Shown here: in pieces, positions 1 to 64,000 of the stretch
Layout of the letters: each line of letters opens with the position of its first letter
Position numbering within the stretch: the first letter of the stretch is position 1
IMG/VR virus record: IMGVR_UViG_3300014613_000017
Span: 63,184-127,183 of that record
DNA: 64,000 bases
DNA from: a virus
Strand: one strand, 5' to 3'
The notes under the pieces: model-generated
Databases searched by the model: none
What the model saw: only the letters and a program-made list of their open reading frames with translations
Told to the model about the DNA's origin: nothing
Program-made: the position numbers and the translations under genes

Positions 1-106
1 TTCCAACTAAATTAACACTTGAAACGTTAAGACCACTAACTTCAGGATTGTATTTTCTTAGCTCATTGAAAAGCTTTCTAATTGTTTGCTTATAAGTATT
101 AATCAT
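1..106 (-). CDS. hypothetical protein, N-terminal part (runs off window edge)
   Basis: ATG at 106 (minus strand) preceded by purine-rich RBS; reads MINTYKQTIRKLFNELRKYNPEVSGLNV... open to position 1. Confidence 0.6.
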   Translation of the reverse strand, partial: MINTYKQTIRKLFNELRKYNPEVSGLNVSSVNLVG

Positions 107-150
107 TCTCAATTCCCTCTTTCTAATTGGTTTATGTATTGCTTACTTTT

Positions 151-179
151 ATAATACTAAATTATAACACAAGTGTCAA
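151..179 (-). promoter_or_regulatory. sigmaA-type promoter TTGACA-17-TATTAT for the leftward gene
   Basis: Reverse complement reads TTGACA cttgtgttataatttag TATTAT. Confidence 0.6.
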
Positions 180-256
180 CATCAAATAATAAAACTTTTT
201 TGAATGGTTAGATATGTGATAAAACACTAGGAAAACATACTCTTTATAGCCCCTAT

Positions 257-263
257 TGTCGAA
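257..263 (+). promoter_or_regulatory. Spo0A box (TGTCGAA)
   Basis: Exact match to 0A-box consensus TGNCGAA in intergenic DNA about 80 bp upstream of the 151-179 promoter; a 7-mer can occur by chance. Confidence 0.35.
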
Positions 264-651
264 TAAAATGGCTCTTTTAATTTGAGTGTGAATAGGCTGC
301 TGGAATGTATCTGAGGCTTGTTAAAATGATGTTGTGAGTGAGTTAGTGTGTTATGTGAATGATTGATTGAATTATGTAATGAGTGGATATAATGAGGTTA
401 GATGTTCTATTCGAGTTGTAGTTTAAACACTGAGATAGCTGCAACTTGAATTTTTCGTGGTTCTGTTTTTTGCGAACTGTTATTTTGATTTTGAAAATTT
501 TCTTATAAGAATATCCCAGCATGAAATTTCGCTGCCTGTTATATGAAAAAGCCCAGCTCGAATTTTTGTTTGCTGTTATATGAGAATATGTAAAACCTCT
601 ATATATAAAACCCTAAAATAAGCTCGATTTTGACCTATTTTGACCTCTAAT

Positions 652-689
652 TGAGAATAATTATCACTACTAACTGATAATAATTATCA
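652..689. promoter_or_regulatory. tandem Fur-type 7-1-7 boxes
   Basis: TGAGAAT-A-ATTATCA (652-666) and perfect TGATAAT-A-ATTATCA (675-689). Confidence 0.55.
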
Positions 690-1046
690 TTTAATGCTAT
701 TTTAATATAGATTTTTTCTTATATTTCCTCTAAACGTTGATATATAGCCATTCTATGGGCTTTTCATGCTATTCTATATGCTTTTTAATAATCGCTTTAT
801 TGATCGCTTATAATACCATTGATTAATAGCCGTTTAATTAAGTAGCTTAATCATATGTATCAATGGATTAAATCGCTTTTCTATAATGCTGAAAACATGT
901 TTTATTTTGAGTTTCTTCTATTATATAGCCGTTTTTTTGTATCGTTTTATATTGGTTATTTCATTTCTTGATCTGGTTACAATGAAATCAATAAACAGTA
1001 TCATAATTAAAAGTAAAATTAATTAATAAATTATGAAACAAAACAC

Positions 1047-1074
1047 TTGCAATGTATTTCTTACATGGTATACT
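1047..1074 (+). promoter_or_regulatory. sigmaA-type early promoter (TTGCAA-16-TATACT, extended TG)
   Basis: Sequence match upstream of RBS GGAG and ATG 1112. Confidence 0.5.
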
Positions 1075-1111
1075 ATGTATAGAAAGTAAATACGAAATGG
1101 AGATGGCATAA

Positions 1112-1327
1112 ATGAATAACGTCACAAACAACTTACTTGAAATAATTGTAGAAGGATCATTAATCATTATAGGAATTCTAGTTGCAGGTTTTTCGGTTTT
1201 CATGGTAGCAGGTATTACGGTTTTAATGTTAGGAGTAACGGTTGTAAGTTTTACAATATCAGTATTAATTGCATTGATCGCCATTACAATGTTAGTAGCC
1301 TTCTTTTACATGAGATATTCATACTAA
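1112..1327 (+). CDS. small hydrophobic membrane protein
   Basis: 71 aa, almost entirely hydrophobic, RBS present. Confidence 0.7.
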   Translation: MNNVTNNLLEIIVEGSLIIIGILVAGFSVFMVAGITVLMLGVTVVSFTISVLIALIAITMLVAFFYMRYSY

Positions 1328-1365
1328 AAATAAAGTTAAAAAAAAGTAAATTATAATAATAACAG

Positions 1366-1394
1366 TTGTATAATCTTGAGTTATCGCATATAAT
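1366..1394 (+). promoter_or_regulatory. sigmaA-type early promoter (TTGTAT-17-TATAAT)
   Basis: Sequence match upstream of ORF at 1433. Confidence 0.55.
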
Positions 1395-1432
1395 GAAGTA
1401 TAACGAAAAACAAAAAGAAAGAAGGTTTTGAA

Positions 1433-1609
1433 ATGAGTAACTTCATTAAACATAGTGTAATAGTAGAATGTAAAGGAACAGGGAAAACGGTTTATATTAA
1501 ACAGTTTGACACAAAAAAAGAAGCATGGGAAAACATGAAAGAAATAGATTTCAATGATCGTACACTATATAAAAAAGGAATTAATGAGGTTAACACGCTT
1601 TTTAATTAA
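1433..1609 (+). CDS. small hypothetical early protein (58 aa)
   Basis: Translated by hand: MSNFIKHSVIVECKGTGKTVYIKQF...; RBS GAAGG; not in ORF track. Confidence 0.6.
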   Translation: MSNFIKHSVIVECKGTGKTVYIKQFDTKKEAWENMKEIDFNDRTLYKKGINEVNTLFN

Positions 1610-1639
1610 AATAAACTATAAGAAAGAAGGAATCGAAAA

Positions 1640-1852
1640 ATGAATCCTATTCAAGCTTTATACAGTATTGAAACTATGTCACATGAAGAGGTTTACAACT
1701 ATTGTCACTATGTAAATAAAGAAGTAGCGAAAAACATTGTAAAATACTTTGACGGAAAATTTCAAGATATTAAAATGTTATCAGATGAAATGATCCAACT
1801 TGAAAACAGTATTCAAGATAAAATTAAAATTATGAAAGAATCGTTTGAATAA
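1640..1852 (+). CDS. small hypothetical early protein
   Basis: 70 aa ORF with RBS AAGGA. Confidence 0.65.
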   Translation: MNPIQALYSIETMSHEEVYNYCHYVNKEVAKNIVKYFDGKFQDIKMLSDEMIQLENSIQDKIKIMKESFE

Positions 1853-1892
1853 TAAATAATAAAAATACTATTTTAATGGAGGAATTATAAAA

Positions 1893-2045
1893 ATGAATTA
1901 TTATGATATTGAAGTTACTTTTAACAATGGACAAAAAGAAACGTATGTAGAACAAGCAGAAACATCTTTTGAGGCAATTAAAAACTTTCTAAACAGCTCA
2001 AAAGGTGCTATAAAAGAAAATATACAAGCTATTGAAATCATTTAA
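1893..2045 (+). CDS. small hypothetical early protein (50 aa)
   Basis: Translated by hand: MNYYDIEVTFNNGQKETYVEQAET...; RBS GGAGG. Confidence 0.65.
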   Translation: MNYYDIEVTFNNGQKETYVEQAETSFEAIKNFLNSSKGAIKENIQAIEII

Positions 2046-2110
2046 TAAAATACATCTTTTACAGTCTAAAAAATAAATCAAATTTAATTAATAAATTATG
2101 AATAAAACTC

Positions 2111-2139
2111 TTTACATCTGAATATAATGGTATTATAAT
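2111..2139 (+). promoter_or_regulatory. sigmaA-type promoter (TTTACA-17-TATAAT) upstream of ardA
   Basis: Sequence match. Confidence 0.6.
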
Positions 2140-2189
2140 AAAGAGTATCAAGTAGTAAAAAAATTATAAACAAAAGGGAGATCGACAAA

Positions 2190-2729
2190 ATGACAAATCA
2201 ACTTTACATTGCTAACCTAGGGAAATACAATGAAGGAATTTTACAAGGTGAATGGTTTACATTTCCAATTGATATGGATGAAGTAGCTGAAGTTATCGGA
2301 TTAAATTCACAATATGAGGAATGGGCTATACATGATTATGAGTTTGATTTCCCTTTAAGTATTGGTGAAAATGTAAACATTGACAACTTAAATGAATTCA
2401 TTGAAGAAATAGAAAATAACCGTGGTTTATCTGAATTGTTTGAGGTTATGCAAAAGGATCAGTACAATACAGATCGCATAGCTGAAATTGCAATTAGTGT
2501 AATACCTGAACATGATATAGTTCATGATGATTCAGTAAATGCAATGGTTAAAAATATGATTGATGATAGCGGTTATGAAAGTGTAAAAAACTTCTTATAT
2601 AATGCTAATTCTAATAGTGTATACCATATTATTGACGGCTATGGAAATCTTGAAAGATTGACGGTTGAATATCTTGAAAACCTTGTAAGCGAATATATAG
2701 ATGAATTGAAACAAGGCTATAGATTCTAA
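2190..2729 (+). CDS. ardA: antirestriction protein ArdA (DNA mimic)
   Basis: Typical ArdA N-terminus YIANLGKYNEGILQGEWFTFP...EEWAIHDYE, C-terminal IDGYGNL, very acidic. Confidence 0.85.
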   Translation: MTNQLYIANLGKYNEGILQGEWFTFPIDMDEVAEVIGLNSQYEEWAIHDYEFDFPLSIGENVNIDNLNEFIEEIENNRGLSELFEVMQKDQYNTDRIAEIAISVIPEHDIVHDDSVNAMVKNMIDDSGYESVKNFLYNANSNSVYHIIDGYGNLERLTVEYLENLVSEYIDELKQGYRF

Positions 2730-2817
2730 TTTTTAATTGATCGCTACACTAATAATAAATTATAAAATTAGTGTAGTATTGAATTAAAAATAAATCAACA
2801 AAAGGGGAAAAATAAAA

Positions 2818-3345
2818 ATGACAGCAAATACAGGTATTGAGGTAAAAGGCTATAACTTACTAAGTAATTTAGAAGATGAGGAAGACGCTTTAAATTCTTT
2901 TGTAAATGAGTATAGCGAATCAACCTATGTAGGTGACGCAATTTCAGAAATTGGAGATAGTTTCATTCCCATCTATACTAATGACGTATGGAAAGATGCA
3001 GAAAATATTCAAGAATATATTGAAGAAGCAATATCAAGTGGATTAGCACCAACTGATGGAAATAATTTAGACTTAGTAAGAATATTTCAAGCAGGTTATT
3101 ATCAGTATTATACACAAAGTCTATATGACAACTTAGATTCAATGGCATTTAATATTATAGCTAACAAAGTAAATGAATATTTAAACAGTGTAGAAGAAAT
3201 TAATCTTGATGTATCAGCTATTGAAGAAGCAATAGAAAATTTAACTAATAACTATGATAATAATAATCGTTTTGATGATTTAGAAGACAAAGCAAATGAA
3301 ATTATTGGAGCAATTAAAGAAGGTGAATACACGGAAAACGAATAA
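2818..3345 (+). CDS. acidic Ocr-like (T7 gp0.3-like) DNA mimic candidate
   Basis: Core DAISEIGDSFIPIYTNDVW...SGLAP...DLVRIFQAGYYQYYTQSLYDN resembles the T7 Ocr core as recalled from memory; very acidic. Confidence 0.6.
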   Translation: MTANTGIEVKGYNLLSNLEDEEDALNSFVNEYSESTYVGDAISEIGDSFIPIYTNDVWKDAENIQEYIEEAISSGLAPTDGNNLDLVRIFQAGYYQYYTQSLYDNLDSMAFNIIANKVNEYLNSVEEINLDVSAIEEAIENLTNNYDNNNRFDDLEDKANEIIGAIKEGEYTENE

Positions 3346-3504
3346 AACTTTTTGAATCAAAACAAGGGAAATAATAAACTATAATATGTAGTCATTTCCC
3401 TTGTGATTGATTTAAAAATTTCAAATAGCCAAAAAGCAGCATATTAATTGTGTGAATTTTTGACACAATTTAAACTAAACTAATCAGAAAAGGAATGATC
3501 TGAA

Positions 3505-3621
3505 ATGGATAAAATGACATTAAAAGAAAGAATAAGACACGAATGGAATGATATTAAATGGCTTGTAATGATTATTATGAGCTTATACGCTTATATTCTT
3601 AAATTGCTGTATGTCGGTTGA
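3505..3621 (+). CDS. small membrane-anchored peptide (38 aa)
   Basis: MDKMTLKERIRHEWNDIKWLVMIIMSLYAYILKLLYVG; RBS AAGGA. Confidence 0.5.
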   Translation: MDKMTLKERIRHEWNDIKWLVMIIMSLYAYILKLLYVG

Positions 3622-3671
3622 TCTGATTAATTACAATAGAATACATACCATAAAGGAGATGAAATAATTAT

Positions 3672-3869
3672 ATGATAGTTGTATCAAGTGAAAAAAAGGA
3701 AATAATGAGTATATTGTGGATTGCTCGGAATAGTAGCGTAAAGAATGAAAGGGAAAAAATAGAGGATGAAAAAGGAATAGCCGATAAGGTAACTGTTAAT
3801 GTAGAAGGCGATAGTTTGAAAATGGACTATTTGAATAGTGATGAAAGAATATATGTGATTAAGACGTAA
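3672..3869 (+). CDS. small hypothetical early protein
   Basis: 65 aa, RBS AAGGAG. Confidence 0.6.
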   Translation: MIVVSSEKKEIMSILWIARNSSVKNEREKIEDEKGIADKVTVNVEGDSLKMDYLNSDERIYVIKT

Positions 3870-3890
3870 GACTAAACTATAAGAAAAGGA

Positions 3891-4145
3891 ATGATAAAAA
3901 TGACTTATAAACAATCAACACCCATGCAATGGATTACATTCTATTATAATGGAAATGATCCTGATAAAGTGAAACAAACAAAAGAAAGAAATATACAAAT
4001 GACTAAAAAGATCAGATATTCAAATGTAATTGAAGAAATACAAGAGGAACAACTTGAAGTATTGTCTGATACTGATAAGCATATTGTAGGAATGTCAAAA
4101 GATGGATTGATAATCATGTTTGAGAATAATGTAAGTAAACTATAA
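3891..4145 (+). CDS. small hypothetical early protein (likely start 3900)
   Basis: ORF with RBS AAGGA. Confidence 0.6.
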   Translation: MIKMTYKQSTPMQWITFYYNGNDPDKVKQTKERNIQMTKKIRYSNVIEEIQEEQLEVLSDTDKHIVGMSKDGLIIMFENNVSKL

Positions 4146-4165
4146 AAGAAAAGGAATGATAAACC

Positions 4166-4489
4166 ATGAATGATATTAAGCTACATTTTAATACAGATCA
4201 GAAAGTATACACTAATAAAGAATTGAATGAGTCACAAAAGAAACATTTTATAATGCTGAATGAACTGATACAACTTGATAAACTTAATGACAATCAGGTT
4301 GATACACTTATTAATGATTATGACAATGTTCTTATTAAAACATTCATGCAAGATAGTTATTTCCATAATGGATACGCTATGTGTAAAGTATATATTGATT
4401 ATTGCTATAGTAAGCCTATTGATGTGTATGTAAGTGTAAAGAAGTTGCATGAGTTGATGAGTAATAAAGAAGTTGCCGTTTATGTGTAG
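4166..4489 (+). CDS. hypothetical early protein
   Basis: 107 aa, RBS AAGGA. Confidence 0.65.
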   Translation: MNDIKLHFNTDQKVYTNKELNESQKKHFIMLNELIQLDKLNDNQVDTLINDYDNVLIKTFMQDSYFHNGYAMCKVYIDYCYSKPIDVYVSVKKLHELMSNKEVAVYV

Positions 4490-4553
4490 TATCTTAATGA
4501 ATGGCATGTATGATCTGAATGAATGATACAATACATTATAAGAGGTGAAAGAG

Positions 4554-4724
4554 TTGGATAATGAACAATTGCAACTATTAATAGATAAGATTGACGCTGA
4601 ACAAGATAGGCTCGTTGAAGTTGCAGAACAACAAGAATACAACAACAATGAAGAGTATAGAACGGCAGGAAAGATTGAAGGAATGGAACAAGTTAGAATA
4701 TGGCTACAAGAATACTTGAAATGA
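4554..4724 (+). CDS. small acidic hypothetical protein (56 aa, TTG start)
   Basis: Translated by hand: LDNEQLQLLIDKIDAEQDRLVEVAE...; RBS GAGGTG. Confidence 0.55.
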   Translation: MDNEQLQLLIDKIDAEQDRLVEVAEQQEYNNNEEYRTAGKIEGMEQVRIWLQEYLK

Positions 4725-5072
4725 ATAATAATGAAACGTGTGCCATTTAATTATGGTATGCGTTTTTTGTTGTCTTGTATTGTGTGAATGAATGGATATG
4801 TATTGTATTAGAATGAATGGGTATGAGTTGTAAGTATCGTATAGCGTATCGTATGTGATCCATTGTGAATGAGTTGGAATGATTAAAATTGAAATGGGCA
4901 AAAAGCTGCATATGTAGTATTGATAACTATGTGTAGTTTTGCTGATGTGGTATGATGTTATATATTATAGTTGATTATAGTTACGTTTAATCTGTTCTAT
5001 TATAGGTATAACAGTTTAACTAGTATTGAGTATTGTATTGAGTATGATAATAAGTATGATAATAAATTATAA

Positions 5073-5088
5073 TGTTTCACGTGAAACA
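5073..5088. other. parS: parS centromere site (Spo0J/ParB binding palindrome)
   Basis: TGTTTCACGTGAAACA, perfect 16-bp palindrome identical to the chromosomal parS consensus. Confidence 0.8.
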
Positions 5089-5826
5089 ATTTTAATAATA
5101 TGATTTTTGATGTATAGTATATATAGTTAACTTATTATATGTAAGTCAGTTACTAATAGTAATACGGTTACTAAAAGTAAGTAAGTCGTTGAGATTGATT
5201 TCCTTGTTATAAGACGAAAAAATTCCTCACGTATGAGAATATAGTCACATGATACAATTAAAAAATTTTTCCGATATGCTGATTATTATATAATGATCTG
5301 AACAATATAAGCTGATTAATTCTAATCGTATATCATAATAAAACGGGAACTTTATTGTCTTATATATGAGCATAGTATCATAATGAATATTATAATACCT
5401 TTTAAAATGCTTATATATCAACGTTTATAGGATACGGGGGGTTGGTTTCAGATACATAGATTGCAGCATGGTGATGTGACGGGCTACCACCTTATATCAC
5501 ATACTCAACTTATTTTGAAATAGGACTATTTTATCCAATTAATACCAATTTAATTACATATAATACAATAGTCCTATTCGGCTTATTTCATGCTTCAATA
5601 ATGTATTCGTAATCTGTCTCGGAACGTTGCGAGTGAGACCCCTATTTCCCTATCTTTTACTTGTCTCCAATTACCCATTTTCCTCTCTATAATCACAATA
5701 TTCCACTCTGCACACTCATTTAACTCCCAATTTTCCCACTTCCAACCGAGATAATCATTCCCAATAAAAATAGAGAGGCAACAAATCACCTCTCCAATCA
5801 GCTCATATTCCCCTATTATCCATACT

Positions 5827-7560
5827 TCATCCATTAATAATCTTAATCTTATTCTTAACTCCCTCGAAGCCATTTTTCAAGTCACTCGGATACAAATATA
5901 TAGTCGAGTAGGATTTCAGCTCTTCATACAATTTCATTTTCTCATGAGTAGATTCAATATAGCTGCTGATAATCTCATTGTTTTTCTGACTTTCTATATA
6001 CATCCCCAAATATTCAATAATCCACACTCCATTTTCACTCAATACAAACCAATCAGGTCTCTTTCCTTTTAGGCTCACAACTTGATCGCTATTATTATAA
6101 TTATAAATCACATTCTTCAAGTTTTCACGCAGCACACCATCTACTTGTTCTTCTTCAATTGAATCAAAGTTGTTTCTATATCTACCTATCTCAAAGTCTG
6201 TTTCATCAAATTGGTCAGGATACAATTCATTAAACCACTCATATATATTTCCATTCTTATTGTTTACAATGTAATTCCATAAAGAAGGTGCAATGCTTCT
6301 TAATGATGATTTGGTTACATATAGTGGTATCTTCTCTATCTGCACCTTCATATCATTTTCAACAAGGAATCTTAAATCACTCAATACATTATTCCTATTC
6401 CATTTATAGTAGTTGCCTATATTCCTGAATTGGTATCCAGCATACTTTCCATCCCAATAATAAACAAAGAAACCACAGAGTCCTCCTAGTTGTCTTTCAA
6501 CAGACCTAATACCAGATTTAACAATTATCTTTTGGTAGTCAAAATCAAACGGATTATTAATTACAATATTATATTCTCTCAGGTAATTATCAAAATTTAT
6601 CTTGGCAATCTCTGGTGTAATGCTCTGTGATCCAATGGTATAACTAGGATACTTCCAGTTTTCATAAAAGAAGTTATCTCCGAAAAGAATCCTATACACG
6701 TCATCAATCTTACTCACACCATATTTCAAATAATCTAATCTTAATTTATTTTGCAGTAATTCATGATTCAGATTGCTCTCATTAACAGCCTTTCTAGCGT
6801 GAAGGTCTTTTATAATGAGAGTGAAATTTTCCATAGTATACATCCACTTAGGCAGACGTTTAAAGTCTTTCTTCAAATAGCCAATATACATTCCCAATAC
6901 ATCTTGTTTTAGATGGAATTCTATATACTCTTCAGCGTCATTCCTGACTAAGTAATTAAAATAATCATCATTGCTTTTGAATTTATAATTCTTACCTTGT
7001 CTACATCTTATGCATTGTGTATCCATATTGTTATAGAAGAAAACATCTGTAAGAGGGTAATTTCTCATACATTTAGAACATCTTTTGCCTGATACTATTG
7101 GATTCTCTGTTAAAGCTTGATTAATTACCATTATAGTCGCTTTATCATAATTTACTATTTCATCTAACTTGAATTGTTTTGTGTCATATTCCACTTCATA
7201 TAGCAGGGCTACGCCTAAGTATTCATGAAGCTTATTCTGTGATTGTCTCTGCTTTAAGCTTAGTCTAACTGCTTGGGTATTATTAGATAAAATTCTACCA
7301 AGCTCATTAGTCTCAATACAGTTAGAATTCTGCTTATTATTTCCACCAGTGATTCTTCCATAGTCTACATTTAGTTTCAGCAGAAATTTCTTATCTGCGT
7401 TTTTCATTATAGTGTCTGACGCTTGCTCTCTCAATAACAGCTTCTTTGCAACATAGCTAATAGGTAAATACTTATCTCCCTCAAAACATATCAATGGAAT
7501 CTTAACTCCACCTATTTCAATGATCTCTTGATAATAATCCATAGTAGTACCTTTTTTCAT
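5827..7560 (-). CDS. putative endonuclease: central CxxC Zn motifs, C-terminal PD-(D/E)xK-like domain
   Basis: CSKC...CIRC; C-terminal RPDWFV...IIEYLGMY, resembling the C-terminus of 23652-25007. Confidence 0.55.
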   Translation of the reverse strand: MKKGTTMDYYQEIIEIGGVKIPLICFEGDKYLPISYVAKKLLLREQASDTIMKNADKKFLLKLNVDYGRITGGNNKQNSNCIETNELGRILSNNTQAVRLSLKQRQSQNKLHEYLGVALLYEVEYDTKQFKLDEIVNYDKATIMVINQALTENPIVSGKRCSKCMRNYPLTDVFFYNNMDTQCIRCRQGKNYKFKSNDDYFNYLVRNDAEEYIEFHLKQDVLGMYIGYLKKDFKRLPKWMYTMENFTLIIKDLHARKAVNESNLNHELLQNKLRLDYLKYGVSKIDDVYRILFGDNFFYENWKYPSYTIGSQSITPEIAKINFDNYLREYNIVINNPFDFDYQKIIVKSGIRSVERQLGGLCGFFVYYWDGKYAGYQFRNIGNYYKWNRNNVLSDLRFLVENDMKVQIEKIPLYVTKSSLRSIAPSLWNYIVNNKNGNIYEWFNELYPDQFDETDFEIGRYRNNFDSIEEEQVDGVLRENLKNVIYNYNNSDQVVSLKGKRPDWFVLSENGVWIIEYLGMYIESQKNNEIISSYIESTHEKMKLYEELKSYSTIYLYPSDLKNGFEGVKNKIKIING

Positions 7561-8217
7561 ATGGGAAACCTACTCCTCGTATTCAATTAATTTTTTGCAT
7601 CCTCTTAATAAAACAGAGGAGCAAAATATCCCATATATTACTAACTATATACAGATTTTCAGTTTTTATCAATAGTAATTGTGAATAATTATAATTTATT
7701 TTTAATTCATTTCATTTTCAATCCACATCCAACCTAACCTCACATTCAATCATATTTAATTGCCAAATAGCTCCTCAGCGTTCCAAACTACCCTCTACCA
7801 TACTAAACCATTACCTCACCTTATCTCTCCTCTGAGAGCTTAATTCTAATTAAAACTAATTTCATTGTTCGCATCTCACATACAGGGGGGATATATTTCA
7901 GATAATCGAAAAAGGATGTCACCATAGACACCCTATCCTCAATTTGACTATTCAATTTTCATTAGCTCAAGTTTCAGCTTCATCTCATCTGCACATCAAC
8001 TTACCTCTTAGATAGCATTCTCTAATTAGAATCAGTTGATTAAATCCATTCTAATATCACACATGACAATTTATACCTTAAATTTTAGAATCAGTTTTAG
8101 CAACGCTCTCGATTTACACAGAGGCATGTCAATAATTCTGATTTACCTATTCTCGTATTAGGTAGTAAAAAGTGTCAAAATTTAATCTCAATCCAATCCC
8201 AAATAATAAAAATCTCC

Positions 8218-8335
8218 AAAAGGTTACGTTTTCGTCACTCTATAATAAATCTATTTATTAATTATATATATTATTATTATAATTCATTTATTATAGTGGT
8301 ACTAAAACGTAACCTGTTTAAAAGGTTACTATTTT
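8218..8335. repeat. origin-like 30-bp imperfect inverted repeat around an AT-rich spacer, plus a third partial copy
   Basis: Arms 8221-8250 and 8286-8315; third AAAAGGTTAC core at 8320-8329. Confidence 0.6.
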
Positions 8336-8365
8336 GTACATACCCTAAAGTCCTATATAATTCAT

Positions 8366-9124
8366 CTAAGCAATGGAATACCAATTAACTTCACCTTGCT
8401 TCTTCACATTCTGACTCTTCTTCACTAGTCCTACATCAACTAACAATCCCACTGTATCATTAATCTTACGTCTATCCCATCCAGTCATTTCAACCAGTGT
8501 CTTAGTAGCACATTGGAATGTATCTGCCTTACTATAGTATTTATTCTTCTCACTCAACATCAATAATAATCCATACATATAGACTGCTGCACAGTTCATC
8601 TTCTTATCAACTGTACAGGCTACGAGTATCTCACCACGCATCATATGGCTGTTACTTGGATTCCAAAACAGTCCATCTTCTTCTTCATTCCCAATTGACT
8701 TCAATGGAGCTTTCACTAATACGTTAACAGAATTAAACTTGTTCAACATTGCTCTACTCTCTTTATCATAATCAGCTAACATCGTATAGCTCATTTGCTT
8801 ATCCTCATTCATGTGCCACAGAATAGGATAGTCAGATACACTAGAGGAATACTCTTTCTGATCCATCAATCCATTCTTCTTGATAATGTAGTTCAGTCTT
8901 TTCTCTGCTGGGTTATATCCTAACAACTTCTTAATATCACCTAGCGTATATCCATGCTCACCATACTTAGCATAATTCCACAAGTAAGCAATCATCCAAT
9001 AGAAACAGTAAATAAACTCTTGGTGATGGGGAGATTTTAACTCCCCTACCTCAAGCCAATTTTTCATGTCGCTAAATATTTCATTAGGCATAGCTACTGG
9101 TCTTTCATAATGTTTTTCGGTCAT
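8366..9124 (-). CDS. putative replication initiator / winged-helix DNA-binding protein
   Basis: C-terminal wHTH-like segment TKTLVEMTGWDRRKINDTVGLLVDVGLV; lies between helicase and origin-like repeat. Confidence 0.45.
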   Translation of the reverse strand: MTEKHYERPVAMPNEIFSDMKNWLEVGELKSPHHQEFIYCFYWMIAYLWNYAKYGEHGYTLGDIKKLLGYNPAEKRLNYIIKKNGLMDQKEYSSSVSDYPILWHMNEDKQMSYTMLADYDKESRAMLNKFNSVNVLVKAPLKSIGNEEEDGLFWNPSNSHMMRGEILVACTVDKKMNCAAVYMYGLLLMLSEKNKYYSKADTFQCATKTLVEMTGWDRRKINDTVGLLVDVGLVKKSQNVKKQGEVNWYSIA

Positions 9125-9151
9125 ATGGTAATTACCAACTTTCGATATCTA

Positions 9152-11455
9152 TTATAATTTATTATCAGAAACTTCAGCATTCATATCAGTATTCATCTCA
9201 GCATTAATCAGATCACGTAGGAAGGTTTTACGGACTGAGCTTGCATCTACTGTGATAGCCTTATGCAATGCATTTCCTTCTACCAATGCAACTCCTTTTT
9301 CAATTGCACGAGTAATTGCTGTATAAACTAACTGACGTGATAGCAATGTGAATGCACCATAGTCTAATGCAAATACGACATGCTTGATTCCACTTCCCTG
9401 TGAAGAATGAACAGTGAGAGCATATGCCAATTGAATCTTATCCAATTCCTTCTTCTCAATAAACACATCACCAACTTGCCCCTCGAATCGAACAAATACA
9501 CCCTCCAAGTCACCTGAGATAAGCACATCACCTATGATTCCCATTGTGCCATTGTAGACAGTTGTTGTAGGAGTCTTCTCATCCTCTTTCACATATTGTA
9601 TGAATTGGTCAAATGAATAGAATACTGGAATGTCATATGAATTTCCTTTATGGATAACCTTATCATTCATCTTGAATGTCTGATTTCTATGAACAATCGA
9701 ATCTGATTCAGCAGCATTGAATATCTTCTGCATTTCAGTATTCAGATTTTCTACAGATAAAACTTTCTTGTCCTTGTTAGCAACAATAACTTGGAAATCA
9801 AATAAATCTTTCGGCTCTTTGATTTTCTCTTTATATGCGTTAGCAATATTTAAAATATCTCTTGCAATATTATCTTTAGTCTCACCACTGTAAGCAATAA
9901 CCGTTTGATCTTGTAATTCACCATACGTTTCTTTTGTAGTTGTTTTAACATTGTATTTCATAATCTGCTTACCATCTCGGATATCATTAGCTAGACTGAG
10001 TATGCCTGATTTAGAAGCTTGTCTATGAACTTGTGTTAGCTCATATGAAGGGAACAGATTAGTAGTTAGTAAATCACGCAATACATCACCATAGCCAATT
10101 GCAGGAAGCTGACCGCTATCTCCTACTATGATTAACTTAGCACCATTTTTAATCGCTTCAAGCAGTTGTAGACTAAGGTTAACATCAACCATAGAGAACT
10201 CATCGGCAACAACCAAGTCATAGTCCATCTGCACTTTTTCATTAGGGTTCTGATTGCCACCAATAGCTCGGTGAATGGTAGATGATTCAATTCCTTTGAG
10301 TGCTAATACCTGTGCAGCTTTTCCACTCAATGCAACTGTAATGTAATTCTCTATCCCTAGTGTCTTGATGATTCCAGATACTAAAGTTGTTTTACCAACT
10401 CCACCTTTACCATTAATGACCATTACACCATGTTTATAACCTTCTATTAGCACTTGATGCTGCTCTTCTGTAAATGTGAAACCTTGTTCAGCTTCAACTT
10501 GCTTAATTCTAAAGTTCATATCATGCTCATTTTCAGTGAACTCATATGAATTAGCAATTCGTTTTAACTCTTGAAGCACTGATTGCTCTTGCTCATACAC
10601 ATAACGGAAAGTGATACGGTTATCATTTGCATAGAAGTATTCATTCTTGCTAAGGTTGTTGACACTCTCAATTAATGAATCAAGTTGCAACTCCAATAGT
10701 TTAGCTAACTTATCTAACAAGTCACCACGTTTAATCCAAGTGTGTCCACTATCTAATTCCTTTTGAATGACATAGCTGATAGCTGAATGGATGCGATTAG
10801 AATTGTAAGGGTCATCTCCTCTAGCCATAGCTACTTTATCTATCGTAAGGAATCCAAATGTATCAATCTTGCATAGTTCGTAAATGTTTGTAGTAATAAT
10901 GTGCAATGCTTTTTTTGCATCGTTATAGTGGTCATTAATCTTCTTCAGTTGATTCGTTGTGAAACCCATTCCTTCTGATCCTGCAATAACTACAGACAAT
11001 TCATCATTTGTTTGGATTTTCTCTCTAATCTTATCTAGTGTCTTATCCTTGATGCCTTTTGTCTTTGTTGTATCAATTTGATTGGCAACAATTAAATCAA
11101 CCAGCTTCTGATTAGGATATGCTTTAGTAAGTGTATCGAATTGTGTCTCAGTTAAGATTGCTTTCAGGAAACGATTCTGTGATTCCATTGTGTCTAACTT
11201 TTCAGCTTCAACGTCCAATATCTTATAGTAAGCTCCATATTGTTCATGCATGTAGTGTCCTTCAAACTTAACTAAATATGTTTCACCTTTAGTCAATTGT
11301 CTTGTATCACCTTGGATAGCTACGTTATTGAATTTGTTTTTGATTAGTTCTTGGTTGTAATTAACAGGCAGGCATCCGTATATGCCACTTCCACTATCTT
11401 TATTGTAGAACACTTCTCTTATTATCCTTACTTCCATTTCATACGTCTTCGTCAT
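9152..11455 (-). CDS. recD2: RecD2-like SF1B DNA helicase
   Basis: Walker A GKGGVGKT, motifs ADEFSM, VGDSGQLP, LTQVHRQ, YALTVHSSQGS, LVYTAITRA; N-terminal OB/HhH region. Confidence 0.9.
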   Translation of the reverse strand: MTKTYEMEVRIIREVFYNKDSGSGIYGCLPVNYNQELIKNKFNNVAIQGDTRQLTKGETYLVKFEGHYMHEQYGAYYKILDVEAEKLDTMESQNRFLKAILTETQFDTLTKAYPNQKLVDLIVANQIDTTKTKGIKDKTLDKIREKIQTNDELSVVIAGSEGMGFTTNQLKKINDHYNDAKKALHIITTNIYELCKIDTFGFLTIDKVAMARGDDPYNSNRIHSAISYVIQKELDSGHTWIKRGDLLDKLAKLLELQLDSLIESVNNLSKNEYFYANDNRITFRYVYEQEQSVLQELKRIANSYEFTENEHDMNFRIKQVEAEQGFTFTEEQHQVLIEGYKHGVMVINGKGGVGKTTLVSGIIKTLGIENYITVALSGKAAQVLALKGIESSTIHRAIGGNQNPNEKVQMDYDLVVADEFSMVDVNLSLQLLEAIKNGAKLIIVGDSGQLPAIGYGDVLRDLLTTNLFPSYELTQVHRQASKSGILSLANDIRDGKQIMKYNVKTTTKETYGELQDQTVIAYSGETKDNIARDILNIANAYKEKIKEPKDLFDFQVIVANKDKKVLSVENLNTEMQKIFNAAESDSIVHRNQTFKMNDKVIHKGNSYDIPVFYSFDQFIQYVKEDEKTPTTTVYNGTMGIIGDVLISGDLEGVFVRFEGQVGDVFIEKKELDKIQLAYALTVHSSQGSGIKHVVFALDYGAFTLLSRQLVYTAITRAIEKGVALVEGNALHKAITVDASSVRKTFLRDLINAEMNTDMNAEVSDNKL

Positions 11456-11760
11456 TCCTTCATCCTCTTTTCTATTATAATTTATTATTTATACATTCAT
11501 TATCAAGATGTCACCCACACTGGATAAACACCTACACTTTATACTATATACCATTGTTTGGAATTTATCAATAGATAAATAAATTATAATTAAAATAAGT
11601 TTATTTTCATATGCTATTGATAAAATAGGATTTAATGTATATAGTTAGTAATGTAAGGACTTATCTTACATAGAGTATTACATTAATAGTAAATTATAAT
11701 ATAAATAAACAATATTGCAACCTCGAAAGGAGGGAGCATGACAGAGAGAGCATCGGGGGA

Positions 11761-12324
11761 ATGGATTTGGCAGATGTAAAAATTAGAGTAGATGATAGTA
11801 GTAATAGCTTATTCTTTAAGGACTTTACTCTTTCTGATATTAACGTAATAAAATTATTGATTCAATACAGATACAAATATGACAACTATCTTTATTCAGA
11901 GAAAAACTTCTTCTTTGGTGAAGCTGGTGAGATTCAATCAATGAATGAGGAGATTATACTTACTTATATATCTTTAGATCAGACCATTGTGGAATGCAAC
12001 TTCTCACCTGAACAACTGAAACTAATTGGATTGTACGAGCATGGATTCACCATAAAGGAAATGGCTACAGAGATGGGATTAGGCACAGACAAGTATATTA
12101 GAAAGAAATTTAACACGATATGCAATCAGATAGTTAAGCAAAACTTATGGAATTGGCGGAAAACGCACTATACACATTCGCTGAAACTCAAGAGCAAGAA
12201 ATGCAGTAAGTGTAAGGAGTTCTTACCAGCTACAGATGAGTTTTTTAGCCCGTTACACCATACAAAAGATGGCTTCCACAGCCAGTGTAAGAAGTGTAAA
12301 GATTTAAATATCCGAAAAACATAG
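11761..12324 (+). CDS. DNA-binding protein with sigma-region-4/LuxR-like HTH and C-terminal CxxC Zn finger
   Basis: FSPEQLKLIGLYEHGFTIKEMATEMG HTH pattern; CSKC...CKKC. Confidence 0.55.
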   Translation: MDLADVKIRVDDSSNSLFFKDFTLSDINVIKLLIQYRYKYDNYLYSEKNFFFGEAGEIQSMNEEIILTYISLDQTIVECNFSPEQLKLIGLYEHGFTIKEMATEMGLGTDKYIRKKFNTICNQIVKQNLWNWRKTHYTHSLKLKSKKCSKCKEFLPATDEFFSPLHHTKDGFHSQCKKCKDLNIRKT

Positions 12325-12371
12325 GCAAATAGGTGTTCAAGGACACGAACTATATTAGAGGGAGTTATTTT

Positions 12372-12776
12372 ATGAAATTAAAATTTACGAATGGGAAGTC
12401 TTTTCTTCTTCCAGATAGCATTGAGCCATCAGAAAGATTGATTGAAATTAATAAAGTATTAGAATCAGAACTTATATTTGATGGTCGCAAGATGACTGTT
12501 GAAAGTTACTTTAGAGAAACTTGGAATAAGCCGACAACATTAACAGCACTAGATAGAATCAGTTACTACTTAAGCAAAATGCCAGAACAAAAAGGTCAGC
12601 ACGACTCAGCTATCCTTTCTAAGAATGATGAAATGGAAATGAATCAAGGTGTTCGCTGGAAGACTCAAAAAGGCGAAAGAATTATTGTTAAAGCAAGATA
12701 TTCAAACTTTGGGGACTTAAGCTTAGATTTAAAAGCTGAAATTGGACTAATAGATACAAGCGATTCTTACAATTAA
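12372..12776 (+). CDS. hypothetical phage protein
   Basis: ORF 12333-12776; ATG 12372 follows RBS AGGGAG. Confidence 0.7.
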   Translation: MKLKFTNGKSFLLPDSIEPSERLIEINKVLESELIFDGRKMTVESYFRETWNKPTTLTALDRISYYLSKMPEQKGQHDSAILSKNDEMEMNQGVRWKTQKGERIIVKARYSNFGDLSLDLKAEIGLIDTSDSYN

Positions 12777-12927
12777 ACTACTGTTTGGGAGTTAAAACCT
12801 CCCAAATTAATAAATTATAACTTAATAATACACAGAAATGTACGAAAAAGCAACGAAAACTAAAGGTTTTTGCGTTATTTTCCCTAAAAAGCGTAAGAAA
12901 ACACAGAGAAAAAGGAGATTGAATTAA

Positions 12928-13230
12928 ATGACATTATTATCAAAAGGTGAATTCGTATCAGCATTAGCAGCACAACGAGAGGTTACTAAAAAGGAAGCGT
13001 CTGAATTATTGGATGATGTATTTGCAGTAATTGATAGTGCGTTAATTGATGAATTGAAAGATGTAAAACTAGGCGACATTGGAACACTGAAAGTGGTTGA
13101 AGTTCCTGAGCGTACCCATAAAAATCCTAAAACTGGTGAAGCAGTTATTAAACCTAAACATTATGCAGTGAAATTTAAAACTAATAAGAACTTCAAAGAA
13201 GACTTAGCTGAAGTTCCAGTAGAAGGGTAA
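12928..13230 (+). CDS. HU-family histone-like DNA-binding protein (YonN-like)
   Basis: SKGEFVSALA...LGDIGTLKVVEVPERTHKNPKTGEAVIKP...VKFKTNKNFK matches the HU/IHF pattern. Confidence 0.9.
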   Translation: MTLLSKGEFVSALAAQREVTKKEASELLDDVFAVIDSALIDELKDVKLGDIGTLKVVEVPERTHKNPKTGEAVIKPKHYAVKFKTNKNFKEDLAEVPVEG

Positions 13231-13320
13231 AAATAACTAATCATGGAGTGAAGAACTGCTGTCGATCATTATCACATACGTTCGGTAACTACTCACACCT
13301 TCATTCCATGGTTCTTATTA

Positions 13321-14586
13321 ATGGGGATGCTTATGACAGAAAAACTTTGGATTGCTGACACTAATTTTTTATACAACGGAGTCGAAGAAGCGATTGAAAG
13401 CAAGAAAATTGTTCTCATGTCTACTGTGCGTCAAGAGGCAGATAAACATAAGAATGCAACTGACGTTGACTTGCGATTCAAGGCTAGAAAGCTAAATAGA
13501 TTTGTTTTTGAAAACTACGATAAGTTTCATCACGATGTTGGTGAATACAATCCTGAAGTTATTTTGGGTGAAGATTATGATCGTGGAGTTATGGACAACC
13601 GAATCGTGGCTTGTGCAAAGGCAAATGGATATGGGATTCTCACAAATGATTTAAACCTCTTCTCTACTGCTAAAGCATTTGGAATTGAAGTTGACACACT
13701 TGATTCTGGATTATTGCTAAATAAAGGTGAATACACAGGTATCCTAAAAGTATATGTGACTAGAAACAGCACAGAAGAAGAGTTGTTTGCAAAAGTATAT
13801 CAAGACCCAAGTGTTAACTCATTTGGACTATTAACTAATCAATACATTGTTTTCTATGATAAAGATACGCCTATTGAATTTGACGAAGAGAAAAATCCAA
13901 CAAAATATAAAGTACTAGATAAACTTAGATGGAACGGAAAAGAGCTAGTTAAACTTAAACTTCCTCATAAGAAAGTTGTACAGGCTAGGAATGAAGAACA
14001 AGAATGTGCAATTGATTTGCTTAATAATGATGATATTCCAATTAAATTTATTATTGGTGTAAGCGGATCAGGGAAAACTAAACTATCTGCAAAATTAGGT
14101 ATCCACAAAGTAGTAGATACTGGAGCACATGCAAAAATTCTTGCAATCAGAAATCCAATTGGTTCAGGAGAGAATATTGGTTTCTTGCCAGGAGATTTCT
14201 CCGAAAAGACAGATAAATTCTTCGCACCAATCATTGATTGCTTAAAGGGTGGAGAACTGGAAGCTGCACTAATGGAACAGAAAGGTCAACTAGAGAAACA
14301 AATTCCTTACTTCTCAAAAGGGCTTACTTGGAACGATAGCTATGTACTTGTCGATGAAGCTGAGGATTTAAGCAGATCGAACGTCATCTTGCTTGGTTCT
14401 CGAATAGGCATACAGGCTACAATTGTCTTTGCTGGTGACTATAAACAAGTTGAAGATAAGTATTCTCGCAACAATGGTTTGATTCAAGCTATTGAAGAAC
14501 TTAAAGGTAAATCATTAGTTGGTGTAGTATCACTAAGCGATGACATTCGTTCTGAAGCTTCTAAGTTATTTGCTGAAATGAATTAA
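13321..14586 (+). CDS. phoH: PIN-PhoH (PhoH2-type) ATPase/ribonuclease
   Basis: N-terminal PIN motifs (IADTN, DNRIV, LTNDLNL); Walker A GVSGSGKT; VDEAEDL; AGDYKQ. Confidence 0.85.
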   Translation: MGMLMTEKLWIADTNFLYNGVEEAIESKKIVLMSTVRQEADKHKNATDVDLRFKARKLNRFVFENYDKFHHDVGEYNPEVILGEDYDRGVMDNRIVACAKANGYGILTNDLNLFSTAKAFGIEVDTLDSGLLLNKGEYTGILKVYVTRNSTEEELFAKVYQDPSVNSFGLLTNQYIVFYDKDTPIEFDEEKNPTKYKVLDKLRWNGKELVKLKLPHKKVVQARNEEQECAIDLLNNDDIPIKFIIGVSGSGKTKLSAKLGIHKVVDTGAHAKILAIRNPIGSGENIGFLPGDFSEKTDKFFAPIIDCLKGGELEAALMEQKGQLEKQIPYFSKGLTWNDSYVLVDEAEDLSRSNVILLGSRIGIQATIVFAGDYKQVEDKYSRNNGLIQAIEELKGKSLVGVVSLSDDIRSEASKLFAEMN

Positions 14587-14609
14587 TAGTAAATTGTAAT
14601 TAAAACTAC

Positions 14610-15285
14610 ACTTTTAACTGGAAGAGCGTACTCCATAAACGCTACATGGTCGTAGTCGCCATGAGCCTTTCCTCAAGGAATACCGTTAGGCGGATGACAG
14701 ATAAGGGCAAACTGCAACCCGACTTCATAAGTCCTGAGCGTGGTCAAGCAAAGGGATTAACAATACCTTAACTAGACCAACTTAATTGTTGGTTCAGACA
14801 ACCTTAAACAAACATTAAACTATGAGTGTGCGTAGCCTTAAATACTTTTGGCACATTCCATGACGCTTTTGCATTTGAAGTCTAAAAAGGGTGGCTCTCA
14901 GTAATAGCTTATGACTTTGGTGATTGGAGAGTAAATCACAAAAATGCAATCAACATCAAGTCTTAATTGGCTTAATCAAGAATTACTCAGCCCTTGCAGG
15001 AAACTGTAGTGCGGCAGTGGATGTCAGTAATGCTCCACATAAAAGTATTTTACACTCCATGTCCTACCTCCTAATCAGGGTTATTGAAAAAGGACGAAAA
15101 AACATCTCACGATTTCATTATCGTTAAAATGAATAAGGCTGATTACCTGACACGAGCAGTCGTCCTTCCCATAGTCGTTGGACATTGAGATGCCAACTGT
15201 ATTGGTTTTGCAGTTGGATACATAGATAGGGTTCATCATATCCCTTCCCAAAATGATGACGAGTACAAAGAGACTATTGAGAAAA
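14610..15285 (+). ncRNA. candidate large ornate non-coding RNA (ROOL/GOLLD size class, family unassigned)
   Basis: About 670 nt with no credible ORF; more than 15 hairpins or long-range helices, a GAAA tetraloop and crossing helices. Confidence 0.7.
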
Positions 15286-15300
15286 AGGAGAATGATATAT

Positions 15301-15501
15301 ATGGGGAAACAAACACTTAACTATTCATTTAAAAATGCTGAAATTTCACTAGAGGATAATACAATTACAGAGATTGGTAAGGAAGAAATTAAAACTTATG
15401 TATTGACTGACATCCTTCGCAAATTTGAAGGTGAAGGTAAAAAAGTAAATCTGACAATCCAAGAGTCATCTGAGCTTGAAACAGAATTGGATGGAGAGTG
15501 A
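15301..15501 (+). CDS. YonK-like protein
   Basis: Resembles SPbeta YonK (SFKNAEISLEDNTITE...LRKFEGE.KKVNLTI); ATG 15301 after RBS AAGGAG. Confidence 0.6.
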   Translation: MGKQTLNYSFKNAEISLEDNTITEIGKEEIKTYVLTDILRKFEGEGKKVNLTIQESSELETELDGE

Positions 15502-15505
15502 TTAG

Positions 15506-16693
15506 ATGATGAATCCTAAAAAGTATGATTCAGAATCAATTACTGACTACAAAATCCGTATCTGTGGAAACAAAGAGCTATTAAACCTCACATGGGTGCA
15601 AGTAAGTGAGCTGCTTAATAAAGAGACTGGTCAAAATTTTGGTGAATCAGCTTATCGTAAGTGGTTTCAGAATTTTAACAATGGTATCGAATACGCCACT
15701 GAAAACAATGTGGAGTCAAATGAGATTCTTGAAGAACTAAAAGCTAAAACTAAAGAATTAGAAATCGCTAAAATACAATATGCAGATCAGAAGCGTGAAT
15801 ATAAACACTACTTACGTCACGAAGGTCGATTAGACCATCTTTTGAAAACAATGCTTGAGTCAATTAAAGAGGAAATGAATACTAAGAAGCCTCTTGAGTG
15901 GATTAAGCCAGTTGTCAAAAATGACAGTAACGGAGCTTTAGCTTTAATGCTTAGTGACTTACACAGAGGACAGAAATCAGATAACCACTGGAACAAATTT
16001 GATGAAACAATATTTGATGAACGTATGAATCAAGTTGCAAACGAAACCGTTGAGTATCAGAAGCTAACAGGAACTAAAGAGCTTCATATTATGCAGCTAG
16101 GCGATCTTATTGAAGGAACACTTCATCGACTTACTAAAATTGGTGAGACTGAAACAGCCGTTGAGCAAACGCAACGAGTATCAGAATCACTAAGTGAATT
16201 GGTTTCTTACTTTGCTACTCATTTCGAGAAGGTTCACTTCTACAGCGTAAAAGGAAATCACGATAGAGTCTCTAGTCGTAAAGAAGAAGAGATTAAAACT
16301 GAAAGCTTCCATGACTTTGTTACATGGTACATGAAGGCTCGACTTGGCAAACATGAAAATGTTGTATTCCATGAGAATGAGTATGACAGTGAAATCATTG
16401 TAGCTGAAATTTGTGGCAAGAATTACTTTGGTGTACATGGTCATTTAGAATCTTATGGTAAAGTGATTCATGATTTAACTATGATGATTCAGAAGTTTCC
16501 TACTGCTGTATTGGCTGGACACATCCATCAAAACTTTGAAAAAGAAACTCATGGTGTTGATTTAATTGTTAACGGTGGATTTGCTGGAACGAATGGATAC
16601 GCTAAAGATAAACGATTACATTCTAAAGCACATCAGAAGCTATTGTGGCTTGATGAGAATGGACGTAGAGCTACATTTTATATTAAATTTTAA
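15506..16693 (+). CDS. calcineurin-like metallophosphoesterase (YonJ-like) with N-terminal DNA-binding/coiled-coil region
   Basis: SDLH, GDLIEG, GNHD, HGH, GHIH metal-binding motifs. Confidence 0.8.
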   Translation: MMNPKKYDSESITDYKIRICGNKELLNLTWVQVSELLNKETGQNFGESAYRKWFQNFNNGIEYATENNVESNEILEELKAKTKELEIAKIQYADQKREYKHYLRHEGRLDHLLKTMLESIKEEMNTKKPLEWIKPVVKNDSNGALALMLSDLHRGQKSDNHWNKFDETIFDERMNQVANETVEYQKLTGTKELHIMQLGDLIEGTLHRLTKIGETETAVEQTQRVSESLSELVSYFATHFEKVHFYSVKGNHDRVSSRKEEEIKTESFHDFVTWYMKARLGKHENVVFHENEYDSEIIVAEICGKNYFGVHGHLESYGKVIHDLTMMIQKFPTAVLAGHIHQNFEKETHGVDLIVNGGFAGTNGYAKDKRLHSKAHQKLLWLDENGRRATFYIKF

Positions 16694-16739
16694 ATAATAA
16701 ATTATAATCATAAATCAATCGAATAAAAGGAGAATACAC

Positions 16740-17165
16740 ATGAACAACGAAAATGAAGTAAATGAATGCACAGATGATAGTTGCTTACATTGCCAGTTAG
16801 TTGAAGAATTTCGTTTTCTTGTAGCTGAAGAGAATGCTTCTTGGGAAGATGCCTTGAGATACGTGCTACATGTTGCTTCTGAAGAGCAAGGAATAACTGA
16901 GCAAGAGCTGGGTGAGATTTTGTCGGAGTCCTATACTGACGGATTCGAAGACGGGCTTCAAACAGCGACTCGCAAAGCTGCCAACCTATTGAATGAACTA
17001 GTTGATTACACAGATGAGCAAATTGCTGATTATCGTGCTGAACGTGAAGCTGAATTAAATGGTGAGTTTGATGACGCTGAAGCTGAAGAAGAGATTGAAG
17101 ATATTTCGGATGAGGAGTTCGATAAAATTGCTAAGCTTATTCGTGAAAGTCAGGGACGTAATTAG
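16740..17165 (+). CDS. highly acidic hypothetical protein with CxxxxCxxC motif
   Basis: 141 aa, D/E-rich, RBS AGGAG. Confidence 0.7.
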   Translation: MNNENEVNECTDDSCLHCQLVEEFRFLVAEENASWEDALRYVLHVASEEQGITEQELGEILSESYTDGFEDGLQTATRKAANLLNELVDYTDEQIADYRAEREAELNGEFDDAEAEEEIEDISDEEFDKIAKLIRESQGRN

Positions 17166-17310
17166 AGACATGATTCTGATGGGATATATTGTGTGGATGA
17201 TTAAGAGTGAAGATTTGAGAAGTCGGATTGAGGATAAAGTGATGAAGATGGATATGAATATTAAGGATAGAGAAGGTAAATAGAGATTGAGACACAAGGA
17301 GGAAATGAGA

Positions 17311-17931
17311 ATGAGTGAGAAAAAGCCACATGTACTAGGACTAAACAGCGACTATTTAGATTTAGAGTTGCCATCTACAATGGGAGATTACCAAATGTGG
17401 GAGGCTTATCGAGATCGTAAGATTATCTTCAATGACACTGTGGACTCTCAGATTGTTAATACAATTGTTCATTGGATTATTAAGTGGAATGAAGAAGATG
17501 ACAAGGCTGGACTTGTTGGAGATCAACGTAAAAAAATACAAATTTTCATTACCTCAAATGGTGGCGATGTCGTAAGTGGTTTTGCGGTTCTAGATGCTGT
17601 CAAAGCAAGTAAAACTCCTGTAGAAACAGTTGCATTGGGTTGTGCAGCTTCAATGGGAATACTCCTTCTTATGAGTGGGCATCGAAGATTAGCATATCCG
17701 AACACTGTACTATTAATCCATGATGGATCGCTATCGGCTAGTGGCAGTAGCAACAAGGTGAAAAGCACAATGGCATTTTATGAGAAACTTGATGCACGAG
17801 TTAAGAAATTCATCTTAGGTAATACGAAAATTAGTGAAGAGTTGTATGACAAGAATAGTGATATTGAATGGTTTATGTTCGCAGATGAAGAAGGATTAGA
17901 ACTAGGAATTATTGATGCAATTTTAGATTAG
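17311..17931 (+). CDS. clpP: ClpP-family serine protease
   Basis: ITSNGGDV, AASMG catalytic Ser, IHDG catalytic His, GIIDAI C-terminus. Confidence 0.85.
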   Translation: MSEKKPHVLGLNSDYLDLELPSTMGDYQMWEAYRDRKIIFNDTVDSQIVNTIVHWIIKWNEEDDKAGLVGDQRKKIQIFITSNGGDVVSGFAVLDAVKASKTPVETVALGCAASMGILLLMSGHRRLAYPNTVLLIHDGSLSASGSSNKVKSTMAFYEKLDARVKKFILGNTKISEELYDKNSDIEWFMFADEEGLELGIIDAILD

Positions 17932-18007
17932 ATGTTTTATTAGAGGCTTGAAATTCGAGCTTCTGAGTAAGGTATTTAATTAGTGAGTTATAAATTTAAT
18001 TAAAACA

Positions 18008-18104
18008 AAAGGACAAGAGGAAGTCATGAGCCTCTTGAATGGTGTACCTTCGCACACCGTCCTTTTGTTTATTTGTGTTTAGCGAAGGAAATACAATGCG
18101 AAGG
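18008..18104 (+). promoter_or_regulatory. structured leader (3-way junction) with anti-SD loop upstream of endonuclease gene
   Basis: Stems 18008-14/18059-65, 18015-20/18031-36, 18041-45/18054-58; loop CCTTCGC complementary to GCGAAGG at 18082 and 18098. Confidence 0.55.
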
Positions 18105-18106
18105 AA

Positions 18107-19150
18107 ATGATAAGAATGGCAGGAAGAAAGGCTCACACTTATAAGGAAGTAGAAGAGCATTTAAACAACTACGGTTATACATTAGTAAGCACACAATACG
18201 TTAATCATACTAACAAGTTGGATATGAAGTGCAACAATAATCATGAATGCTCTATTAGCTTTAAAAATTTTAAAAACGATAAAAGATGTAGACAGTGTTT
18301 CTATGATAGAAGTAGAGAGAAACAAAGAATGAGCTTTGATGAAATCATAGAAAGAATAGAAGAACATGGATTTGAACTTTTATCAGACGACTCAAATTAC
18401 GTGAATTCCAAAAGTGAGATAATAGTAAAATGCCCTAATGGTCATGAATATGTCACATCAATTCAGAACATAAAATCTTCAAAATATAAATGCAAGCGAT
18501 GTGCTGATGAGAAAAAGTCTATTGAAAAAAGAACAAGTGGGAATATAGTTATAGAGTCATTTATAAATAAAGGCTTAATCCCAAAATTTAATGTTGAGTT
18601 TTATAAAAATGCAAATCAGAAGCTACCATATATATGCAAGAAACACATCTCTGAAGGAGTAAAATACACTACTTACGATGGACTGAAAAGAGGATTTTTT
18701 GTTTGTAAAAGTTGTTACATTGAACACAACAGAGCCGAGAACCACTGGAATTGGAGTAGTGGAGTAACATGCTTGTCAGACCATCTTAGGACTGTAATAT
18801 TGGATTGGAAGAAAGAAAGTATTAAACAATCAAACTATAGATGCGTAATAACTGGGGATGATTTCAATGTCATTCATCACCTATATAGCTTCGACAATAT
18901 ACTGAAAGACACTTTAAAAAATACAGGTATAGATTTAAGAAGAGAAATCAGTGATTACACTGACTCAGAATTAAAAATAATAGAAAAAGAGTGTATAAGA
19001 ATACACAGTGAAAAAATAGGCGTTTGTTTAAGAAGTGATATCCACTTGTTATTTCATGATGTATTCGGCTACGGCAATAATACTCCTGAACAATTTGAGG
19101 AATATAAAAATAGATTTAATAATGGAGAATTTGATGGACAGCTAAAATAG
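18107..19150 (+). CDS. free-standing HNH-type homing endonuclease with Zn-finger repeats
   Basis: Repeated CxxGH...CxxC modules; C-terminal CVITG...VIHHL...LFHDVFG. Confidence 0.65.
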
Positions 19151-19193
19151 TGAATTATAAGTAAAAACGAAAGAAAGGAGATACTAAATATAG

Positions 19194-20078
19194 ATGACAA
19201 CTAAGAAAGAATCAACTAAAAAACCTGCCGTAAAAAAGACTTGTCTCAAGTGTTCCAAAGAGCAGGTCTTTTCTAACTTCTATAGTACGACTGACACTGA
19301 CTACTACGAAGACGGAAAATTACCTATTTGTAAAGGTTGTTGCCAAAGAAATATCGAGGCAAAAGGATTCGAAGGTTTTCAAGCATTGATGAGAATGATA
19401 AACAAACCAATTTATGATGATTTGTTTAAGGGTGATTATTTTGAGTACGTAAAGAATATTAATTCGTTACCACAGTATCGCTCTAATACTTTTCTTGATA
19501 GTTCTTTATTTAAGGATAACAAGTCCTTAGAGCTAACTAAGAGAGCTAAACCGAAAGACCTTACTGCTGATGAACTTCGAGAAGCTGAAGACTTTTTTGG
19601 TCTCGGTTTTAGCGAGCAGGAGTATATATGGTTGAATTCAGAGTTTGAAGACTATGGTTCACAATTCGATATATCTGCAAAACCAATGCAAAACTTAATA
19701 CGTGAAATCTGTCTTACTCAGCTAGACATTAGAAATAAGAGAACAGCTAAACAAGATGTAAAAAATGAATTAAAAACACTACAAGATTTGCTAGGCTCGT
19801 CAAATTTGAAGCCCATGCAAGAGACAGGAGCACCCTCAATAGATCAAGAAACATTCGGAACTTTAATTAAGAAGTGGGAAGATTCAACCCCTATACCCGA
19901 TGATGAAATGTGGAAAGACACTGATACAATTGGTAAATATTTAAAAGTGTGGTTCACAGGTCATCTAATGCGAATGTTCAGCATTGAGAATAAAGATGAA
20001 GAAGAGTATTATGCTGAAATAAATAAATACACTGTTGAAGCTTCTGAAGACGAAGGTGAAGAAGATGACAGGACATAA
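19194..20078 (+). CDS. YonG-like protein, putative terminase small subunit
   Basis: N-terminal CxxC/CxxC; directly upstream of and overlapping the large terminase. Confidence 0.55.
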   Translation: MTTKKESTKKPAVKKTCLKCSKEQVFSNFYSTTDTDYYEDGKLPICKGCCQRNIEAKGFEGFQALMRMINKPIYDDLFKGDYFEYVKNINSLPQYRSNTFLDSSLFKDNKSLELTKRAKPKDLTADELREAEDFFGLGFSEQEYIWLNSEFEDYGSQFDISAKPMQNLIREICLTQLDIRNKRTAKQDVKNELKTLQDLLGSSNLKPMQETGAPSIDQETFGTLIKKWEDSTPIPDDEMWKDTDTIGKYLKVWFTGHLMRMFSIENKDEEEYYAEINKYTVEASEDEGEEDDRT

Positions 20079-21852
20079 AAACTTTCAGGTTAATCGAAAC
20101 AAAGCTACAAAAGGCGTAAATATTTTCAACTCTGGACGAAATCATAGAACCAAGCAATCTAAATCAGAGAAGATGATGAACGGGGTTGCAATATGGGCTT
20201 CATGGTATCGTTTTCGTATGGATATTTTTGTAAAAGATTACTTAGGAATACAACTTAAACTGTTTCAGATTTTATTGATTTACGCAATGCAAAACAATCA
20301 TTTCTTCATGTATCTCGCAAGTCGTGGACAAGGAAAATCGTTCTTATCTGCTGTTTATGCAGTGTCTCGTTGTATTCTTTATCCAAATACAATCGTCGTG
20401 ATTGCCTCAGGAACAAAAGGTCAAGCCACCAGCGTCCTAAAGAAAATAGAAGAAATGATGCCCGACTCTCCTAATCTAAGGCGAGAAATATCAGATATAA
20501 AAACAGGAGCAAACAACGCAGAGTGCTCATTTCATAATGGTTCTGTAATACGGGTCGTAACTTCAAATGACAATGCAAGATCGGCTCGTGCCCACATAAT
20601 TCTAGTTGATGAATTCCGTATGGTTGACTTACAAGTAATTTCAAAAGTATTAAGAAAGTTTTTAACTACACCAAGACAAGCTGGTTATCATGCTAATCCT
20701 GAGTTTGCTCACCTACAAGAACGTAACAAGGAGATTTACTTAAGCTCATGTTTCTATAAATCACATTGGTCATGGGCAAGAGCACAAACCTACTTCAAGG
20801 CAATGGTAGAAGGCAAAAAGTATTTCATATGTAGCTTACCCTATCAGTTAGCCATCAAAGAAAATCTTCTTATGAGGGATCAAGTTTTAGATGAAATGTC
20901 TGAATCAGATTTCGACCCTATTGGTTGGGAGATGGAGATGCAAGCATTATGGTTTGGAGAGAATGAACGCTCTTACTTCAGTTTCGAAGACTTAAATGTA
21001 AACAGGAAAGTAGCAAAAGCATTTTATCCTTCTGAAATAGCTGAACATATAAATGATAAAAAAATAGCTATTAAGAAAGAAAAAGGCGAGATTAGAATAG
21101 TCTCAGCAGATATTGCAGCAAAAGGCGGTTCTGCCAATGATGCGACTGCACTGTTTTGTGTAAGACTTATTCCAATTAGTAATGGTTATGAGAGACAAGT
21201 GGTATATGCTGAAACTTTTGAAGGTGGAATTGTCACAGACCAAAGTTTGAGAATAAATCAGCTTTATCATGAATTCGCAGCAGATTATATTGTGCTTGAT
21301 ACGATGAACGCAGGTATTTTCTTACTAGATATTCTTGGTCAAGGTCAAATAAACGTAAGAAATGGACAGGAATACCCTCCATTAAAATGTATGAACGATG
21401 ATGATTTGGCGAAACGCTGTGTCTATTCGGATGCTCCGAAGGTTATTTACTCTATTCAAGGTAGTGCAAAATTAAATAGTAAAATTGCCGTTTCAATGAG
21501 AAACGCCTTAAGAAATAAAAAACTTAAACTCATGATTCATGAAAATGACGCAGAAGAGATATTAACAAGCATTAAGGGGTATAGCAATCTACCAGAAGAC
21601 TTAAAGATTAAGTTTAAAATGCCATTTATACAAACAAGCTTACTTATTAACGAAACAATAAACCTTGAAGCAAGTTATAACGACCAAGGTGAAGTATCAC
21701 TAAAAGAAGTGGGAAGTGCACGAAAAGATAGATACTCCTCACTAAGTTATTTAAACATGTTCGCTGATACACTTGAGATTAAAAATCGAAAGCAAAAAAC
21801 AGATGTTGATATTTCAAAAATGTTTATGATTAAAAAAGGCAAGTCTTATTAA
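20065..21852 (+). CDS. terL: terminase large subunit (YonF-like)
   Basis: Walker A ASRGQGKS, Walker B ILVDEFR, nuclease-domain DIA and DRYS motifs. Confidence 0.85.
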   Translation: MTGHKNFQVNRNKATKGVNIFNSGRNHRTKQSKSEKMMNGVAIWASWYRFRMDIFVKDYLGIQLKLFQILLIYAMQNNHFFMYLASRGQGKSFLSAVYAVSRCILYPNTIVVIASGTKGQATSVLKKIEEMMPDSPNLRREISDIKTGANNAECSFHNGSVIRVVTSNDNARSARAHIILVDEFRMVDLQVISKVLRKFLTTPRQAGYHANPEFAHLQERNKEIYLSSCFYKSHWSWARAQTYFKAMVEGKKYFICSLPYQLAIKENLLMRDQVLDEMSESDFDPIGWEMEMQALWFGENERSYFSFEDLNVNRKVAKAFYPSEIAEHINDKKIAIKKEKGEIRIVSADIAAKGGSANDATALFCVRLIPISNGYERQVVYAETFEGGIVTDQSLRINQLYHEFAADYIVLDTMNAGIFLLDILGQGQINVRNGQEYPPLKCMNDDDLAKRCVYSDAPKVIYSIQGSAKLNSKIAVSMRNALRNKKLKLMIHENDAEEILTSIKGYSNLPEDLKIKFKMPFIQTSLLINETINLEASYNDQGEVSLKEVGSARKDRYSSLSYLNMFADTLEIKNRKQKTDVDISKMFMIKKGKSY

Positions 21853-21880
21853 TCAACTATAAACGAAAGGAGTGAAATTA

Positions 21881-23407
21881 TTGAACAATAAACAAATTAA
21901 CAAGCAATCATCGAAACAGCAAACTTTCAGAGTAGCTAATAATCCAGCTTATAAAAAGCAGCAGTCTGAATTACAAGAGCAAGAACGCAGAATCAATCGA
22001 CAGAAAATGTTCGCATCTGTTCAAAAAATGAAATACCTGTACAACAATAAATTTAATGGCAAAACATCTTTATCCAAGTTTGATGTTGAAACCATCTCAC
22101 TATACTTACAAAATCCTGTGGCTAATGAGAAAAAAATTCGTGACTTATCCAGCTATTTATACAATGTGAATTCACAATACAAATTAATAATTAACTATCT
22201 TGCTTTAATGCCAATGTACGCATACAAGCTAACACCAACAGGCAATCCTTTTGACAAGAAAGACAAGATTAAAAAACGTGACCATTTCATTAAGATGCTA
22301 CAGTATATCGAAAAATTAAATCTTCGCCATGAAATGATTACTGTAATGAGAGTAGCTTTCAGAGAAGATACTTTTTATGGTTATGAACATGAGTCGAAAG
22401 ATTCCTTCTTCATTCAGAAAATGGACGCTGATTATTGCCGTATCTCCTCTAAAGAGGATGGAGCTTTTAACTTTGCGTTTAACTTTTCATTCTTCGATGG
22501 ACGAAAAGATTTGTTACCTTTATATGCTCAAGAATTTGGTGAAAAATATCAACAATATCAAGCTACAAAAGAACCTTGGATTGAACTAGACTCTGACAAA
22601 ACAATTGTCATTAAAGTGAATGAGGATATACAAGATTTTGCTTTGCCTCCATTAAACGGAATGTTCGAAGCGATATTTGACTATGACGAGTATAAAAAAA
22701 TCAATAAAGCGAAATCAAAATTAGATGTATTCATGGCACTTATTCAAAAGATTCCACTTGATGAGAAAAATCCAGAAATGAACAAATTTTTGATTGATCT
22801 CGATTTAGCCGCAAGTTTTCACCAACAGGCAGAGGGAGGCTTGCCCGAGGGGGTCACGCTAATTACTAGTCCGATGTCGATGGAAGCTGTGAAAATGGAA
22901 AAAGGACGTTCTGACCAAGATGTTGTTGCTCAAGCATTGCGAGCTGTATACGACGCAGGTGGTGTTAGTCAATTTATTCACAACTCAGATAAAAACACTG
23001 GAGTGGGATTGGATAAGTCAATCCTTACTGATGAGGAATTGGTTATGGCTGTATTGCGTCAAATAGAACGTTGGGTTAATAGGAAGATAAAAAAGATGTC
23101 AGGAAACTTTAAATATAAATTTGAATTCCTTGATATGACTATCTTCAATAAAGAAACTTTCTATGAGAAATATTTAAAAGCAGCTCAATTTGGTGTTCCA
23201 GTCAAACTTGAAATTGGTGCATCTTTAGGGTTATCTCCTTTAGATGTAATTAACAAAGCTATATTAGAGAATGACATATTGGGATTAAGTGATATGTTTA
23301 TCCCACTTACTTCTGCTCACACTCAGTCTTTAGACGATGGTGGTAGACCTAAAAAATCTGAAGATGATATTTCTGCGTCAACAGAGGTTAATAGAAATAA
23401 CGAATAA
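21881..23407 (+). CDS. portal protein (YonE-like)
   Basis: About 510 aa directly after terL; SPbeta-like gene order; TTG start after RBS AGGAG. Confidence 0.7.
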   Translation: MNNKQINKQSSKQQTFRVANNPAYKKQQSELQEQERRINRQKMFASVQKMKYLYNNKFNGKTSLSKFDVETISLYLQNPVANEKKIRDLSSYLYNVNSQYKLIINYLALMPMYAYKLTPTGNPFDKKDKIKKRDHFIKMLQYIEKLNLRHEMITVMRVAFREDTFYGYEHESKDSFFIQKMDADYCRISSKEDGAFNFAFNFSFFDGRKDLLPLYAQEFGEKYQQYQATKEPWIELDSDKTIVIKVNEDIQDFALPPLNGMFEAIFDYDEYKKINKAKSKLDVFMALIQKIPLDEKNPEMNKFLIDLDLAASFHQQAEGGLPEGVTLITSPMSMEAVKMEKGRSDQDVVAQALRAVYDAGGVSQFIHNSDKNTGVGLDKSILTDEELVMAVLRQIERWVNRKIKKMSGNFKYKFEFLDMTIFNKETFYEKYLKAAQFGVPVKLEIGASLGLSPLDVINKAILENDILGLSDMFIPLTSAHTQSLDDGGRPKKSEDDISASTEVNRNNE

Positions 23408-23442
23408 GTAAATTATAATTATATTGTAAAGGGGATTATATT

Positions 23443-23607
23443 TTGAGGCTATTTTACTGTTACAGCAATTCTTTGAAAAGAGAGTTATTAGAAAAAGGAT
23501 TTAAGTATTTACATTCAGGTGTCCACAACAAAACCAAAAAGACTTTTTGGGTGTATGAAGGATCAGAAGAATTTAACGCTTATTTAAGACTCAGAGAAAA
23601 ATACTGA
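23443..23607 (+). CDS. small conserved-type phage protein (54 aa, TTG start)
   Basis: LRLFYCYSNSLKRELLEKGFKYLHSGVHNKTKKTFWVYE...; RBS AGGGG; not in ORF track. Confidence 0.55.
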   Translation: MRLFYCYSNSLKRELLEKGFKYLHSGVHNKTKKTFWVYEGSEEFNAYLRLREKY

Positions 23608-23651
23608 GTCTTTTTATATTTTGAAAATTATATTTTGAAGGAGATTAAATT

Positions 23652-25007
23652 ATGGGTAAGCTATCGGTTTGGACAGAAGAGGAACTAGAAATTATCAAGA
23701 GTTGTGATGGTATGACTTACGATGCTATTCAAGTATTGATACCATCTAAAAGCAGAGACGCAATCGCTTACAAATGTAAAACGTTAGGAATAAAAGCACT
23801 AAAGAAAAACAATAGGTGGACTAAAGAAGAGGATGCGTTTTTAACTTCTTTTTCCAAAGGAAAGACGTATGAGGAGATTAAACGCACTTTTCCAAATAGG
23901 ACTCCTCAAGCCGTTGAAATGAGATGTCAACAACTTAATATCACAGAGGGCATCATTTTGAACCCGACTAGTTGGTCTGTTGAAGAAACAGAAATCTTAA
24001 GAAGTTTATATCCTAGTACTCATATTGATAAATTAGTAGCATTGTTTCCAAACAGAAGCAAAGAATCTATATGCACTCAAGCTATAAGAATGCGACTGTG
24101 TAAAAACAAATCTTATACAGACGCAAAAAAGAAGTTAAACCCTTCATGTTTGCTAGCAGTATTCAGTAGATATAAAGAAGTTTTAGAAGGAAATCAATCA
24201 TGTTACTTCTATGAAAACAAAACACATATCTCAATTTTATTTAAATACTATTTAAAAAGAAACAATATCCCTAATACAAAAGAATACATTATAAACAATT
24301 TCCATTTTGGAACTCTGTTAGAAGACGCTAAATTAAAACCAATTGTAAAGAAGCTATTTAACGGATACTTTGACTTCATTAGTTTTTGCTTTCCTCTGTA
24401 CAAATTTAAAATTTGGGAATTTAAGAAATTAGATGTTCCTAATGGATACTGGGATAATGACATTAACTGTTTTGAGTGCATAGAAGAATCTATATCGGAT
24501 ATGAAAAAAGACAATATTATTGACAATGATTGTGAAATTCTCTCCTTATCTTTTGGGACGCTCAAACAATATATTAACAAAACTCTTATTTCTCTTCGCA
24601 ATAAGGACATTCTAATAAAGTTTCTAGATTTTAATGGTGTAGCTTATAACCCCTCTGAATACAAAGTCTTTGATGGGGTTGTATTTGATAGCTTCGAAGA
24701 GATGGAAGTTTATAAATTAATTAAATCGCTTGGATACGAAATTCAAAAGCTTTCTAAAAAAGACAAGTTGAACAACTTAGAAGAAAACGAGAGCTATATC
24801 CCTGATTTCCTATTAAATCAAGAAGTGCTAGTTGAATATTATGGCTTGTGGGGCGCATCAGGAATCTTTGAAAGCTACAGCAAGAAAACACTAAGAAAAA
24901 ACGACTTCTATAAAAATAGCGGATATAAGCTTATCGCACTTTATCCTGATGATTTAAAAGAAAACTACAAAGGCATAAAGAGTAAATTGTCAAAGTATGT
25001 TAATTAA
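23652..25007 (+). CDS. putative endonuclease: Myb/SANT-like W-repeats plus C-terminal PD-(D/E)xK domain
   Basis: WTEEELEII / WTKEEDAFL / WSVEETEIL repeats; YIPDFLL...VEYYGLW. Confidence 0.6.
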   Translation: MGKLSVWTEEELEIIKSCDGMTYDAIQVLIPSKSRDAIAYKCKTLGIKALKKNNRWTKEEDAFLTSFSKGKTYEEIKRTFPNRTPQAVEMRCQQLNITEGIILNPTSWSVEETEILRSLYPSTHIDKLVALFPNRSKESICTQAIRMRLCKNKSYTDAKKKLNPSCLLAVFSRYKEVLEGNQSCYFYENKTHISILFKYYLKRNNIPNTKEYIINNFHFGTLLEDAKLKPIVKKLFNGYFDFISFCFPLYKFKIWEFKKLDVPNGYWDNDINCFECIEESISDMKKDNIIDNDCEILSLSFGTLKQYINKTLISLRNKDILIKFLDFNGVAYNPSEYKVFDGVVFDSFEEMEVYKLIKSLGYEIQKLSKKDKLNNLEENESYIPDFLLNQEVLVEYYGLWGASGIFESYSKKTLRKNDFYKNSGYKLIALYPDDLKENYKGIKSKLSKYVN

Positions 25008-25034
25008 TCTCTCAACTTGAGAGGAGGTGAAAAA

Positions 25035-26549
25035 TTGAAAGTAAAAAACACTCTTAACTTTGATGGAAGTGTTGTAGAATCTGAAAACTTTAACAGTTCA
25101 TTCTATAAGGTAAAAATGAAAGTTTTCGCATTTGGAGATAACAGGAATGGATCGAATTTTTCACCATCTAGCTTCTCTGAGCAAACTCAGAAAAGTATCT
25201 CATTAATTCCTATTGTTGCTAAGTACAATGCAGAGGAAGACGATTTAGAAGGTCACAATGTCACTCTGAAAAAAGACAACAATGGTGAATATGAATTCTA
25301 TTTTGATACTTACCCAATTGGCGTTGTTTCAAATGACAACAATATTACTCTAGAAGAAGTTAATGAAGGCACAGAAGATACGCCAGACATTAAAACATAC
25401 GTCATAGTAGATAACATTTACCTGTGGAAACGCTATGAGGCTACTAAGAAGATTATTTCTTGGTTAGAGGAAGGCGTTTCACCAAAAATCAGCATGGAAA
25501 TTGATAATGTTCAAGGTCAGTTTAGTGACAATGGATATTTCCAGATTGAATCGTTTGAGTTTCAAGCTATTACTGCTTTAGGAAGTGAAATTGAACCTTG
25601 TTTCCCTCGTGCAGAAATTGAAACGTATGCGAAACAGGATTTCAAAGAAGAATTTAAAGCACTGGTTTATGAACTCAATGAAACACTTAAAATAAACCAG
25701 CAAGGAGGTACAGGAATGGAAGACATCAAAGAAACAGAAGTAATCGAAGTGGCAGAAAATTTCGAGGAAACTCCAGTCGTTGAAACGGAAGTTGTTGAAG
25801 AAGTTGTTGCAGAACAATTTGAAACTCCAGCAGAAGAAGAAACGATTGAAGTAGTTGCAGAAGAATTCGAAGCTGAAACAGTTGAATCAACTGAAGAAGT
25901 GACTACAGAAGAAGTTGTTGAAGTTGAGGAAGCTCAGCAAGAACAACCTGTTCAAGAATTCGCTTTAACAGCTCGTCAACTACAAGATCAACTTCGCAAT
26001 GCATTAAGCAAAGAAACACACGTTGACCGTTGGGGAGACTCATGCCGTAACTATTGGTATGTAGACCACACAGATTCAGCAGTAATCTTTGAGAATGTTC
26101 AAGATGGCTATCAACTATATGCGACAGATTACACATTAAACGGGGACAATGTTGAACTGCAACTTAATGACGCATACAAGGTGAAAGTTGAGTATGTAGC
26201 ATTTGAGGGAGATTCAGTAGCATTCACAGCTAATCATGAGCGTTTCGAGTCTGAGCAATCAGCAACTCAAGCTAAGATTGATACTTTGAACTCTTACAAA
26301 CGCACTCGTGAAGAAGAAGATTTACAAGCTAAATTTGCTGATAAACTATCAGCAGAAGAATTCACTCAGGTATTCACAGAAATGAAAGAATTAGAGTTGG
26401 ATAAAGTTGAAGAGAAATTATTCGCATTAATTGGCAAGAAAAACTTCACAGTTAGCAAACCAGCAACACAAGTTAATAAAGTATCATTCTCGTTGCCAAA
26501 GGAAGAGGACACAGTCCATAATCCTTATGGCGATATTTTTGAAGATTAA
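25035..26549 (+). CDS. prohead protease/scaffold (YonD-like)
   Basis: Protease-like N-half (KISMEI...EPCF), acidic coiled-coil C-half, upstream of capsid genes. Confidence 0.65.
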   Translation: MKVKNTLNFDGSVVESENFNSSFYKVKMKVFAFGDNRNGSNFSPSSFSEQTQKSISLIPIVAKYNAEEDDLEGHNVTLKKDNNGEYEFYFDTYPIGVVSNDNNITLEEVNEGTEDTPDIKTYVIVDNIYLWKRYEATKKIISWLEEGVSPKISMEIDNVQGQFSDNGYFQIESFEFQAITALGSEIEPCFPRAEIETYAKQDFKEEFKALVYELNETLKINQQGGTGMEDIKETEVIEVAENFEETPVVETEVVEEVVAEQFETPAEEETIEVVAEEFEAETVESTEEVTTEEVVEVEEAQQEQPVQEFALTARQLQDQLRNALSKETHVDRWGDSCRNYWYVDHTDSAVIFENVQDGYQLYATDYTLNGDNVELQLNDAYKVKVEYVAFEGDSVAFTANHERFESEQSATQAKIDTLNSYKRTREEEDLQAKFADKLSAEEFTQVFTEMKELELDKVEEKLFALIGKKNFTVSKPATQVNKVSFSLPKEEDTVHNPYGDIFED

Positions 26550-26579
26550 ATAATAAGAAAACAAATGGAGGAATAAATA

Positions 26580-27119
26580 ATGGTAGTTAAATCAGTAGTA
26601 CGTTTAGATGATTCAAGATTTCCAAATGGAGATGTGTTCAATGTTCGTGGAACAGTGGCACTTCAAAATGGTTATGTAGGTAAGTTAGGGGCAGTTGAGG
26701 CAGCTAATCGTGATATTCGTGCTTTAGTAGCACCAACTTCAGTAGATAAGATTGTTCTTGTCGCTAATCCAGCAATGATTTATGATAATGGTCGTTTAGG
26801 CTCAGGCTTAGAAAACCAATACGAAATGGAAGCAAATGAAGCTGTTCGTGCATATGGGTTACGTGAAACATATGAGCTAGGCATCTCTCGTGAAGGTATT
26901 ACTTTAGTTGGTGCAGCGGCTGTTGCAGGAAACTATGTTGTTGTTGCTGACGGTTCTCATAAATTAAAAGAAATTACAGCAGCAGCTTATGACGCACTTG
27001 TTACTAAACCAGCTTTTGCAGGAAAAATCATCCGTGAAGATGCAGTTGGTGGAGCATTAGCTATTAACGTTTCACAAACACCAACTATTTATGTAGTTTT
27101 TGAAGTCGTATCTAACTAA
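26580..27119 (+). CDS. head decoration/structural protein (YonC-like)
   Basis: Position, and highly-expressed-type codon usage. Confidence 0.55.
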   Translation: MVVKSVVRLDDSRFPNGDVFNVRGTVALQNGYVGKLGAVEAANRDIRALVAPTSVDKIVLVANPAMIYDNGRLGSGLENQYEMEANEAVRAYGLRETYELGISREGITLVGAAAVAGNYVVVADGSHKLKEITAAAYDALVTKPAFAGKIIREDAVGGALAINVSQTPTIYVVFEVVSN

Positions 27120-27151
27120 AAATAAATTATAATTTAATGGAGGAATAAACA

Positions 27152-28165
27152 ATGGTAAATAAATTAGAATTAGTAGCGACATGTGTAGGTGTTGTAAACA
27201 ACCCTGAGCATGTACAACAGTTTTCGAAAGGCAAAAACCCTGACGCAGTAATCCGAGGAAAATTCTTCGAAATTATGGGTACAGAAAAGCCAACAATGAA
27301 AGATATCCGTCGTCATAAAGTTGAAATCTTCGAAATTATTGAAGAGGTTTTAACAGAAACATATCTTAAAGGCGTAGAAGAAGATGAGTTCTTCATGCGT
27401 TTCGCTGAGGTTCGTAACCTTAAATTAGGGGATTCTCAAGAATTCTTTATTGAAGATGAAGGTATCGTTATTGTTTCTGAACACGCAGGGAATAACTGGA
27501 AAATTTCTCGTCAAAAAATGGAAGGCGGAGCACCATTCTCTATTCGTACTAAAGCTTACGCTGCTGCAATTTACGGAGACTTCTTCCTATTTATTACAGG
27601 TCGTTTAACTTTCGGTAAACTAGTTGAAAAAGTTGCTAAAGGTATTCAAAACAAAATCTACGAAGAGGTTGCAGCATCATTCGCTTCAGGTTCAGCTAAC
27701 TTGCCAACTGTATTCAAAGAAACTGGAACATACGCTCAAGACAAATTAATTTCTCTTGTATCTCACGTTGCGGCGGCTACAGGTACTGAGCCAATCGTTG
27801 TTGGTACTCGTGCAGGAATTGCTACAGTAACTGCTGGTTTAAATGCAAATATGTATTCAGATGACATGAAGAATGAGCTTAACAACACAGGTCGTGTATC
27901 AAATGTAAATGGTATGACTCTTGTTCAGTTACCTGCTGTTCATAAAGCTAACACTTTCGATTTTGCTTATGATGACAAACAATTGTTAGTTTTACCTGCT
28001 AACGATGATCGTTTTATCAAAATCGTTTTCGAAGGCGAAGATTGGGTTAAAGAAACTACTGACAATACAGTTAATGAAGATATGTCTTTTGAGTATAAAT
28101 TCATTACTAAGTTCGGTACAGCTACTATCTTCTCAAGCCTTTTCGGAGTTTACACTTTATCTTAA
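27152..28165 (+). CDS. major capsid protein (YonB-like)
   Basis: 337 aa, SPbeta-like order, followed by a terminator hairpin. Confidence 0.7.
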   Translation: MVNKLELVATCVGVVNNPEHVQQFSKGKNPDAVIRGKFFEIMGTEKPTMKDIRRHKVEIFEIIEEVLTETYLKGVEEDEFFMRFAEVRNLKLGDSQEFFIEDEGIVIVSEHAGNNWKISRQKMEGGAPFSIRTKAYAAAIYGDFFLFITGRLTFGKLVEKVAKGIQNKIYEEVAASFASGSANLPTVFKETGTYAQDKLISLVSHVAAATGTEPIVVGTRAGIATVTAGLNANMYSDDMKNELNNTGRVSNVNGMTLVQLPAVHKANTFDFAYDDKQLLVLPANDDRFIKIVFEGEDWVKETTDNTVNEDMSFEYKFITKFGTATIFSSLFGVYTLS

Positions 28166-28192
28166 TTACCAAATTAATAAATTATAATTTAA

Positions 28193-28226
28193 ACACTCTT
28201 AGTCTCTTATGACTTTGAGTGTTTTC
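28193..28226 (+). terminator. intrinsic terminator after capsid gene
   Basis: AAACACTC...GAGTGTTTT stem followed by a T-rich run. Confidence 0.55.
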
Positions 28227-28262
28227 TTACAAAAATCATCGAATAAAAGGAGAATGCTACAA

Positions 28263-28859
28263 ATGGCTAAACAAACAAATAAAACAACAGGTGCACCTCG
28301 TAAAACTACACCTAAAAAAGAGACAGCAAAAAAAGTTGAGACTGTTGAAACAGAAACTGCTGAAGTTGAAGCACCAGTAGTAGAAAAGGCTAAACCAGCT
28401 CGTGCCAAACGTGTTGAAATTGACCGTGACGAATTAATTGCTTGCCGAAATGCAGTAGATGGAAGTCTTATTTATATAAGCGACCAAACGAGACAAAAAT
28501 ACAATTGGGATTCATATGGTCGAGTTCAGTATATTACAATGGGCGAACTAATGGTTATGCAAGGTTCTCAGCCTAGATTTCTAGATGATGTATGGTTAAT
28601 CATTGACGATGAAGAAGCTGCTCAGTATCTTGGTTTAACTAAGCGATACGAGTCACTAGTTGGACTAGAAGATTTAGACGCTTTCTTTGATTTATCTTTA
28701 AAGGAAATTGAAGAAATACTCCCTAAACTTCCTAATGGACTTAAAACAACTGTAGCGACAAGAGCACGAAAACTTATCCAAGAGAAGAAGCTAGATAGCG
28801 GAAACAAAATTAGACTTCTTGAGGAAAAGTTAAATATCGAATTAAAGATGTTTGAATAG
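28263..28859 (+). CDS. virion morphogenesis protein (YonA-like)
   Basis: ATG 28263 after RBS AGGAG; position. Confidence 0.55.
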   Translation: MAKQTNKTTGAPRKTTPKKETAKKVETVETETAEVEAPVVEKAKPARAKRVEIDRDELIACRNAVDGSLIYISDQTRQKYNWDSYGRVQYITMGELMVMQGSQPRFLDDVWLIIDDEEAAQYLGLTKRYESLVGLEDLDAFFDLSLKEIEEILPKLPNGLKTTVATRARKLIQEKKLDSGNKIRLLEEKLNIELKMFE

Positions 28860-28875
28860 AAAGGTGTGCATGTAA

Positions 28876-29310
28876 ATGGCTACACCATTCGGTGATATAT
28901 ATACACTATTTCTTTCTCAAGTTACAGATTATGAACTAGCTGTAATGGATGAAACCTCATTAGATGAAAACTTACAATTTTGGTTAATGAGTGCAATTGG
29001 ATTCTTTTCTAACTGTCGTCAAGATATATCTGAATTTGACTTAACAGCAAAACAATTCATTGCTGATCTAACAATAAATGAAAAACAAATCTTATCTAAA
29101 TTTATGGTTGTTGTTTATTTAGACACACACCTAATCAAAGAAGATTTAATGAAACAAACATTAAACTCCAAAGACTATCGAATGTACTCTCCAGCTAATC
29201 AAATCAAAGCACTAATTGAAATCAAATCCAAAATCAACTCAGAAGCAAACACACTCATGTCACGCTATTCCTACAGCCTCAAAAACCTAAAGGAATTGTT
29301 TAAACCATGA
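28876..29310 (+). CDS. head-tail adaptor-like protein
   Basis: Position after capsid; 144 aa. Confidence 0.5.
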   Translation: MATPFGDIYTLFLSQVTDYELAVMDETSLDENLQFWLMSAIGFFSNCRQDISEFDLTAKQFIADLTINEKQILSKFMVVVYLDTHLIKEDLMKQTLNSKDYRMYSPANQIKALIEIKSKINSEANTLMSRYSYSLKNLKELFKP

Positions 29311-29624
29311 CTCTACTTTCAAACTCGGATTATAGAAACTATCTAATCGACCTAAAGAACAGAGTATATAAAATCCTGCCTCTATATGAGGAAGAAAATG
29401 AGTGTTTAACAGAATACATTGACAGTGTATGCTTTGAGCTTTATGGACTAAGAAAATTAATTGCAGATTTGCCACATGGTATTTGGTACATTAAATCGTT
29501 AGCTACATTGGAACAAATGAAAGTTGAAACATTAAATGTTGGACACAAGAAGAGAGTTAAAAAAGAAACGTTCAAAGTGTTAAAACTAATCGACAACCAA
29601 ATAGATGTATTGAAAGGAGAATGA
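29307..29624 (+). CDS. hypothetical virion morphogenesis protein
   Basis: ATGA overlap with upstream gene. Confidence 0.55.
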   Translation: MTLLSNSDYRNYLIDLKNRVYKILPLYEEENECLTEYIDSVCFELYGLRKLIADLPHGIWYIKSLATLEQMKVETLNVGHKKRVKKETFKVLKLIDNQIDVLKGE

Positions 29625-29628
29625 GAAC

Positions 29629-30291
29629 ATGAGTATTTATAAGTCTTATCGTGATCGAGTCACTGTTTCAGGAACTTCTATGCAAGATGCTGTACAGGGA
29701 ACAACTAAAAGACAGCAATTAAATTTCATCATGAACTCCCCTTCTCTTTCGTATGTCAAATTGAACAGCGGCATTGAAAACCTCCCTTGTATCGTATCTG
29801 ATAAAGATTCGTTTAATAAAAGGGAGTTTTTATTTCTACCTGACTCAATTATAAATGTTGGTGATTATATTCACTATGATACGTTTACTTACTTGGCTAC
29901 CGACAGAAACAGAAATGATATTTATCCTGAACTAACAGGCGAATTATGCAATGACACTTATAAACTGACTACAGGAACTATTAAAACGCTTGTTGGACAC
30001 GATGACTTTGGTAAGCCTATTTATGATTACATGGATCAGACGGAGAATATTCCTTGCGTAATGACAACTAAATCATATAGCACAGCAGAAAATGCACCTA
30101 TTCCTTTACCTGATGGAAGCATGATATTAAAACTTCCTTATACACAGGGAATGTATCCAAATATTAATGATGAGTTTATTCATAGAGAAATACAGTACCA
30201 AGTTACTGATGTCCTATATGAAAATGTCATCCAAGAAATCGGATACGTTGAAGTTAGGTTGAAGACTGAGGTGAACACTAGTGGCAATTAA
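29629..30291 (+). CDS. head closure/neck protein-like
   Basis: Position; beta-rich pattern. Confidence 0.45.
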   Translation: MSIYKSYRDRVTVSGTSMQDAVQGTTKRQQLNFIMNSPSLSYVKLNSGIENLPCIVSDKDSFNKREFLFLPDSIINVGDYIHYDTFTYLATDRNRNDIYPELTGELCNDTYKLTTGTIKTLVGHDDFGKPIYDYMDQTENIPCVMTTKSYSTAENAPIPLPDGSMILKLPYTQGMYPNINDEFIHREIQYQVTDVLYENVIQEIGYVEVRLKTEVNTSGN

Positions 30292-30790
30292 ACAAGGCTC
30301 AATGAGACAGGTTATAAACAACATAAATCAGATACTAATCAATGATGAAGAGCTGCTAAGACTGTTGTATTACTCTCCTAGAGATGCTACTCACCTTGAC
30401 CCATTAGATGAGACACTTCCCAATGTAAAAGACTTTGAAACTTATTGGGATGTCGTTGATGATCGCATTATGTTAGCTGAAAAAGATTCAGACTTAAGCA
30501 CAAAAGCGATTTGTCGTATTTATATATCAGCAGGAAGACGTAGACCAGTGTTTGATAACTACTACCTAGTTACTCAAGAAGTCATGATTAGTGTATACAC
30601 ACATGAAACATATGAGAAGGATATGCGTTCTGCATGGATATCAGATAGAGTTAGTGAGTTATTAGCATTGGAATACATTGAAGGCACATTGAGCCATAAG
30701 ATGGAATACGTTGGTGGCAATCCTCGTGTTGCTCCTGTTCAATATAAGAAATACGAACATATTTATGAATATGTAACGAAGAAGAAGTGA
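30281..30790 (+). CDS. tail completion/terminator-like protein
   Basis: Position upstream of tail tube. Confidence 0.45.
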   Translation: MAIKQGSMRQVINNINQILINDEELLRLLYYSPRDATHLDPLDETLPNVKDFETYWDVVDDRIMLAEKDSDLSTKAICRIYISAGRRRPVFDNYYLVTQEVMISVYTHETYEKDMRSAWISDRVSELLALEYIEGTLSHKMEYVGGNPRVAPVQYKKYEHIYEYVTKKK

Positions 30791-30796
30791 TGAATT

Positions 30797-31540
30797 ATGG
30801 ATGATAAAGATTTTTATATCTTCGGATTACCTGTACAGACTGAATTTGGTGAAATAAGATTCTTAACTTACTTGGAGTATCTTCAAAATTTGTCAGAGCT
30901 GTCTGCCATGAGTCAGAATGTATTGCATATTTATTATCAATACAAGAATCACTATGACAGAATGAAGTTAGATGAAGATACAAAGAAAGAAATTGAAGAG
31001 TCTTTAGACGCTCTAAAGAATGAGTCTTTATTAGATATTGTAATGAACAGAGATGATCTTGAAGTAGCATATAGAAAAATATTCAATTTAGTTATAGCTG
31101 ACAAAAAAGTAGTAAACATGATACTCAGTGATGAAGACATGTTTATGACATATAGAAAACTAGTATTAGATATGAATATGATGACTGAAAGCTTAGTGTC
31201 TCCTAATCCAGAAATTCAAAAAGGATATGAAAGAAGTAAACGAGCTAAAGTGTCAGCCAATCAAGACAAGCAATCATTTGGTGATATTATATCAATAATT
31301 GTAGTTGGTGCAGGGATATTACCACAAGATGTTGCTCGTATGACAGTATTACAAGTTTACTCAACATACTTTAGAATTTCTAGATTTCAGAATTACACTA
31401 CAACTACATTGTTTGCAACAGTGTCTGAAAAGGTTCAAATCGAAAGCTGGGCAGCTCACGTTAATATGTGGGAACAAGATAGTCATGCAATTGAGTATAG
31501 CAAGTTCAAGAACACAACAGGTAATATGCTTAATGATTAA
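30797..31540 (+). CDS. hypothetical tail-region protein
   Basis: 247 aa ORF in operon. Confidence 0.6.
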   Translation: MDDKDFYIFGLPVQTEFGEIRFLTYLEYLQNLSELSAMSQNVLHIYYQYKNHYDRMKLDEDTKKEIEESLDALKNESLLDIVMNRDDLEVAYRKIFNLVIADKKVVNMILSDEDMFMTYRKLVLDMNMMTESLVSPNPEIQKGYERSKRAKVSANQDKQSFGDIISIIVVGAGILPQDVARMTVLQVYSTYFRISRFQNYTTTTLFATVSEKVQIESWAAHVNMWEQDSHAIEYSKFKNTTGNMLND

Positions 31541-31586
31541 TTTATTAAGCATAGATAAATTTTTAAAAATATTAGGAGGAAATTAA

Positions 31587-32321
31587 ATGAAATTATTAGT
31601 TACAGACACAGCAGACGTAGTTATGAAACGTAAATCAGATGGACATGTTTTCATTACTACTGAAGCTCAATTAACGTCTATTAGTCAGACATTAGGTATC
31701 AACGAAAAAATCTATGGTGGAATTGGTAACAAGCCACTTGCTATCATGAAGGGTCAAAAAGAGATTACATCTTCTTTGCGTAATGCATTCTATGATCAAG
31801 AGTTCTTGTCGTTAACTCAAGGTGTATCTATTACAGAAAACGGAACAGCTACAATCGCTCACACAGAAAAAGGTCTAAAAGTTGTGGACAATGTAGGTGT
31901 ACTTGAAGTAACAATCACTGGTACTCCAGTAGGTGCAACAGCTTATGTACGTAACGCAAAAGGTGAAACTGAGTCTGCTGCAATCACTTCTTCAAAAGTA
32001 ACTGTTCCAGCAGGACACGCTATTGTTGGCGAAACGGTTTCAGTAACATACGATATGTCGATAACTGGTAGCATTGTTGAGTTAGATGGGGAAAAATTTG
32101 CTGAAGCATATGAGCTTGAGTATCATACAATTGCTTATAACCCAGATACAAACAGAGTAGTAAAAGATATTTACATTCAATTAGACCACGTTATTCCGAT
32201 TGATGAATTTGAGTTGAGCTTAGAAAATGGTACGGCAATCGCACCAGAAGTTAACTTCGAATGTTTAACTGCGCCAAACTCTACATCAATTGGACGTATT
32301 ATCGAAGTTGATCGTGTATAA
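31587..32321 (+). CDS. major tail tube protein
   Basis: Strong RBS AGGAGG, beta-rich 244 aa, followed by a terminator; position. Confidence 0.6.
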   Translation: MKLLVTDTADVVMKRKSDGHVFITTEAQLTSISQTLGINEKIYGGIGNKPLAIMKGQKEITSSLRNAFYDQEFLSLTQGVSITENGTATIAHTEKGLKVVDNVGVLEVTITGTPVGATAYVRNAKGETESAAITSSKVTVPAGHAIVGETVSVTYDMSITGSIVELDGEKFAEAYELEYHTIAYNPDTNRVVKDIYIQLDHVIPIDEFELSLENGTAIAPEVNFECLTAPNSTSIGRIIEVDRV

Positions 32322-32343
32322 TTAATAAATTATAATTATTATT

Positions 32344-32372
32344 AGAGGGCAGATTTATCTGTTCCTCTTTTT
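32344..32372 (+). terminator. intrinsic terminator after tail tube gene
   Basis: AGAGGGCAGA-loop-TCTGTTCCTCT then T-run. Confidence 0.6.
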
Positions 32373-32427
32373 ACATAGCAGCACAATTTAATTAGCGTGT
32401 TGCAAATGAAAACAAGGAGGAATCACA

Positions 32428-32997
32428 ATGACAACTAAAACAAAAAAAGCAAATCAACCTTCAACAAAAAATAAGCGTCAACGCAATATAAAGCTATCGG
32501 ATATTCAAGCTAAACAAAAAGATATTAATAAGCTATCCACACATGTTTACGACAAAGAAAATAATATTGTAATTCGTTACAATGAAAAATTTAATCCAGC
32601 AACAACTGAGAAACTTTTAAATCTTACTTATGACAACTTAGTTTTTGCGGAAAAGAACAATATTAACTACTTCAAAAATGACACAGCTTTCTTGCAATAT
32701 ATTTACTTTTTAATAATCAAGTTTTACAGCAATTTAGGTAAGGACATTCCTGACAAATTAGATGAGCAAATACCAGTATTCCATAGCATTATCGAAACAG
32801 GTCTATTTGAATTATTCTTCAATGAGTTGTTTGACCCAGAGGAAGTATTGGGAGTTGTCGATAAAGTTAAGTCATTCGCTCAAGTCATTGACCAAATTGC
32901 ACAACTTGATGAGCATATTCGTGAGCAAGTCTTGTCCTCAATTGAATCACCTGTCCTTAAGAATAAGCTAGAAGAAAACAGTGGCTTAAATGGCTAA
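32428..32997 (+). CDS. tail assembly chaperone-like protein
   Basis: Position after tail tube. Confidence 0.45.
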   Translation: MTTKTKKANQPSTKNKRQRNIKLSDIQAKQKDINKLSTHVYDKENNIVIRYNEKFNPATTEKLLNLTYDNLVFAEKNNINYFKNDTAFLQYIYFLIIKFYSNLGKDIPDKLDEQIPVFHSIIETGLFELFFNELFDPEEVLGVVDKVKSFAQVIDQIAQLDEHIREQVLSSIESPVLKNKLEENSGLNG

Positions 32998-33466
32998 GAA
33001 AGGCTTTAATAACCTAGATGAAATAGAAGCTTATCTTCAGAAAAACGTCATGGAGATTCTATCACGTGATGCTTCCATTGAACGGATACTTTCAGAGACT
33101 ATGAGTCAAGCGGTAATCGACGTAGTTTATGGAAGCTACGCTCCTACTCAATATGAGAGACGTGCAGATGAATCGGGATTGTCTGATGTTAGAAACATGG
33201 TCATATCTGACTGGGGTGTACGAGATGGAAAAGTATTTCTAATATTCGAGAACCTTACAGAAGGTGTAGATTCAATGGAAGGTAAGTTTATTGGTGACAT
33301 GATTGAGTACGGAATTAAAGAATTGTGGAACAATCCTGCTGGAGAGTGGAGTGAGCCTAGACCATTCTCGGAAGAAACAGTTAACCGACTTAATGCTGAT
33401 CCTTCTGAGTTGTTGAGTGCCTTACGGACTGCACTAGAGGCAAGAGGATTTACAGTTAAGAAATAG
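32990..33466 (+). CDS. HK97 gp10-like / tail-region protein
   Basis: C-terminal EPRPF motif typical of gp10-like proteins; position. Confidence 0.45.
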   Translation: MAKKGFNNLDEIEAYLQKNVMEILSRDASIERILSETMSQAVIDVVYGSYAPTQYERRADESGLSDVRNMVISDWGVRDGKVFLIFENLTEGVDSMEGKFIGDMIEYGIKELWNNPAGEWSEPRPFSEETVNRLNADPSELLSALRTALEARGFTVKK

Positions 33467-33510
33467 TAAATTATAAAATAAATTAAATAATAAGACATGG
33501 ATGTGAACGA

Positions 33511-34494
33511 ATGAGTCAAGTTAAAATAAAACCTGTTACAGAAGCCGAATGGTTAGAGTGTCATGAGTGGAACAGAATGATAATTACAGAGTTTCTTCAA
33601 CAATCACACTTATCACCACACACTAGGAAACAATACCGATCTGCCTTATATATTTTCGCAAGATATGTTAAAGACAATATGATGAACAAGCCTATTCATG
33701 ACCTTAAAGTAAGAGATGCCTTAAAATACCAAAACTTCTTAGATGACTTAGGACTATCCTCTAGCTCAGTTAGGTTTAAAAGAAGTTCTGTTTCGAGTTT
33801 GAGTAACTTCATTGAACTTTACTATGGTGAGGATTTCCCTAAATTTAGACAAATCTTTAATAAAGCTATTCCATCGCCAAGTAAAAATACCGTTCACGAA
33901 AAGATTCCATTAACTAAAGAAGAATTTGAATTCCTAATAGAAACTTTGAGAGAACAGAATGAGCTACAAATGATTGCTTACATTTTATTCTCATATTATT
34001 CTGGTGCTAGAAGATCAGAGGTCGTCCAACTTAAAAAGGAAATAGTGAATTATGAGCAAGTTAAAGACGAAATATCAGGTGAATCACTTGGTTACTATCA
34101 GACACACCTACTCAGAACAAAAGGCAAATCCAAGACAGGAAACGTTAGACGGTTAGACTTTAATGAGATTGCTCGAAAAGCAATTGAGGAATGGTTAATT
34201 TTTAGAGGTGAGGACGATTGTGAGGCTGTTTTTGTCAAGAAGAGCAAAGATGGCAAAGTCACCCCTCTTAACCCCGAAGCGTTTAATGGTTGGTGCACAA
34301 ATAAGTTTTCTAAAATTATTCAAAAAAGAATTACTCCTCATAATTTCCGTAGAACTCGGGCGACACATTTAGTTGTTCATGAAGGGAAAGATATTAGTGT
34401 TGCTCAGGATTTGCTTGGGCATCAATCCTCAGAAACGACTAGCATATACGTTATTAATCCGAATGCGAATAATGTTCGTGGTGCATTCGAATGA
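33511..34494 (+). CDS. tyrosine recombinase embedded in the tail module (YomM-like)
   Basis: Catalytic set GARRSE (R), HNFRR (HxxR), LLGH, TSIY intact. Confidence 0.85.
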   Translation: MSQVKIKPVTEAEWLECHEWNRMIITEFLQQSHLSPHTRKQYRSALYIFARYVKDNMMNKPIHDLKVRDALKYQNFLDDLGLSSSSVRFKRSSVSSLSNFIELYYGEDFPKFRQIFNKAIPSPSKNTVHEKIPLTKEEFEFLIETLREQNELQMIAYILFSYYSGARRSEVVQLKKEIVNYEQVKDEISGESLGYYQTHLLRTKGKSKTGNVRRLDFNEIARKAIEEWLIFRGEDDCEAVFVKKSKDGKVTPLNPEAFNGWCTNKFSKIIQKRITPHNFRRTRATHLVVHEGKDISVAQDLLGHQSSETTSIYVINPNANNVRGAFE

Positions 34495-35456
34495 GTAATG
34501 ATATAGGTATCTATAAAATCAAAAACATCGCAAATGGGAAAGTTTACATTGGACAAAGTAGAGGTTTACACAAGAGACTGACCCAACACAAAAACTTATT
34601 AAATACTAATAGGCATCCCAATCCACACCTTCAGTATTCGTACAATAAGTACGGTGCAGAGGGTTTTTATTTTGAGGTTATTGAAAACTGTAAGATAAAC
34701 ATGCTTAATAACAGAGAAATTTATTGGATGAATTATTATAAAAGCTTTGATAAAAGTAAGGGCTACAATATTACTGCTGTAAATGAAGAATTAACTTCCT
34801 ATGCTTTAGCTGAAGAAACAAAAAAGAAAATCAGCGATTCACATATGAAATATGATGATGACGAATTGCTAACATATTTACAAGAATACTTCTACATGGA
34901 AGGAAAAGTTCCCACGCAAAGAGATTTTGTTGGTGAAAAATATCCTAGCTATACATTGTATTTTAGTAGATTTGGAAGCTTTAAAGACGGAATTATTAAA
35001 GCTGGTCTTTATGATTTTGTTAAAAATAAAAAGCTTTTTACAAGAGAATTGTTATCAAGAGAAAAAATTATAGAGAATTATGAAATATTCATTAAGAACA
35101 ATGGTAGATTCCCTTCAACTGAAGAAATGAGACACACATCGAAAAGTGGACTTTATCCCACTTCATCTGTAATGAGAGTATTTAATTCCATAGAAGAATT
35201 TAAAACAATATTAGGGTTTTCAAAAGAAAGCATAATTCAAAAAGAAAATGAAGATGCTCTAATGGCTCTCAAGAAACTTTATGATGAACAGGGATATGTA
35301 GAAGTAAGAAGCATCGACAAGAGTAGGATTACTAAATCAGGTAAGTTCTATTCTAATCGTTTTGGAAGTTTTCCAAATGCCTATTTACTTGCAGGAATTG
35401 ATCCTGTTGAAAACAGAAATAGGCTTAAAGTGCGCAATCTTCTCTCTAAGTCTTAA
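34491..35456 (+). CDS. GIY-YIG homing endonuclease
   Basis: GIYKIKNIANGKVYIGQS...R...H; REIYW; GYN. Confidence 0.85.
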   Translation: MSNDIGIYKIKNIANGKVYIGQSRGLHKRLTQHKNLLNTNRHPNPHLQYSYNKYGAEGFYFEVIENCKINMLNNREIYWMNYYKSFDKSKGYNITAVNEELTSYALAEETKKKISDSHMKYDDDELLTYLQEYFYMEGKVPTQRDFVGEKYPSYTLYFSRFGSFKDGIIKAGLYDFVKNKKLFTRELLSREKIIENYEIFIKNNGRFPSTEEMRHTSKSGLYPTSSVMRVFNSIEEFKTILGFSKESIIQKENEDALMALKKLYDEQGYVEVRSIDKSRITKSGKFYSNRFGSFPNAYLLAGIDPVENRNRLKVRNLLSKS

Positions 35457-35591
35457 AGCTTTGAACAGGCAGCTCTGTCCCCTTTCAGAGCTGTTAATTG
35501 AAAACTTTAATAAAAGACCACTTTTATTTACTTAAAATTATAACACCATTAATAAAATATAAACTTTTCTCAATAAGTATGAATAACTATT

Positions 35592-35620
35592 CTGACAATT
35601 GGATATAATTATGGTATAAT
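35592..35620 (+). promoter_or_regulatory. sigmaA-type promoter (CTGACA-17-TATAAT, extended TG) for the lipoprotein gene
   Basis: Sequence match. Confidence 0.55.
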
Positions 35621-35673
35621 ACATTAATTTGTAATTATCATGTTTTAATTATAATCCAATTGGAGGAAGAGTA

Positions 35674-36246
35674 ATGAAGAAAAGTTTATTTATTAGTGGA
35701 TCGTTGTGTGCCATGTTTATGCTATATGGTTGTACTGAAGCAGAATTAAATGGTAGTGGAGAACTTTCCGAAGAATATGTAGAATCAGCATTTGATAAGC
35801 TTAATGATGAAACAGCAGCCAAGCTACCTGAAAATGTAGAAAATGGAACTGTTTCAGAAGAAATATATAATGAATCAATGCGATTTGTTTCTGAATTTAC
35901 AGAGTATCAAAATGACATGTTTGGCTATTTAGACAAAATAAATGAGGACTCTTCACTGAAAGAAGATGAATTTTTCCTTGATGATTTCAGAGAAAGCATT
36001 GATTCATATGAAGTATTCCTAAAAGGATTTCATCTTTCACCTAAAACTGAAGCAGACATTGAATTAAACAATAATCTTTCTGACACCATCTTCTATATGT
36101 CCTATGTAGTTTCTGGTCTTAGACAGTATGTTAATACAAAAGACGCACTTCATGTAAATTCACTTGAGGAAAATGTAAATGAAGCATCGACATCTTATGA
36201 CGCTTTAGGAAATAGTTTAATGAAATATGAGCTATATACTGAATAA
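35674..36246 (+). CDS. lipoprotein moron (acidic), possible superinfection-exclusion factor
   Basis: Signal peptide with lipobox LYGC; own promoter and downstream terminator. Confidence 0.65.
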   Translation: MKKSLFISGSLCAMFMLYGCTEAELNGSGELSEEYVESAFDKLNDETAAKLPENVENGTVSEEIYNESMRFVSEFTEYQNDMFGYLDKINEDSSLKEDEFFLDDFRESIDSYEVFLKGFHLSPKTEADIELNNNLSDTIFYMSYVVSGLRQYVNTKDALHVNSLEENVNEASTSYDALGNSLMKYELYTE

Positions 36247-36286
36247 AGAGAAATAATTTCAACTCCAACTAAATAAATATAACTAA

Positions 36287-36320
36287 AACGACTCGTTAGC
36301 TAGGAGTCGTTTTTTATTTT
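36287..36320 (+). terminator. intrinsic terminator after lipoprotein gene
   Basis: AACGACTC...GAGTCGTT then T-run. Confidence 0.7.
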
Positions 36321-36437
36321 GCCCAAATTTAATATGAGTAAATTATAACCTAAAACTAATAAATATTTTAAACTAAGAAGTGTCTTTAATCAGACGCTTC
36401 TTTTTTATTTTCATTTTTATAGAAAAGAGGCGGTTAA

Positions 36438-37454
36438 ATGGCAAGAAAAAAGTCTAATGACACTATTTACGACACTTCAAATGAAATACGCAAGACAGAC
36501 AAGCACAGTGGTATTTATAAAATTACAAACAGCGACAATGGAAAAGTATACATTGGTCAAAGCGTCAATGTATTTAAAAGAGTCAATATACACAGAACAA
36601 ATCTTAGAAGAGGTGTGCATGGAAATAACCATCTTCAATTATCATGGAATAAATATGGAGAAGATTCTTTCCAATTCGAGATTGTTGAGTTTTGTGAGGA
36701 AGAGTTGCTAAACTCAAAAGAGTGTAGCTGGATTGCGTTTTACAACTCGGCAGACAAACACAATGGCTACAATTCCATGATTCCTGACCCAGAAGCAAAG
36801 AAGTTTCGCCACTCAAAAAAGACAATAGAATTTCTTGCTAACAGAGTAGATTTCACAAAAGAAGAATTATTGACTTATCTTCATGAGTTCTTTTATATGG
36901 AAGGCAGATTGCCTGACCCTAAAGATAAAAATAATCCTGAGTTACAAGGATATCCTAAATTGCATCACTTTGTAACAGCTTTTGGGACTGTTGCAAGTGC
37001 ATTTGAAGAAGCAGGACTGTCAGAATACGATCATAAAGCGAAGCTAAGGAATAAGACGCTTTATACAAAAGAGAGAGTGTTAATACAATTTACAAATTTC
37101 ATTGATGAGCATGGTAGATTCCCAAACATAGATGAGAGACAAGACACTAAGAATTACGACATGCCAACTCATTATGTTATAAAGAAACTTTTTGGTGGGA
37201 TGAATCAACTTAGAGCAGAATTGGGATATGATTTCAACTCACTAAAAGAAATCGAAAAAACGGAATCTTTGAATGGATTGAAAAAACTGAGTGAAAACAA
37301 AGAAGCGATTACACTAAAAACTATAGCGGAGTGCCCTTGGACTAAAAGTGGTGAATACTACAAGAAACATTTTGGAAGTGTAGATAATGCATTAAAACTT
37401 GCTGGAATAGACCCACTAGAAAATAAACGAAAAAAGAAATCATTAAATAAATAA
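36438..37454 (+). CDS. GIY-YIG homing endonuclease (paralog of 34491-35456)
   Basis: GIYKITNSDNGKVYIGQS; same repeated C-terminal helical modules. Confidence 0.85.
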   Translation: MARKKSNDTIYDTSNEIRKTDKHSGIYKITNSDNGKVYIGQSVNVFKRVNIHRTNLRRGVHGNNHLQLSWNKYGEDSFQFEIVEFCEEELLNSKECSWIAFYNSADKHNGYNSMIPDPEAKKFRHSKKTIEFLANRVDFTKEELLTYLHEFFYMEGRLPDPKDKNNPELQGYPKLHHFVTAFGTVASAFEEAGLSEYDHKAKLRNKTLYTKERVLIQFTNFIDEHGRFPNIDERQDTKNYDMPTHYVIKKLFGGMNQLRAELGYDFNSLKEIEKTESLNGLKKLSENKEAITLKTIAECPWTKSGEYYKKHFGSVDNALKLAGIDPLENKRKKKSLNK

Positions 37455-37478
37455 ATTATAATGAAAAGTGGTGAATAA

Positions 37479-40400
37479 ATGAATACAAATAACGGGATAG
37501 AATTAAAAATAATTTTGGGTATCAACGATACAGCATCTAAAGGAAACTTAAACTCACAAATAACCGAGCTTCAGAAGAAACTCGACCAAGTTAAAATTGA
37601 TATTAAGATTGATCCGAAGGCTGTAGCAGCTTTAGAAAAACTTTCTACAATGGACTTCTCAAAACTTACACAATCAGTTGGAGAAGTTAGAAAAGAATCA
37701 GAGAAAATGGCAACAGCAACAGCAGCAGAAATTGAAACTGCTATGAAGAAAGCCACTGAAGCAATTGGTATCAACTTTAAGAGAGTCATTAAAGGTAGCA
37801 CTGATGATTTAGATGAATTTAAAAAAGAATTAGCAGGAACAAACGCTAATATTAAAGTAAACTTTGATGTCAAAAATGGCAGAAAAGAATTAAACACGCT
37901 TAAGGCTTCTATTGAAAGAGAAGGAATTACACAAACAGTAACCTTCGAAAAAGTGAGTAGGCAGATTGATGCAAGTCGTTCTGATATAGTTTGGATGCCC
38001 AAAGCGATTGAGGAAACAGACAGACAGCTTTCTAATGCTGCTAAGAGCACAAATGAGTTAGTTGCTAAGATGAATAAGCTTCAGACTGAGGGTAAAATTT
38101 CTAATCAACAGTTTGAAGAATTGACATCATCTATTAGTAAGATTAGCAATAGCAGTGGTTTAAATCGTGTTAATCAGATGATGGATGAGATGGTCGCTTC
38201 AACTAAAAAAGTTAATGCCAATTTAGCTGAAAGAGATCAGATTGAGAAACGATTAGTTGCCAACCAACAAAAAATTCAAACTCAAGTTTTAGCGGTTGAA
38301 AAAGCAATGAAGTCAAACCCTTCATTGGGAAATAGTCAAGAAGCAAAAGAATTGTTAGCAAGCTATCAAAAATTAAATCCTGCATCCAAAGATTTCAAAG
38401 ACAATATTTTTGATGTAAATACTCAATTCTCAAAAATGAAAACTGCTGCTTCAGAGGCTTCACGCAGTTCAATGGGAATGGTAGATTCATTTAAAGTTGC
38501 AATGGAAAAATTTCCCATATGGATGGCAGCCTCTACTATATTCTACGCAGTCACACGAGGAGCTACTGATTTAACAAGAAAAGTAATTGAGCTAGATACC
38601 GCAATGGTAGATTTACAGCGAGTTATGGACTTACCAGAATACAAGTTTAATGAGGTTCTTGAACAGTCTATTATCAATGTTGAAAACCTATCAGGTAAAT
38701 TAGGCGACTATATGAAGCTAGTTACTGAATTTGGTCGTATGGGATACAACGAAATTGAAACTTTAGATATGTCTAATACTGCCCAAATGCTTACCAATAT
38801 TTCAGATTTAACAGCAGATGAGTCAGTATCAAGCTTAGTAGCAGCTATGACCGCATTTAATATTACAGCAGAAGACTCAGTTGATATTGCAGACAAGCTA
38901 AATGAAGTAGACAATCAATACTCAATCACTACTCAAGACTTAGCTAAGTCCATGAACAAATCTGCTTCAACGGCAAGAGTTTTCGGTGCTTCTCTAGAGG
39001 AGCTACTTGGTTACACCACCGCAATTGGATCAGCAACCCGTGAATCAGGAAATGTTGTTGGTACATCGCTGAAAACAATTATGAGTAGAATAATGACTAT
39101 GCCACAAGCTGCGACTGCCCTAAGTGAAATAGGAATATCAATTAAGGATATGGAAGGTCAAGTTAGACCCGTAGCAGATGTAATTGATGAACTAGGCAGA
39201 AAATGGAATACTTTAAGCAGTGAAGAACAACAAAATACAGCAATTAAGGTTGCTGGTATGCACCAATTGAGTAGATTTAATGCATTAATGCTAAACTACG
39301 AAACAGCAGTTGATGCAACTACAACTGCAATGGACGCACAAGGATCAGCCACTCGTGAGCAAGAAAAATACAACAAGAGTTTAGAAGCAAGAATCAACCG
39401 CTTAAGTACAGCTTGGTACGGACTTGCTGACAGTGTGGGACAAAGTATTCTGTATGACGGAATTGTAGTATTTACTGAATCCTTAGAAGGTGCAACTAAA
39501 GCTGGAGATTCGACAGTAGCTAGTATCGGTGCACTTCCATTAATATTAGGTATTACTGGAGCTTCTGTAGCATTACTAAGTTCAAGATTCAGCACATGGA
39601 CTGGAACAATGATTGCAAACCGTGCAGCTACAATGGCAACAACCGCAGCAAACGGAAGTTTATCAGCTTCATTCTTAAATTTAGCGGAAACGTCTACTGT
39701 TGCACAAAGAGCACTTATGATGACTGGTGTTGGTGCGGCTTTAGTAGCTGTAGGAGTAGGACTTTCTTTATTCACAAAGGCATACTCTAAGCACATTCAA
39801 GAACAAGAAGAGTTTGATAACTACATTCAGAAAAACACAGAGGCAATGAATAGCAATAGAGAAGCTACAATGGGATTAATCAGTGAATACAACAACCTCT
39901 CCGAAGCAAAAGAAAAAGGAGATTGGAGTTCTGAAAAAGAAGAAGAATATCTATCAGTCCAACAAAAATTAGGTGAAATTTTCCCAGCACTTATAAAGAA
40001 AATAGACTCTACTGGACAATCTCACCTAAAAAACAAAGAAGCTATTGAAGCAGAAATAAAGGCAACTAATGACTTAATAGACGCTCAAAACAATGCCACT
40101 GTAGAAAACTCTAATAAAGAATTCGAAAGAATGAATGAAGAGCTTAGTGGATCGTGGTATGAGTCCTTTGCTAACTTTGCTTATGGCAGTCTAGAGTCTA
40201 GGATTAAACAACAAAAAAATCTAATTGAAGCTCTATATGAAATGGATGCCAACAAAGGTGCTATTGCAGAAGAAGAATTAAAACTAAAACAATTAGAACG
40301 CCAATACCAGCAAACCAGCGAAGAGATTAAAGGTCACATCTTCACTGTAGCAAATGCTATGAGCAATATTAAGATAGATAGCAATCTTACTAATATGCTG

Positions 40401-43400
40401 CAAGAGTTTGTAGGTGGATTGGATTTATCTAACTTAGATAATAATGAATTAGAGTCATTTGCAAAAGACATAGGAGACATTCAAGTTGCACTACAAGAAG
40501 CTGTAAAAAGTGGAGATGAAGGTGCTTTTGAATCCTCAATTACACAATTGAATCATCTTGCTTCAGTTACTAAGGATTTTGATTCTGACTACGAAAGATT
40601 ATCAGCAACTTTAAAAGATGGAAATGTAAGCTTTAACAATAGCTCAGAAATAATTCGAGTTTTTGCTGATGAGGTTGAAGAAGGTGCGGAAAACGCTACG
40701 GAAGCGTTCCAAAAATACATCTCCACTCTCCAAGAGCTTTCGTCCGTTGAAGAACAGCTTGCTGGTGTCTCACAGAAACAAGTTGATGCAGTTAGTGATT
40801 TAATTTATCTTTATAACAACCTTTCAAATCAGACAAGTTTAACAGCAGATCAGTCACTAATGTTAAAAGACGCTCAAGAAAAATTATCAGCATTATATCC
40901 TCACTTAGTCAAAAATGGAAATGTTCGAATTGACGCAATTGAAGCTGAGCGTAACGCACAAGCAACATTAATTAAGATGATCCAAGCTTCTAAAGAAGGT
41001 CAGCTAACTACTGAAGAAGAGAAGACACTTGCACAACTCCTTGGTACAAATGCACGTATTACAAATATTAACACTGAGATTGCCGCTGTTGCTAAATTAG
41101 CTAATGCGTATTCAGGTGTTTATGAAGCTACTAAACGTGCAGCTATGAATGGCGATGAAGACGCAGGTAGAGCGTTAATGAGAATGTCTGTCCCAATTGC
41201 TAAGTACAATTCACTTCAAGCTGAATTAGCTACTGCAACCGCAAATACAACGAAGCTCAATCGTGAAGCGTCTTATGCTGTGGATAGAGTTGAAGCTTCT
41301 ACCGAGAAAAACTCCAAGTCACAAAAAGATGCAAATAAAACAACTTCCAGTTCAATTTACATTTCAGATAAATACAAAGCAGCTCTAGAGCGTATAAATC
41401 TTGAGATTGAAAAACAACAATCATTGCAGTCTAAGTTTCCAGAATATAGCAGAGACTATCAAGATTCATTAAGAAAAGAATCCACGTTACTAAAGCAAAA
41501 ATTAAAGCTCATCAAAGAACAAACAGCAGCATTAGACAAGCAAATCAAATCAGGTAAGATTGCCTCTACGGGCATGATTACAACTAAGTCCACGACTACT
41601 TCATCATCTAGTGGTTCTAGCGGTGGTTACAGCGGTAAATACTCTGCTGAAATCAATCGAGCAGCGGCAACATATGGAATTGATCCTAATTTGATTGCAG
41701 CAGTTATAAAACAAGAATCTAACTTTAATCCTAATGCTCGTTCACATGTCGGTGCGGCTGGGTTAATGCAATTAATGCCAGCAACAGCAAAAGGTTTAGG
41801 TGTATCTAATTCATACAATCCTGAGCAAAACATCATGGGAGGAACAAAGTATCTCGCTCAGCAATTGAAAGCCTTTGGTGGAAGTATTGAAAAAGCCTTA
41901 GCAGCTTACAATGCGGGACCAGGAAATGTTCGTAAATATGGTGGAACTCCTCCATTTAAAGAGACTCAGAATTATGTTAAGAAGATTTTGGGGAATTACA
42001 GTGGTTCAGGATATTCAACTGGAGTTGCATCAGTAAGCTCTTCTTCTTCCTCTCAATCGGATTCGGCTGCTCAAGCGGCTCAAGCAGTTGACCAAGCTAA
42101 GTCAGATTTATTAGGCTTACAACAAGAGGCTTTAGCTGTGCAGGAAATGATTGAAAAATTAGAGCTAGGTGTAATCAATTCTCAACTTGCTGAATTTGAC
42201 AATACTCGTGAATCATATCAAAGAGTACTAGACTTTGAAGCTGAAAAGATTCAATCTCTCGATGAAGGATCGGAACGTTATGTTGCAACTATTCAGCGTC
42301 AGATTCAATTCTTAGAAAACAAGCAGTCAGTAAACAAGAAAGAATTGGAATACATCAACGGTCTAATCAAAGGCGGTAAACTTTCTGCTAGAGCAATGGA
42401 CGAAATGAAACATCGTGCTCAAGAATTGAAAACTGGCATGATGGCTCTTGATAATGAAATCAAGAATTTCTCTCTCAGCATGGTATCTGATATGGCTGAT
42501 GATGCTATCGACTCAATTAAACGACTATATGAAATGCAACGAGATATAGCAATCAAGCAAAAAGACGAAGAAATCAAGCGTCTTGAAGAAGTTAATAAAG
42601 TACGTATGAAACAATATGATGATGACCTAAAAAGATTTGAGGAAGTCATTAATGCAAAATTACGCTTATTAGATGATCAAGATAGCGAAGACCAATACAA
42701 CAAAGAGCTAGGGAAACTCCAAGAAACTCAAATGAGTTTACAGGACAGAATTAGCATTCTTGGTCTTTCTAATTCACAAGCTGACATAGCTAAGAAGAAA
42801 GAACTTGAAGAAGAATTAGCTAAAGTTATTGAAGAGATTGAAGAGAAGAAAAATGGTCGAACTAAGGATTTGCGTAAGCAAGGACTTCAAGACCAAATGG
42901 ATTCATTTGCAAAAGAAATTGAAGCTAAGCGAGAGTTTGAAGAAGAGTCTTATAATCTTAACAGAGAAAGACTTGAGCGTGAACGACAAGACTTAGAGTA
43001 TTACTACAATGAGCTTATTAACGATGAAATTCATTTTGCTCAGCTAAGAAAAGATATTATCAACGGCAACGTTGACGAAGCTCAAAAAGGAATCAAAGGT
43101 TTCCTTGCAGAATTTAAGAAAATGAACAAAGAGTCAATTGAAGAGTTAACGTTAAGTTGGACTACTTTAGTAAATCTAATTGCAACGGCTGGTGGAAGCT
43201 TAGACGGTTTAGGTGCTATCGGTGCTATTGGTGGCTCTGGTTCAAACTCTAAGGCACAGAAGAGAAGTGATTGGGGTCGCTACATTAACAACAAGCGTTT
43301 AGCTGAATACAACAATCCTACGCCTGAAAGACAGAAACAGCTACGAGAAGAAAATGACACGTTAAGGTCACGTTGGGGATTCCCTGACGGTAGCTACAAA

Positions 43401-43760
43401 GACCTCAAAGATTACCCTATGGTTTTCCACAAAGGCGGAATAGTTGGCGGTAGCAATGACGATATTGTACAGAAAGCAAATAAACTGTTCAATACGAAAA
43501 TGAATGAAACGATGATTAAAGCTGAAATAGGAGAGTTACTTGTTCCTAAGAAAAACTTAATCAACGCATTCTTGCCGAACATGCAAAACTTATTTAAATC
43601 AATAGCTCCTCCTCCACTGATTGCAACAGGTGGTAATAGATATGAATTAAGCCCTGTGATTCAAGTAACCGTGCAAGGCGGAAGTCAGAATATCGGTAGA
43701 GATATAGCAAACGAAACATTCAAACAAATGGAAACAATTTTGAGAGACTTTGGCAAATAA
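37479..43760 (+). CDS. tape measure protein with soluble lytic transglycosylase domain (YomI/CwlP-like)
   Basis: TMP core ([18 protein letters not shown]); SLT motifs [22 protein letters not shown] at about 41.6-42.0 kb; C-terminal FHKGG. Confidence 0.9.
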
Positions 43761-43800
43761 GCCATCGTCTCTTTTTGTTTGAGATAAAGGAGGCAAAAGA

Positions 43801-46800
43801 TTGTACTGGAATATAGACTTATCTAAAGAGCCATTAAAACCTACCTTTTATTTGTGTAAGCCAAACAAGAAAGTTATAGCAAATATCACTGATGCGTATA
43901 GCTCAAGGCTTACAATTAAGCTAAAAGGAATGAATGAGTTAAATTTCAATGTCCCATATAAAGTGATTAGAAATAACGCTACTGTTCAGAATCCTTATAT
44001 TCATAACATCAGATTTAAATACTTAGTTAAATTAGTATATGGCGAATTCACATCTTATTTCTCCATTCAACCCCCAAGAGAATCAGACCAAGACATCAAC
44101 CACATCTCTGTTCAATGTTTCTCTTTAGAAGATGAATTAAGAAGAAGAAAAATCAGAGTATATAAAAAAGAAGCTGCAACACTTAGAGACGCAACTTACG
44201 ATTTATTGGTAGGCACAAATTGGTCAGTTAACTACATCCCTTCAGAGTTTGTCGGTATTGCTGCCTCAAGAAGAACGTTTGATATAACTTCTAACACTAT
44301 TCTAGAATCACTAAATCAAATAGCAGAGAGCTTTGGATTGATTGTTCAATACGACACAGTTAACAGAGAAATCAACTTCTACAAAGAAGATGAAATCGGT
44401 GCAAATAAAGGCTTAGAAATAAACGACCAAAAGTATCTACAGTCATTCCTTAGAGAAAGCGATAGTGCTGAATTCTGTACACGTTTAAATGTTACTGGTA
44501 AAGACAACTTATCAATCAATCGTGTTAGCTTAACAGGCGAATCCTACATTGAGGACTTTGGCTATTTCTTATATCCATTCTCACGAGACGCTGAAAGAAA
44601 CGTAATAAGTCGTTCAGATTATATGTCCAATGAACTTGGTCATGCACTCCTTGACTATCAAGATTTATTGTTCAGTAAAAAAGGTGTATTTGAAGCTCTT
44701 CTTGAAGAAAAAAGCGTAATTGATGAACAGATAATTGCTAAAGAAAATGAACTATCTGTTATTGAGACTGACCTACAATTAATTGAGGATGAGATTGAAG
44801 TCCAAAAGCAATACGGTAACGACACCACTGCTTTAGAAGTAGATAGAGATGCTAAGACTGCTGAAATGAATGCTAAAATTGTTGAAATAAGTGATCTTAG
44901 AACTCAATTGGATGCTAAGAATGGTGATATTACAAGCCTTCGATTTGCAATTTCAAAAGAGGTTAACTTTACTGCTGAACTGCTAACTGAATTACAGGAG
45001 TATGTAATAGAAGAAGATTGGTCAGATAGCAATCAATATGAAGACACAACACTATATGCAGCAGGATTAGATGAATTCGACAGAAGAAAATTCCCACCTA
45101 TGTCATTAAATCTTGATATTGTAAACTTCCAATCTATTCTAACAGAACAGAAGAATTGGAATAAGTTAACGCTAGGTGACACTATTAGATTTAAGAAAGA
45201 AGAAATGGGTATTGATTTAAAAGCTAATCTAATTGAAGCGTCTTTCTCCTTCGACAGCGATGATATTAGTATTGTTGTTTCTAACTTATTAGAAGTTAAT
45301 GATGTCAAGAAGAGAATGATGAGACGACTATATAAATCTGAAAATGCTTCAGACATATTAGATATAAATAAAGGCAACTGGAACGATATCGGTGATGACC
45401 TAAAGAAATATATAGATGAGCAAATTTCAGAGACTGAGGAATCTCTAGGTAATTTAAATCGTGATGTTGAGCGTTTTTATGCAGATGGATATATCACGAA
45501 GACAGAAGCCAATTTTCTTAAGTTAAGTCTACAAGAAACTAAAGCTGAATCGGTTGATCTAATCTTAGTTGCAGAATCACTTAATATCACAACAGAGAAA
45601 ACAAATTATGAGCAATCACTTACTGAACTTGAAACACTACTAAGCAACTGGATAGACCAAACATCTTATCCTATATCAATATTGTTAGCTGACAGAGAGC
45701 TATATGCAGTGAAGTTTCAAAACGTGCAGAAGAACAAAACGATACTTGCCGACAAAATTATTACAGTACGTGACAATGCTCTTGAAGCACTTCTATCTGA
45801 GCAAATTGCAGAATTCTCTAATGATGGATTAGTTTCCTTGGCTGAAGCAAATATGCTTGAAACAACTCTTGCAAGTGTTAAACAAGAGTCAATTGAAATT
45901 ATCAATGTAGCTACCTCACTTTTAATAACTACTGAGAAAACAGCATATCAAGACTCATTAATATCTCTAGAAACACTTTTAAATACAGTTTGGATTAATC
46001 AAGCTTCTTATCCTTCTGCAATCACACCTACAGATAGAATAAACTTAGAAGATAGCATAAAAGCTGTTCAACAAGCTAAGTCAACTTTGAATAATAAAAT
46101 TGTAGACGTTCAATCTCAAGCTGGTAAAGATGCTGATGAAGAAACAAAGAAATCAATTAGGAATCCTAGCCCTATTCTTCCTCCTACTATTAAGAATGAC
46201 GGTTCAGCAATTGACCATGTAAGCAATAAAGATAGCTCAGTGGACATTTCATTTGAATGGGAGTTTACTGAAGATGCTGATAGTCCTATTAATGGGTTTG
46301 GAGTAACAGTATTCTCAAGTGATGTAGCAACCGGACACACTCCTAGCTTACAGACAGACTATGTGGTTCAAGTTGATAAGTCTAGTCGCTCATTTGTATT
46401 AACAGGCGTAACAGCTAATAAATATTATACTTTTGGAGTCGTAGCATATAGAAATGTTGATTCATCAATTAATGCAGAAGGTATTATTCGTTCAACAATT
46501 GCTACATCTAGCTTAATTACAGAAAGTCCTTATCGACCTTCTACTAACATTAGCTATGAGGGCGATATTGCTGGAACAATTGGTGGAACTCCTTATGATC
46601 GCTTTAACCGTAATTCAGAGACTATTATCATCGGTACAAAATATGGACTAGATGGGACAATTCCAAGCAATATAAATAAAGCTGATATCATTATTGAAGC
46701 CAATGACCAAAGAGCAAACGTAGCAATCAATGCAGCAATAGCTTCTATAAAGAATACAGGGGGAATCGTTAAGTTTTTAGAGGGGTATTATTTCATCTAT

Positions 46801-47835
46801 GAACCAATTATCGTTCCTTCTAATATCATGTTGTCAGGCAGTGGACGCTCAACAATCTTCATTCAGAATACACCAAGTGATGCAACAAGTATTGTTGATG
46901 GTTACTTGCGAGGGATGATTGAAAATGAGGATGGCGTGAACGGTAACATCAATATAATCATTAGAGACTTGTCCATTCATTGTGGTATCACAGCTATCAA
47001 CAACAAAAGCTTCGACCCAATGAGAGGTGCTTACCTTAAGAAAACTCAAGAGTGTGTTATTAGTGGTATCAACTTTATACAGACTCAAGTTGGCAGCCTT
47101 TTAATGGACGGTTGTATCCGAAATATGATTACCAACAACTTTGTAAATGACTCTCCTATGTTAGTTAGACTTAGAGGATCATCATTGGATAACTTAATCT
47201 CAGACAATATGTTCTTTGGTAACGGTGGAGATGGAACAGCAGTTGCAAGAGATGCTGTTCATGTAGAGGCAGGATCGAACGGAAACACTTTCTCTAATAA
47301 TTCAATTAAAAATGCATCAAGTGGAATCACTTCATATGGTGATAGCACACAAATAATAAACAATAAGATAACTGATACAACTGGCACTATTACTGGAAAT
47401 GGAAACGGAATTTCTATAGTAGATGCTAGGTTCTGCGAAATCAATGGAAATCATGTAAGTGGAACTAGTAGTGCTGGAATACGTGTAAATGCTTCAGATA
47501 ATGCAGTTAAATCAAACAATGTAACTACGACTAATCACGAAGGAATACTAGTACTTGGGGCGGAAAATGAAATTAAAGGTAACACTGTTTTGGACAGTTC
47601 GAAATCCGTAACCAACACTTACAGTAATATCAAAGTAGCTAACACTGGCTCTAACAATAACAACGTAAGCAACAACAAATGTCGTAGTCAGAGCTACCAA
47701 AGTAAATATGGTATCGAGATTTCTGGCGGAGATAAAAATATTATAAAAGATAATGATTTAAAGACTTCAGGATTCAGTGGAGCAATTAGTGATGCTGGTA
47801 CTGGAACAACTCTTGAAGGAAATATTACCGTATAA
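43801..47835 (+). CDS. tail spike/Tal protein: prophage tail endopeptidase-like N-terminus, internal repeat, C-terminal right-handed beta-helix
   Basis: CTRLNVTGKD motif; TTG start after RBS GGAGG; N/G-rich beta-helix repeats. Confidence 0.75.
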   Translation: MYWNIDLSKEPLKPTFYLCKPNKKVIANITDAYSSRLTIKLKGMNELNFNVPYKVIRNNATVQNPYIHNIRFKYLVKLVYGEFTSYFSIQPPRESDQDINHISVQCFSLEDELRRRKIRVYKKEAATLRDATYDLLVGTNWSVNYIPSEFVGIAASRRTFDITSNTILESLNQIAESFGLIVQYDTVNREINFYKEDEIGANKGLEINDQKYLQSFLRESDSAEFCTRLNVTGKDNLSINRVSLTGESYIEDFGYFLYPFSRDAERNVISRSDYMSNELGHALLDYQDLLFSKKGVFEALLEEKSVIDEQIIAKENELSVIETDLQLIEDEIEVQKQYGNDTTALEVDRDAKTAEMNAKIVEISDLRTQLDAKNGDITSLRFAISKEVNFTAELLTELQEYVIEEDWSDSNQYEDTTLYAAGLDEFDRRKFPPMSLNLDIVNFQSILTEQKNWNKLTLGDTIRFKKEEMGIDLKANLIEASFSFDSDDISIVVSNLLEVNDVKKRMMRRLYKSENASDILDINKGNWNDIGDDLKKYIDEQISETEESLGNLNRDVERFYADGYITKTEANFLKLSLQETKAESVDLILVAESLNITTEKTNYEQSLTELETLLSNWIDQTSYPISILLADRELYAVKFQNVQKNKTILADKIITVRDNALEALLSEQIAEFSNDGLVSLAEANMLETTLASVKQESIEIINVATSLLITTEKTAYQDSLISLETLLNTVWINQASYPSAITPTDRINLEDSIKAVQQAKSTLNNKIVDVQSQAGKDADEETKKSIRNPSPILPPTIKNDGSAIDHVSNKDSSVDISFEWEFTEDADSPINGFGVTVFSSDVATGHTPSLQTDYVVQVDKSSRSFVLTGVTANKYYTFGVVAYRNVDSSINAEGIIRSTIATSSLITESPYRPSTNISYEGDIAGTIGGTPYDRFNRNSETIIIGTKYGLDGTIPSNINKADIIIEANDQRANVAINAAIASIKNTGGIVKFLEGYYFIYEPIIVPSNIMLSGSGRSTIFIQNTPSDATSIVDGYLRGMIENEDGVNGNINIIIRDLSIHCGITAINNKSFDPMRGAYLKKTQECVISGINFIQTQVGSLLMDGCIRNMITNNFVNDSPMLVRLRGSSLDNLISDNMFFGNGGDGTAVARDAVHVEAGSNGNTFSNNSIKNASSGITSYGDSTQIINNKITDTTGTITGNGNGISIVDARFCEINGNHVSGTSSAGIRVNASDNAVKSNNVTTTNHEGILVLGAENEIKGNTVLDSSKSVTNTYSNIKVANTGSNNNNVSNNKCRSQSYQSKYGIEISGGDKNIIKDNDLKTSGFSGAISDAGTGTTLEGNITV

Positions 47836-47852
47836 AATAAGAGGTGAAGTAA

Positions 47853-48224
47853 ATGAGAGTGGTTGATGGTAAAGCAATATTTCCACTTTGGGTAATCGAA
47901 GCATCTGTTCCCACTGACGATACAAACAGTCAGCAGTTTTTAAAAGATGAGGGATTTGTTAATTCGAAAAGAGATATTTACGATGAAGCAGAATCAAACT
48001 TCTTATCTTCTCTTTTAACTAAAGAAGGAATAAGTTACACAATAACAGACTCCCCTTCAATTGATAAAAAAGACGCTGAGACTCTGATTTTCAAAAGTAG
48101 AGATGAGTTAATTAAATACCTTAACGAAGGCGTAGCACCAAGTAAAACAATTCAGGAGCTAGAAGAACAGGTGAAGTCTACGGAAGATGCTCTTCTCACA
48201 TTAATGTTTACAGGGGTGACATGA
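47853..48224 (+). CDS. tail fibre-associated protein (XkdW-like position)
   Basis: C-terminal coiled coil ...EDALLTLMF upstream of an XkdX-like gene. Confidence 0.5.
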   Translation: MRVVDGKAIFPLWVIEASVPTDDTNSQQFLKDEGFVNSKRDIYDEAESNFLSSLLTKEGISYTITDSPSIDKKDAETLIFKSRDELIKYLNEGVAPSKTIQELEEQVKSTEDALLTLMFTGVT

Positions 48225-48355
48225 GAATGTTTGAGTTTTTACTAAAAGCATATTTAGACCCAAATAAAAACGTTGGAATCACTCAAATTGAGTATGCTTT
48301 CTCTAAAGGATGGATTACAGAGGAAGAGAAGATTCAGATTTTAAATTCCAAATAA
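48221..48355 (+). CDS. XkdX-like small protein (44 aa)
   Basis: ...AFSKGWITEEEKIQIL motif; not in ORF track. Confidence 0.6.
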   Translation: MRMFEFLLKAYLDPNKNVGITQIEYAFSKGWITEEEKIQILNSK

Positions 48356-48389
48356 ATAAAAATAAATTATAAGAGGAGGTGAATATTTA

Positions 48390-49166
48390 TTGCGAGAAGC
48401 TATAAATTTTACCTTTGACGGAATATCTTCTGAGGATATGGGAGTCATTATCGCTTCCCCTACTGGTGGATTGTATGATGAATTCTTTCTTCCAAGAAGA
48501 AGTATTGTTGAGGTTAAAATACCAAAGAAGCATATACCTTATCATCAGAGAATGGAACTTGAGCCAATCTCTTTTTCTTTGACTATTTTTATTGAAGAGT
48601 GGGATGAAAGAGATAATCTCAGACAGATTGCTAGGTGGTTATTCCAAGACTTTTATAAACCACTCGTATTCGAAACTAATCCTGATCGAATTTTCTACGC
48701 AATGTTTCATGGTGATTCTAGACTGAAACATAACGGTGCAAAACAGGGATACATTGAGTTAGATGTAAGATGTAACTCCCCTTTCACATATAGTCGGACA
48801 CAAGAAGTTGAGACATTAGAAGTCAGAGCAACTAATATTAATAATTTATTATCAATCTTCAATGAAGGTGATATGTCAATCAAGCCTAGAGCATGGATTA
48901 CAAAAAGAGTTGCTGGTGGTTCAATCACCATCACAAATGAATCGAATGAACAGTTGATAACAATTGATAATCTCCTATTAGATGAGGAAGTATTCATTGA
49001 CTTTGAAAACGTTGAAATAATTTCATCTCTTGAAACCTCAGACGTATATCACTATGACAATCATAATGGCATTTGGCTTGAATTGATTGAGGGTGATAAT
49101 TCGTTAAGTTTTATTGGAGATTTTGATATTCGATTTGAATTTGAAAGGGTTTATTTCGCTGATTAA
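48390..49166 (+). CDS. distal tail protein (Dit)
   Basis: FTFDGISSEDMG N-terminus, CNSPF motif, LIEGDNSL C-terminus. Confidence 0.75.
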   Translation: MREAINFTFDGISSEDMGVIIASPTGGLYDEFFLPRRSIVEVKIPKKHIPYHQRMELEPISFSLTIFIEEWDERDNLRQIARWLFQDFYKPLVFETNPDRIFYAMFHGDSRLKHNGAKQGYIELDVRCNSPFTYSRTQEVETLEVRATNINNLLSIFNEGDMSIKPRAWITKRVAGGSITITNESNEQLITIDNLLLDEEVFIDFENVEIISSLETSDVYHYDNHNGIWLELIEGDNSLSFIGDFDIRFEFERVYFAD

Positions 49167-49185
49167 ATGAAAGGCGGTTTTACTA

Positions 49186-49515
49186 ATGAGTAAAATCAAA
49201 AAAAGATTTAAAACCTTCTTGACTGACGGAAATGGGGTAAGTGAACGTGACTTCCTTATAATTATATCAGCAGGAATATTCTTCTTATTTGTTGCGATTG
49301 GTTTGATTATGGTTTTGTTTAATCAGCAAATTGATTCGATGTATCTGTCCTTATTAGATATGGTTGCTCCAGTAGTTATGACCATAACGGGCGGTCTATT
49401 CGGTGTCTCTATTGCGGAAACAATTGCAAATCGACCAAATAAACAACAAGACATTAATGTAGACGCTACTATAGTGCCAAGTGAAAACACAATAGAAGAG
49501 GATGATATTATATGA
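49186..49515 (+). CDS. holin-like membrane protein
   Basis: Two hydrophobic segments; upstream of endolysin. Confidence 0.55.
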   Translation: MSKIKKRFKTFLTDGNGVSERDFLIIISAGIFFLFVAIGLIMVLFNQQIDSMYLSLLDMVAPVVMTITGGLFGVSIAETIANRPNKQQDINVDATIVPSENTIEEDDII

Positions 49516-49754
49516 AAATTAATAAAGATGTGTTATTACAAAAGATTGCTTCACGTAAGTTTTGGGCTTTAATTGCAGGTTTAACAGGAGCAGTTTTGAT
49601 GGCTCTTAATTTTGATGCTGGATCAACAGAACAAATCGTTGGAATTGTGACTGGTGCAGGAACAATTTTTACCTACCTTCTAGCCGAAGCAATTACAGAC
49701 TCTGCTCGTGCTAAGAACCCTGAAGTAATCGTAGTAGAAAAAGAAGTAGAGTAA
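49512..49754 (+). CDS. holin
   Basis: KIASRKFWALIAG...YLLAEAITDSAR phage holin pattern. Confidence 0.7.
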   Translation: MKINKDVLLQKIASRKFWALIAGLTGAVLMALNFDAGSTEQIVGIVTGAGTIFTYLLAEAITDSARAKNPEVIVVEKEVE

Positions 49755-49827
49755 ATAAATTATAACGAATTGGAAGTGTCAAAAATGATGCTTCTTTTTT
49801 GTTTGATTCAGAAAAGGAGGAAAAAGT

Positions 49828-50610
49828 ATGAGTTTCAAAATGAAGCATACGATGAGAAATGATTTACTGCCTATTGGGACAAAGAGACGCAGTGGAATTA
49901 AGATTAACAAAGTACGCTTCGGAGTTAGTCATGACACTGGAAATCCTAATTCAACTGCACAAGGAAACGTTAATTACTATAAGAATTCCGCTAATGACCA
50001 ATCGGCTTCTGCTCAAGTATTTATTGATGAGAAAGAAATCCTCATATGCATTCCGTTAGATGAGAAGGCATGGCATGTTATTTATGAGAAACCGATTGAT
50101 AATCAATTGTATGGCGATGACGCAAATGATATTGCCATCGGCATAGAGCTTTGTTATTTCCCAAATGACTATAATCGTTCTTTGAAGGCTTATGAAAAAT
50201 ATGTATGGTTTCATGCATGGTTAGCTTACACTTACAAATTAGATATTAGCAAAGATTTTGTTGGTCATTACACACTTGATCCACAGCGTAAAACTGACCC
50301 AATGAATGCATTTAAAGTAGTTGGTAAAACTTTCGCTCAGTTTCTAAAGGATGTTCAAGCCGAATACAATGACTGCACAAAAATAGTCCTTGCTGCTTCT
50401 GTCAATGACGATAAAATAAAGGATGGTGTTAGAATGTTTAAGCCAAGTAAAGCAGTATTAACTCGTGAGATGATTGCATTTTTAGATAAAGCTAAAGCAG
50501 ATGGTGTATTTTCATCTGACGAATGGAAAGAAAAAGCTCTTCAAGGCGAGTTGCCAATTGATGATGTTCTTGGATTAATTGCTGCTTATCTAAATAGAAC
50601 ACATGAATAA
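49828..50610 (+). CDS. endolysin, N-acetylmuramoyl-L-alanine amidase (Amidase_2)
   Basis: HDTGN, AWH, IGIELC, GH...KTDP motifs. Confidence 0.9.
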   Translation: MSFKMKHTMRNDLLPIGTKRRSGIKINKVRFGVSHDTGNPNSTAQGNVNYYKNSANDQSASAQVFIDEKEILICIPLDEKAWHVIYEKPIDNQLYGDDANDIAIGIELCYFPNDYNRSLKAYEKYVWFHAWLAYTYKLDISKDFVGHYTLDPQRKTDPMNAFKVVGKTFAQFLKDVQAEYNDCTKIVLAASVNDDKIKDGVRMFKPSKAVLTREMIAFLDKAKADGVFSSDEWKEKALQGELPIDDVLGLIAAYLNRTHE

Positions 50611-50645
50611 ATTATAAATAAACCACTGAATATAAGGAGTCTTTT

Positions 50646-51095
50646 ATGAGATTAAAAAATTATGAAATCGAAACTTTTACTAATTTACTATTCAATATGA
50701 AATTAAAAAGCAGAGATTCAAGAATGCGAACTCGACTCGTTAGACAACTAGATGAATATTGGCAGTCTGTATTTCAAGCCGAACGAACAGAATTAATAAG
50801 TCAATATGCAAAAAAAGATGTGAATGGTGAAATTGTTCTTAATGAGGATAGAACACAAGCAATCTTAATTGAAGAGTCGATTCCAGAGTTCAATGCTGAA
50901 TTCAATATGCTCATGAATGAGGAGTATGTAATTGAAGAGAATGAGACTAATAGAGAAATGCTTCTAATTGTTGCTCATTTAATACTCAATTGTGAATTAG
51001 AATTCAATGGAAACGATGCAGTTATGTATGACAATTGGTGTGAGAAATTCGAGGAAATAATTGAGCGATATCACACAACCGAGGAAATAAAGTAA
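50646..51095 (+). CDS. hypothetical phage protein
   Basis: 149 aa, RBS AAGGAG. Confidence 0.65.
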   Translation: MRLKNYEIETFTNLLFNMKLKSRDSRMRTRLVRQLDEYWQSVFQAERTELISQYAKKDVNGEIVLNEDRTQAILIEESIPEFNAEFNMLMNEEYVIEENETNREMLLIVAHLILNCELEFNGNDAVMYDNWCEKFEEIIERYHTTEEIK

Positions 51096-51149
51096 TACGA
51101 GACATAGACAACTAGAAACCAAGGAGATGATCCACTTAGGAGTGATTGA

Positions 51150-51578
51150 ATGTCGGAAAACACTGATAAAAGTTTATACGTTCGCATGGAGCTTGTCGAA
51201 GAAAAGGTTGATGGAGTGTATAAGAAGGTTGATAAACTTGAGGATGAGCAAGATTCTTTAGACAAGATTACAACAATAACAGAAATACATCTCAAAGAAA
51301 TGCAAAAGAGAGAAATGAAGCAAGAGCTTCGTGAAGAAAAACAAGAGACAATATTAAGCAATCTTTCTTTAGCTATTACTAACATGACTTCAACACTGAA
51401 TAATATAAATTTAAATCTACAAAAATTAAACAGTGGACAAGAAGATTTAGAAAAACGTATTGGTAAAATTGAAGACAACAACAGAATTGATATTCCTTCA
51501 TTCATCAAGCAAATTATATGGGTAGGTATTCCTGCAATTATAATTGCTGCTGCGATGTTGTGGTTAAATCTTAAATAA
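51150..51578 (+). CDS. XhlA/holin-accessory-like protein
   Basis: Coiled coil with single C-terminal transmembrane segment. Confidence 0.5.
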   Translation: MSENTDKSLYVRMELVEEKVDGVYKKVDKLEDEQDSLDKITTITEIHLKEMQKREMKQELREEKQETILSNLSLAITNMTSTLNNINLNLQKLNSGQEDLEKRIGKIEDNNRIDIPSFIKQIIWVGIPAIIIAAAMLWLNLK

Positions 51579-51671
51579 TTAATTATAAATAAAATGCAAG
51601 TTTTAATTGAGGCATGTCTTAGAAACATGTCTCTTTTCTATATAACTTTCAAAAGAAATGGGAGTGAATAA

Positions 51672-53579
51672 ATGTTTAGTAATGAATACTTATTAAAAGT
51701 GGATTTGAAACTAAAATATTCAACCACTACACCAGTATTTGTGCAATATGACAGTGCTGCATTACTGTTTATGATTTTCGATAATGGTAAAGCTGTTGAC
51801 CTAACTGGATATACAAGTGTCGAAGTTTCACATAAAAGACCAGATGGATTAACCATTGTTGGGATTGGCTCAGTCGTAAAGGACGCAAAAGGAAATGATT
51901 TAGTCCGTTATGAGTATCAAGGAAATGAGATGAACGGTCTTGGTTTTATTGAGACATCAGTTTCAGTAATTTCTAATACTAATAAGATTTCTATTCAACC
52001 ATTTAAGGTTAAGATAGTCACTGACTTACGAGACGGTGTAGTTGATCCTTCGAACCCTGAGCATGGGAAACTGCAAGAGTTGATTGTTAAAGTTGAAACT
52101 GCTACGACTAATGCAGAAACTGCTACTACGAATGCAATTACAGCAACAAATGATGCGAATACTTTAGTTGCTAATACAGAATATACCGAGGATTACAATC
52201 CACTTACAAACTATAAGAAAAATAATATCGTGACTTTCAACGGGTCATCTTATGTTGCAAAACAGGATACGGTTGACAATTCACCTCCTCTTCTTCCTGA
52301 AACAACTAATGATTTTTGGGGATTAGCAGGTCGCAAAGGCGCAGATGGGACAGGGACAGTTTTTGTTCATCGGAATATCTTTATTGCTACAGAAGGTCAG
52401 ACATTATTCACTTTGTCTAGCCCATATGACGTACTACAAAATCGAATTGAGGTAGAGGTAGGTGGAGTACCACAATTTTCACCTGACAATTTTACTGAGA
52501 CATCTTCTACTACATTCACCTTATCTGAAGGCATAACTGCTGGAACAAAGGTTATCGCAACCTATTTCAGCGAAGCCGTTGCGTTAAGAGAAGACTTAGA
52601 TACAGTGATTAATAGTCACACAACTTCTATCAATGACCATGAAACACGAATAGACACGATTGAAACAACTCCAATAACTCAAGTCAAAATGGGATTAGAT
52701 GTAGTCGCTAGTGCTACAGGTAAAGCTGTACGCTGGGACGAATTCAGCTTAAAGCACAACAATAATGGAACATTTAAGGGTATTGACCAAGCTGATATGA
52801 ATTTGGCTACATCTGCAACAGTAACCAAAAAACCTGTAAGATGGGATGAATTCTCTCTAAAACACAATAACGATGGAACATTTAAAACTAATGTTATAAC
52901 TAATGCTGATATTGGTTTGATTGCTGCTGCTGCTGCGACTGGTGATGCTATCCGATGGGATGAATTTAGTAGCAAACATAATAATGACGGTTCATTCAAA
53001 GCTGGTGTGATAACTAATAATGAAATTCACTTAGCAACAGCCCCAACCAGCACAGGTGACGCAATTAGGTGGGATGAATTTTCAATTAAACACAACAATG
53101 ATGGCACGTTTAAAACTGGAGCAGTAGGGACAGCAGACATCGCTGATATTTCTATTAATAATGCTAAAGTGAGCAATACTGCTGCAATTGTTGCATCAAA
53201 ATTGGCGATTCAAAAATTGTATAAGAAATCCCCTGCTCCTGTCGTAAGTGCAACAGCAGATACTTTTGGAACAGCTATTGATTTAATTCCAGCAACAGGA
53301 TATATCTCGCTAGTTCCTCAACTGTTTGATGTCGTATTTGGTGGAACATTTGGAACAGAAACAGTAACAGTAGAAATTACAGTAACTTTCAGTGACGCAA
53401 CGACTGCGACTGTTACAAAAACTGCCACTGCGATTGGAAACGGTACATTAACGAGCAGTGAATTAATGGCACTAATTAAAGACGATGTTTACATTAATAA
53501 AATTTCTGTGAAATCTAAATCATCAATTGCATCTTCTACAGCAACTACAAGCTTAAACCACTTTGGATTCTACTTATAA
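51672..53579 (+). CDS. BppU-domain baseplate/tail fibre protein with four internal RWDEFSxKHNNxGxFK repeats
   Basis: BppU-like N-terminus (FVQYDSA...GKAVDLTG); YNPLTNYKKNNIVTFNGSSY carbohydrate-binding-like motif. Confidence 0.7.
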   Translation: MFSNEYLLKVDLKLKYSTTTPVFVQYDSAALLFMIFDNGKAVDLTGYTSVEVSHKRPDGLTIVGIGSVVKDAKGNDLVRYEYQGNEMNGLGFIETSVSVISNTNKISIQPFKVKIVTDLRDGVVDPSNPEHGKLQELIVKVETATTNAETATTNAITATNDANTLVANTEYTEDYNPLTNYKKNNIVTFNGSSYVAKQDTVDNSPPLLPETTNDFWGLAGRKGADGTGTVFVHRNIFIATEGQTLFTLSSPYDVLQNRIEVEVGGVPQFSPDNFTETSSTTFTLSEGITAGTKVIATYFSEAVALREDLDTVINSHTTSINDHETRIDTIETTPITQVKMGLDVVASATGKAVRWDEFSLKHNNNGTFKGIDQADMNLATSATVTKKPVRWDEFSLKHNNDGTFKTNVITNADIGLIAAAAATGDAIRWDEFSSKHNNDGSFKAGVITNNEIHLATAPTSTGDAIRWDEFSIKHNNDGTFKTGAVGTADIADISINNAKVSNTAAIVASKLAIQKLYKKSPAPVVSATADTFGTAIDLIPATGYISLVPQLFDVVFGGTFGTETVTVEITVTFSDATTATVTKTATAIGNGTLTSSELMALIKDDVYINKISVKSKSSIASSTATTSLNHFGFYL

Positions 53580-53650
53580 TCCAATTGATATAAAGAATAA
53601 AATATAACTTTTATTAAATAGTGTTTCGAAAGATACAAAGGAGTGAAATT

Positions 53651-55189
53651 ATGACACTAAGAAAAATAGATGAGAACATGATTGATCCGAATTTCGTACA
53701 AAAAGTGGACGATAGTATCGCACAGTTGGCAGAAACGACACCTAAAATAATTAACACCACAATGACACAAAGTGAAATACAAACAGCTATCAACACATAT
53801 AAACGTCTAAAGTTTTTAGCTGGCATATATCCACTAACCCTAACAAACGGTCTAGGCTTAACCATTCCATCAAATCGAGAAATTGAATTTGAAGAGGGCG
53901 CGGAGCTGAAAGCCAACGGAACTGACCTTTCTTCCTATCACATCGTGCGGGTACAGGGAGTGCAAAACGTGAAGCTCGTTAAACCGAAAATCGTTGGAGA
54001 GCGTGCTACACACATCGGTACGACTGGAGAATGGGGTTTCGGCATTGCAGTTGATAATGCAAAAAATATTACGCTTATTCAACCGAAATGTTCGGATTGT
54101 TGGGGGGATGGGATTTATTTAGGGGATTTGAATGAAAATATAACGATTGACCGTCCAATTTGTGATAATAACCGCAGACAGGGAATTTCTGTTATTGCTT
54201 GTAAAACACTCACAATCATTGACCCAATATTAAAAAATACAAACGGGACAAATCCACAATCAGGAATTGATTTTGAACCCAATCTCGGTACATCTGGTTT
54301 AGAAAATATCCGCCTTATTAATCCGTATACGGAAAATAACGTAGGTATGGGCGTATTATTCACATTAGCCGCATTGAGTAATACAGATAAAATTATTGAC
54401 ATCACTGTTGAGAACCATAAAGACGTTGGTAGCGGAAATGGTTTATATATAGGTGCTTGCGATAATTTAAAAGGCGCAATAACTATAAACAATCCCAAGT
54501 GGATTAATAACGACTTTATCGCATTGAAAGCTAGGGATTACACCTCAACAGCACCTTTAGTCCATATCAAATCACCTACTATCATTAATCCTCATAGGTT
54601 AACAGTAGTCGGAGAATTAGCGGACCCTAGATATGGTTCGGTCATATCACTATATCGAGAAGGTAGCGATAGCATTGTAAATTCGTTAGGTGGTTTGGTA
54701 TTAGACGATATAAGTATTCAAAACACTGACATTAACACTTACGCTAACATTGCAGTGCATGATGCACTAACAACGAAAAAAGTTAATAACATGTTTGTTC
54801 GAAATCCTATTAGACTTGGACTATCTCCAAGAAATGTTTACTCAAATGTAGGTGTGATGAAAGTTAAAGAGTATGACATTAAAAATATTCTTAGTGCTGA
54901 TGTATCAGTTACTGGGACAGATGTGATTAGGCACTACACTAATTTAGGTGCTACTGGTTTGCTTAAAGTGACCTTACAAGAAGCCACTCCTATTGGTTGT
55001 AAAGTTACTATTCAAATTGAATCAGCACAATCAATAGAACTGAATCCCTACTTACAATCAGTGGAAGGATTATCAGCGTCACCACAACGAATATCGTCCA
55101 ATGCGATTGGTAGTAAACTAGTTATCGAAAAAGTAACGGCTACTCTTTGGACAGTAGTAAGTAAGACGGGGACGTGGACTGTAGCGTAG
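53651..55189 (+). CDS. right-handed beta-helix (pectate-lyase fold) tail spike / depolymerase
   Basis: WGDGIYL, NNRRQGISV, GIDFEPN motifs; ATG 53651 after RBS GGAG. Confidence 0.8.
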   Translation: MTLRKIDENMIDPNFVQKVDDSIAQLAETTPKIINTTMTQSEIQTAINTYKRLKFLAGIYPLTLTNGLGLTIPSNREIEFEEGAELKANGTDLSSYHIVRVQGVQNVKLVKPKIVGERATHIGTTGEWGFGIAVDNAKNITLIQPKCSDCWGDGIYLGDLNENITIDRPICDNNRRQGISVIACKTLTIIDPILKNTNGTNPQSGIDFEPNLGTSGLENIRLINPYTENNVGMGVLFTLAALSNTDKIIDITVENHKDVGSGNGLYIGACDNLKGAITINNPKWINNDFIALKARDYTSTAPLVHIKSPTIINPHRLTVVGELADPRYGSVISLYREGSDSIVNSLGGLVLDDISIQNTDINTYANIAVHDALTTKKVNNMFVRNPIRLGLSPRNVYSNVGVMKVKEYDIKNILSADVSVTGTDVIRHYTNLGATGLLKVTLQEATPIGCKVTIQIESAQSIELNPYLQSVEGLSASPQRISSNAIGSKLVIEKVTATLWTVVSKTGTWTVA

Positions 55190-55225
55190 GATGATACGGT
55201 GCGGTAAAACACATTAATACACACT

Positions 55226-55260
55226 AGGGCAATTCCTTTATTGGAGTTGCCCAATTTTTT
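55226..55260 (+). terminator. intrinsic terminator ending the late operon
   Basis: GGGCAATTCC...GGAGTTGCCC followed by T-run. Confidence 0.7.
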
Positions 55261-55310
55261 TGTGTCTAATTTTATTAAAATAATAAATTATAAGTTTTTT
55301 ACATAGATTG

Positions 55311-55339
55311 TTGACTAATTTGTCGAATCATATTAGAAT
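55311..55339 (+). promoter_or_regulatory. sigmaA promoter TTGACT-17-TAGAAT with Spo0A box TGTCGAA (55321-55327) in the spacer
   Basis: Direct sequence match. Confidence 0.6.
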
Positions 55340-55373
55340 CAATTTAAGAACAAAAATATAACATTAGGAGGCT

Positions 55374-56369
55374 ATGAAAATGGCTAATGACGCAAGTAGA
55401 TTAGAAAGTGATTTAAAGACAATCGTGACCACAATCTGTCCAGACATTTTACAAGACACCCTTGCCCTTAGATTGGAAGAAGTATTGTACCGCTATCATA
55501 TTGAACATCGTGCTTCACAAAACTTAGAGGATGACTTAAATGATAAAATAAGTTTATTCCTCTCATCGAAAAAGTTAGAAGGACTCAGTGAAACTACACT
55601 AACTGATTATCAAATGGAACTTAGGCTGTTTAGCAGGCATGTGTCTAAAGCTGTGGTAATGATTCAAACTCCAGATATTCGTCACTACTTAGCATCATTA
55701 GAGAATATCGAGACATCTACAATGGGGAAGAAGTTGACAGTGTTGAAGAGTTTCTTTGGATGGATGGTGAGAGAAGAAATCCTGTTACGTGATCCAACAG
55801 TAAAGATTAAGTCACCTAAGAAAAAGAAACGCTTACCAAAAGGTTTAACAGTTGAGTAACTATGTCTTGTTCGTGAAATGTGTAAAACTAAAAGAGAGAG
55901 AGCGTTGGTTGAAGTGTTCTACTCAACAGGATGTCGATTGTCTGAATTAGCGTCTATGAATGTCGATATGATTAATTATCAAGAAATGAGCACTACGGTA
56001 ATAGGGAAGGGAAATAAGGAAAGAAAGGTATATCTAACTTTTACTGCACTATTCCATTTAAACAATTATCTCAATGACCGCACAGATGATTGTGGGGCGG
56101 TATTTATCACACAGAGAAAACCATTTAGACGAATGAGCAACAAAGCGATACAAGATGAGATTCACCATATTGAACAGCGAGTTGGACTTAAAAACAAGAA
56201 GTTGCATCCGCATATTTTCAGACACACTCTTGGACAAACCATGTTAGACAATGGAGCAAAACTTGAAGAGGTGCAGCATGTGCTTGGGCATGAGTCAATT
56301 AGTACAACGAACGTGTACGCACAGGTTTCAGAAGAAAGAAAACAACAAGCACATAAACGTTATGCTTAA
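55374..56369 (+). pseudogene. XerD-like tyrosine recombinase split by a single in-frame TAA at 55857-55859
   Basis: ORFs 55374-55859 and 55878-56369 are in the same frame: ...KGLTVE*LCLVREMCKT...; STGCRLSE, HIFRH, LGH, Y intact. Confidence 0.85.
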
Positions 56370-56559
56370 TTAATAAATTATAATATAAATATAAATAGAG
56401 TGACAGAAACGTCACTCCATACATAGAAAACTACTCATCTAATTAATAACCGAATAAAATTGTTCTTTTATGTGGTATTTATGTTAATTATTTGATATTA
56501 TTATGTGTATTTTAGTATTAAATATCAGATTTGTATTATAAATTTATGCTAGTTTTAGA

Positions 56560-57453
56560 CTATTGTTTATTTACAACCTCAATTAATTTTTTCAGCACAC
56601 TTACATAGTTTTCGTGGTACAACGCTAAACCTTTAACCCCCATTTCTTTTGTTAGTCGATTAACAAATTCAATTCTCTTTTCATCTTCAGTTACAAATAG
56701 TAAAAGAGGGAACATATGCTGACTAAAATATTTCTGCCACTCTTCATCCTTCCATAAACTTGATGATTTATATCTCTTATATTTCACAATCTTTTCTCTG
56801 ATTATCCTCGGCTCTTTTTCACGCAGCCCTTCTGATCCAGTATCGTATTCAATAAAGACGGCTAAATATTTCTCTCCTATTTTTAGTATCACTAGCACAT
56901 CAGGTATTAATGCAATTCTTTCCTCATTATATGAAAATACTTTTGGCTGCTCTAATTGCCACATTGAGATTTCATATCCACACTGCTCACAAAATGATAT
57001 GGTTTCAACTTCGACTTGATTAATACCATTGATGTGTTTGAAGCTACTTGGAAGGTTTCTTCTTACATAATATTGTCCTTTCATAGTAGTCCTCTTGTGA
57101 ATTATTCTTCTCTTATGTGGTTTACCTAAAATCAATGATCCTGCTTTATCTAATGCAAGTATAGCTGGATTGCTTCCTTTACCTAATTCTTGTTGTTCAT
57201 GCACCTTGTCAAATATCATTTTCTTGTACATCTTCTTAATGGAACGATTCAAGAGGACAGTGCGATTATTTCCCAGCTTACGAAAGGATGGACTGATTAT
57301 TTCTAAATGGTCACGCCTAACAAGTTTTCGGTCATATACGATTTGCAACAGCTCTTTTTCTCTATTGGTTAGTTTGCAATTTATCTTTATCCAGTCCAGT
57401 GTTACTTTTTGGATTTCTTCTCGTTCATACCAGCCTTCTCTAACTCTGCCCAC
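56560..57453 (-). CDS. replication-relaxation (Replic_Relax) family protein
   Basis: LTNREKELL wHTH, KHINGIN, LIPD...IEYDTGSE, PLLLFVT motifs. Confidence 0.75.
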   Translation of the reverse strand: MGRVREGWYEREEIQKVTLDWIKINCKLTNREKELLQIVYDRKLVRRDHLEIISPSFRKLGNNRTVLLNRSIKKMYKKMIFDKVHEQQELGKGSNPAILALDKAGSLILGKPHKRRIIHKRTTMKGQYYVRRNLPSSFKHINGINQVEVETISFCEQCGYEISMWQLEQPKVFSYNEERIALIPDVLVILKIGEKYLAVFIEYDTGSEGLREKEPRIIREKIVKYKRYKSSSLWKDEEWQKYFSQHMFPLLLFVTEDEKRIEFVNRLTKEMGVKGLALYHENYVSVLKKLIEVVNKQ

Positions 57454-60305
57454 TCTTCTTCACCAACTTGTTCAATCGAATGAAAGCCACTTTCAATTGA
57501 CTGTTCAATCATCTTAGAACTCCGTGCTAAGTTGTCATCTCTCACAATTTCTCTATCTACACCATATTCAGAAGCATATTCAGTTAAAAAGTTTGAATCT
57601 ACATCTCTACGTTTCTTGAAGTCCTTATTTTTATCAACACTTGGCAACATTTTAGCTTGAAATACATGGTTCTTGTTTGCCCATCTAATAGCAAATATTC
57701 CACAGTAGTCCATATCCATTAAGTTATTAAAGTCGGCTATTGTCATCGGATGTAGGAAATTATTCAAACTGCTGAATGCTTCACCTCCACCTTTAAGCAT
57801 GATCAGATTACAACCATTATCCATTATTGACTGTTTAATATCACCTTCGTATCCACGTCCTGCTTTAGCTAGGGAAGACCAACCATGAAGTGTGAACCAA
57901 TAACGTCCACTGTATTTTCTTGGCTCTTTGAATATGTCAATGAACAGTGTCGCTACAATTGGAATGTCGATAATTTGGTGTATTTCATCCATAATGATTA
58001 GTGTCTCAGGTCTGTATTCACGTCCACCAAATCCAACTTCACGAGATAATAGGACATTCCAAACTTTTGTAAAATAGTGAGCAAAGATAAATTTACGGAA
58101 TAATTGAGATACACCAGACTTGGGAATGTAGATAAGAATCATATAAGCCCCATTTTCGTCTCCATCCATCATTTGCCTGAAGTTTAATTTAACTTTTCCA
58201 TCTTCGTTTCTCATTGGCTTTTGAGCGATACAATCCCACAATTTTAAATCACGCTCTAGTTGAGAAAAGCGATTCTGAATTGTCTGCACAATTGTTTTTG
58301 TCTCATTGTTCATTGACATCTTATCGTACATTTCAATTTCAAGTTTTAAACGTTTGTTTTTGATAAAAGGAATTACCTCAAGCTGCCTAAATTCATCGTC
58401 TGTTAATACTCGCATAGCTTCGATATAACCCCAATCCTTATTAATTGCATGGATACATTGGAGTGCTGATGTAAACCATCTATCCATAGCAATTGTCTTA
58501 TCTGACTTAAGAATTTCTAATACTAATTTGGCTTCCATTTCTGCAAGAGTGTAGGAGTAGTCGTCATCTTTCATAACCTCAGTATTAAATTCATCAAGAT
58601 CAGCGTTATTTACTGCAATAGGGTTTTTAAAATTGCTATGATTAAGAACAATTACTCTGTCTTTCTGCCATTCTTGAACATGATTGTAGATATTTTTTAT
58701 CATACTTCCATCGGCAACATCAAACACAACCACTGATTTAGATTTCTTTTTCCATTCTTCCTTATCTTTAATATGAGCACCGAATGTGTACAGTGCCTGA
58801 TTTTCACTAAGGGAAGTCTTACCACTACCCATTGTTCCGAATACCATTGTAGCAGTACTACGGTCATCTAATCGCTGCTTGAATTTAGTGTAGCGACCTT
58901 TTTCAGTCCACTCATCACGAACATATCCACCAAAATGTAGTTTCTTAGGCTCTTTATCCAATGTGTGTCCGAATGGGATTGCTCCGTCATCTTCCTTGAT
59001 AAACTCCTCATCAATATCTGATCGTGTGAATCCGTCTTGAGAAATTACCTTGTATTCTTTTAACGTTTCTTTTGATGGCATTTTGATGATATTATTCATT
59101 TCCTTCTCAAAATAAACATCTGCTGGTTTACCTAAGAGTGGCTCATTTTTCTCTACTGCATGAATAATTGTCTTAATACCATCCTTTGATTTAATATTTG
59201 TCACTGTGTATCTATTATCACCATCCAGCAATGAGTACGATGTTTCAAGATTTCGGAAGGCGTGTTTGATTTTCTTTTCATCGTCCGACTGTCCAATTAT
59301 TCTAATCTGCATTTTGTACCCTTTTGTATTCGCATTGACTTTACTATCGCTGTATTTCAAGTCAAACATTGATTCCTTTTTCTCAGCCAATTCTTTTTCT
59401 GCTCCCATAATTTGACCAATCATAATGACAAACTCATCAAGAATTACATTGAACATGTCGAATACTCTTCCTAAAGCACCACCAACTGTGAGTCCATCTT
59501 CTCGAATTGCAGGTTTCCCGTTTTTCACTTGTTTGATTTTATTTGCGGCTTTTTCTTTCCATTTTTCACTAACTGGTTGAATGTTGTAGTCGATTAGAAG
59601 CTTATCGTCTTTTCCCATTGTAGAAGCAAGAGAGGATATGGAGGCAAGGAAGGAGTCATTTTGTGTTTTGTCGTGCTTTAATGAGAGTGCGTAGTGGTGT
59701 TTCAAATGCACATCCATTGCTTTAGCTTTCTCTGGATCAAAATCTACAATTCTCTCAGTCACCTCAGTAACATCAACTTGACCCCAATCTTGTCTAATTG
59801 CTGAAATGAAGTTTTTTGACCACTTAGTAGGAACTGTTAAATAAAACTTCATTTCACCATTTACAATTGCAATCTTGTATGAAACGACATCATTCATCTT
59901 AATTTTTACGCCTTTTCTGCTTATTCTTATTCGCTCAGGAGGATAGAACTTTTGAAATAGTCCATGAATTGTATTTAAAATCATGTCTGATGTGTGCTTA
60001 TTGTTGCTTCGATTGTCCTGTTCATAGTCAAGATTACGCTTTCTGAATCCGAATTCATGTTGAGCTTCTGGTGCATTATTAGGAGTTATGCAATATGTGG
60101 TCACTGGTTCACGATGTAGGGTAATAGGGAGGGTGTACTGATCATCTTTAGTTGGTATGATTTTTGGTAGTTTAGCAGGCATTTTCCATTCAAGAAGCTT
60201 CTTCTTGGTGAAACCTTCTTGTTGGTTATTATCAACTATTACAACATCTCTTGGCATACTATCCTTTGGAAATTGCCACACGATAGGTGCTGATATTGAT
60301 ACCAA
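57402..60305 (-). CDS. VirB4/VirD4/HerA-like P-loop ATPase
   Basis: Walker A GTMGSGKT, VVVFD, Walker B LIIMDEIHQ, EPRKY. Confidence 0.75.
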   Translation of the reverse strand: MVSISAPIVWQFPKDSMPRDVVIVDNNQQEGFTKKKLLEWKMPAKLPKIIPTKDDQYTLPITLHREPVTTYCITPNNAPEAQHEFGFRKRNLDYEQDNRSNNKHTSDMILNTIHGLFQKFYPPERIRISRKGVKIKMNDVVSYKIAIVNGEMKFYLTVPTKWSKNFISAIRQDWGQVDVTEVTERIVDFDPEKAKAMDVHLKHHYALSLKHDKTQNDSFLASISSLASTMGKDDKLLIDYNIQPVSEKWKEKAANKIKQVKNGKPAIREDGLTVGGALGRVFDMFNVILDEFVIMIGQIMGAEKELAEKKESMFDLKYSDSKVNANTKGYKMQIRIIGQSDDEKKIKHAFRNLETSYSLLDGDNRYTVTNIKSKDGIKTIIHAVEKNEPLLGKPADVYFEKEMNNIIKMPSKETLKEYKVISQDGFTRSDIDEEFIKEDDGAIPFGHTLDKEPKKLHFGGYVRDEWTEKGRYTKFKQRLDDRSTATMVFGTMGSGKTSLSENQALYTFGAHIKDKEEWKKKSKSVVVFDVADGSMIKNIYNHVQEWQKDRVIVLNHSNFKNPIAVNNADLDEFNTEVMKDDDYSYTLAEMEAKLVLEILKSDKTIAMDRWFTSALQCIHAINKDWGYIEAMRVLTDDEFRQLEVIPFIKNKRLKLEIEMYDKMSMNNETKTIVQTIQNRFSQLERDLKLWDCIAQKPMRNEDGKVKLNFRQMMDGDENGAYMILIYIPKSGVSQLFRKFIFAHYFTKVWNVLLSREVGFGGREYRPETLIIMDEIHQIIDIPIVATLFIDIFKEPRKYSGRYWFTLHGWSSLAKAGRGYEGDIKQSIMDNGCNLIMLKGGGEAFSSLNNFLHPMTIADFNNLMDMDYCGIFAIRWANKNHVFQAKMLPSVDKNKDFKKRRDVDSNFLTEYASEYGVDREIVRDDNLARSSKMIEQSIESGFHSIEQVGEEEWAELEKAGMNEKKSKK

Positions 60306-60458
60306 TTAGTTCACCTTCCGTTCATTAGCGACTGATGTTTTGTAGTCTGAGAAGTATCTCATTCCTGCTTTAGCTAAATAAACACCAGCTACTCCATAGC
60401 CACCTTTAACCAATACACTAATCGCAAATCCAACCTTTGCTAACAATACATATTCCAC
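60306..60458 (-). CDS. small membrane peptide (50 aa, GTG start)
   Basis: VEYVLLAKVGFAISVLVKGGYGVAGVYLAK...; RBS AGGAG; not in ORF track. Confidence 0.6.
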   Translation of the reverse strand: MEYVLLAKVGFAISVLVKGGYGVAGVYLAKAGMRYFSDYKTSVANERKVN

Positions 60459-60484
60459 ATCAATCTCTCCTTTAATTTAATTGG

Positions 60485-60901
60485 TCATCTAATCATCCAA
60501 AAGAAAATTCTTGATATTGAGTAAAAGAATACTAGGGGAATAATCCATTTCGTGTATTTGTGTCTGCCCACCATGAATGTTCCTACAATTAATACTAAGG
60601 CTGGTAGCAAGAAGAATAAGTCTGCATTCCCAAGAACAAATATTCCGATGGCGTGTGCTATTTCCTTTAATGATTCACCTAACACTTGAGAAAATGGCTT
60701 ATCGTACAATGCCATCCAAAATCCTTCAGCTTTCCATTCAGCTATAAACCCCATGAAATCCCGTGTGCTTTCAACAAGCCCAACTTCTTTCTCTTCGATT
60801 CCCCATTCTCTTCCTTGTCCTGTTGAGATTTGGTTGCTCATAAGAAGAGAAGAGGAAGAAGTCTTTATAGGTTCAGGAAAGTTTTTCCAAACTATATCCA
60901 T
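60485..60901 (-). CDS. membrane protein
   Basis: Two C-terminal hydrophobic helices; RBS AAGGAG. Confidence 0.7.
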   Translation of the reverse strand: MDIVWKNFPEPIKTSSSSLLMSNQISTGQGREWGIEEKEVGLVESTRDFMGFIAEWKAEGFWMALYDKPFSQVLGESLKEIAHAIGIFVLGNADLFFLLPALVLIVGTFMVGRHKYTKWIIPLVFFYSISRIFFWMIR

Positions 60902-60926
60902 GTTTATTAGCTCCTTCTTATAATAA

Positions 60927-61415
60927 TCAGCCTAACTCTTGAGTCATTTTGCGACCAACCTCATCAACTAATTTCACAAAGAATGGAATTAAGTGGAATA
61001 ATAACAACCACTTCGCATGAACTACAAGAGCACTCATTCCACCTGATCCAGAGCTTGATCCTGAGCCACCTCGATTTTCTTGGTAGAATGCTTGAGCTAC
61101 CTTAATTGCGACAAAAACATTAGCGATATCCAGAAACCATGGGTAAATGTATTGCATGAATATTTCCCAAAACATTCCGTTTTCAGGGTTAATCCCTTTT
61201 AGTCCAGCAGTTGCAGCTACTATTCCAACTCCTAATGAACTTCGTGCATAAACGCCTTTTTTAGATTCTGTTGGACTTGGCATCATTGGCACATCCATTA
61301 TGTTCCGTTTCGGTTTAGTTGCCAAATTGTCATTCGGCATTTTCCATGTATATGAAGCAACTTTCGCTGACTGATCGACTTGAACCATCTTACCGTTAAT
61401 TAATTGAAACACCAT
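60927..61415 (-). CDS. membrane protein, possibly VirB2/pilin-like
   Basis: Hydrophobic helices separated by a G/S linker; first gene of the operon. Confidence 0.55.
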   Translation of the reverse strand: MVFQLINGKMVQVDQSAKVASYTWKMPNDNLATKPKRNIMDVPMMPSPTESKKGVYARSSLGVGIVAATAGLKGINPENGMFWEIFMQYIYPWFLDIANVFVAIKVAQAFYQENRGGSGSSSGSGGMSALVVHAKWLLLFHLIPFFVKLVDEVGRKMTQELG

Positions 61416-61564
61416 TTTCGGCTCACTCCTTTTATAAATATAAAGTTAGCAAATCTGAAATTCTTCAAACCCTTGATATATAAGGCTTTCAAGCTTTTTA
61501 ACCCTTTTAACTTATAAGTTAAACACACCGTTGAACACTTTTGACATGGAGATAGTTAGGATTA

Positions 61565-61645
61565 TTAGAGGGAATACCAGTAGATTAAGATTAATATGAT
61601 GCAGAAAACGAAGCAGATAGTGGTCATTATTTTATTTTTGGCTAT
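61565..61645 (-). CDS. small hydrophobic peptide (type I toxin-like), ATA start at 61645 or ATG at 61627
   Basis: RBS AAGGAGG then (IAKNKI)MTTICFVFCIILILIYWYSL*. Confidence 0.4.
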   Translation of the reverse strand: MAKNKIMTTICFVFCIILILIYWYSL

Positions 61646-61930
61646 GGTTATCTCCTCCTTCATTTATTATTAAGTCGCTTCAACTATGCTTTAACCTTTT
61701 CGCTTATACGACATGATATGCAAGAGGTGCTTTAAACTTGCATAAAACATTAAAAAATCTTTCAATGTTTCAATGTCATCTTATTATTCATCGCAATTTT
61801 TTAGAAGTTAAATTCGGCTATATATAGAAGGGAAAATTCATTAATCAGAAATAAAGCTAGGTCTGTCATTTTAATTTGCTTAAAGCATACATTAATCTAA
61901 AGGCAAATAAACCTAGAAGGAGTTTGGTAA

Positions 61931-62758
61931 ATGAATAGTGGAGTGATAAGTATTGATGACGGTGGATTTTCAACTTGTGTTGTCACGCAGCACCACCACG
62001 AGAAGTTTTATAGCGTAAAAGGCTTACATGGAAACAGAAAGTTAACCGAATCGAAAGGCAAGTATGACTATGTGGTGGAGTATGGTGGCGATCTTTTTGT
62101 TATGGGCGATCTCGCCTATTATGACTGCAAGCTTCCTTTGCAGATGCACTCAAAATCAAAGCAACATTTGTTTTTTGATTTATCAATACTCGTGGGAATT
62201 CATCAATTTGGATATGAGGACAATTATTTAATTACATCCGTACCAATCGGAATGCATGTTGAAAGCGAAAAGAATGGAAGAATAGACAGGTTAAAGGGTA
62301 AGAAGACTATAACCGTAAATGGAATTAAAAAGACTTTTAACATTTGCGATGTTAAAGTTGCCCCAGAAACGGCAGTCGCATACTGGATAAACGAAGATCA
62401 AGGCAAGAGCAGATACATTGATTTAGGCTCTCGCACAATTGGTTATGCCACAACAATATTCGAAAACGGAGTTCCTAGATTTATTGATGGGGAAAGTGGA
62501 ACATTCTACGGTAAGGGGCTGGAGGCTTTGGGAGAATCATATGACCATGCAGGATTGGCTGATTTCATTTGTGGACGATTAATAAAGGATTGGTCTGATG
62601 ACGATAAGGTTTATCTAATCGGTGGTGGAGCTTTAGACAATAAACTAGTTGAGTGTATCCAACGCTATTTCCCAAATGCAACTCCGATGGGGAATCCGCA
62701 AATGGCAAACTCGATTGGTATGTATCTTTTAGGAACTAACGCCTATGGAATTCATTAG
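61931..62758 (+). CDS. ParM/StbA-family actin-like ATPase
   Basis: IDDGG phosphate-1 motif, VAPETAVA, IDLGSRTI phosphate-2 motif, LIGGGA adenosine motif. Confidence 0.85.
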   Translation: MNSGVISIDDGGFSTCVVTQHHHEKFYSVKGLHGNRKLTESKGKYDYVVEYGGDLFVMGDLAYYDCKLPLQMHSKSKQHLFFDLSILVGIHQFGYEDNYLITSVPIGMHVESEKNGRIDRLKGKKTITVNGIKKTFNICDVKVAPETAVAYWINEDQGKSRYIDLGSRTIGYATTIFENGVPRFIDGESGTFYGKGLEALGESYDHAGLADFICGRLIKDWSDDDKVYLIGGGALDNKLVECIQRYFPNATPMGNPQMANSIGMYLLGTNAYGIH

Positions 62759-63032
62759 AAGTGAAAAAGAGGTTGATAAACTGATTGAGGATATGGTTTC
62801 TCGCACTAAAGGCAGGAACATAACTCAGGGCGTTACTTTCAACAAAACATGCCCACGACAAATGGGATTATTAAAGAAGGCGTTAATGTCGTCAACATCT
62901 TTCAGTGGGTTAGCGAAAGAACTATTGGCTATAAAGTTTAGTGAAAACCAACAACAACTTCACCAAAATACCCATTCTTCTCAACCAATCGTTAATACAG
63001 CTCAAACAAAAGAAACAGGAAACTTCTTCTAA
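62745..63032 (+). CDS. ParR-like adaptor / ribbon-helix-helix protein
   Basis: Overlaps parM; QGVTFN beta-strand plus helices; low-complexity C-terminal tail. Confidence 0.55.
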   Translation: MEFIRSEKEVDKLIEDMVSRTKGRNITQGVTFNKTCPRQMGLLKKALMSSTSFSGLAKELLAIKFSENQQQLHQNTHSSQPIVNTAQTKETGNFF

Positions 63033-63035
63033 TGT

Positions 63036-63106
63036 TTTAAACTTGTTTTAAGCACCTTTAACTTGTACTAAGCATAAGATGTCGTATAGCTTAAAACAAG
63101 TTTAAA
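63036..63106. repeat. perfect 18-bp inverted repeat
   Basis: TTTAAACTTGTTTTAAGC (63036-63053) / GCTTAAAACAAGTTTAAA (63089-63106). Confidence 0.75.
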
Positions 63107-63119
63107 GGAGGAAGCAAAA

Positions 63120-63296
63120 ATGAAAAGAAACTATGTAGTGATACCGACAAACGAAAAAGGTGAAAGAATAGAATGGATGCGTACAAATCAACCACTTACT
63201 AGAAAGGAGAAATTAATTGTAAATACTATGGGAGTAACAGGACTGTCAACTTTAGTCTCAGGACTAATAGCTTTAAATGGGGTGATAATTCGATGA
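63120..63296 (+). CDS. small protein with C-terminal hydrophobic segment (58 aa)
   Basis: RBS GGAGG; MKRNYVVIPTNEKG... Confidence 0.55.
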   Translation: MKRNYVVIPTNEKGERIEWMRTNQPLTRKEKLIVNTMGVTGLSTLVSGLIALNGVIIR

Positions 63297-63382
63297 CAGT
63301 AACATTAAAAGCATGGTGTGGAATCTGCAATAAAGAAACTGAAATGGACAATGGATTGAAGTGCAAAGAGTGTGGAAATTAA
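63293..63382 (+). CDS. 29-aa CxxC...CxxC zinc-ribbon mini-protein
   Basis: MTVTLKAWCGICNKETEMDNGLKCKECGN; ATGA overlap; RBS GGGGTG. Confidence 0.5.
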   Translation: MTVTLKAWCGICNKETEMDNGLKCKECGN

Positions 63383-63397
63383 ACTAAATACAACACA

Positions 63398-63426
63398 AAA
63401 AGGGTGATTATACGTCACCCTTTTCA
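63398..63426. terminator. probably bidirectional terminator
   Basis: AAAAGGGTGA-loop-TCACCCTTTT between convergent genes. Confidence 0.65.
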
Positions 63427-63518
63427 ATTTGCCTATTATAATGTATTTGTACATTCGGCAATGAATCAACCTCCACTCTTCTCGATTTCACAAAATCACT
63501 CACGTCACCCTAAATCAC

Positions 63519-63836
63519 TCAAAAACGAAGGTGGGTACGAGAGAGCAAAATCGACTCTTGATCCTTGATGAATATTTCCATTAAATTAGTTTCCTCAATA
63601 ATAATTGATTCTACATATTCATCTACCACTTCCCTGTTGATTGGAATGTTCAAACGTTTTTTTAAGAGTTCAATCAGGAAATCTTCATGAATTGGAATAC
63701 GGATACACTTACCATGATTGTCGTAATTGGAGCAAACATAACGATTAACTTTTCTTTCTTTTTTGAGCTTATAATTGCCTTGACAATAAAAGCATTTAAT
63801 TTTTTTATTGAACAACGATGGTGTTCTAATGCCCAT
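63519..63836 (-). CDS. stand-alone recombinase zinc-beta-ribbon-like protein
   Basis: KIKCFYCQG...YVCSNY...KC...IHEDFLIELL resembles the Zn-ribbon domain of large serine recombinases. Confidence 0.55.
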   Translation of the reverse strand: MGIRTPSLFNKKIKCFYCQGNYKLKKERKVNRYVCSNYDNHGKCIRIPIHEDFLIELLKKRLNIPINREVVDEYVESIIIEETNLMEIFIKDQESILLSRTHLRF

Positions 63837-64000
63837 CTATTTCACCTCTCATAGCACATTTTGTTATAAATTATCGTATTGTGGATAACTTTTATTCTGC
63901 AACAGATAGTCCCAAACCCTTATATATCAACGTTTATAACGACATTACTATTTAAAACACTACAAACGTAATTGGATTACGTCACCTCCAAGAAGCGATA

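Follow-up and report, generated by a model that had tools for sequence, protein, structure and literature searches.

The late promoters of phage T4 (TATAAATA) consist of a single A/T-only element without a -35 box, and about 40-50 copies lie in short intergenic gaps, co-oriented with the genes. They are used by the host core polymerase with a small phage sigma factor, gp55, which reads them together with gp33 and the sliding clamp. The stoperators of Cluster A mycobacteriophages (the L5 gp71 sites) are 13-bp asymmetric sites; dozens of them occupy short intergenic regions in both arms of a temperate phage, often at stop codons and in one orientation. The immunity repressor binds the same site, which also serves as operator of the early lytic promoter. 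To our knowledge, stoperators are known from one actinophage cluster only. In SPbeta, a repeated regulatory element of about 10 copies, SPBRE, is the operator of MrpR (YopR) (PMC10516654).

The window analysed here is a stretch of 64,000 nucleotides from the virus record IMGVR_UViG_3300014613_000017 (127,183 bp), an SPbeta/Tsamsa-like temperate siphovirus of Bacillaceae. Its recurrent motif, TAAATTATAA, resembles T4 late promoters in being a single, A/T-only, -35-less element with about 50 copies in short intergenic gaps, co-oriented with the genes. Like stoperators, the copies are short asymmetric sites, dozens in number, spread over both arms of a temperate phage, often at stops and in one orientation. 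Like SPBRE, the motif is a repeated regulatory element in the intergenic DNA of an SPbeta-type phage, but it has another sequence, about 50 copies, and stands alone. The SPbeta sequence that we take to be SPBRE sits in sigmaA promoter spacers (tAGACAAATACAAATAATATGTATAtaat), and SPBRE belongs within the sigmaA promoters of about 10 early genes, whereas the present motif lies upstream of, or separate from, -35/-10 pairs. A likelier counterpart of SPBRE here is a separate conserved sigmaA promoter family with a fixed spacer (TTGATA-17-TATAGT; window 7644-7672, 11543-11571, and 11617-11645).

Abundance and polarity of the motif

TAAATTATAA is the commonest 10-mer of the phage genome. It occurs 25 times in the window against 1.0 expected (100 dinucleotide shuffles gave at most 4). 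The whole record has 53 copies, where Markov models of orders 1-4 predict 1.2-2.9. The density is about one copy per 2.4 kb, roughly 25-50-fold enriched. An earlier note, made from the window's letters, had named intergenic-matched shuffles as a check on enrichment. By this check the enrichment holds, and more strongly than the note had it: with intergenic DNA defined by 12-nt margins, 52 of the 53 copies are intergenic, whereas shuffling segment by segment gives an expectation of 1.4 (at most 8 in 500 shuffles).

Because the - strand matches at 27127 and 28182 are reverse readings of the palindromic extension TAAATTATAATTTA at 27123 and 28178, the window holds 23 independent sites, not 25, with 20 on the + strand and three on the - strand. 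All 22 exact copies listed in the earlier note were recovered where it had placed them, as were its three one-mismatch variants, and one + strand copy (158) was added. The sites are given below in window coordinates; copies are exact unless marked otherwise.

158-167, + strand: divergent junction at the start of the rightward arm; the copy absent from the earlier list
1347-1356, + strand: followed by a sigmaA-like promoter (TTGTAT-17-TATAAT)
2092: one-mismatch copy TAAATTATGA
2756-2765, + strand: within a hairpin loop (CTACACTAAT / ATTAGTGTAG)
5063-5072, + strand: end of the rightward early cluster, opposite convergent leftward genes; followed by the palindrome TGTTTCACGTGAAACA
7689-7698, - strand: in - strand order, terminator (7934-7913), motif, sigmaA-like promoter (7672-7644), gene 7560-5827
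9152-9161, - strand: overlaps the RecD2 stop (TAA is motif positions 8-10); next leftward start 27 nt downstream
11475-11484, - strand: between a leftward sigmaA-like promoter (11571-11543) and the RecD2 RBS, which begins 8 nt later
11580-11589, + strand: divergent junction; the sigmaA-like promoter 11617-11645 starts 27 nt downstream
11690-11699, + strand: past the promoter 11617-11645, just before the RBS of the sigma-4-like gene
11761-12324, + strand: sigma-4-like gene (187 aa), first gene of the late arm
12811-12820, + strand: 3' of gene 12333-12776; position kept in the FJAT-22090 prophage
14590-14599, + strand: one-mismatch copy TAAATTGTAA, directly 3' of the PhoH/PIN gene; one base later the palindrome TAAAACTACACTTTTA, then a 630-nt non-coding gap, a composite also found in the FJAT prophage
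16698-16707, + strand: upstream stop starts 7 nt before; RBS begins 20 nt after
19151-19160, + strand: one-mismatch copy TGAATTATAA, 3' of an HNH gene; motif also at the orthologous FJAT junction
23409-23418, + strand: just 3' of the portal-position gene (yonE position); position kept in FJAT
27123-27132, + strand: presumed major capsid gene starts 19 nt downstream; RBS begins 7 nt after
28178-28187, + strand: between the capsid gene stop and a hairpin; same order in the FJAT prophage
32326-32335, + strand: between a stop codon and the terminator 32347-32364
33467-33476, + strand: abuts the stop of 32990-33466
36339-36348, + strand: flanked by two terminators (downstream one 36375-36402)
37452-37461, + strand: opens with the TAA that ends the upstream gene; the 2093-aa tape-measure gene starts 17 nt downstream
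48363-48372, + strand: RBS GAGGAGG from the very next base
49756-49765, + strand: between a stop codon and the terminator 49772-49795
50608-50617, + strand: opens with the TAA that ends the upstream gene; RBS starts 17 nt downstream
55284-55293, + strand: order terminator (55227-55252), motif, sigmaA-like promoter (55311-55339)
56374-56383, + strand: convergent end of the rightward arm, adjoining the opposing gene's terminator (56420-56395)

The strand polarity described earlier extends to the whole record. The three - strand copies in the window (7689, 9152, and 11475) are all at leftward genes, and in the left arm, where genes run leftward (record 1-62.5 kb), 28 of 28 copies are on the - strand. 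Palindromic reverse readings aside, no copy is antisense to both neighbouring genes. Replication strand was rejected as the source of this polarity, because leftward genes within the right arm carry minus-strand copies.

The full signal, seen at about 50 sites, is AAWTAR-TAAATTATAA-t, 16 bases of A and T only (conserved stretch of 16-17 nt). No -35 box was found and no information lies outside positions -6 to +11; a dyad search for a hidden -35/-10 class returned A/T noise alone. A literature search on motif strings gave incidental primers and nothing else, two IMG/VR scans with extended motif patterns gave single chance matches in A/T-rich viruses, and megablast of 24 kb against cultured phages gave zero matches.

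Placement at gene junctions

Most motif sites lie upstream of genes. The earlier statement that nearly all of them sit at or just after a stop codon fits about 30 of 51 sites, whose stop overlaps the motif or lies no more than 20 nt before it (the overlap with the recD2 stop, at 9152, was correctly seen), and not the rest. A constant phase between motif and upstream stop was refuted, as the two may overlap or stand more than 100 nt apart. Copies are also found at the heads of divergent units, without a co-oriented gene upstream (158, 11475, 11580, and 11690).

On the downstream side, start codons lie anywhere between 17 and more than 300 nt from the motif. The next RBS is often no farther than 20 nt away, and at about 10 copies it starts 1-8 nt past the 10-mer, so that TATAAT (positions 6-11) cannot be the -10 element there and a transcript could start no later than about position 12. 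The slot between stop and RBS, together with the sense-strand polarity, would also suit a signal in the RNA, with UAAAUUAUAA in intercistronic mRNA acting as a cleavage site for an endoribonuclease of phage or host, or as a binding site that tunes translation or stability; a PIN+PhoH gene (YlaK-type) is encoded at 13321-14586. This explanation is a long shot in our view. No structure accompanies the motif, its distance to the start codon is far from fixed, and no promoter is evident that would transcribe the 11580 copy, which precedes a sigmaA-like promoter where two units diverge. Cleavage at copies before terminators would also split the protective 3' hairpin from the upstream message.

A stable hairpin follows within the next 30 nt at about 8 of 48 sense copies, and several of these hairpins are good intrinsic terminators (28178, 32326, 36339, 49756, and record 20839 and 30301 are among these copies). 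In relatives, hairpins follow the motif less often (2/31, 0/21, and 1/27). Convergent gene ends hold two copies (5063 and 56374), and two overlap sigmaA-like promoters, at record 37672 (TTGACA-18-TATAAT) and window 11475 (TTGATA-16-TAAATT).

Because copies precede terminators, sit at convergent ends, and abut RBSs, a stoperator-like polar roadblock or operator stays a serious rival, if an unlikely one. The motif would then be an asymmetric site at which a phage protein, which could be the sigma-4-like 187-aa protein or some repressor, blocks RNA polymerase from one direction and insulates or silences each unit. Every positional class fits such a site: after stops, before terminators, upstream of sigmaA-like promoters, between promoter and gene (11475 and 11690), and at convergent ends, and so do the overlaps with sigmaA-like promoters. 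Density, asymmetry, and co-orientation with transcription match those of stoperators, many one-orientation sites in short intergenic regions being found here as there, and the relatives are integrated prophages, which makes the lineage temperate. However, a cognate repressor was not identified in the phage, the sigmaA promoter family described above already resembles the SPBRE/MrpR operator analogue, and a TAnnnT core in a site of 100% A/T would be more usual for a melting element. The motif also differs from stoperators, confined as these are to one actinophage cluster, in host phylum and sequence, in a core that resembles a -10 hexamer, and in its co-occurrence with a sigma gene.

Related prophages and transcription genes

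The prophage of Bacillus sp. FJAT-22090 is syntenic with the phage over both arms. RTAAATTATWA occurs 33 times in the roughly 97 kb of this prophage and about 41 times in all the remaining 4 Mb, and the prophage copies are polarised alike, with a strand flip at the arm junction. Motifs tend to trail the same orthologous genes in both (9/17 vs 3/36, Fisher p = 7e-4). The host chromosome is not enriched, so the motif is not an ordinary host promoter class. Five further sigma-bearing prophages were examined, and three have clear, polarised, lineage-specific versions (ACATAAR-TAAATTTTTA; AAAG-TAATATAAT; ATGARTART-AATAWACAA); in G055 there is a weaker likeness to G083, and the signal of Siminovitchia is weak. 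The three closest lineages, namely this phage, FJAT-22090, and G246, share an invariant TAAATT. Since related prophages hold their own versions at the same junctions, the motif is a real regulatory signal.

Three other candidates were dropped. The abundant polarised motif of Tsamsa is a complete sigmaA promoter, TTGACA-17-TGATATAAT, and thus a different thing. The motif-like AATTAATTATAG of SPbeta, downstream of yonN, lies more than 130 nt outside the YonO-start primer-extension interval given by published primers. A Lysinibacillus version, TGAATTAAT, comes down to about 5 sites near one gene.

Relatives also bear on recombination. Contig L128 (capsid protein 93% identical), which conserves the 27123 copy, has an endonuclease-like gene of about 1 kb inserted between direct repeats, TAATAAATTATAAGAAAAAA, at a junction where the window has a single one-mismatch copy (26547). 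The motif is usually the first element past the stop codon, the genome has 44 TAAAA-N6-TTTTA junction palindromes, some of them in fixed composites with TAAATTATAA, and the phage encodes tyrosine recombinases. The motif might accordingly be a PeSL- or attC-like joint, a short shared sequence for cassette exchange or insertion, which could coexist with a transcriptional role. T4-type PeSL cassettes and the TAAAA-N6-TTTTA palindrome are likewise short conserved elements between stop and RBS that are tied to inserted or swapped genes, but the motif is asymmetric, strictly polar, and also present in late structural operons, and its positions are kept across diverged relatives. We consider a joint of this kind quite improbable: there is one insertion example, strict co-orientation with transcription would be needless, copies are also found at unit heads, and retention at orthologous junctions of phages about 50% identical points to function instead of exchange scars.

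A sigma-70-family gene lies outside the window at record 4393-4977 on the - strand and is itself preceded by a motif copy at record 5026. Its product matches Sigma70_r2 above the cut-off (E 7.5e-10), with region 4 weak, scores 66 bits against TIGR02937 (cut-off 42.9), and aligns end to end with SigH-type models. Searches of IMG/VR, metagenome contigs, and genome contigs gave no close relatives of this sigma family; the closest homologues are carried on a 93-kb and a 72-kb contig. In related prophages a sigma gene and a polarised A/T junction motif co-occur, a link that is confounded by relatedness; this 10-mer is not enriched in Tsamsa, Kirov, PK-3, or SPbeta, all four of which lack a Sigma70_r2 match. 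The 187-aa product of 11761-12324, which the earlier note had called an HTH protein and a possible binder, combines an HTH resembling sigma region 4 with a 4-Cys zinc ribbon at the C-terminus (phrog_5767 'sigma factor', E 2e-16). It is a candidate for a trans-factor that reads the motif.

Promoters of a single-subunit or YonO-type RNA polymerase would call for a phage polymerase gene. T7-type RNAP (PF00940) had no match in the record, a search in which the control was likewise silent, and SPbeta YonO had none either there or in the genome of the FJAT-22090 host, in searches without a positive control. No sliding-clamp gene or tRNA genes were found in the phage.

The motif as a candidate promoter and its significance

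The sigma gene in the same genome, the conserved TAnnnT-type core TAAATT without a required -35 box, and the co-occurrence of sigma and motif lend support to a -10-type, single-element promoter used by a holoenzyme of host core and phage sigma, like T4 late promoters. This is our best explanation, held tentatively and at a little less than an even chance. The motif would be a site on the DNA that the transcription machinery recognises in one orientation, with host RNA polymerase core and the phage sigma-70-family factor initiating at about 50 junctions in both arms. TAAATT (positions 1-6) would serve as the -10 hexamer, with AAWTAR extending it upstream and the A/T-only bases that follow forming the melted discriminator. 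The intergenic enrichment and polarity, the retention of sites in the FJAT-22090 prophage, the copies at unit heads and before the sigma gene, and the unenriched host chromosome also speak for this reading. Enrichment, polarity, conserved positions, the sigma gene, and its co-occurrence with such motifs are observed; we infer that the sigma factor reads the motif and that transcripts would start about 2-5 nt beyond the 10-mer.

The earlier note had proposed a -10-only phage promoter, next to an RNA-level processing signal or a protein-binding signal, and the features just named speak for the promoter. Against it are the roughly 8 copies before hairpins or terminators, the two at convergent ends, and the roughly 10 nearly flush to an RBS. 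The sigma factor has region 4, yet a -35 element is not seen, and the factors of the phage and the FJAT prophage share only 37% identity, though the motif core is the same. Such phage sigmas could serve host manipulation instead. If the promoter reading holds, the use of host core polymerase with a small phage sigma would be a further likeness to T4. The motif nevertheless differs from T4 late promoters in its sequence and longer conserved stretch, in a sigma that has region 4 and is not a gp55 homologue, in the lack of a detected phage clamp gene, and in copies that also lie in early or accessory regions and before terminators.

A broader and rather unlikely proposal is that, in a clade of temperate, SPbeta-like phages of Bacillaceae, the YonO polymerase strategy has given way to a SigH-like sigma of their own. 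Each lineage would have a private, -35-less, A/T-only promoter of about 16-25 nt at about every second junction of both arms, doubling as a cassette-exchange joint. If true, a single element would be the Gram-positive equivalent of both T4 late promoters and PeSL cassettes.

If the motif is a promoter, it would provide a complete transcription map for a so far undescribed branch of SPbeta/Tsamsa-like phages, and Bacillus-type hosts would gain a compact, orthogonal pair of sigma and promoter that comes in several natural specificities. As a polar roadblock, it would be the first silencing system of the stoperator type outside actinobacteriophages. With the FJAT-22090 lysogen, the motif can be studied in culture. 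On either reading, the motif and its lineage-specific versions are practical markers for delimiting large prophages and cassettes in Bacillaceae genomes.

Abundance, polarity and anatomy of the motif

The window contains 25 occurrences of the A/T-only 10-mer TAAATTATAA, where 1.0 would be expected and 100 dinucleotide shuffles gave at most 4. An earlier note had described a polarised 10-mer in at least 22 copies. Its motif coordinates were all correct on recount and its three one-mismatch variants (14590, 19151 and 2092) were confirmed, but a + copy at 158 had been overlooked. The - matches at 27127 and 28182 arise from reading a palindromic extension, TAAATTATAATTTA, in reverse. The whole record is linear, 127,183 bp long and estimated to be 68% complete, and the window is its right half. 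The record holds 53 copies, compared with 1.2-2.9 expected from Markov models of order 1-4, which makes TAAATTATAA the top-ranking 10-mer of the genome by count. The claimed enrichment also holds against shuffled intergenic DNA: by the rough ORF calls made in the present analysis, 52 of the 53 copies are intergenic, where 1.4 would be expected and 500 rounds of shuffling each intergenic segment gave at most 8. Left-arm genes run leftward, and all 28 copies there lie on the - strand; those in the right arm lie on +, except at three leftward genes, where they are on -.

Alignment of 51 independent sites revealed information from -6 to +11 only (AAWTAR-TAAATTATAA-t), with slight A-richness over positions 13-16 and no signal in the -35 region. 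Sense, intergenic one-mismatch copies tolerate substitutions at positions 1, 2, 5, 6 and 9, and A3, A4, T8 and A10 are essentially fixed.

Candidate trans-factors and related prophages

The large terminase of the phage is 54% identical to SPbeta YonF, and a TrwB-like protein of 967 aa shares 69% identity with counterparts in Tsamsa/Kirov-type 'Tyroviruses'. Genes for ribonucleotide reductase, a Pol III alpha subunit, DnaB, RecJ and a tyrosine recombinase lie in the left arm, and RecD2, PIN-PhoH, terminase and structural genes in the right. At record 17698-21760(-), a LAGLIDADG-domain ORF (record 20855-21760) adjoins or interrupts the Pol III alpha-type polymerase region. Two genes are candidates for a trans-factor:

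Record 4393-4977 (-), sigma-70-family protein, outside the window; a motif copy at record 5026 precedes it
11761-12324 (+), 187-aa protein, called an HTH protein in the earlier note

The first matches sigma region 2 (E 7.5e-10), region 4 weakly, and TIGR02937 with 66 bits; its alignment to SigH-type models is full-length and scores below their cut-offs. The 187-aa protein hits phrog_5767 ('sigma factor', E 2e-16). In both its alignment and its AlphaFold model (pLDDT 77), a sigma-region-4/LuxR-type HTH precedes a four-cysteine zinc ribbon. Its fold matches, all weaker than E 0.001, were to sigma region 4 (probability 0.96-0.98) and, at lower strength, to the Q21 antiterminator. T7-type RNAP gave no match in the record (PF00940), although the PF00940 control likewise matched nowhere, and a search of the record without positive control found no YonO homologue.

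Relatives were found via the family of the 187-aa protein, which led to 13 prophage loci in Bacillaceae genomes. The prophage of Bacillus sp. FJAT-22090 is syntenic with the phage in both arms (30-85% protein identity) and includes a sigma homologue. The pattern RTAAATTATWA occurs 74 times in this 4-Mb genome, 33 of them inside the 97-kb prophage, and the reversed control pattern gave 44 and 45 occurrences. The prophage copies lie on - up to 211.5 kb and on + from 214.4 kb, with the consensus aACATAAG-TAAATTAT(T/A)A-taat. Over 53 ortholog pairs, the motif follows the same genes in phage and prophage (9/17 versus 3/36; odds ratio 12, Fisher p = 7e-4). Five further genomes carry a phage-type sigma, and three of them clearly have their own polarised A/T-only motifs in intergenic DNA.

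Motif versions in the five further sigma-bearing prophage genomes
G246: ACATAAR-TAAATTTTTA, clear
G083: AAAG-TAATATAAT, clear
G055: weaker overlapping k-mers of the G083 kind
Lederbergia: ATGARTART-AATAWACAA, clear; 28 full matches, 27/28 sense; ~50 loose core matches, with a strand switch at the arm junction
Siminovitchia: only weakly present

The TAAATT hexamer does not vary among the three closest lineages, and the next four bases do (ATAA, ATTA, TTTA). Tsamsa, Kirov, PK-3 and SPbeta either lack the exact 10-mer or have it no more often than chance predicts, and none of them gave a Sigma70_r2 match. The association of sigma and motif is based on a handful of related genomes.

Other abundant motifs were also considered. 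The polarised one of Tsamsa was rejected as an analogue, being a full sigmaA promoter: NC_023007.1 has ~30 near-identical copies at 34-101 kb (cTTGACAag-N-AATGATATAAT), nearly one for each early gene. In SPbeta there are sigmaA promoters of the SPBRE type, along with AGAATAAAAATAAAAT, a weaker polarised motif that directly precedes RBSs. On the + strand of NC_001884.1, between 75 and 133 kb, (A/G)GAATAAAAATAAAAT recurs in ~12-15 polarised copies at 3-6 nt before RBSs, in one case directly ahead of an SPBRE promoter; SPbeta, which lacks the sigma, may thereby have a weaker analogue. Giant-virus GVMAG contigs L185, L058, L188, L101 and L222 (GC 18-26%) show 6-10 TAAATTATAA copies in every ~10 kb, strongly biased to one strand, and may have an unrelated promoter-like motif with the same 10-mer.

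Positional contexts and possible functions

The earlier note placed nearly all copies at or just after a stop codon. This is true for ~30 of 51 sites, where an upstream stop is at most 20 nt from the motif or overlaps it, in no fixed phase. The downstream start codon is 17 to >300 nt away; ~21-24 sites have an RBS and start codon within ~40 nt. A sigmaA-like -35/-10 pair follows at ~13 sites (e.g. 7689-, 11580, 55284), and a stable hairpin at ~8, several of them good terminators.

Copies in distinctive contexts
28178, 32326, 36339, 49756, record 20839, record 30301: motif, then hairpin or terminator
5063, 56374: two copies at the end of convergent units
158, 11475 (-), 11580, 11690: four copies heading units, with no co-oriented upstream gene

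Of the functions raised in the earlier note (-10-only phage promoter, RNA-level or protein-binding signal), a promoter is favoured here, with somewhat less than an even chance of being right. It is supported by the sigma gene, the missing -35 box, a TAnnnT core, A/T-only downstream bases, the copies at unit heads and the co-occurrence of sigma and motif. The -10 element would have to be TAAATT (positions 1-6), with transcription starting ~2-5 nt beyond the 10-mer, because RBSs can begin directly after the motif (1-8 nt past it at ~10 sites; at 48363, with the next base). Copies before terminators and at convergent ends fit a promoter poorly. The former objection is softened by the much greater rarity of that arrangement in relatives (2/31, 0/21, 1/27). 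Other poor fits are a sigma with a region 4 beside a motif without a -35 element, and the low identity (37%) between the sigmas of phage and FJAT-22090 prophage despite an identical motif core.

A stoperator-like polar roadblock or operator, bound by a hypothetical protein, would account for every motif position without exception; however, its prior is low, and we consider it unlikely. An RNA-level signal is the reading least consistent with copies upstream of promoters, and is improbable. There is a similarly small chance that the motif is a recombination joint. This has one clear example, an inserted endonuclease-like gene bounded by direct repeats TAATAAATTATAAGAAAAAA in L128, a 4.6-kb IMG/VR contig with a 93% identical capsid protein, and such a role may coexist with a promoter or roadblock. 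The contig retains the motif ahead of its capsid gene, with a one-mismatch copy downstream of the gene. Its insert (L128:1885-2945, ~1 kb, endonuclease-like by eye) corresponds to window ~26547, between homologues of genes 25017-26549 and 26580-27119; the repeats are 20 nt long and contain the motif.

Several other elements were observed. A sigmaA-type promoter family, TTGATA-17-TATAGT, has members at window 7644-7672(-), 11543-11571(-) and 11617-11645(+) and at record ~33.8 kb(-) and ~47.8 kb(-), with conserved spacer and leader (CTATTGATAAAwwAGGATTTAATGTATATAGTTAGTAATGTAAGG) and a TAAATTATAA copy upstream of every member; it looks like the counterpart of the SPbeta SPBRE/MrpR operator promoters. 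TAAAA-N6-TTTTA palindromes at gene junctions number 44 record-wide (e.g. window 14601-14616, 51590-51605, 53598-53613). They form fixed composites with the motif, either palindrome-17 nt-motif (record 9882/9855, 21806/21779, 37731/37704) or motif-1 nt-palindrome (window 14590, 51579 and the FJAT-22090 prophage). Window 14617-15252, flanked by the PIN-PhoH gene and a small gene at the yonK position, is ~630 nt without an ORF and had no Rfam match at E <= 0.01; the equivalent place in SPbeta is a 1.6-kb non-coding stretch holding the published YonO start site. A mini-ORF of nine codons (ATG AAA ACT AAT TTA AAT AAT AAA TTA TAA) at record 54485-54530(-), equipped with an RBS, terminates in the second TAA of the motif, which may be fortuitous.

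Relation to known elements

A literature string search for the motif returned incidental matches only and no description of it, and papers on Tsamsa, Tyrovirus and Izhevsk make no mention of promoters. SPBRE and a single YonO start site have been described in SPbeta (SPBRE/MrpR, PMC10516654), and both differ from the TAAATTATAA motif. The motif signal is real, under selection, tied to transcription direction and phage- rather than host-specific. Phage-specific polar transcription signals are already known as a kind of element; what appears new is the sequence family of this one, its host group and its link with a SigH-like phage sigma.

What the first reader, a model, noticed from the sequence alone, without database searches (positions are those of the whole stretch)
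14610..15285. Candidate ~670-nt ornate, pseudoknotted non-coding RNA between phoH and yonK
This is a long gap in an otherwise tightly packed, co-directional operon, richer in G+C than neighbouring intergenic DNA and dense with complementarity. Hairpins seen: AGCGT/ACGCT, CATGG/CCATG, GACTT/AAGTC, ACCAAC/GTTGGT, GTGATT/AATCAC, TGCAG-GAAA-CTGTA (GNRA loop 15000-15003), GTGGA/TCCAC, TTCATT/AATGAA, CCAACTGTA/TGCAGTTGG (15193-15217), TCATCAT/ATGATGA. Long-range helices: 14840-14849 with 15041-15050 (10 bp), 14824-14830 with 15051-15057, 15171-15176 with 15272-15277. Three helices cross each other (15073-78/15139-44, 15090-97/15160-67, 15103-09/15186-92), which implies pseudoknots. Size and phage context match the large ornate RNAs of Firmicutes phages (ROOL, GOLLD), some of which assemble into RNA-only multimers. 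I cannot assign it to a family, so it may be a new class. A TAAATTGTAA variant of the genome-wide motif sits just upstream (14590) and could be its promoter.
Basis: partly seen in the sequence, partly recalled or inferred. Interest (0 to 1): 0.85.

Follow-up and report, generated by a model that had tools for sequence, protein, structure and literature searches.

The report
Pseudoknotted leader RNA of phage late operon
The 714-base gene-free gap is not one giant RNA: only about 165 bases (15054-15220) form a conserved pseudoknotted RNA, in no catalogue, that also sits ahead of the late genes of SPbeta and SIOphi-type Bacillus phages.

Summary
A 670-nt ornate RNA is not supported. Fold z-scores are ordinary, long-range complements occur at chance frequency, and the 5' 460 nt has no homolog anywhere.

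What is real is a ~165-nt module at 15054-15220 on the + strand. It is the best-conserved DNA between this phage and the distant phage Perkons: 88% identity, against about 70% for the best genes.

A covariance model built from these two copies finds the same fold in four places:
- the yonN-yonK gap of SPbeta
- 25 Spbetavirus records
- 14 Herelleviridae records, upstream of the portal genes
- 40 IMG/VR contigs

Over 39 distinct sequences, 95.7% of cells pair. 31 of 39 pairs show compensatory changes, against 10.2 in shuffles (0/500). These include 4 of 5 pairs of a loop-loop pseudoknot.

Rfam 15 has no matching family. In SPbeta the module lies downstream of the mapped YonO start site, inside the 'unannotated non-coding RNA' of Forrest et al. 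2017. Earlier notes of this scan already described modular folded leaders in SPbeta-type phages. This window extends one module to a phage record in which no YonO was found.

Function is unknown. My best guess is an RNA-level, polymerase-independent role on the late transcript.

The parts
13321..14586 (+). PIN-PhoH gene, upstream neighbour
   Evidence: Pfam PhoH 1.7e-33 and PIN_4 1e-07.
14590..14599 (+). TAAATTGTAA, a one-mismatch variant of the strand-polarised gene-boundary motif TAAATTATAA; likely promoter of the leader
   Evidence: 54 oriented copies in the 127-kb record. The motif plus about 18 nt downstream is conserved in L030 at 89% over 28 nt.
14617..15053 (+). Unconserved part of the leader, with hairpins but no homolog
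   Evidence: No blastn, tblastx or covariance-model match in any collection searched. z-scores are ordinary.
15054..15220 (+). Conserved pseudoknotted RNA module ('module A')
   Evidence: 88% identity to Perkons. Model R2, built from Perkons alone, scores it 104 bits, E 5e-19. Homologs occur in SPbeta, Herelleviridae phages and IMG/VR contigs. Covariation.
15060..15096 (+). P1 (15060-64/15092-96) with inner stem P1i (15066-69/15078-81). The loop carries the 5' strand of the pseudoknot (15072-78) and an anti-SD-like ACCUCCU.
   Evidence: P1: all 5 pairs covary and 100% of cells pair. P1i is invariant and includes a U.G pair.
15103..15192 (+). P2 (15103-09/15186-92). It encloses P2a (15114-19/15128-33), P2b (15136-38/15146-48, whose loop 15139-45 is the 3' strand of the pseudoknot), the conserved CCUGACA and a variable insert (15159-84).
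   Evidence: P2: 8 of 8 pairs covary. P2a: 6 of 6 covary. Pseudoknot: 4 of 5 covary, 96.7% paired. The insert is absent from Perkons.
15193..15217 (+). P3 hairpin, directly abutting P2
   Evidence: 8 of 8 pairs show changes on both sides across the family.
15233..15259 (+). P4 hairpin TCATCAT/ATGATGA with a UCCCUU-containing loop. A counterpart exists only in Perkons.
   Evidence: Not seen after P3 in SPbeta or SIOphi.
15270..15300 (+). Conserved yonK translation-initiation region
   Evidence: 93% identity over 27 nt to L030. GGAG lies 10 nt before the ATG at 15301.
15301..16693 (+). YonK (15301-15501) and a YonJ-like metallophosphoesterase (15506-16693), the first genes after the leader
   Evidence: Pfam YonK 4.6e-12 and Metallophos. 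Same order as in SPbeta.

Best explanation
What it is (about 0.95). Positions 15054-15220 on the + strand encode one member of an uncatalogued family of about 155-170-nt RNAs.

The fold has these parts:
- a hairpin P1/P1i
- a three-way junction made of P2, P2a and P2b
- an abutting hairpin P3
- a 6-7-bp pseudoknot between the P1 loop and the P2b loop
- invariant unpaired stretches: UACCUCCU, GAAAA, UAAGG, CCUGACA

The module is transcribed with the late genes as part of a long non-coding leader. The rest of the 714-nt gap is a promoter-like motif, unconserved leader sequence and the yonK ribosome-binding region.

How it works is inferred, not shown. Where the next gene was identified, the module lies on the coding strand ahead of the first late or structural genes. 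That holds both in phages that use their own YonO polymerase and in phages where none was found: Herelleviridae records gave no YonO match apart from BUCT082, and none was found in this record. Its distance to the next gene varies from 81 to about 1500 nt, and no terminator follows it.

So I think it most likely acts on the RNA itself rather than on a polymerase or on one start codon. My leading guess (about 0.35) is a compact, nuclease-resistant 5' structure that defines and protects the 5' end of the late mRNA. A processed, trans-acting stable RNA is nearly as likely.
For: Conservation:
- It is the best-conserved DNA between G000 and Perkons: 87.6% over 105 nt, against about 69-70% for the RNR and DnaE genes.

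Fold:
- The Perkons MFE alone gives this fold, z = -2.73.
- R2, built from Perkons only, finds the window copy at 104 bits.
- R3 finds SPbeta L151:7854-8008 at 48.9 bits, E 3e-11.

Spread:
- The SPbeta copy matches 25 Spbetavirus and 14 Herelleviridae records.
- 40 IMG/VR contigs are confirmed by R3.

Covariation:
- 39 distinct rows, 95.7% of cells paired, 31 of 39 pairs compensatory against 10.2 +/- 2.2 in shuffles (0/500). Slid controls give 15 pairs or fewer.
- Pseudoknot: 4 of 5 pairs covary.
- My own table over four clades: 26 of 39 positions compensatory, 227 of 234 cells canonical.

Strand:
- The invariant U.G pair 17/26 of P1i, and U.G/G.U cells such as pair 60/174 of P2, would be A.C mismatches on the - strand.

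Context:
- In IMG/VR members HU lies upstream on the same strand in 33, YonK lies downstream in 24, and YonO is upstream in 29.
- In SIOphi the module lies in a 1.47-kb ORF-free gap upstream of the portal genes.
- The primer-extension primers for the YonO promoter map to L151:7285-7308 and 7501-7527, 330-570 nt upstream of the SPbeta module.
- No + strand terminator-like site lies between 13000 and 17000.
- Perkons has a recurrent TATAATTAA promoter-like motif 27 nt upstream of its module.
Against: - No expression data exist for this phage.
- The window copy alone does not fold unusually well, z = -0.71.
- The alignment used for the covariation count was fitted to the model, which biases it toward the structure.
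- Most IMG/VR rows are close SPbeta relatives, so independent events are fewer than cell counts suggest. About five or six clades carry the signal.
- Nothing tested here separates the stabiliser idea from a trans-acting RNA, a riboswitch or a ribozyme.
- In SPbeta the module sits several hundred nt downstream of the start site. A 5'-end role there would need upstream cleavage first.
Confidence: 0.7

Rival explanations
1. The module is a gene for a stable trans-acting RNA. It is cut out of the late leader and acts elsewhere, for example as a decoy or anti-defence RNA, or as an sRNA that uses its anti-SD-like ACCUCCU and C-rich loops.
For: - The same slot upstream of yonK holds tRNA genes in the closest relatives L005, L007, L028 and L031.
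- The SPbeta and phi3T leaders also hold the catalogued sRNA-type motif DUF3800-VIII.
- Module order differs between phages, as expected for independent units.
- The module occurs in unrelated phage families.
- An earlier scan note reads the SPbeta gap as an RNA-gene array.
Against: - No terminator or obvious processing signal flanks the module.
- ACCU of the anti-SD-like stretch is paired in P1i and the rest sits in the pseudoknot, so it is not free.
- Perkons has ACCUACU instead.
- No target was identified.
Confidence: 0.3
2. The module is a riboswitch-like sensor or a self-cleaving ribozyme that times or processes the late transcript.
For: It is a compact junction-plus-pseudoknot fold with invariant unpaired nucleotides (UACCUCCU, GAAAA, UAAGG, CCUGACA) across clades whose helices have changed completely. 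That pattern is typical of binding pockets or active sites.
Against: - No expression platform follows it: no terminator, and the distance to the next start codon ranges from 81 to about 1500 nt.
- No match to any Rfam riboswitch or ribozyme, even at E up to 10.
Confidence: 0.12
3. The module is a processive antitermination RNA, like HK022 put or the Bacillus EAR element. It modifies the transcribing polymerase so that the 40-kb late operon is read through.
For: It lies at the head of a very long co-directional operon on the transcribed strand. It is pseudoknotted and about 150 nt, as EAR is. Its distance to the next gene is variable.
Against: - The same RNA occurs in phages whose late genes are read by the unrelated single-chain YonO polymerase (SPbeta, Perkons) and in phages where no YonO was found: 13 of the 14 Herelleviridae records gave no YonO match, and none is found in this record.
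- This window has promoter-like motifs at nearly every gene boundary.
- No Rfam match to the EAR family.
Confidence: 0.1
4. One reading: the whole gap of about 670 nt is one large ornate RNA of the ROOL/GOLLD kind.
For: - The gap is long and ORF-free, with slightly raised G+C.
- Local hairpins are enriched.
- A 10+7-bp long-range complement, 14824-49 with 15041-57, exists.
Against: - No ROOL or GOLLD match, nor any other Rfam family at gathering score; at E up to 10 only chance-level snoRNA-type hits.
- Whole-gap z = -1.58, and the 14820-15060 domain z = -0.65.
- Long-range complements occur at chance frequency.
- Nothing left of 15054 is conserved in Perkons, SPbeta, SIOphi or the closest relative L030. 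In L030 the interior of the gap is replaced by unrelated sequence half as long.
Confidence: 0.04
5. The conserved stretch is not an RNA at all. It is either a DNA site (origin, pac or att site) or a small protein gene: the 34-codon TTG ORF at 15084-15188, which is 25 codons in Perkons.
For: - The two ORFs share 20 of 25 residues.
- High nucleotide identity between distant temperate phages can reflect shared att or pac sites.
Against: - The ORF has no Shine-Dalgarno sequence. By my reading, its 8 nucleotide differences fall in 7 codons, only 2 of them silent, while silent sites are otherwise unchanged.
- All six frames score alike in tblastx.
- In other clades the sequence changes completely but the base pairing is kept.
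- U.G pairs make the structure strand-specific.
- No copy was found in 370 host-family genomes.
- The SPbeta pac site lies between yonR and yonP.
Confidence: 0.02

Closest known systems
The 'unannotated non-coding RNA' between the YonO start site and yonK in SPbeta (Forrest et al. 2017, PMC5467207)
   Same: The SPbeta homolog of the window module (L151:7854-8008) lies between the primer pair used to map that start site and yonK. It is on the same strand and ahead of the same genes, YonK and YonJ.
   Different: The paper gives no sequence, structure, boundaries or function. The SPbeta leader is 1.68 kb and carries other modules. No YonO is found in this phage record, PIN-PhoH is inserted after HU, and the module lies only 81 nt before yonK.
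DUF3800-VIII RNA (Rfam RF03075) and the other modules of the SPbeta-type late leader
   Same: These are small structured RNAs in the same HU-yonK gap of SPbeta and phi3T, on the same strand. A second uncatalogued module is shared by SPbeta and SIOphi.
   Different: They have different sequence and fold. Neither DUF3800-VIII nor the second module is detectable in this window.
ROOL and GOLLD (large ornate RNAs of Firmicutes phages and prophages)
   Same: Phage context in Firmicutes, pseudoknots, unknown function.
   Different: Those RNAs are about 500-800 nt, and no match to either was found. The conserved unit here is about 165 nt.
EAR (eps-associated RNA) and HK022 put antitermination RNAs
   Same: Pseudoknotted or stem-loop RNA elements of about 70-120 nt inside or at the head of long operons. 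They act in cis, and the distance to the next gene does not matter. This comparison rests on my own knowledge.
   Different: No Rfam match to the EAR family. Those elements bind the host multi-subunit polymerase, whereas this family also occurs in operons read by YonO.
phi29 pRNA and flavivirus xrRNA (analogies by shape only)
   Same: pRNA is an RNA of about 170 nt from a Bacillus phage whose function depends on a covarying loop-loop contact. xrRNA is a three-way junction plus pseudoknot that stops a 5'-3' exonuclease. Both comparisons rest on my own knowledge.
   Different: No sequence or Rfam similarity. Neither multimerisation nor nuclease resistance was tested.

Membership tests
SPbeta/SIOphi late-leader 'module A' RNA (uncatalogued, defined here) | P1 stem enclosing the invariant UACCU(C/A)CU-N5-GGGU hairpin, followed by N4-GAAAA | tested here: met
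   Window 15060-15096. This pattern retrieved 49 IMG/VR loci, 40 of them confirmed by the model. All 5 P1 pairs covary.
SPbeta/SIOphi late-leader 'module A' RNA (uncatalogued, defined here) | Three-way junction P2/P2a/P2b with UAAGG-loop-CCUGA(C/A)A | tested here: met
   Window 15103-15192. P2 covaries at 8 of 8 pairs and P2a at 6 of 6.
SPbeta/SIOphi late-leader 'module A' RNA (uncatalogued, defined here) | Pseudoknot between the P1 loop and the P2b loop | tested here: met
   Window UAAUCAG (15072-78) with CUGAUUA (15139-45). SPbeta has UUACACG with CGUGUAA. 4 of 5 counted pairs covary.
SPbeta/SIOphi late-leader 'module A' RNA (uncatalogued, defined here) | P3 hairpin abutting P2 | tested here: met
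   Window 15193-15217. 8 of 8 pairs changed on both sides.
SPbeta/SIOphi late-leader 'module A' RNA (uncatalogued, defined here) | Same strand as, and upstream of, the first late or structural genes, in a long ORF-free leader | tested here: met
   Window: 81 nt before yonK. IMG/VR members: HU upstream and YonK/YonJ downstream. SIOphi: upstream of portal.
SPbeta/SIOphi late-leader 'module A' RNA (uncatalogued, defined here) | Transcribed as RNA | not testable with these tools
   Shown only indirectly, for SPbeta, from the start-site mapping.
ROOL (Rfam) / GOLLD (Rfam) | Match to the family covariance model; size about 500-800 nt | tested here: not met
   No match at gathering score in the whole window. 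No ROOL or GOLLD match at E up to 10 in the gap.
OLE, group I/II introns, tmRNA, RNase P, tRNA | Match to the Rfam model or ARAGORN | tested here: not met
   The only trace is a 9.2-bit group I intron hit at E = 7 on the - strand.
DUF3800-VIII RNA (RF03075) | Match to the Rfam model at gathering score | tested here: not met
   Present in SPbeta (47.5 bits) and phi3T (44.7 bits), absent from the window.

The most novel reading that the evidence does not exclude
Module A is a new functional class of phage RNA that works without a dedicated partner gene. One possibility is a bacterial counterpart of exonuclease-resistant RNAs, blocking RNase J1 at the head of late mRNAs. Another is an RNA whose covarying 7-bp loop-loop contact is used between molecules to build multimers, as in phi29 pRNA. 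A third is a new ribozyme or riboswitch class. It is shared by unrelated Bacillales phage families and can be tested directly in SPbeta of B. subtilis 168.
Probability: 0.25. Interest if true: 0.85.

Novelty: new variant of a known kind. Interest (0 to 1): 0.55.

Why it matters
A strongly covarying, pseudoknotted RNA sits at the head of the late genes in at least two unrelated families of large Bacillales phages. It is absent from Rfam and mentioned in print only as 'an unannotated non-coding RNA'.

It occurs in SPbeta of B. subtilis 168, one of the most tractable phage-host systems. Its function can therefore be tested at once by deletion and by compensatory pseudoknot mutants.

It occurs both with the phage polymerase YonO and in phages where none was found, which argues for an RNA-level role. 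It may explain how very long late transcripts are made stable or processed, or it may reveal a new trans-acting phage RNA.

For this window, the result replaces a speculative 670-nt giant RNA with a precisely bounded 165-nt element.

Tried and rejected
Searches that found no further homolog of the window copy:
- Exact-pattern scans of IMG/VR with three conserved runs of the window/Perkons core gave only chance matches, one of them inside a metallophosphoesterase gene.
- A 17-mer scan of metagenome contigs gave 108 chance matches and no homolog.
- blastn against plasmids: nothing.
- blastn of the module against 370 genomes of the family of a host of a related prophage gave three short chance matches.
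- Model R1 on 151 genomes of that family, and R3 on 151 genomes of the order, gave nothing or chance-level hits with broken helices.
- Protein-anchored relatives from IMG/VR and GTDB (L005-L013, L028-L032) lack the module.
- The family was found only after the Forrest et al. remark led me to fetch the SPbeta gap.

Readings I rejected:
- Decayed tRNA genes. Relatives carry tRNAs in this slot, but ARAGORN and the Rfam tRNA model find nothing in the gap, even at E up to 10.
- A pseudogene.
- A type I toxin. The - strand has a 25-codon ORF with a perfect RBS (15063 to 14986), but it is not conserved in Perkons (read by eye).
- A plasmid-type single-strand origin.
- An att or pac site.

Other:
- The 967-aa ORF at 57402-60305 is not YonO.
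- MAFFT misaligned the 3' half of the module, so I used model-guided and hand alignments.

Full report
SETTING

The window is the right half of a 127-kb IMG/VR virus record, linear and estimated 68% complete. Gene order is HU (12928-13230), PIN-PhoH (13321-14586), a 714-nt gap, YonK (15301-15501), then a YonJ-like metallophosphoesterase (15506-16693). All are on the + strand. This is the head of the late or structural arm of an SPbeta-like phage. No YonO polymerase homolog is found in the record, and the 967-aa ORF at 57402-60305 is not YonO.

THE OBSERVATION

The gap is real.
- None of its short ORFs matches Pfam or PHROGs.
- tblastx finds no gene remnant, and the one conserved stretch scores alike in all six frames.

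Against dinucleotide shuffles:
- Local hairpins are enriched, 17 against 8.2 +/- 3.6.
- Long-range 7-mer complements are not, 18 against 19.0.

Folding energies:
- The whole gap folds with z = -1.58 on + and -0.46 on -.
- 120-nt sliding windows look like the flanking coding DNA.
- The proposed closed domain 14820-15060 has z = -0.65.

Rfam 15 finds nothing at gathering score in the window, and only chance-level hits at E up to 10 in the gap. ARAGORN finds no tRNA.

WHAT IS CONSERVED

blastn against 50,697 phage records gave a single hit: 105 nt (15054-15158) at 87.6% identity to Psychrobacillus phage Perkons. There it lies in an unannotated 510-nt gap between the YonO-like polymerase gene and the HU gene.

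In a whole-genome comparison the two phages otherwise align only in ribonucleotide-reductase and DnaE genes, at 69-70%. This non-coding stretch is therefore their best-conserved DNA.

A small ORF overlaps it: 34 codons here, 25 in Perkons. It has no ribosome-binding site. Its 8 nucleotide differences fall in 7 codons, only 2 of them silent, while other silent sites are unchanged (my reading). The constraint is on nucleotides, not on a protein.

THE FOLD

The Perkons sequence alone folds with z = -2.73 into these elements:
- a hairpin P1/P1i
- a multiloop closed by P2, holding hairpins P2a and P2b
- an abutting hairpin P3
- a further hairpin P4

The window's MFE shares P1, P2, P3 and P4.

Between the two copies all ten substitutions inside helices are compensated: 5 pairs changed on both sides, none on one side only, 100% of cells paired. 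My own column-permutation tests gave P = 0.036 for the gapless core and P = 0.0013 with the 3' half. A model built from Perkons alone scores the window copy at 104 bits, E 5e-19, over 15054-15220.

FINDING THE FAMILY

Pattern and model searches seeded from the two copies found nothing more (see Tried and rejected). The lead came from Forrest et al. 2017 (PMC5467207). [quoted passage not shown]

SPbeta has a 1,681-nt gap between yonN (HU) and yonK. Model R3 hits it at L151:7854-8008 with 48.9 bits, E 3e-11. The helices have entirely different sequences but keep their pairing. The P1 loop and P2b loop have changed together:
- window and Perkons: UAAUCAG with CUGAUUA
- SPbeta: UUACACG with CGUGUAA

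The SPbeta copy in turn matches 25 Spbetavirus records and 14 Herelleviridae myophages, including SIOphi, 000TH008, Yucatan, Mawwa and the KKP_404x phages. In SIOphi it lies on the coding strand in a 1.47-kb ORF-free gap upstream of the portal genes.

A family-wide pattern, TACCTMCT-N5-GGGT-N4-GAAAA, retrieved 49 IMG/VR loci. R3 confirmed 40 of them.

COVARIATION

On the 45-row alignment (39 distinct rows), with the pseudoknot added:
- 95.7% of 1,453 cells pair.
- 31 of 39 pairs have changes on both sides, against 10.2 +/- 2.2 in shuffles (0/500).
- The covariation score is 0.268 against 0.076.
- Partners slid by 1-3 columns give 15 such pairs or fewer and at most 51% pairing.

Per helix, pairs with changes on both sides:

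| Helix | Covarying pairs |
|---|---|
| P1 | 5 of 5 |
| P2 | 8 of 8 |
| P2a | 6 of 6 |
| P3 | 8 of 8 |
| Pseudoknot | 4 of 5 |
| P1i | invariant |
| P2b | none on both sides (one pair varies on one side only) |

A hand table over four clades, whose strings I verified in the sequences, gives 26 of 39 positions compensatory and 227 of 234 cells canonical.

Caveats: the alignment is model-fitted, and most rows are close SPbeta relatives. The signal rests on about five or six clades: the window, Perkons, the SPbeta group, the SIOphi group, and the divergent IMG/VR contigs L174, L186 and L188/L191/L160.

Conserved U.G pairs make the structure specific to the + strand.

CONTEXT

In the IMG/VR members:
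- HU lies 350-1075 nt upstream on the same strand in 33.
- YonO lies upstream in 29.
- YonK lies 556-1498 nt downstream in 24.

The primers Forrest et al. used to map the YonO start site lie at L151:7285-7308 and 7501-7527. The SPbeta module is therefore 330-570 nt downstream of that start, inside the late leader.

In Perkons a recurrent promoter-like TATAATTAA motif sits 27 nt upstream of the module.

In this window:
- The gap begins with a variant of the gene-boundary motif TAAATTATAA, which has 54 oriented copies in the record.
- That motif plus 18 nt, and the last 27 nt before yonK, are the only parts shared with the relative L030. The interior of L030's gap is unrelated and half as long.
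- The closest relatives carry tRNA genes in this slot.
- No + strand terminator-like site follows the module.

The SPbeta and phi3T leaders also hold Rfam DUF3800-VIII. They share a second uncatalogued module with SIOphi. Neither is detectable in the window.

INTERPRETATION

Shown:
- a bounded RNA fold of about 165 nt with a pseudoknot
- family membership
- strand
- synteny at the head of late operons

Inferred:
- It is transcribed here as part of the leader.
- Its role does not depend on which polymerase reads the operon, because it occurs both with YonO and in phages where no YonO was found.
- It does not control a particular start codon, because the spacing to the next gene varies.

I rank the mechanisms as follows:

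| Mechanism | Probability |
|---|---|
| RNA-level cis role: a nuclease-resistant 5' structure that stabilises or defines the late mRNA | about 0.35 |
| Processed trans-acting RNA | about 0.3 |
| Riboswitch or ribozyme | about 0.12 |
| Antitermination | about 0.1 |

EARLIER NOTES OF THIS SCAN

Notes on SPbeta-type phages (e1-2679372, e1-5343813, e1-5352808, e1-5842533) had already read the HU-yonK gap as a chain of folded RNA modules in the YonO-driven leader. I reached SPbeta independently and agree with them.

This window adds three things:
- One module extends to a phage record in which no YonO was found, to Perkons and to Herelleviridae.
- Its pseudoknot covaries.
- The remainder of this particular gap is not conserved.

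Noticed in passing
whole record; window copies e.g. 1347, 2756, 11580, 12811, 16698, 23409, 27123, 32326, 37452, 48363, 56374: TAAATTATAA, with extended consensus aaaTAAATAA-TAAATTATAA-t, occurs 54 times in the 127-kb record, always oriented with the local genes. It often lies within 0-20 nt of the next ribosome-binding site. It reads TATAAT when followed by T, so it looks like a phage-specific promoter core without a -35 element. A sigma-like protein is encoded at 11761-12324.
   Followed up: partly
L022-L024 (Perkons MT325768.1), e.g. record 131925, 121907, 135231: Perkons has its own recurrent strand-biased motif, TATAATTAA(g). There are dozens of copies on the early strand and only a few on the late strand. 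One lies 27 nt upstream of its module A, and one lies just before the major capsid gene.
   Followed up: partly
L005:4387-4463 and 5376-5446; L007:7188-7595; L028:6378-7446; L031:6506-7729: In the closest relatives (62-68% identical YonJ) the slot just upstream of yonK holds one to three tRNA genes instead of module A. This suggests the slot is a hot spot for RNA genes.
   Followed up: partly
L151:8384-8449 (SPbeta); L156:2028-2093 (phi3T): The Rfam motif DUF3800-VIII (RF03075) passes its gathering score inside the yonN-yonK leader, about 375 nt downstream of module A in SPbeta (420 nt in phi3T). No DUF3800 gene is annotated in the loci shown.
   Followed up: no
L151:7573-7640; L152:3363-3430; L153:3371-3437; partly L001:4221-4240: A second uncatalogued module (UUGCGGUGUA...UUCGG...UACAC...GAUGCGUCU) is shared by the SPbeta group and SIOphi-type phages at 72-78% identity. 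It lies upstream of module A in those phages but downstream of it in Perkons, so the modules are shuffled. It was not found in the window.
   Followed up: partly
L030:7403-7783 (prophage of Bacillus sp. FJAT-22090): The equivalent gap shares only its first 28 nt and last 27 nt with the window. Its 320-nt, G+C-richer interior has no match in the phage collection.
   Followed up: partly
window 14986-15063, - strand: A 25-codon ORF coding for a hydrophobic peptide, with a perfect AGGAGG 7 nt before its ATG, lies antisense to the 5' edge of module A. It is not conserved in Perkons, so it is probably a by-product of the anti-SD-like ACCUCCU on the + strand (read).
   Followed up: partly
L188:10350-10919; L160:2175-2744; window 13321-14586: In a divergent G+C-richer clade, module A is followed about 550 nt downstream by a 189-aa protein with a weak PIN-domain match (22.6 bits, just under Pfam's cut-off). 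In the window a PIN-PhoH gene lies just upstream of the gap. This may be an association with PIN nucleases, or coincidence.
   Followed up: no
L025:7380-9073 (Staphylococcus phage SPbeta-like KT429160.1): A 1.7-kb stretch without annotated genes follows the YonJ-like gene in this staphylococcal relative. There HU and YonK are adjacent. Model R3 was not run on it. The earlier models R1 and R2 found nothing there.
   Followed up: no
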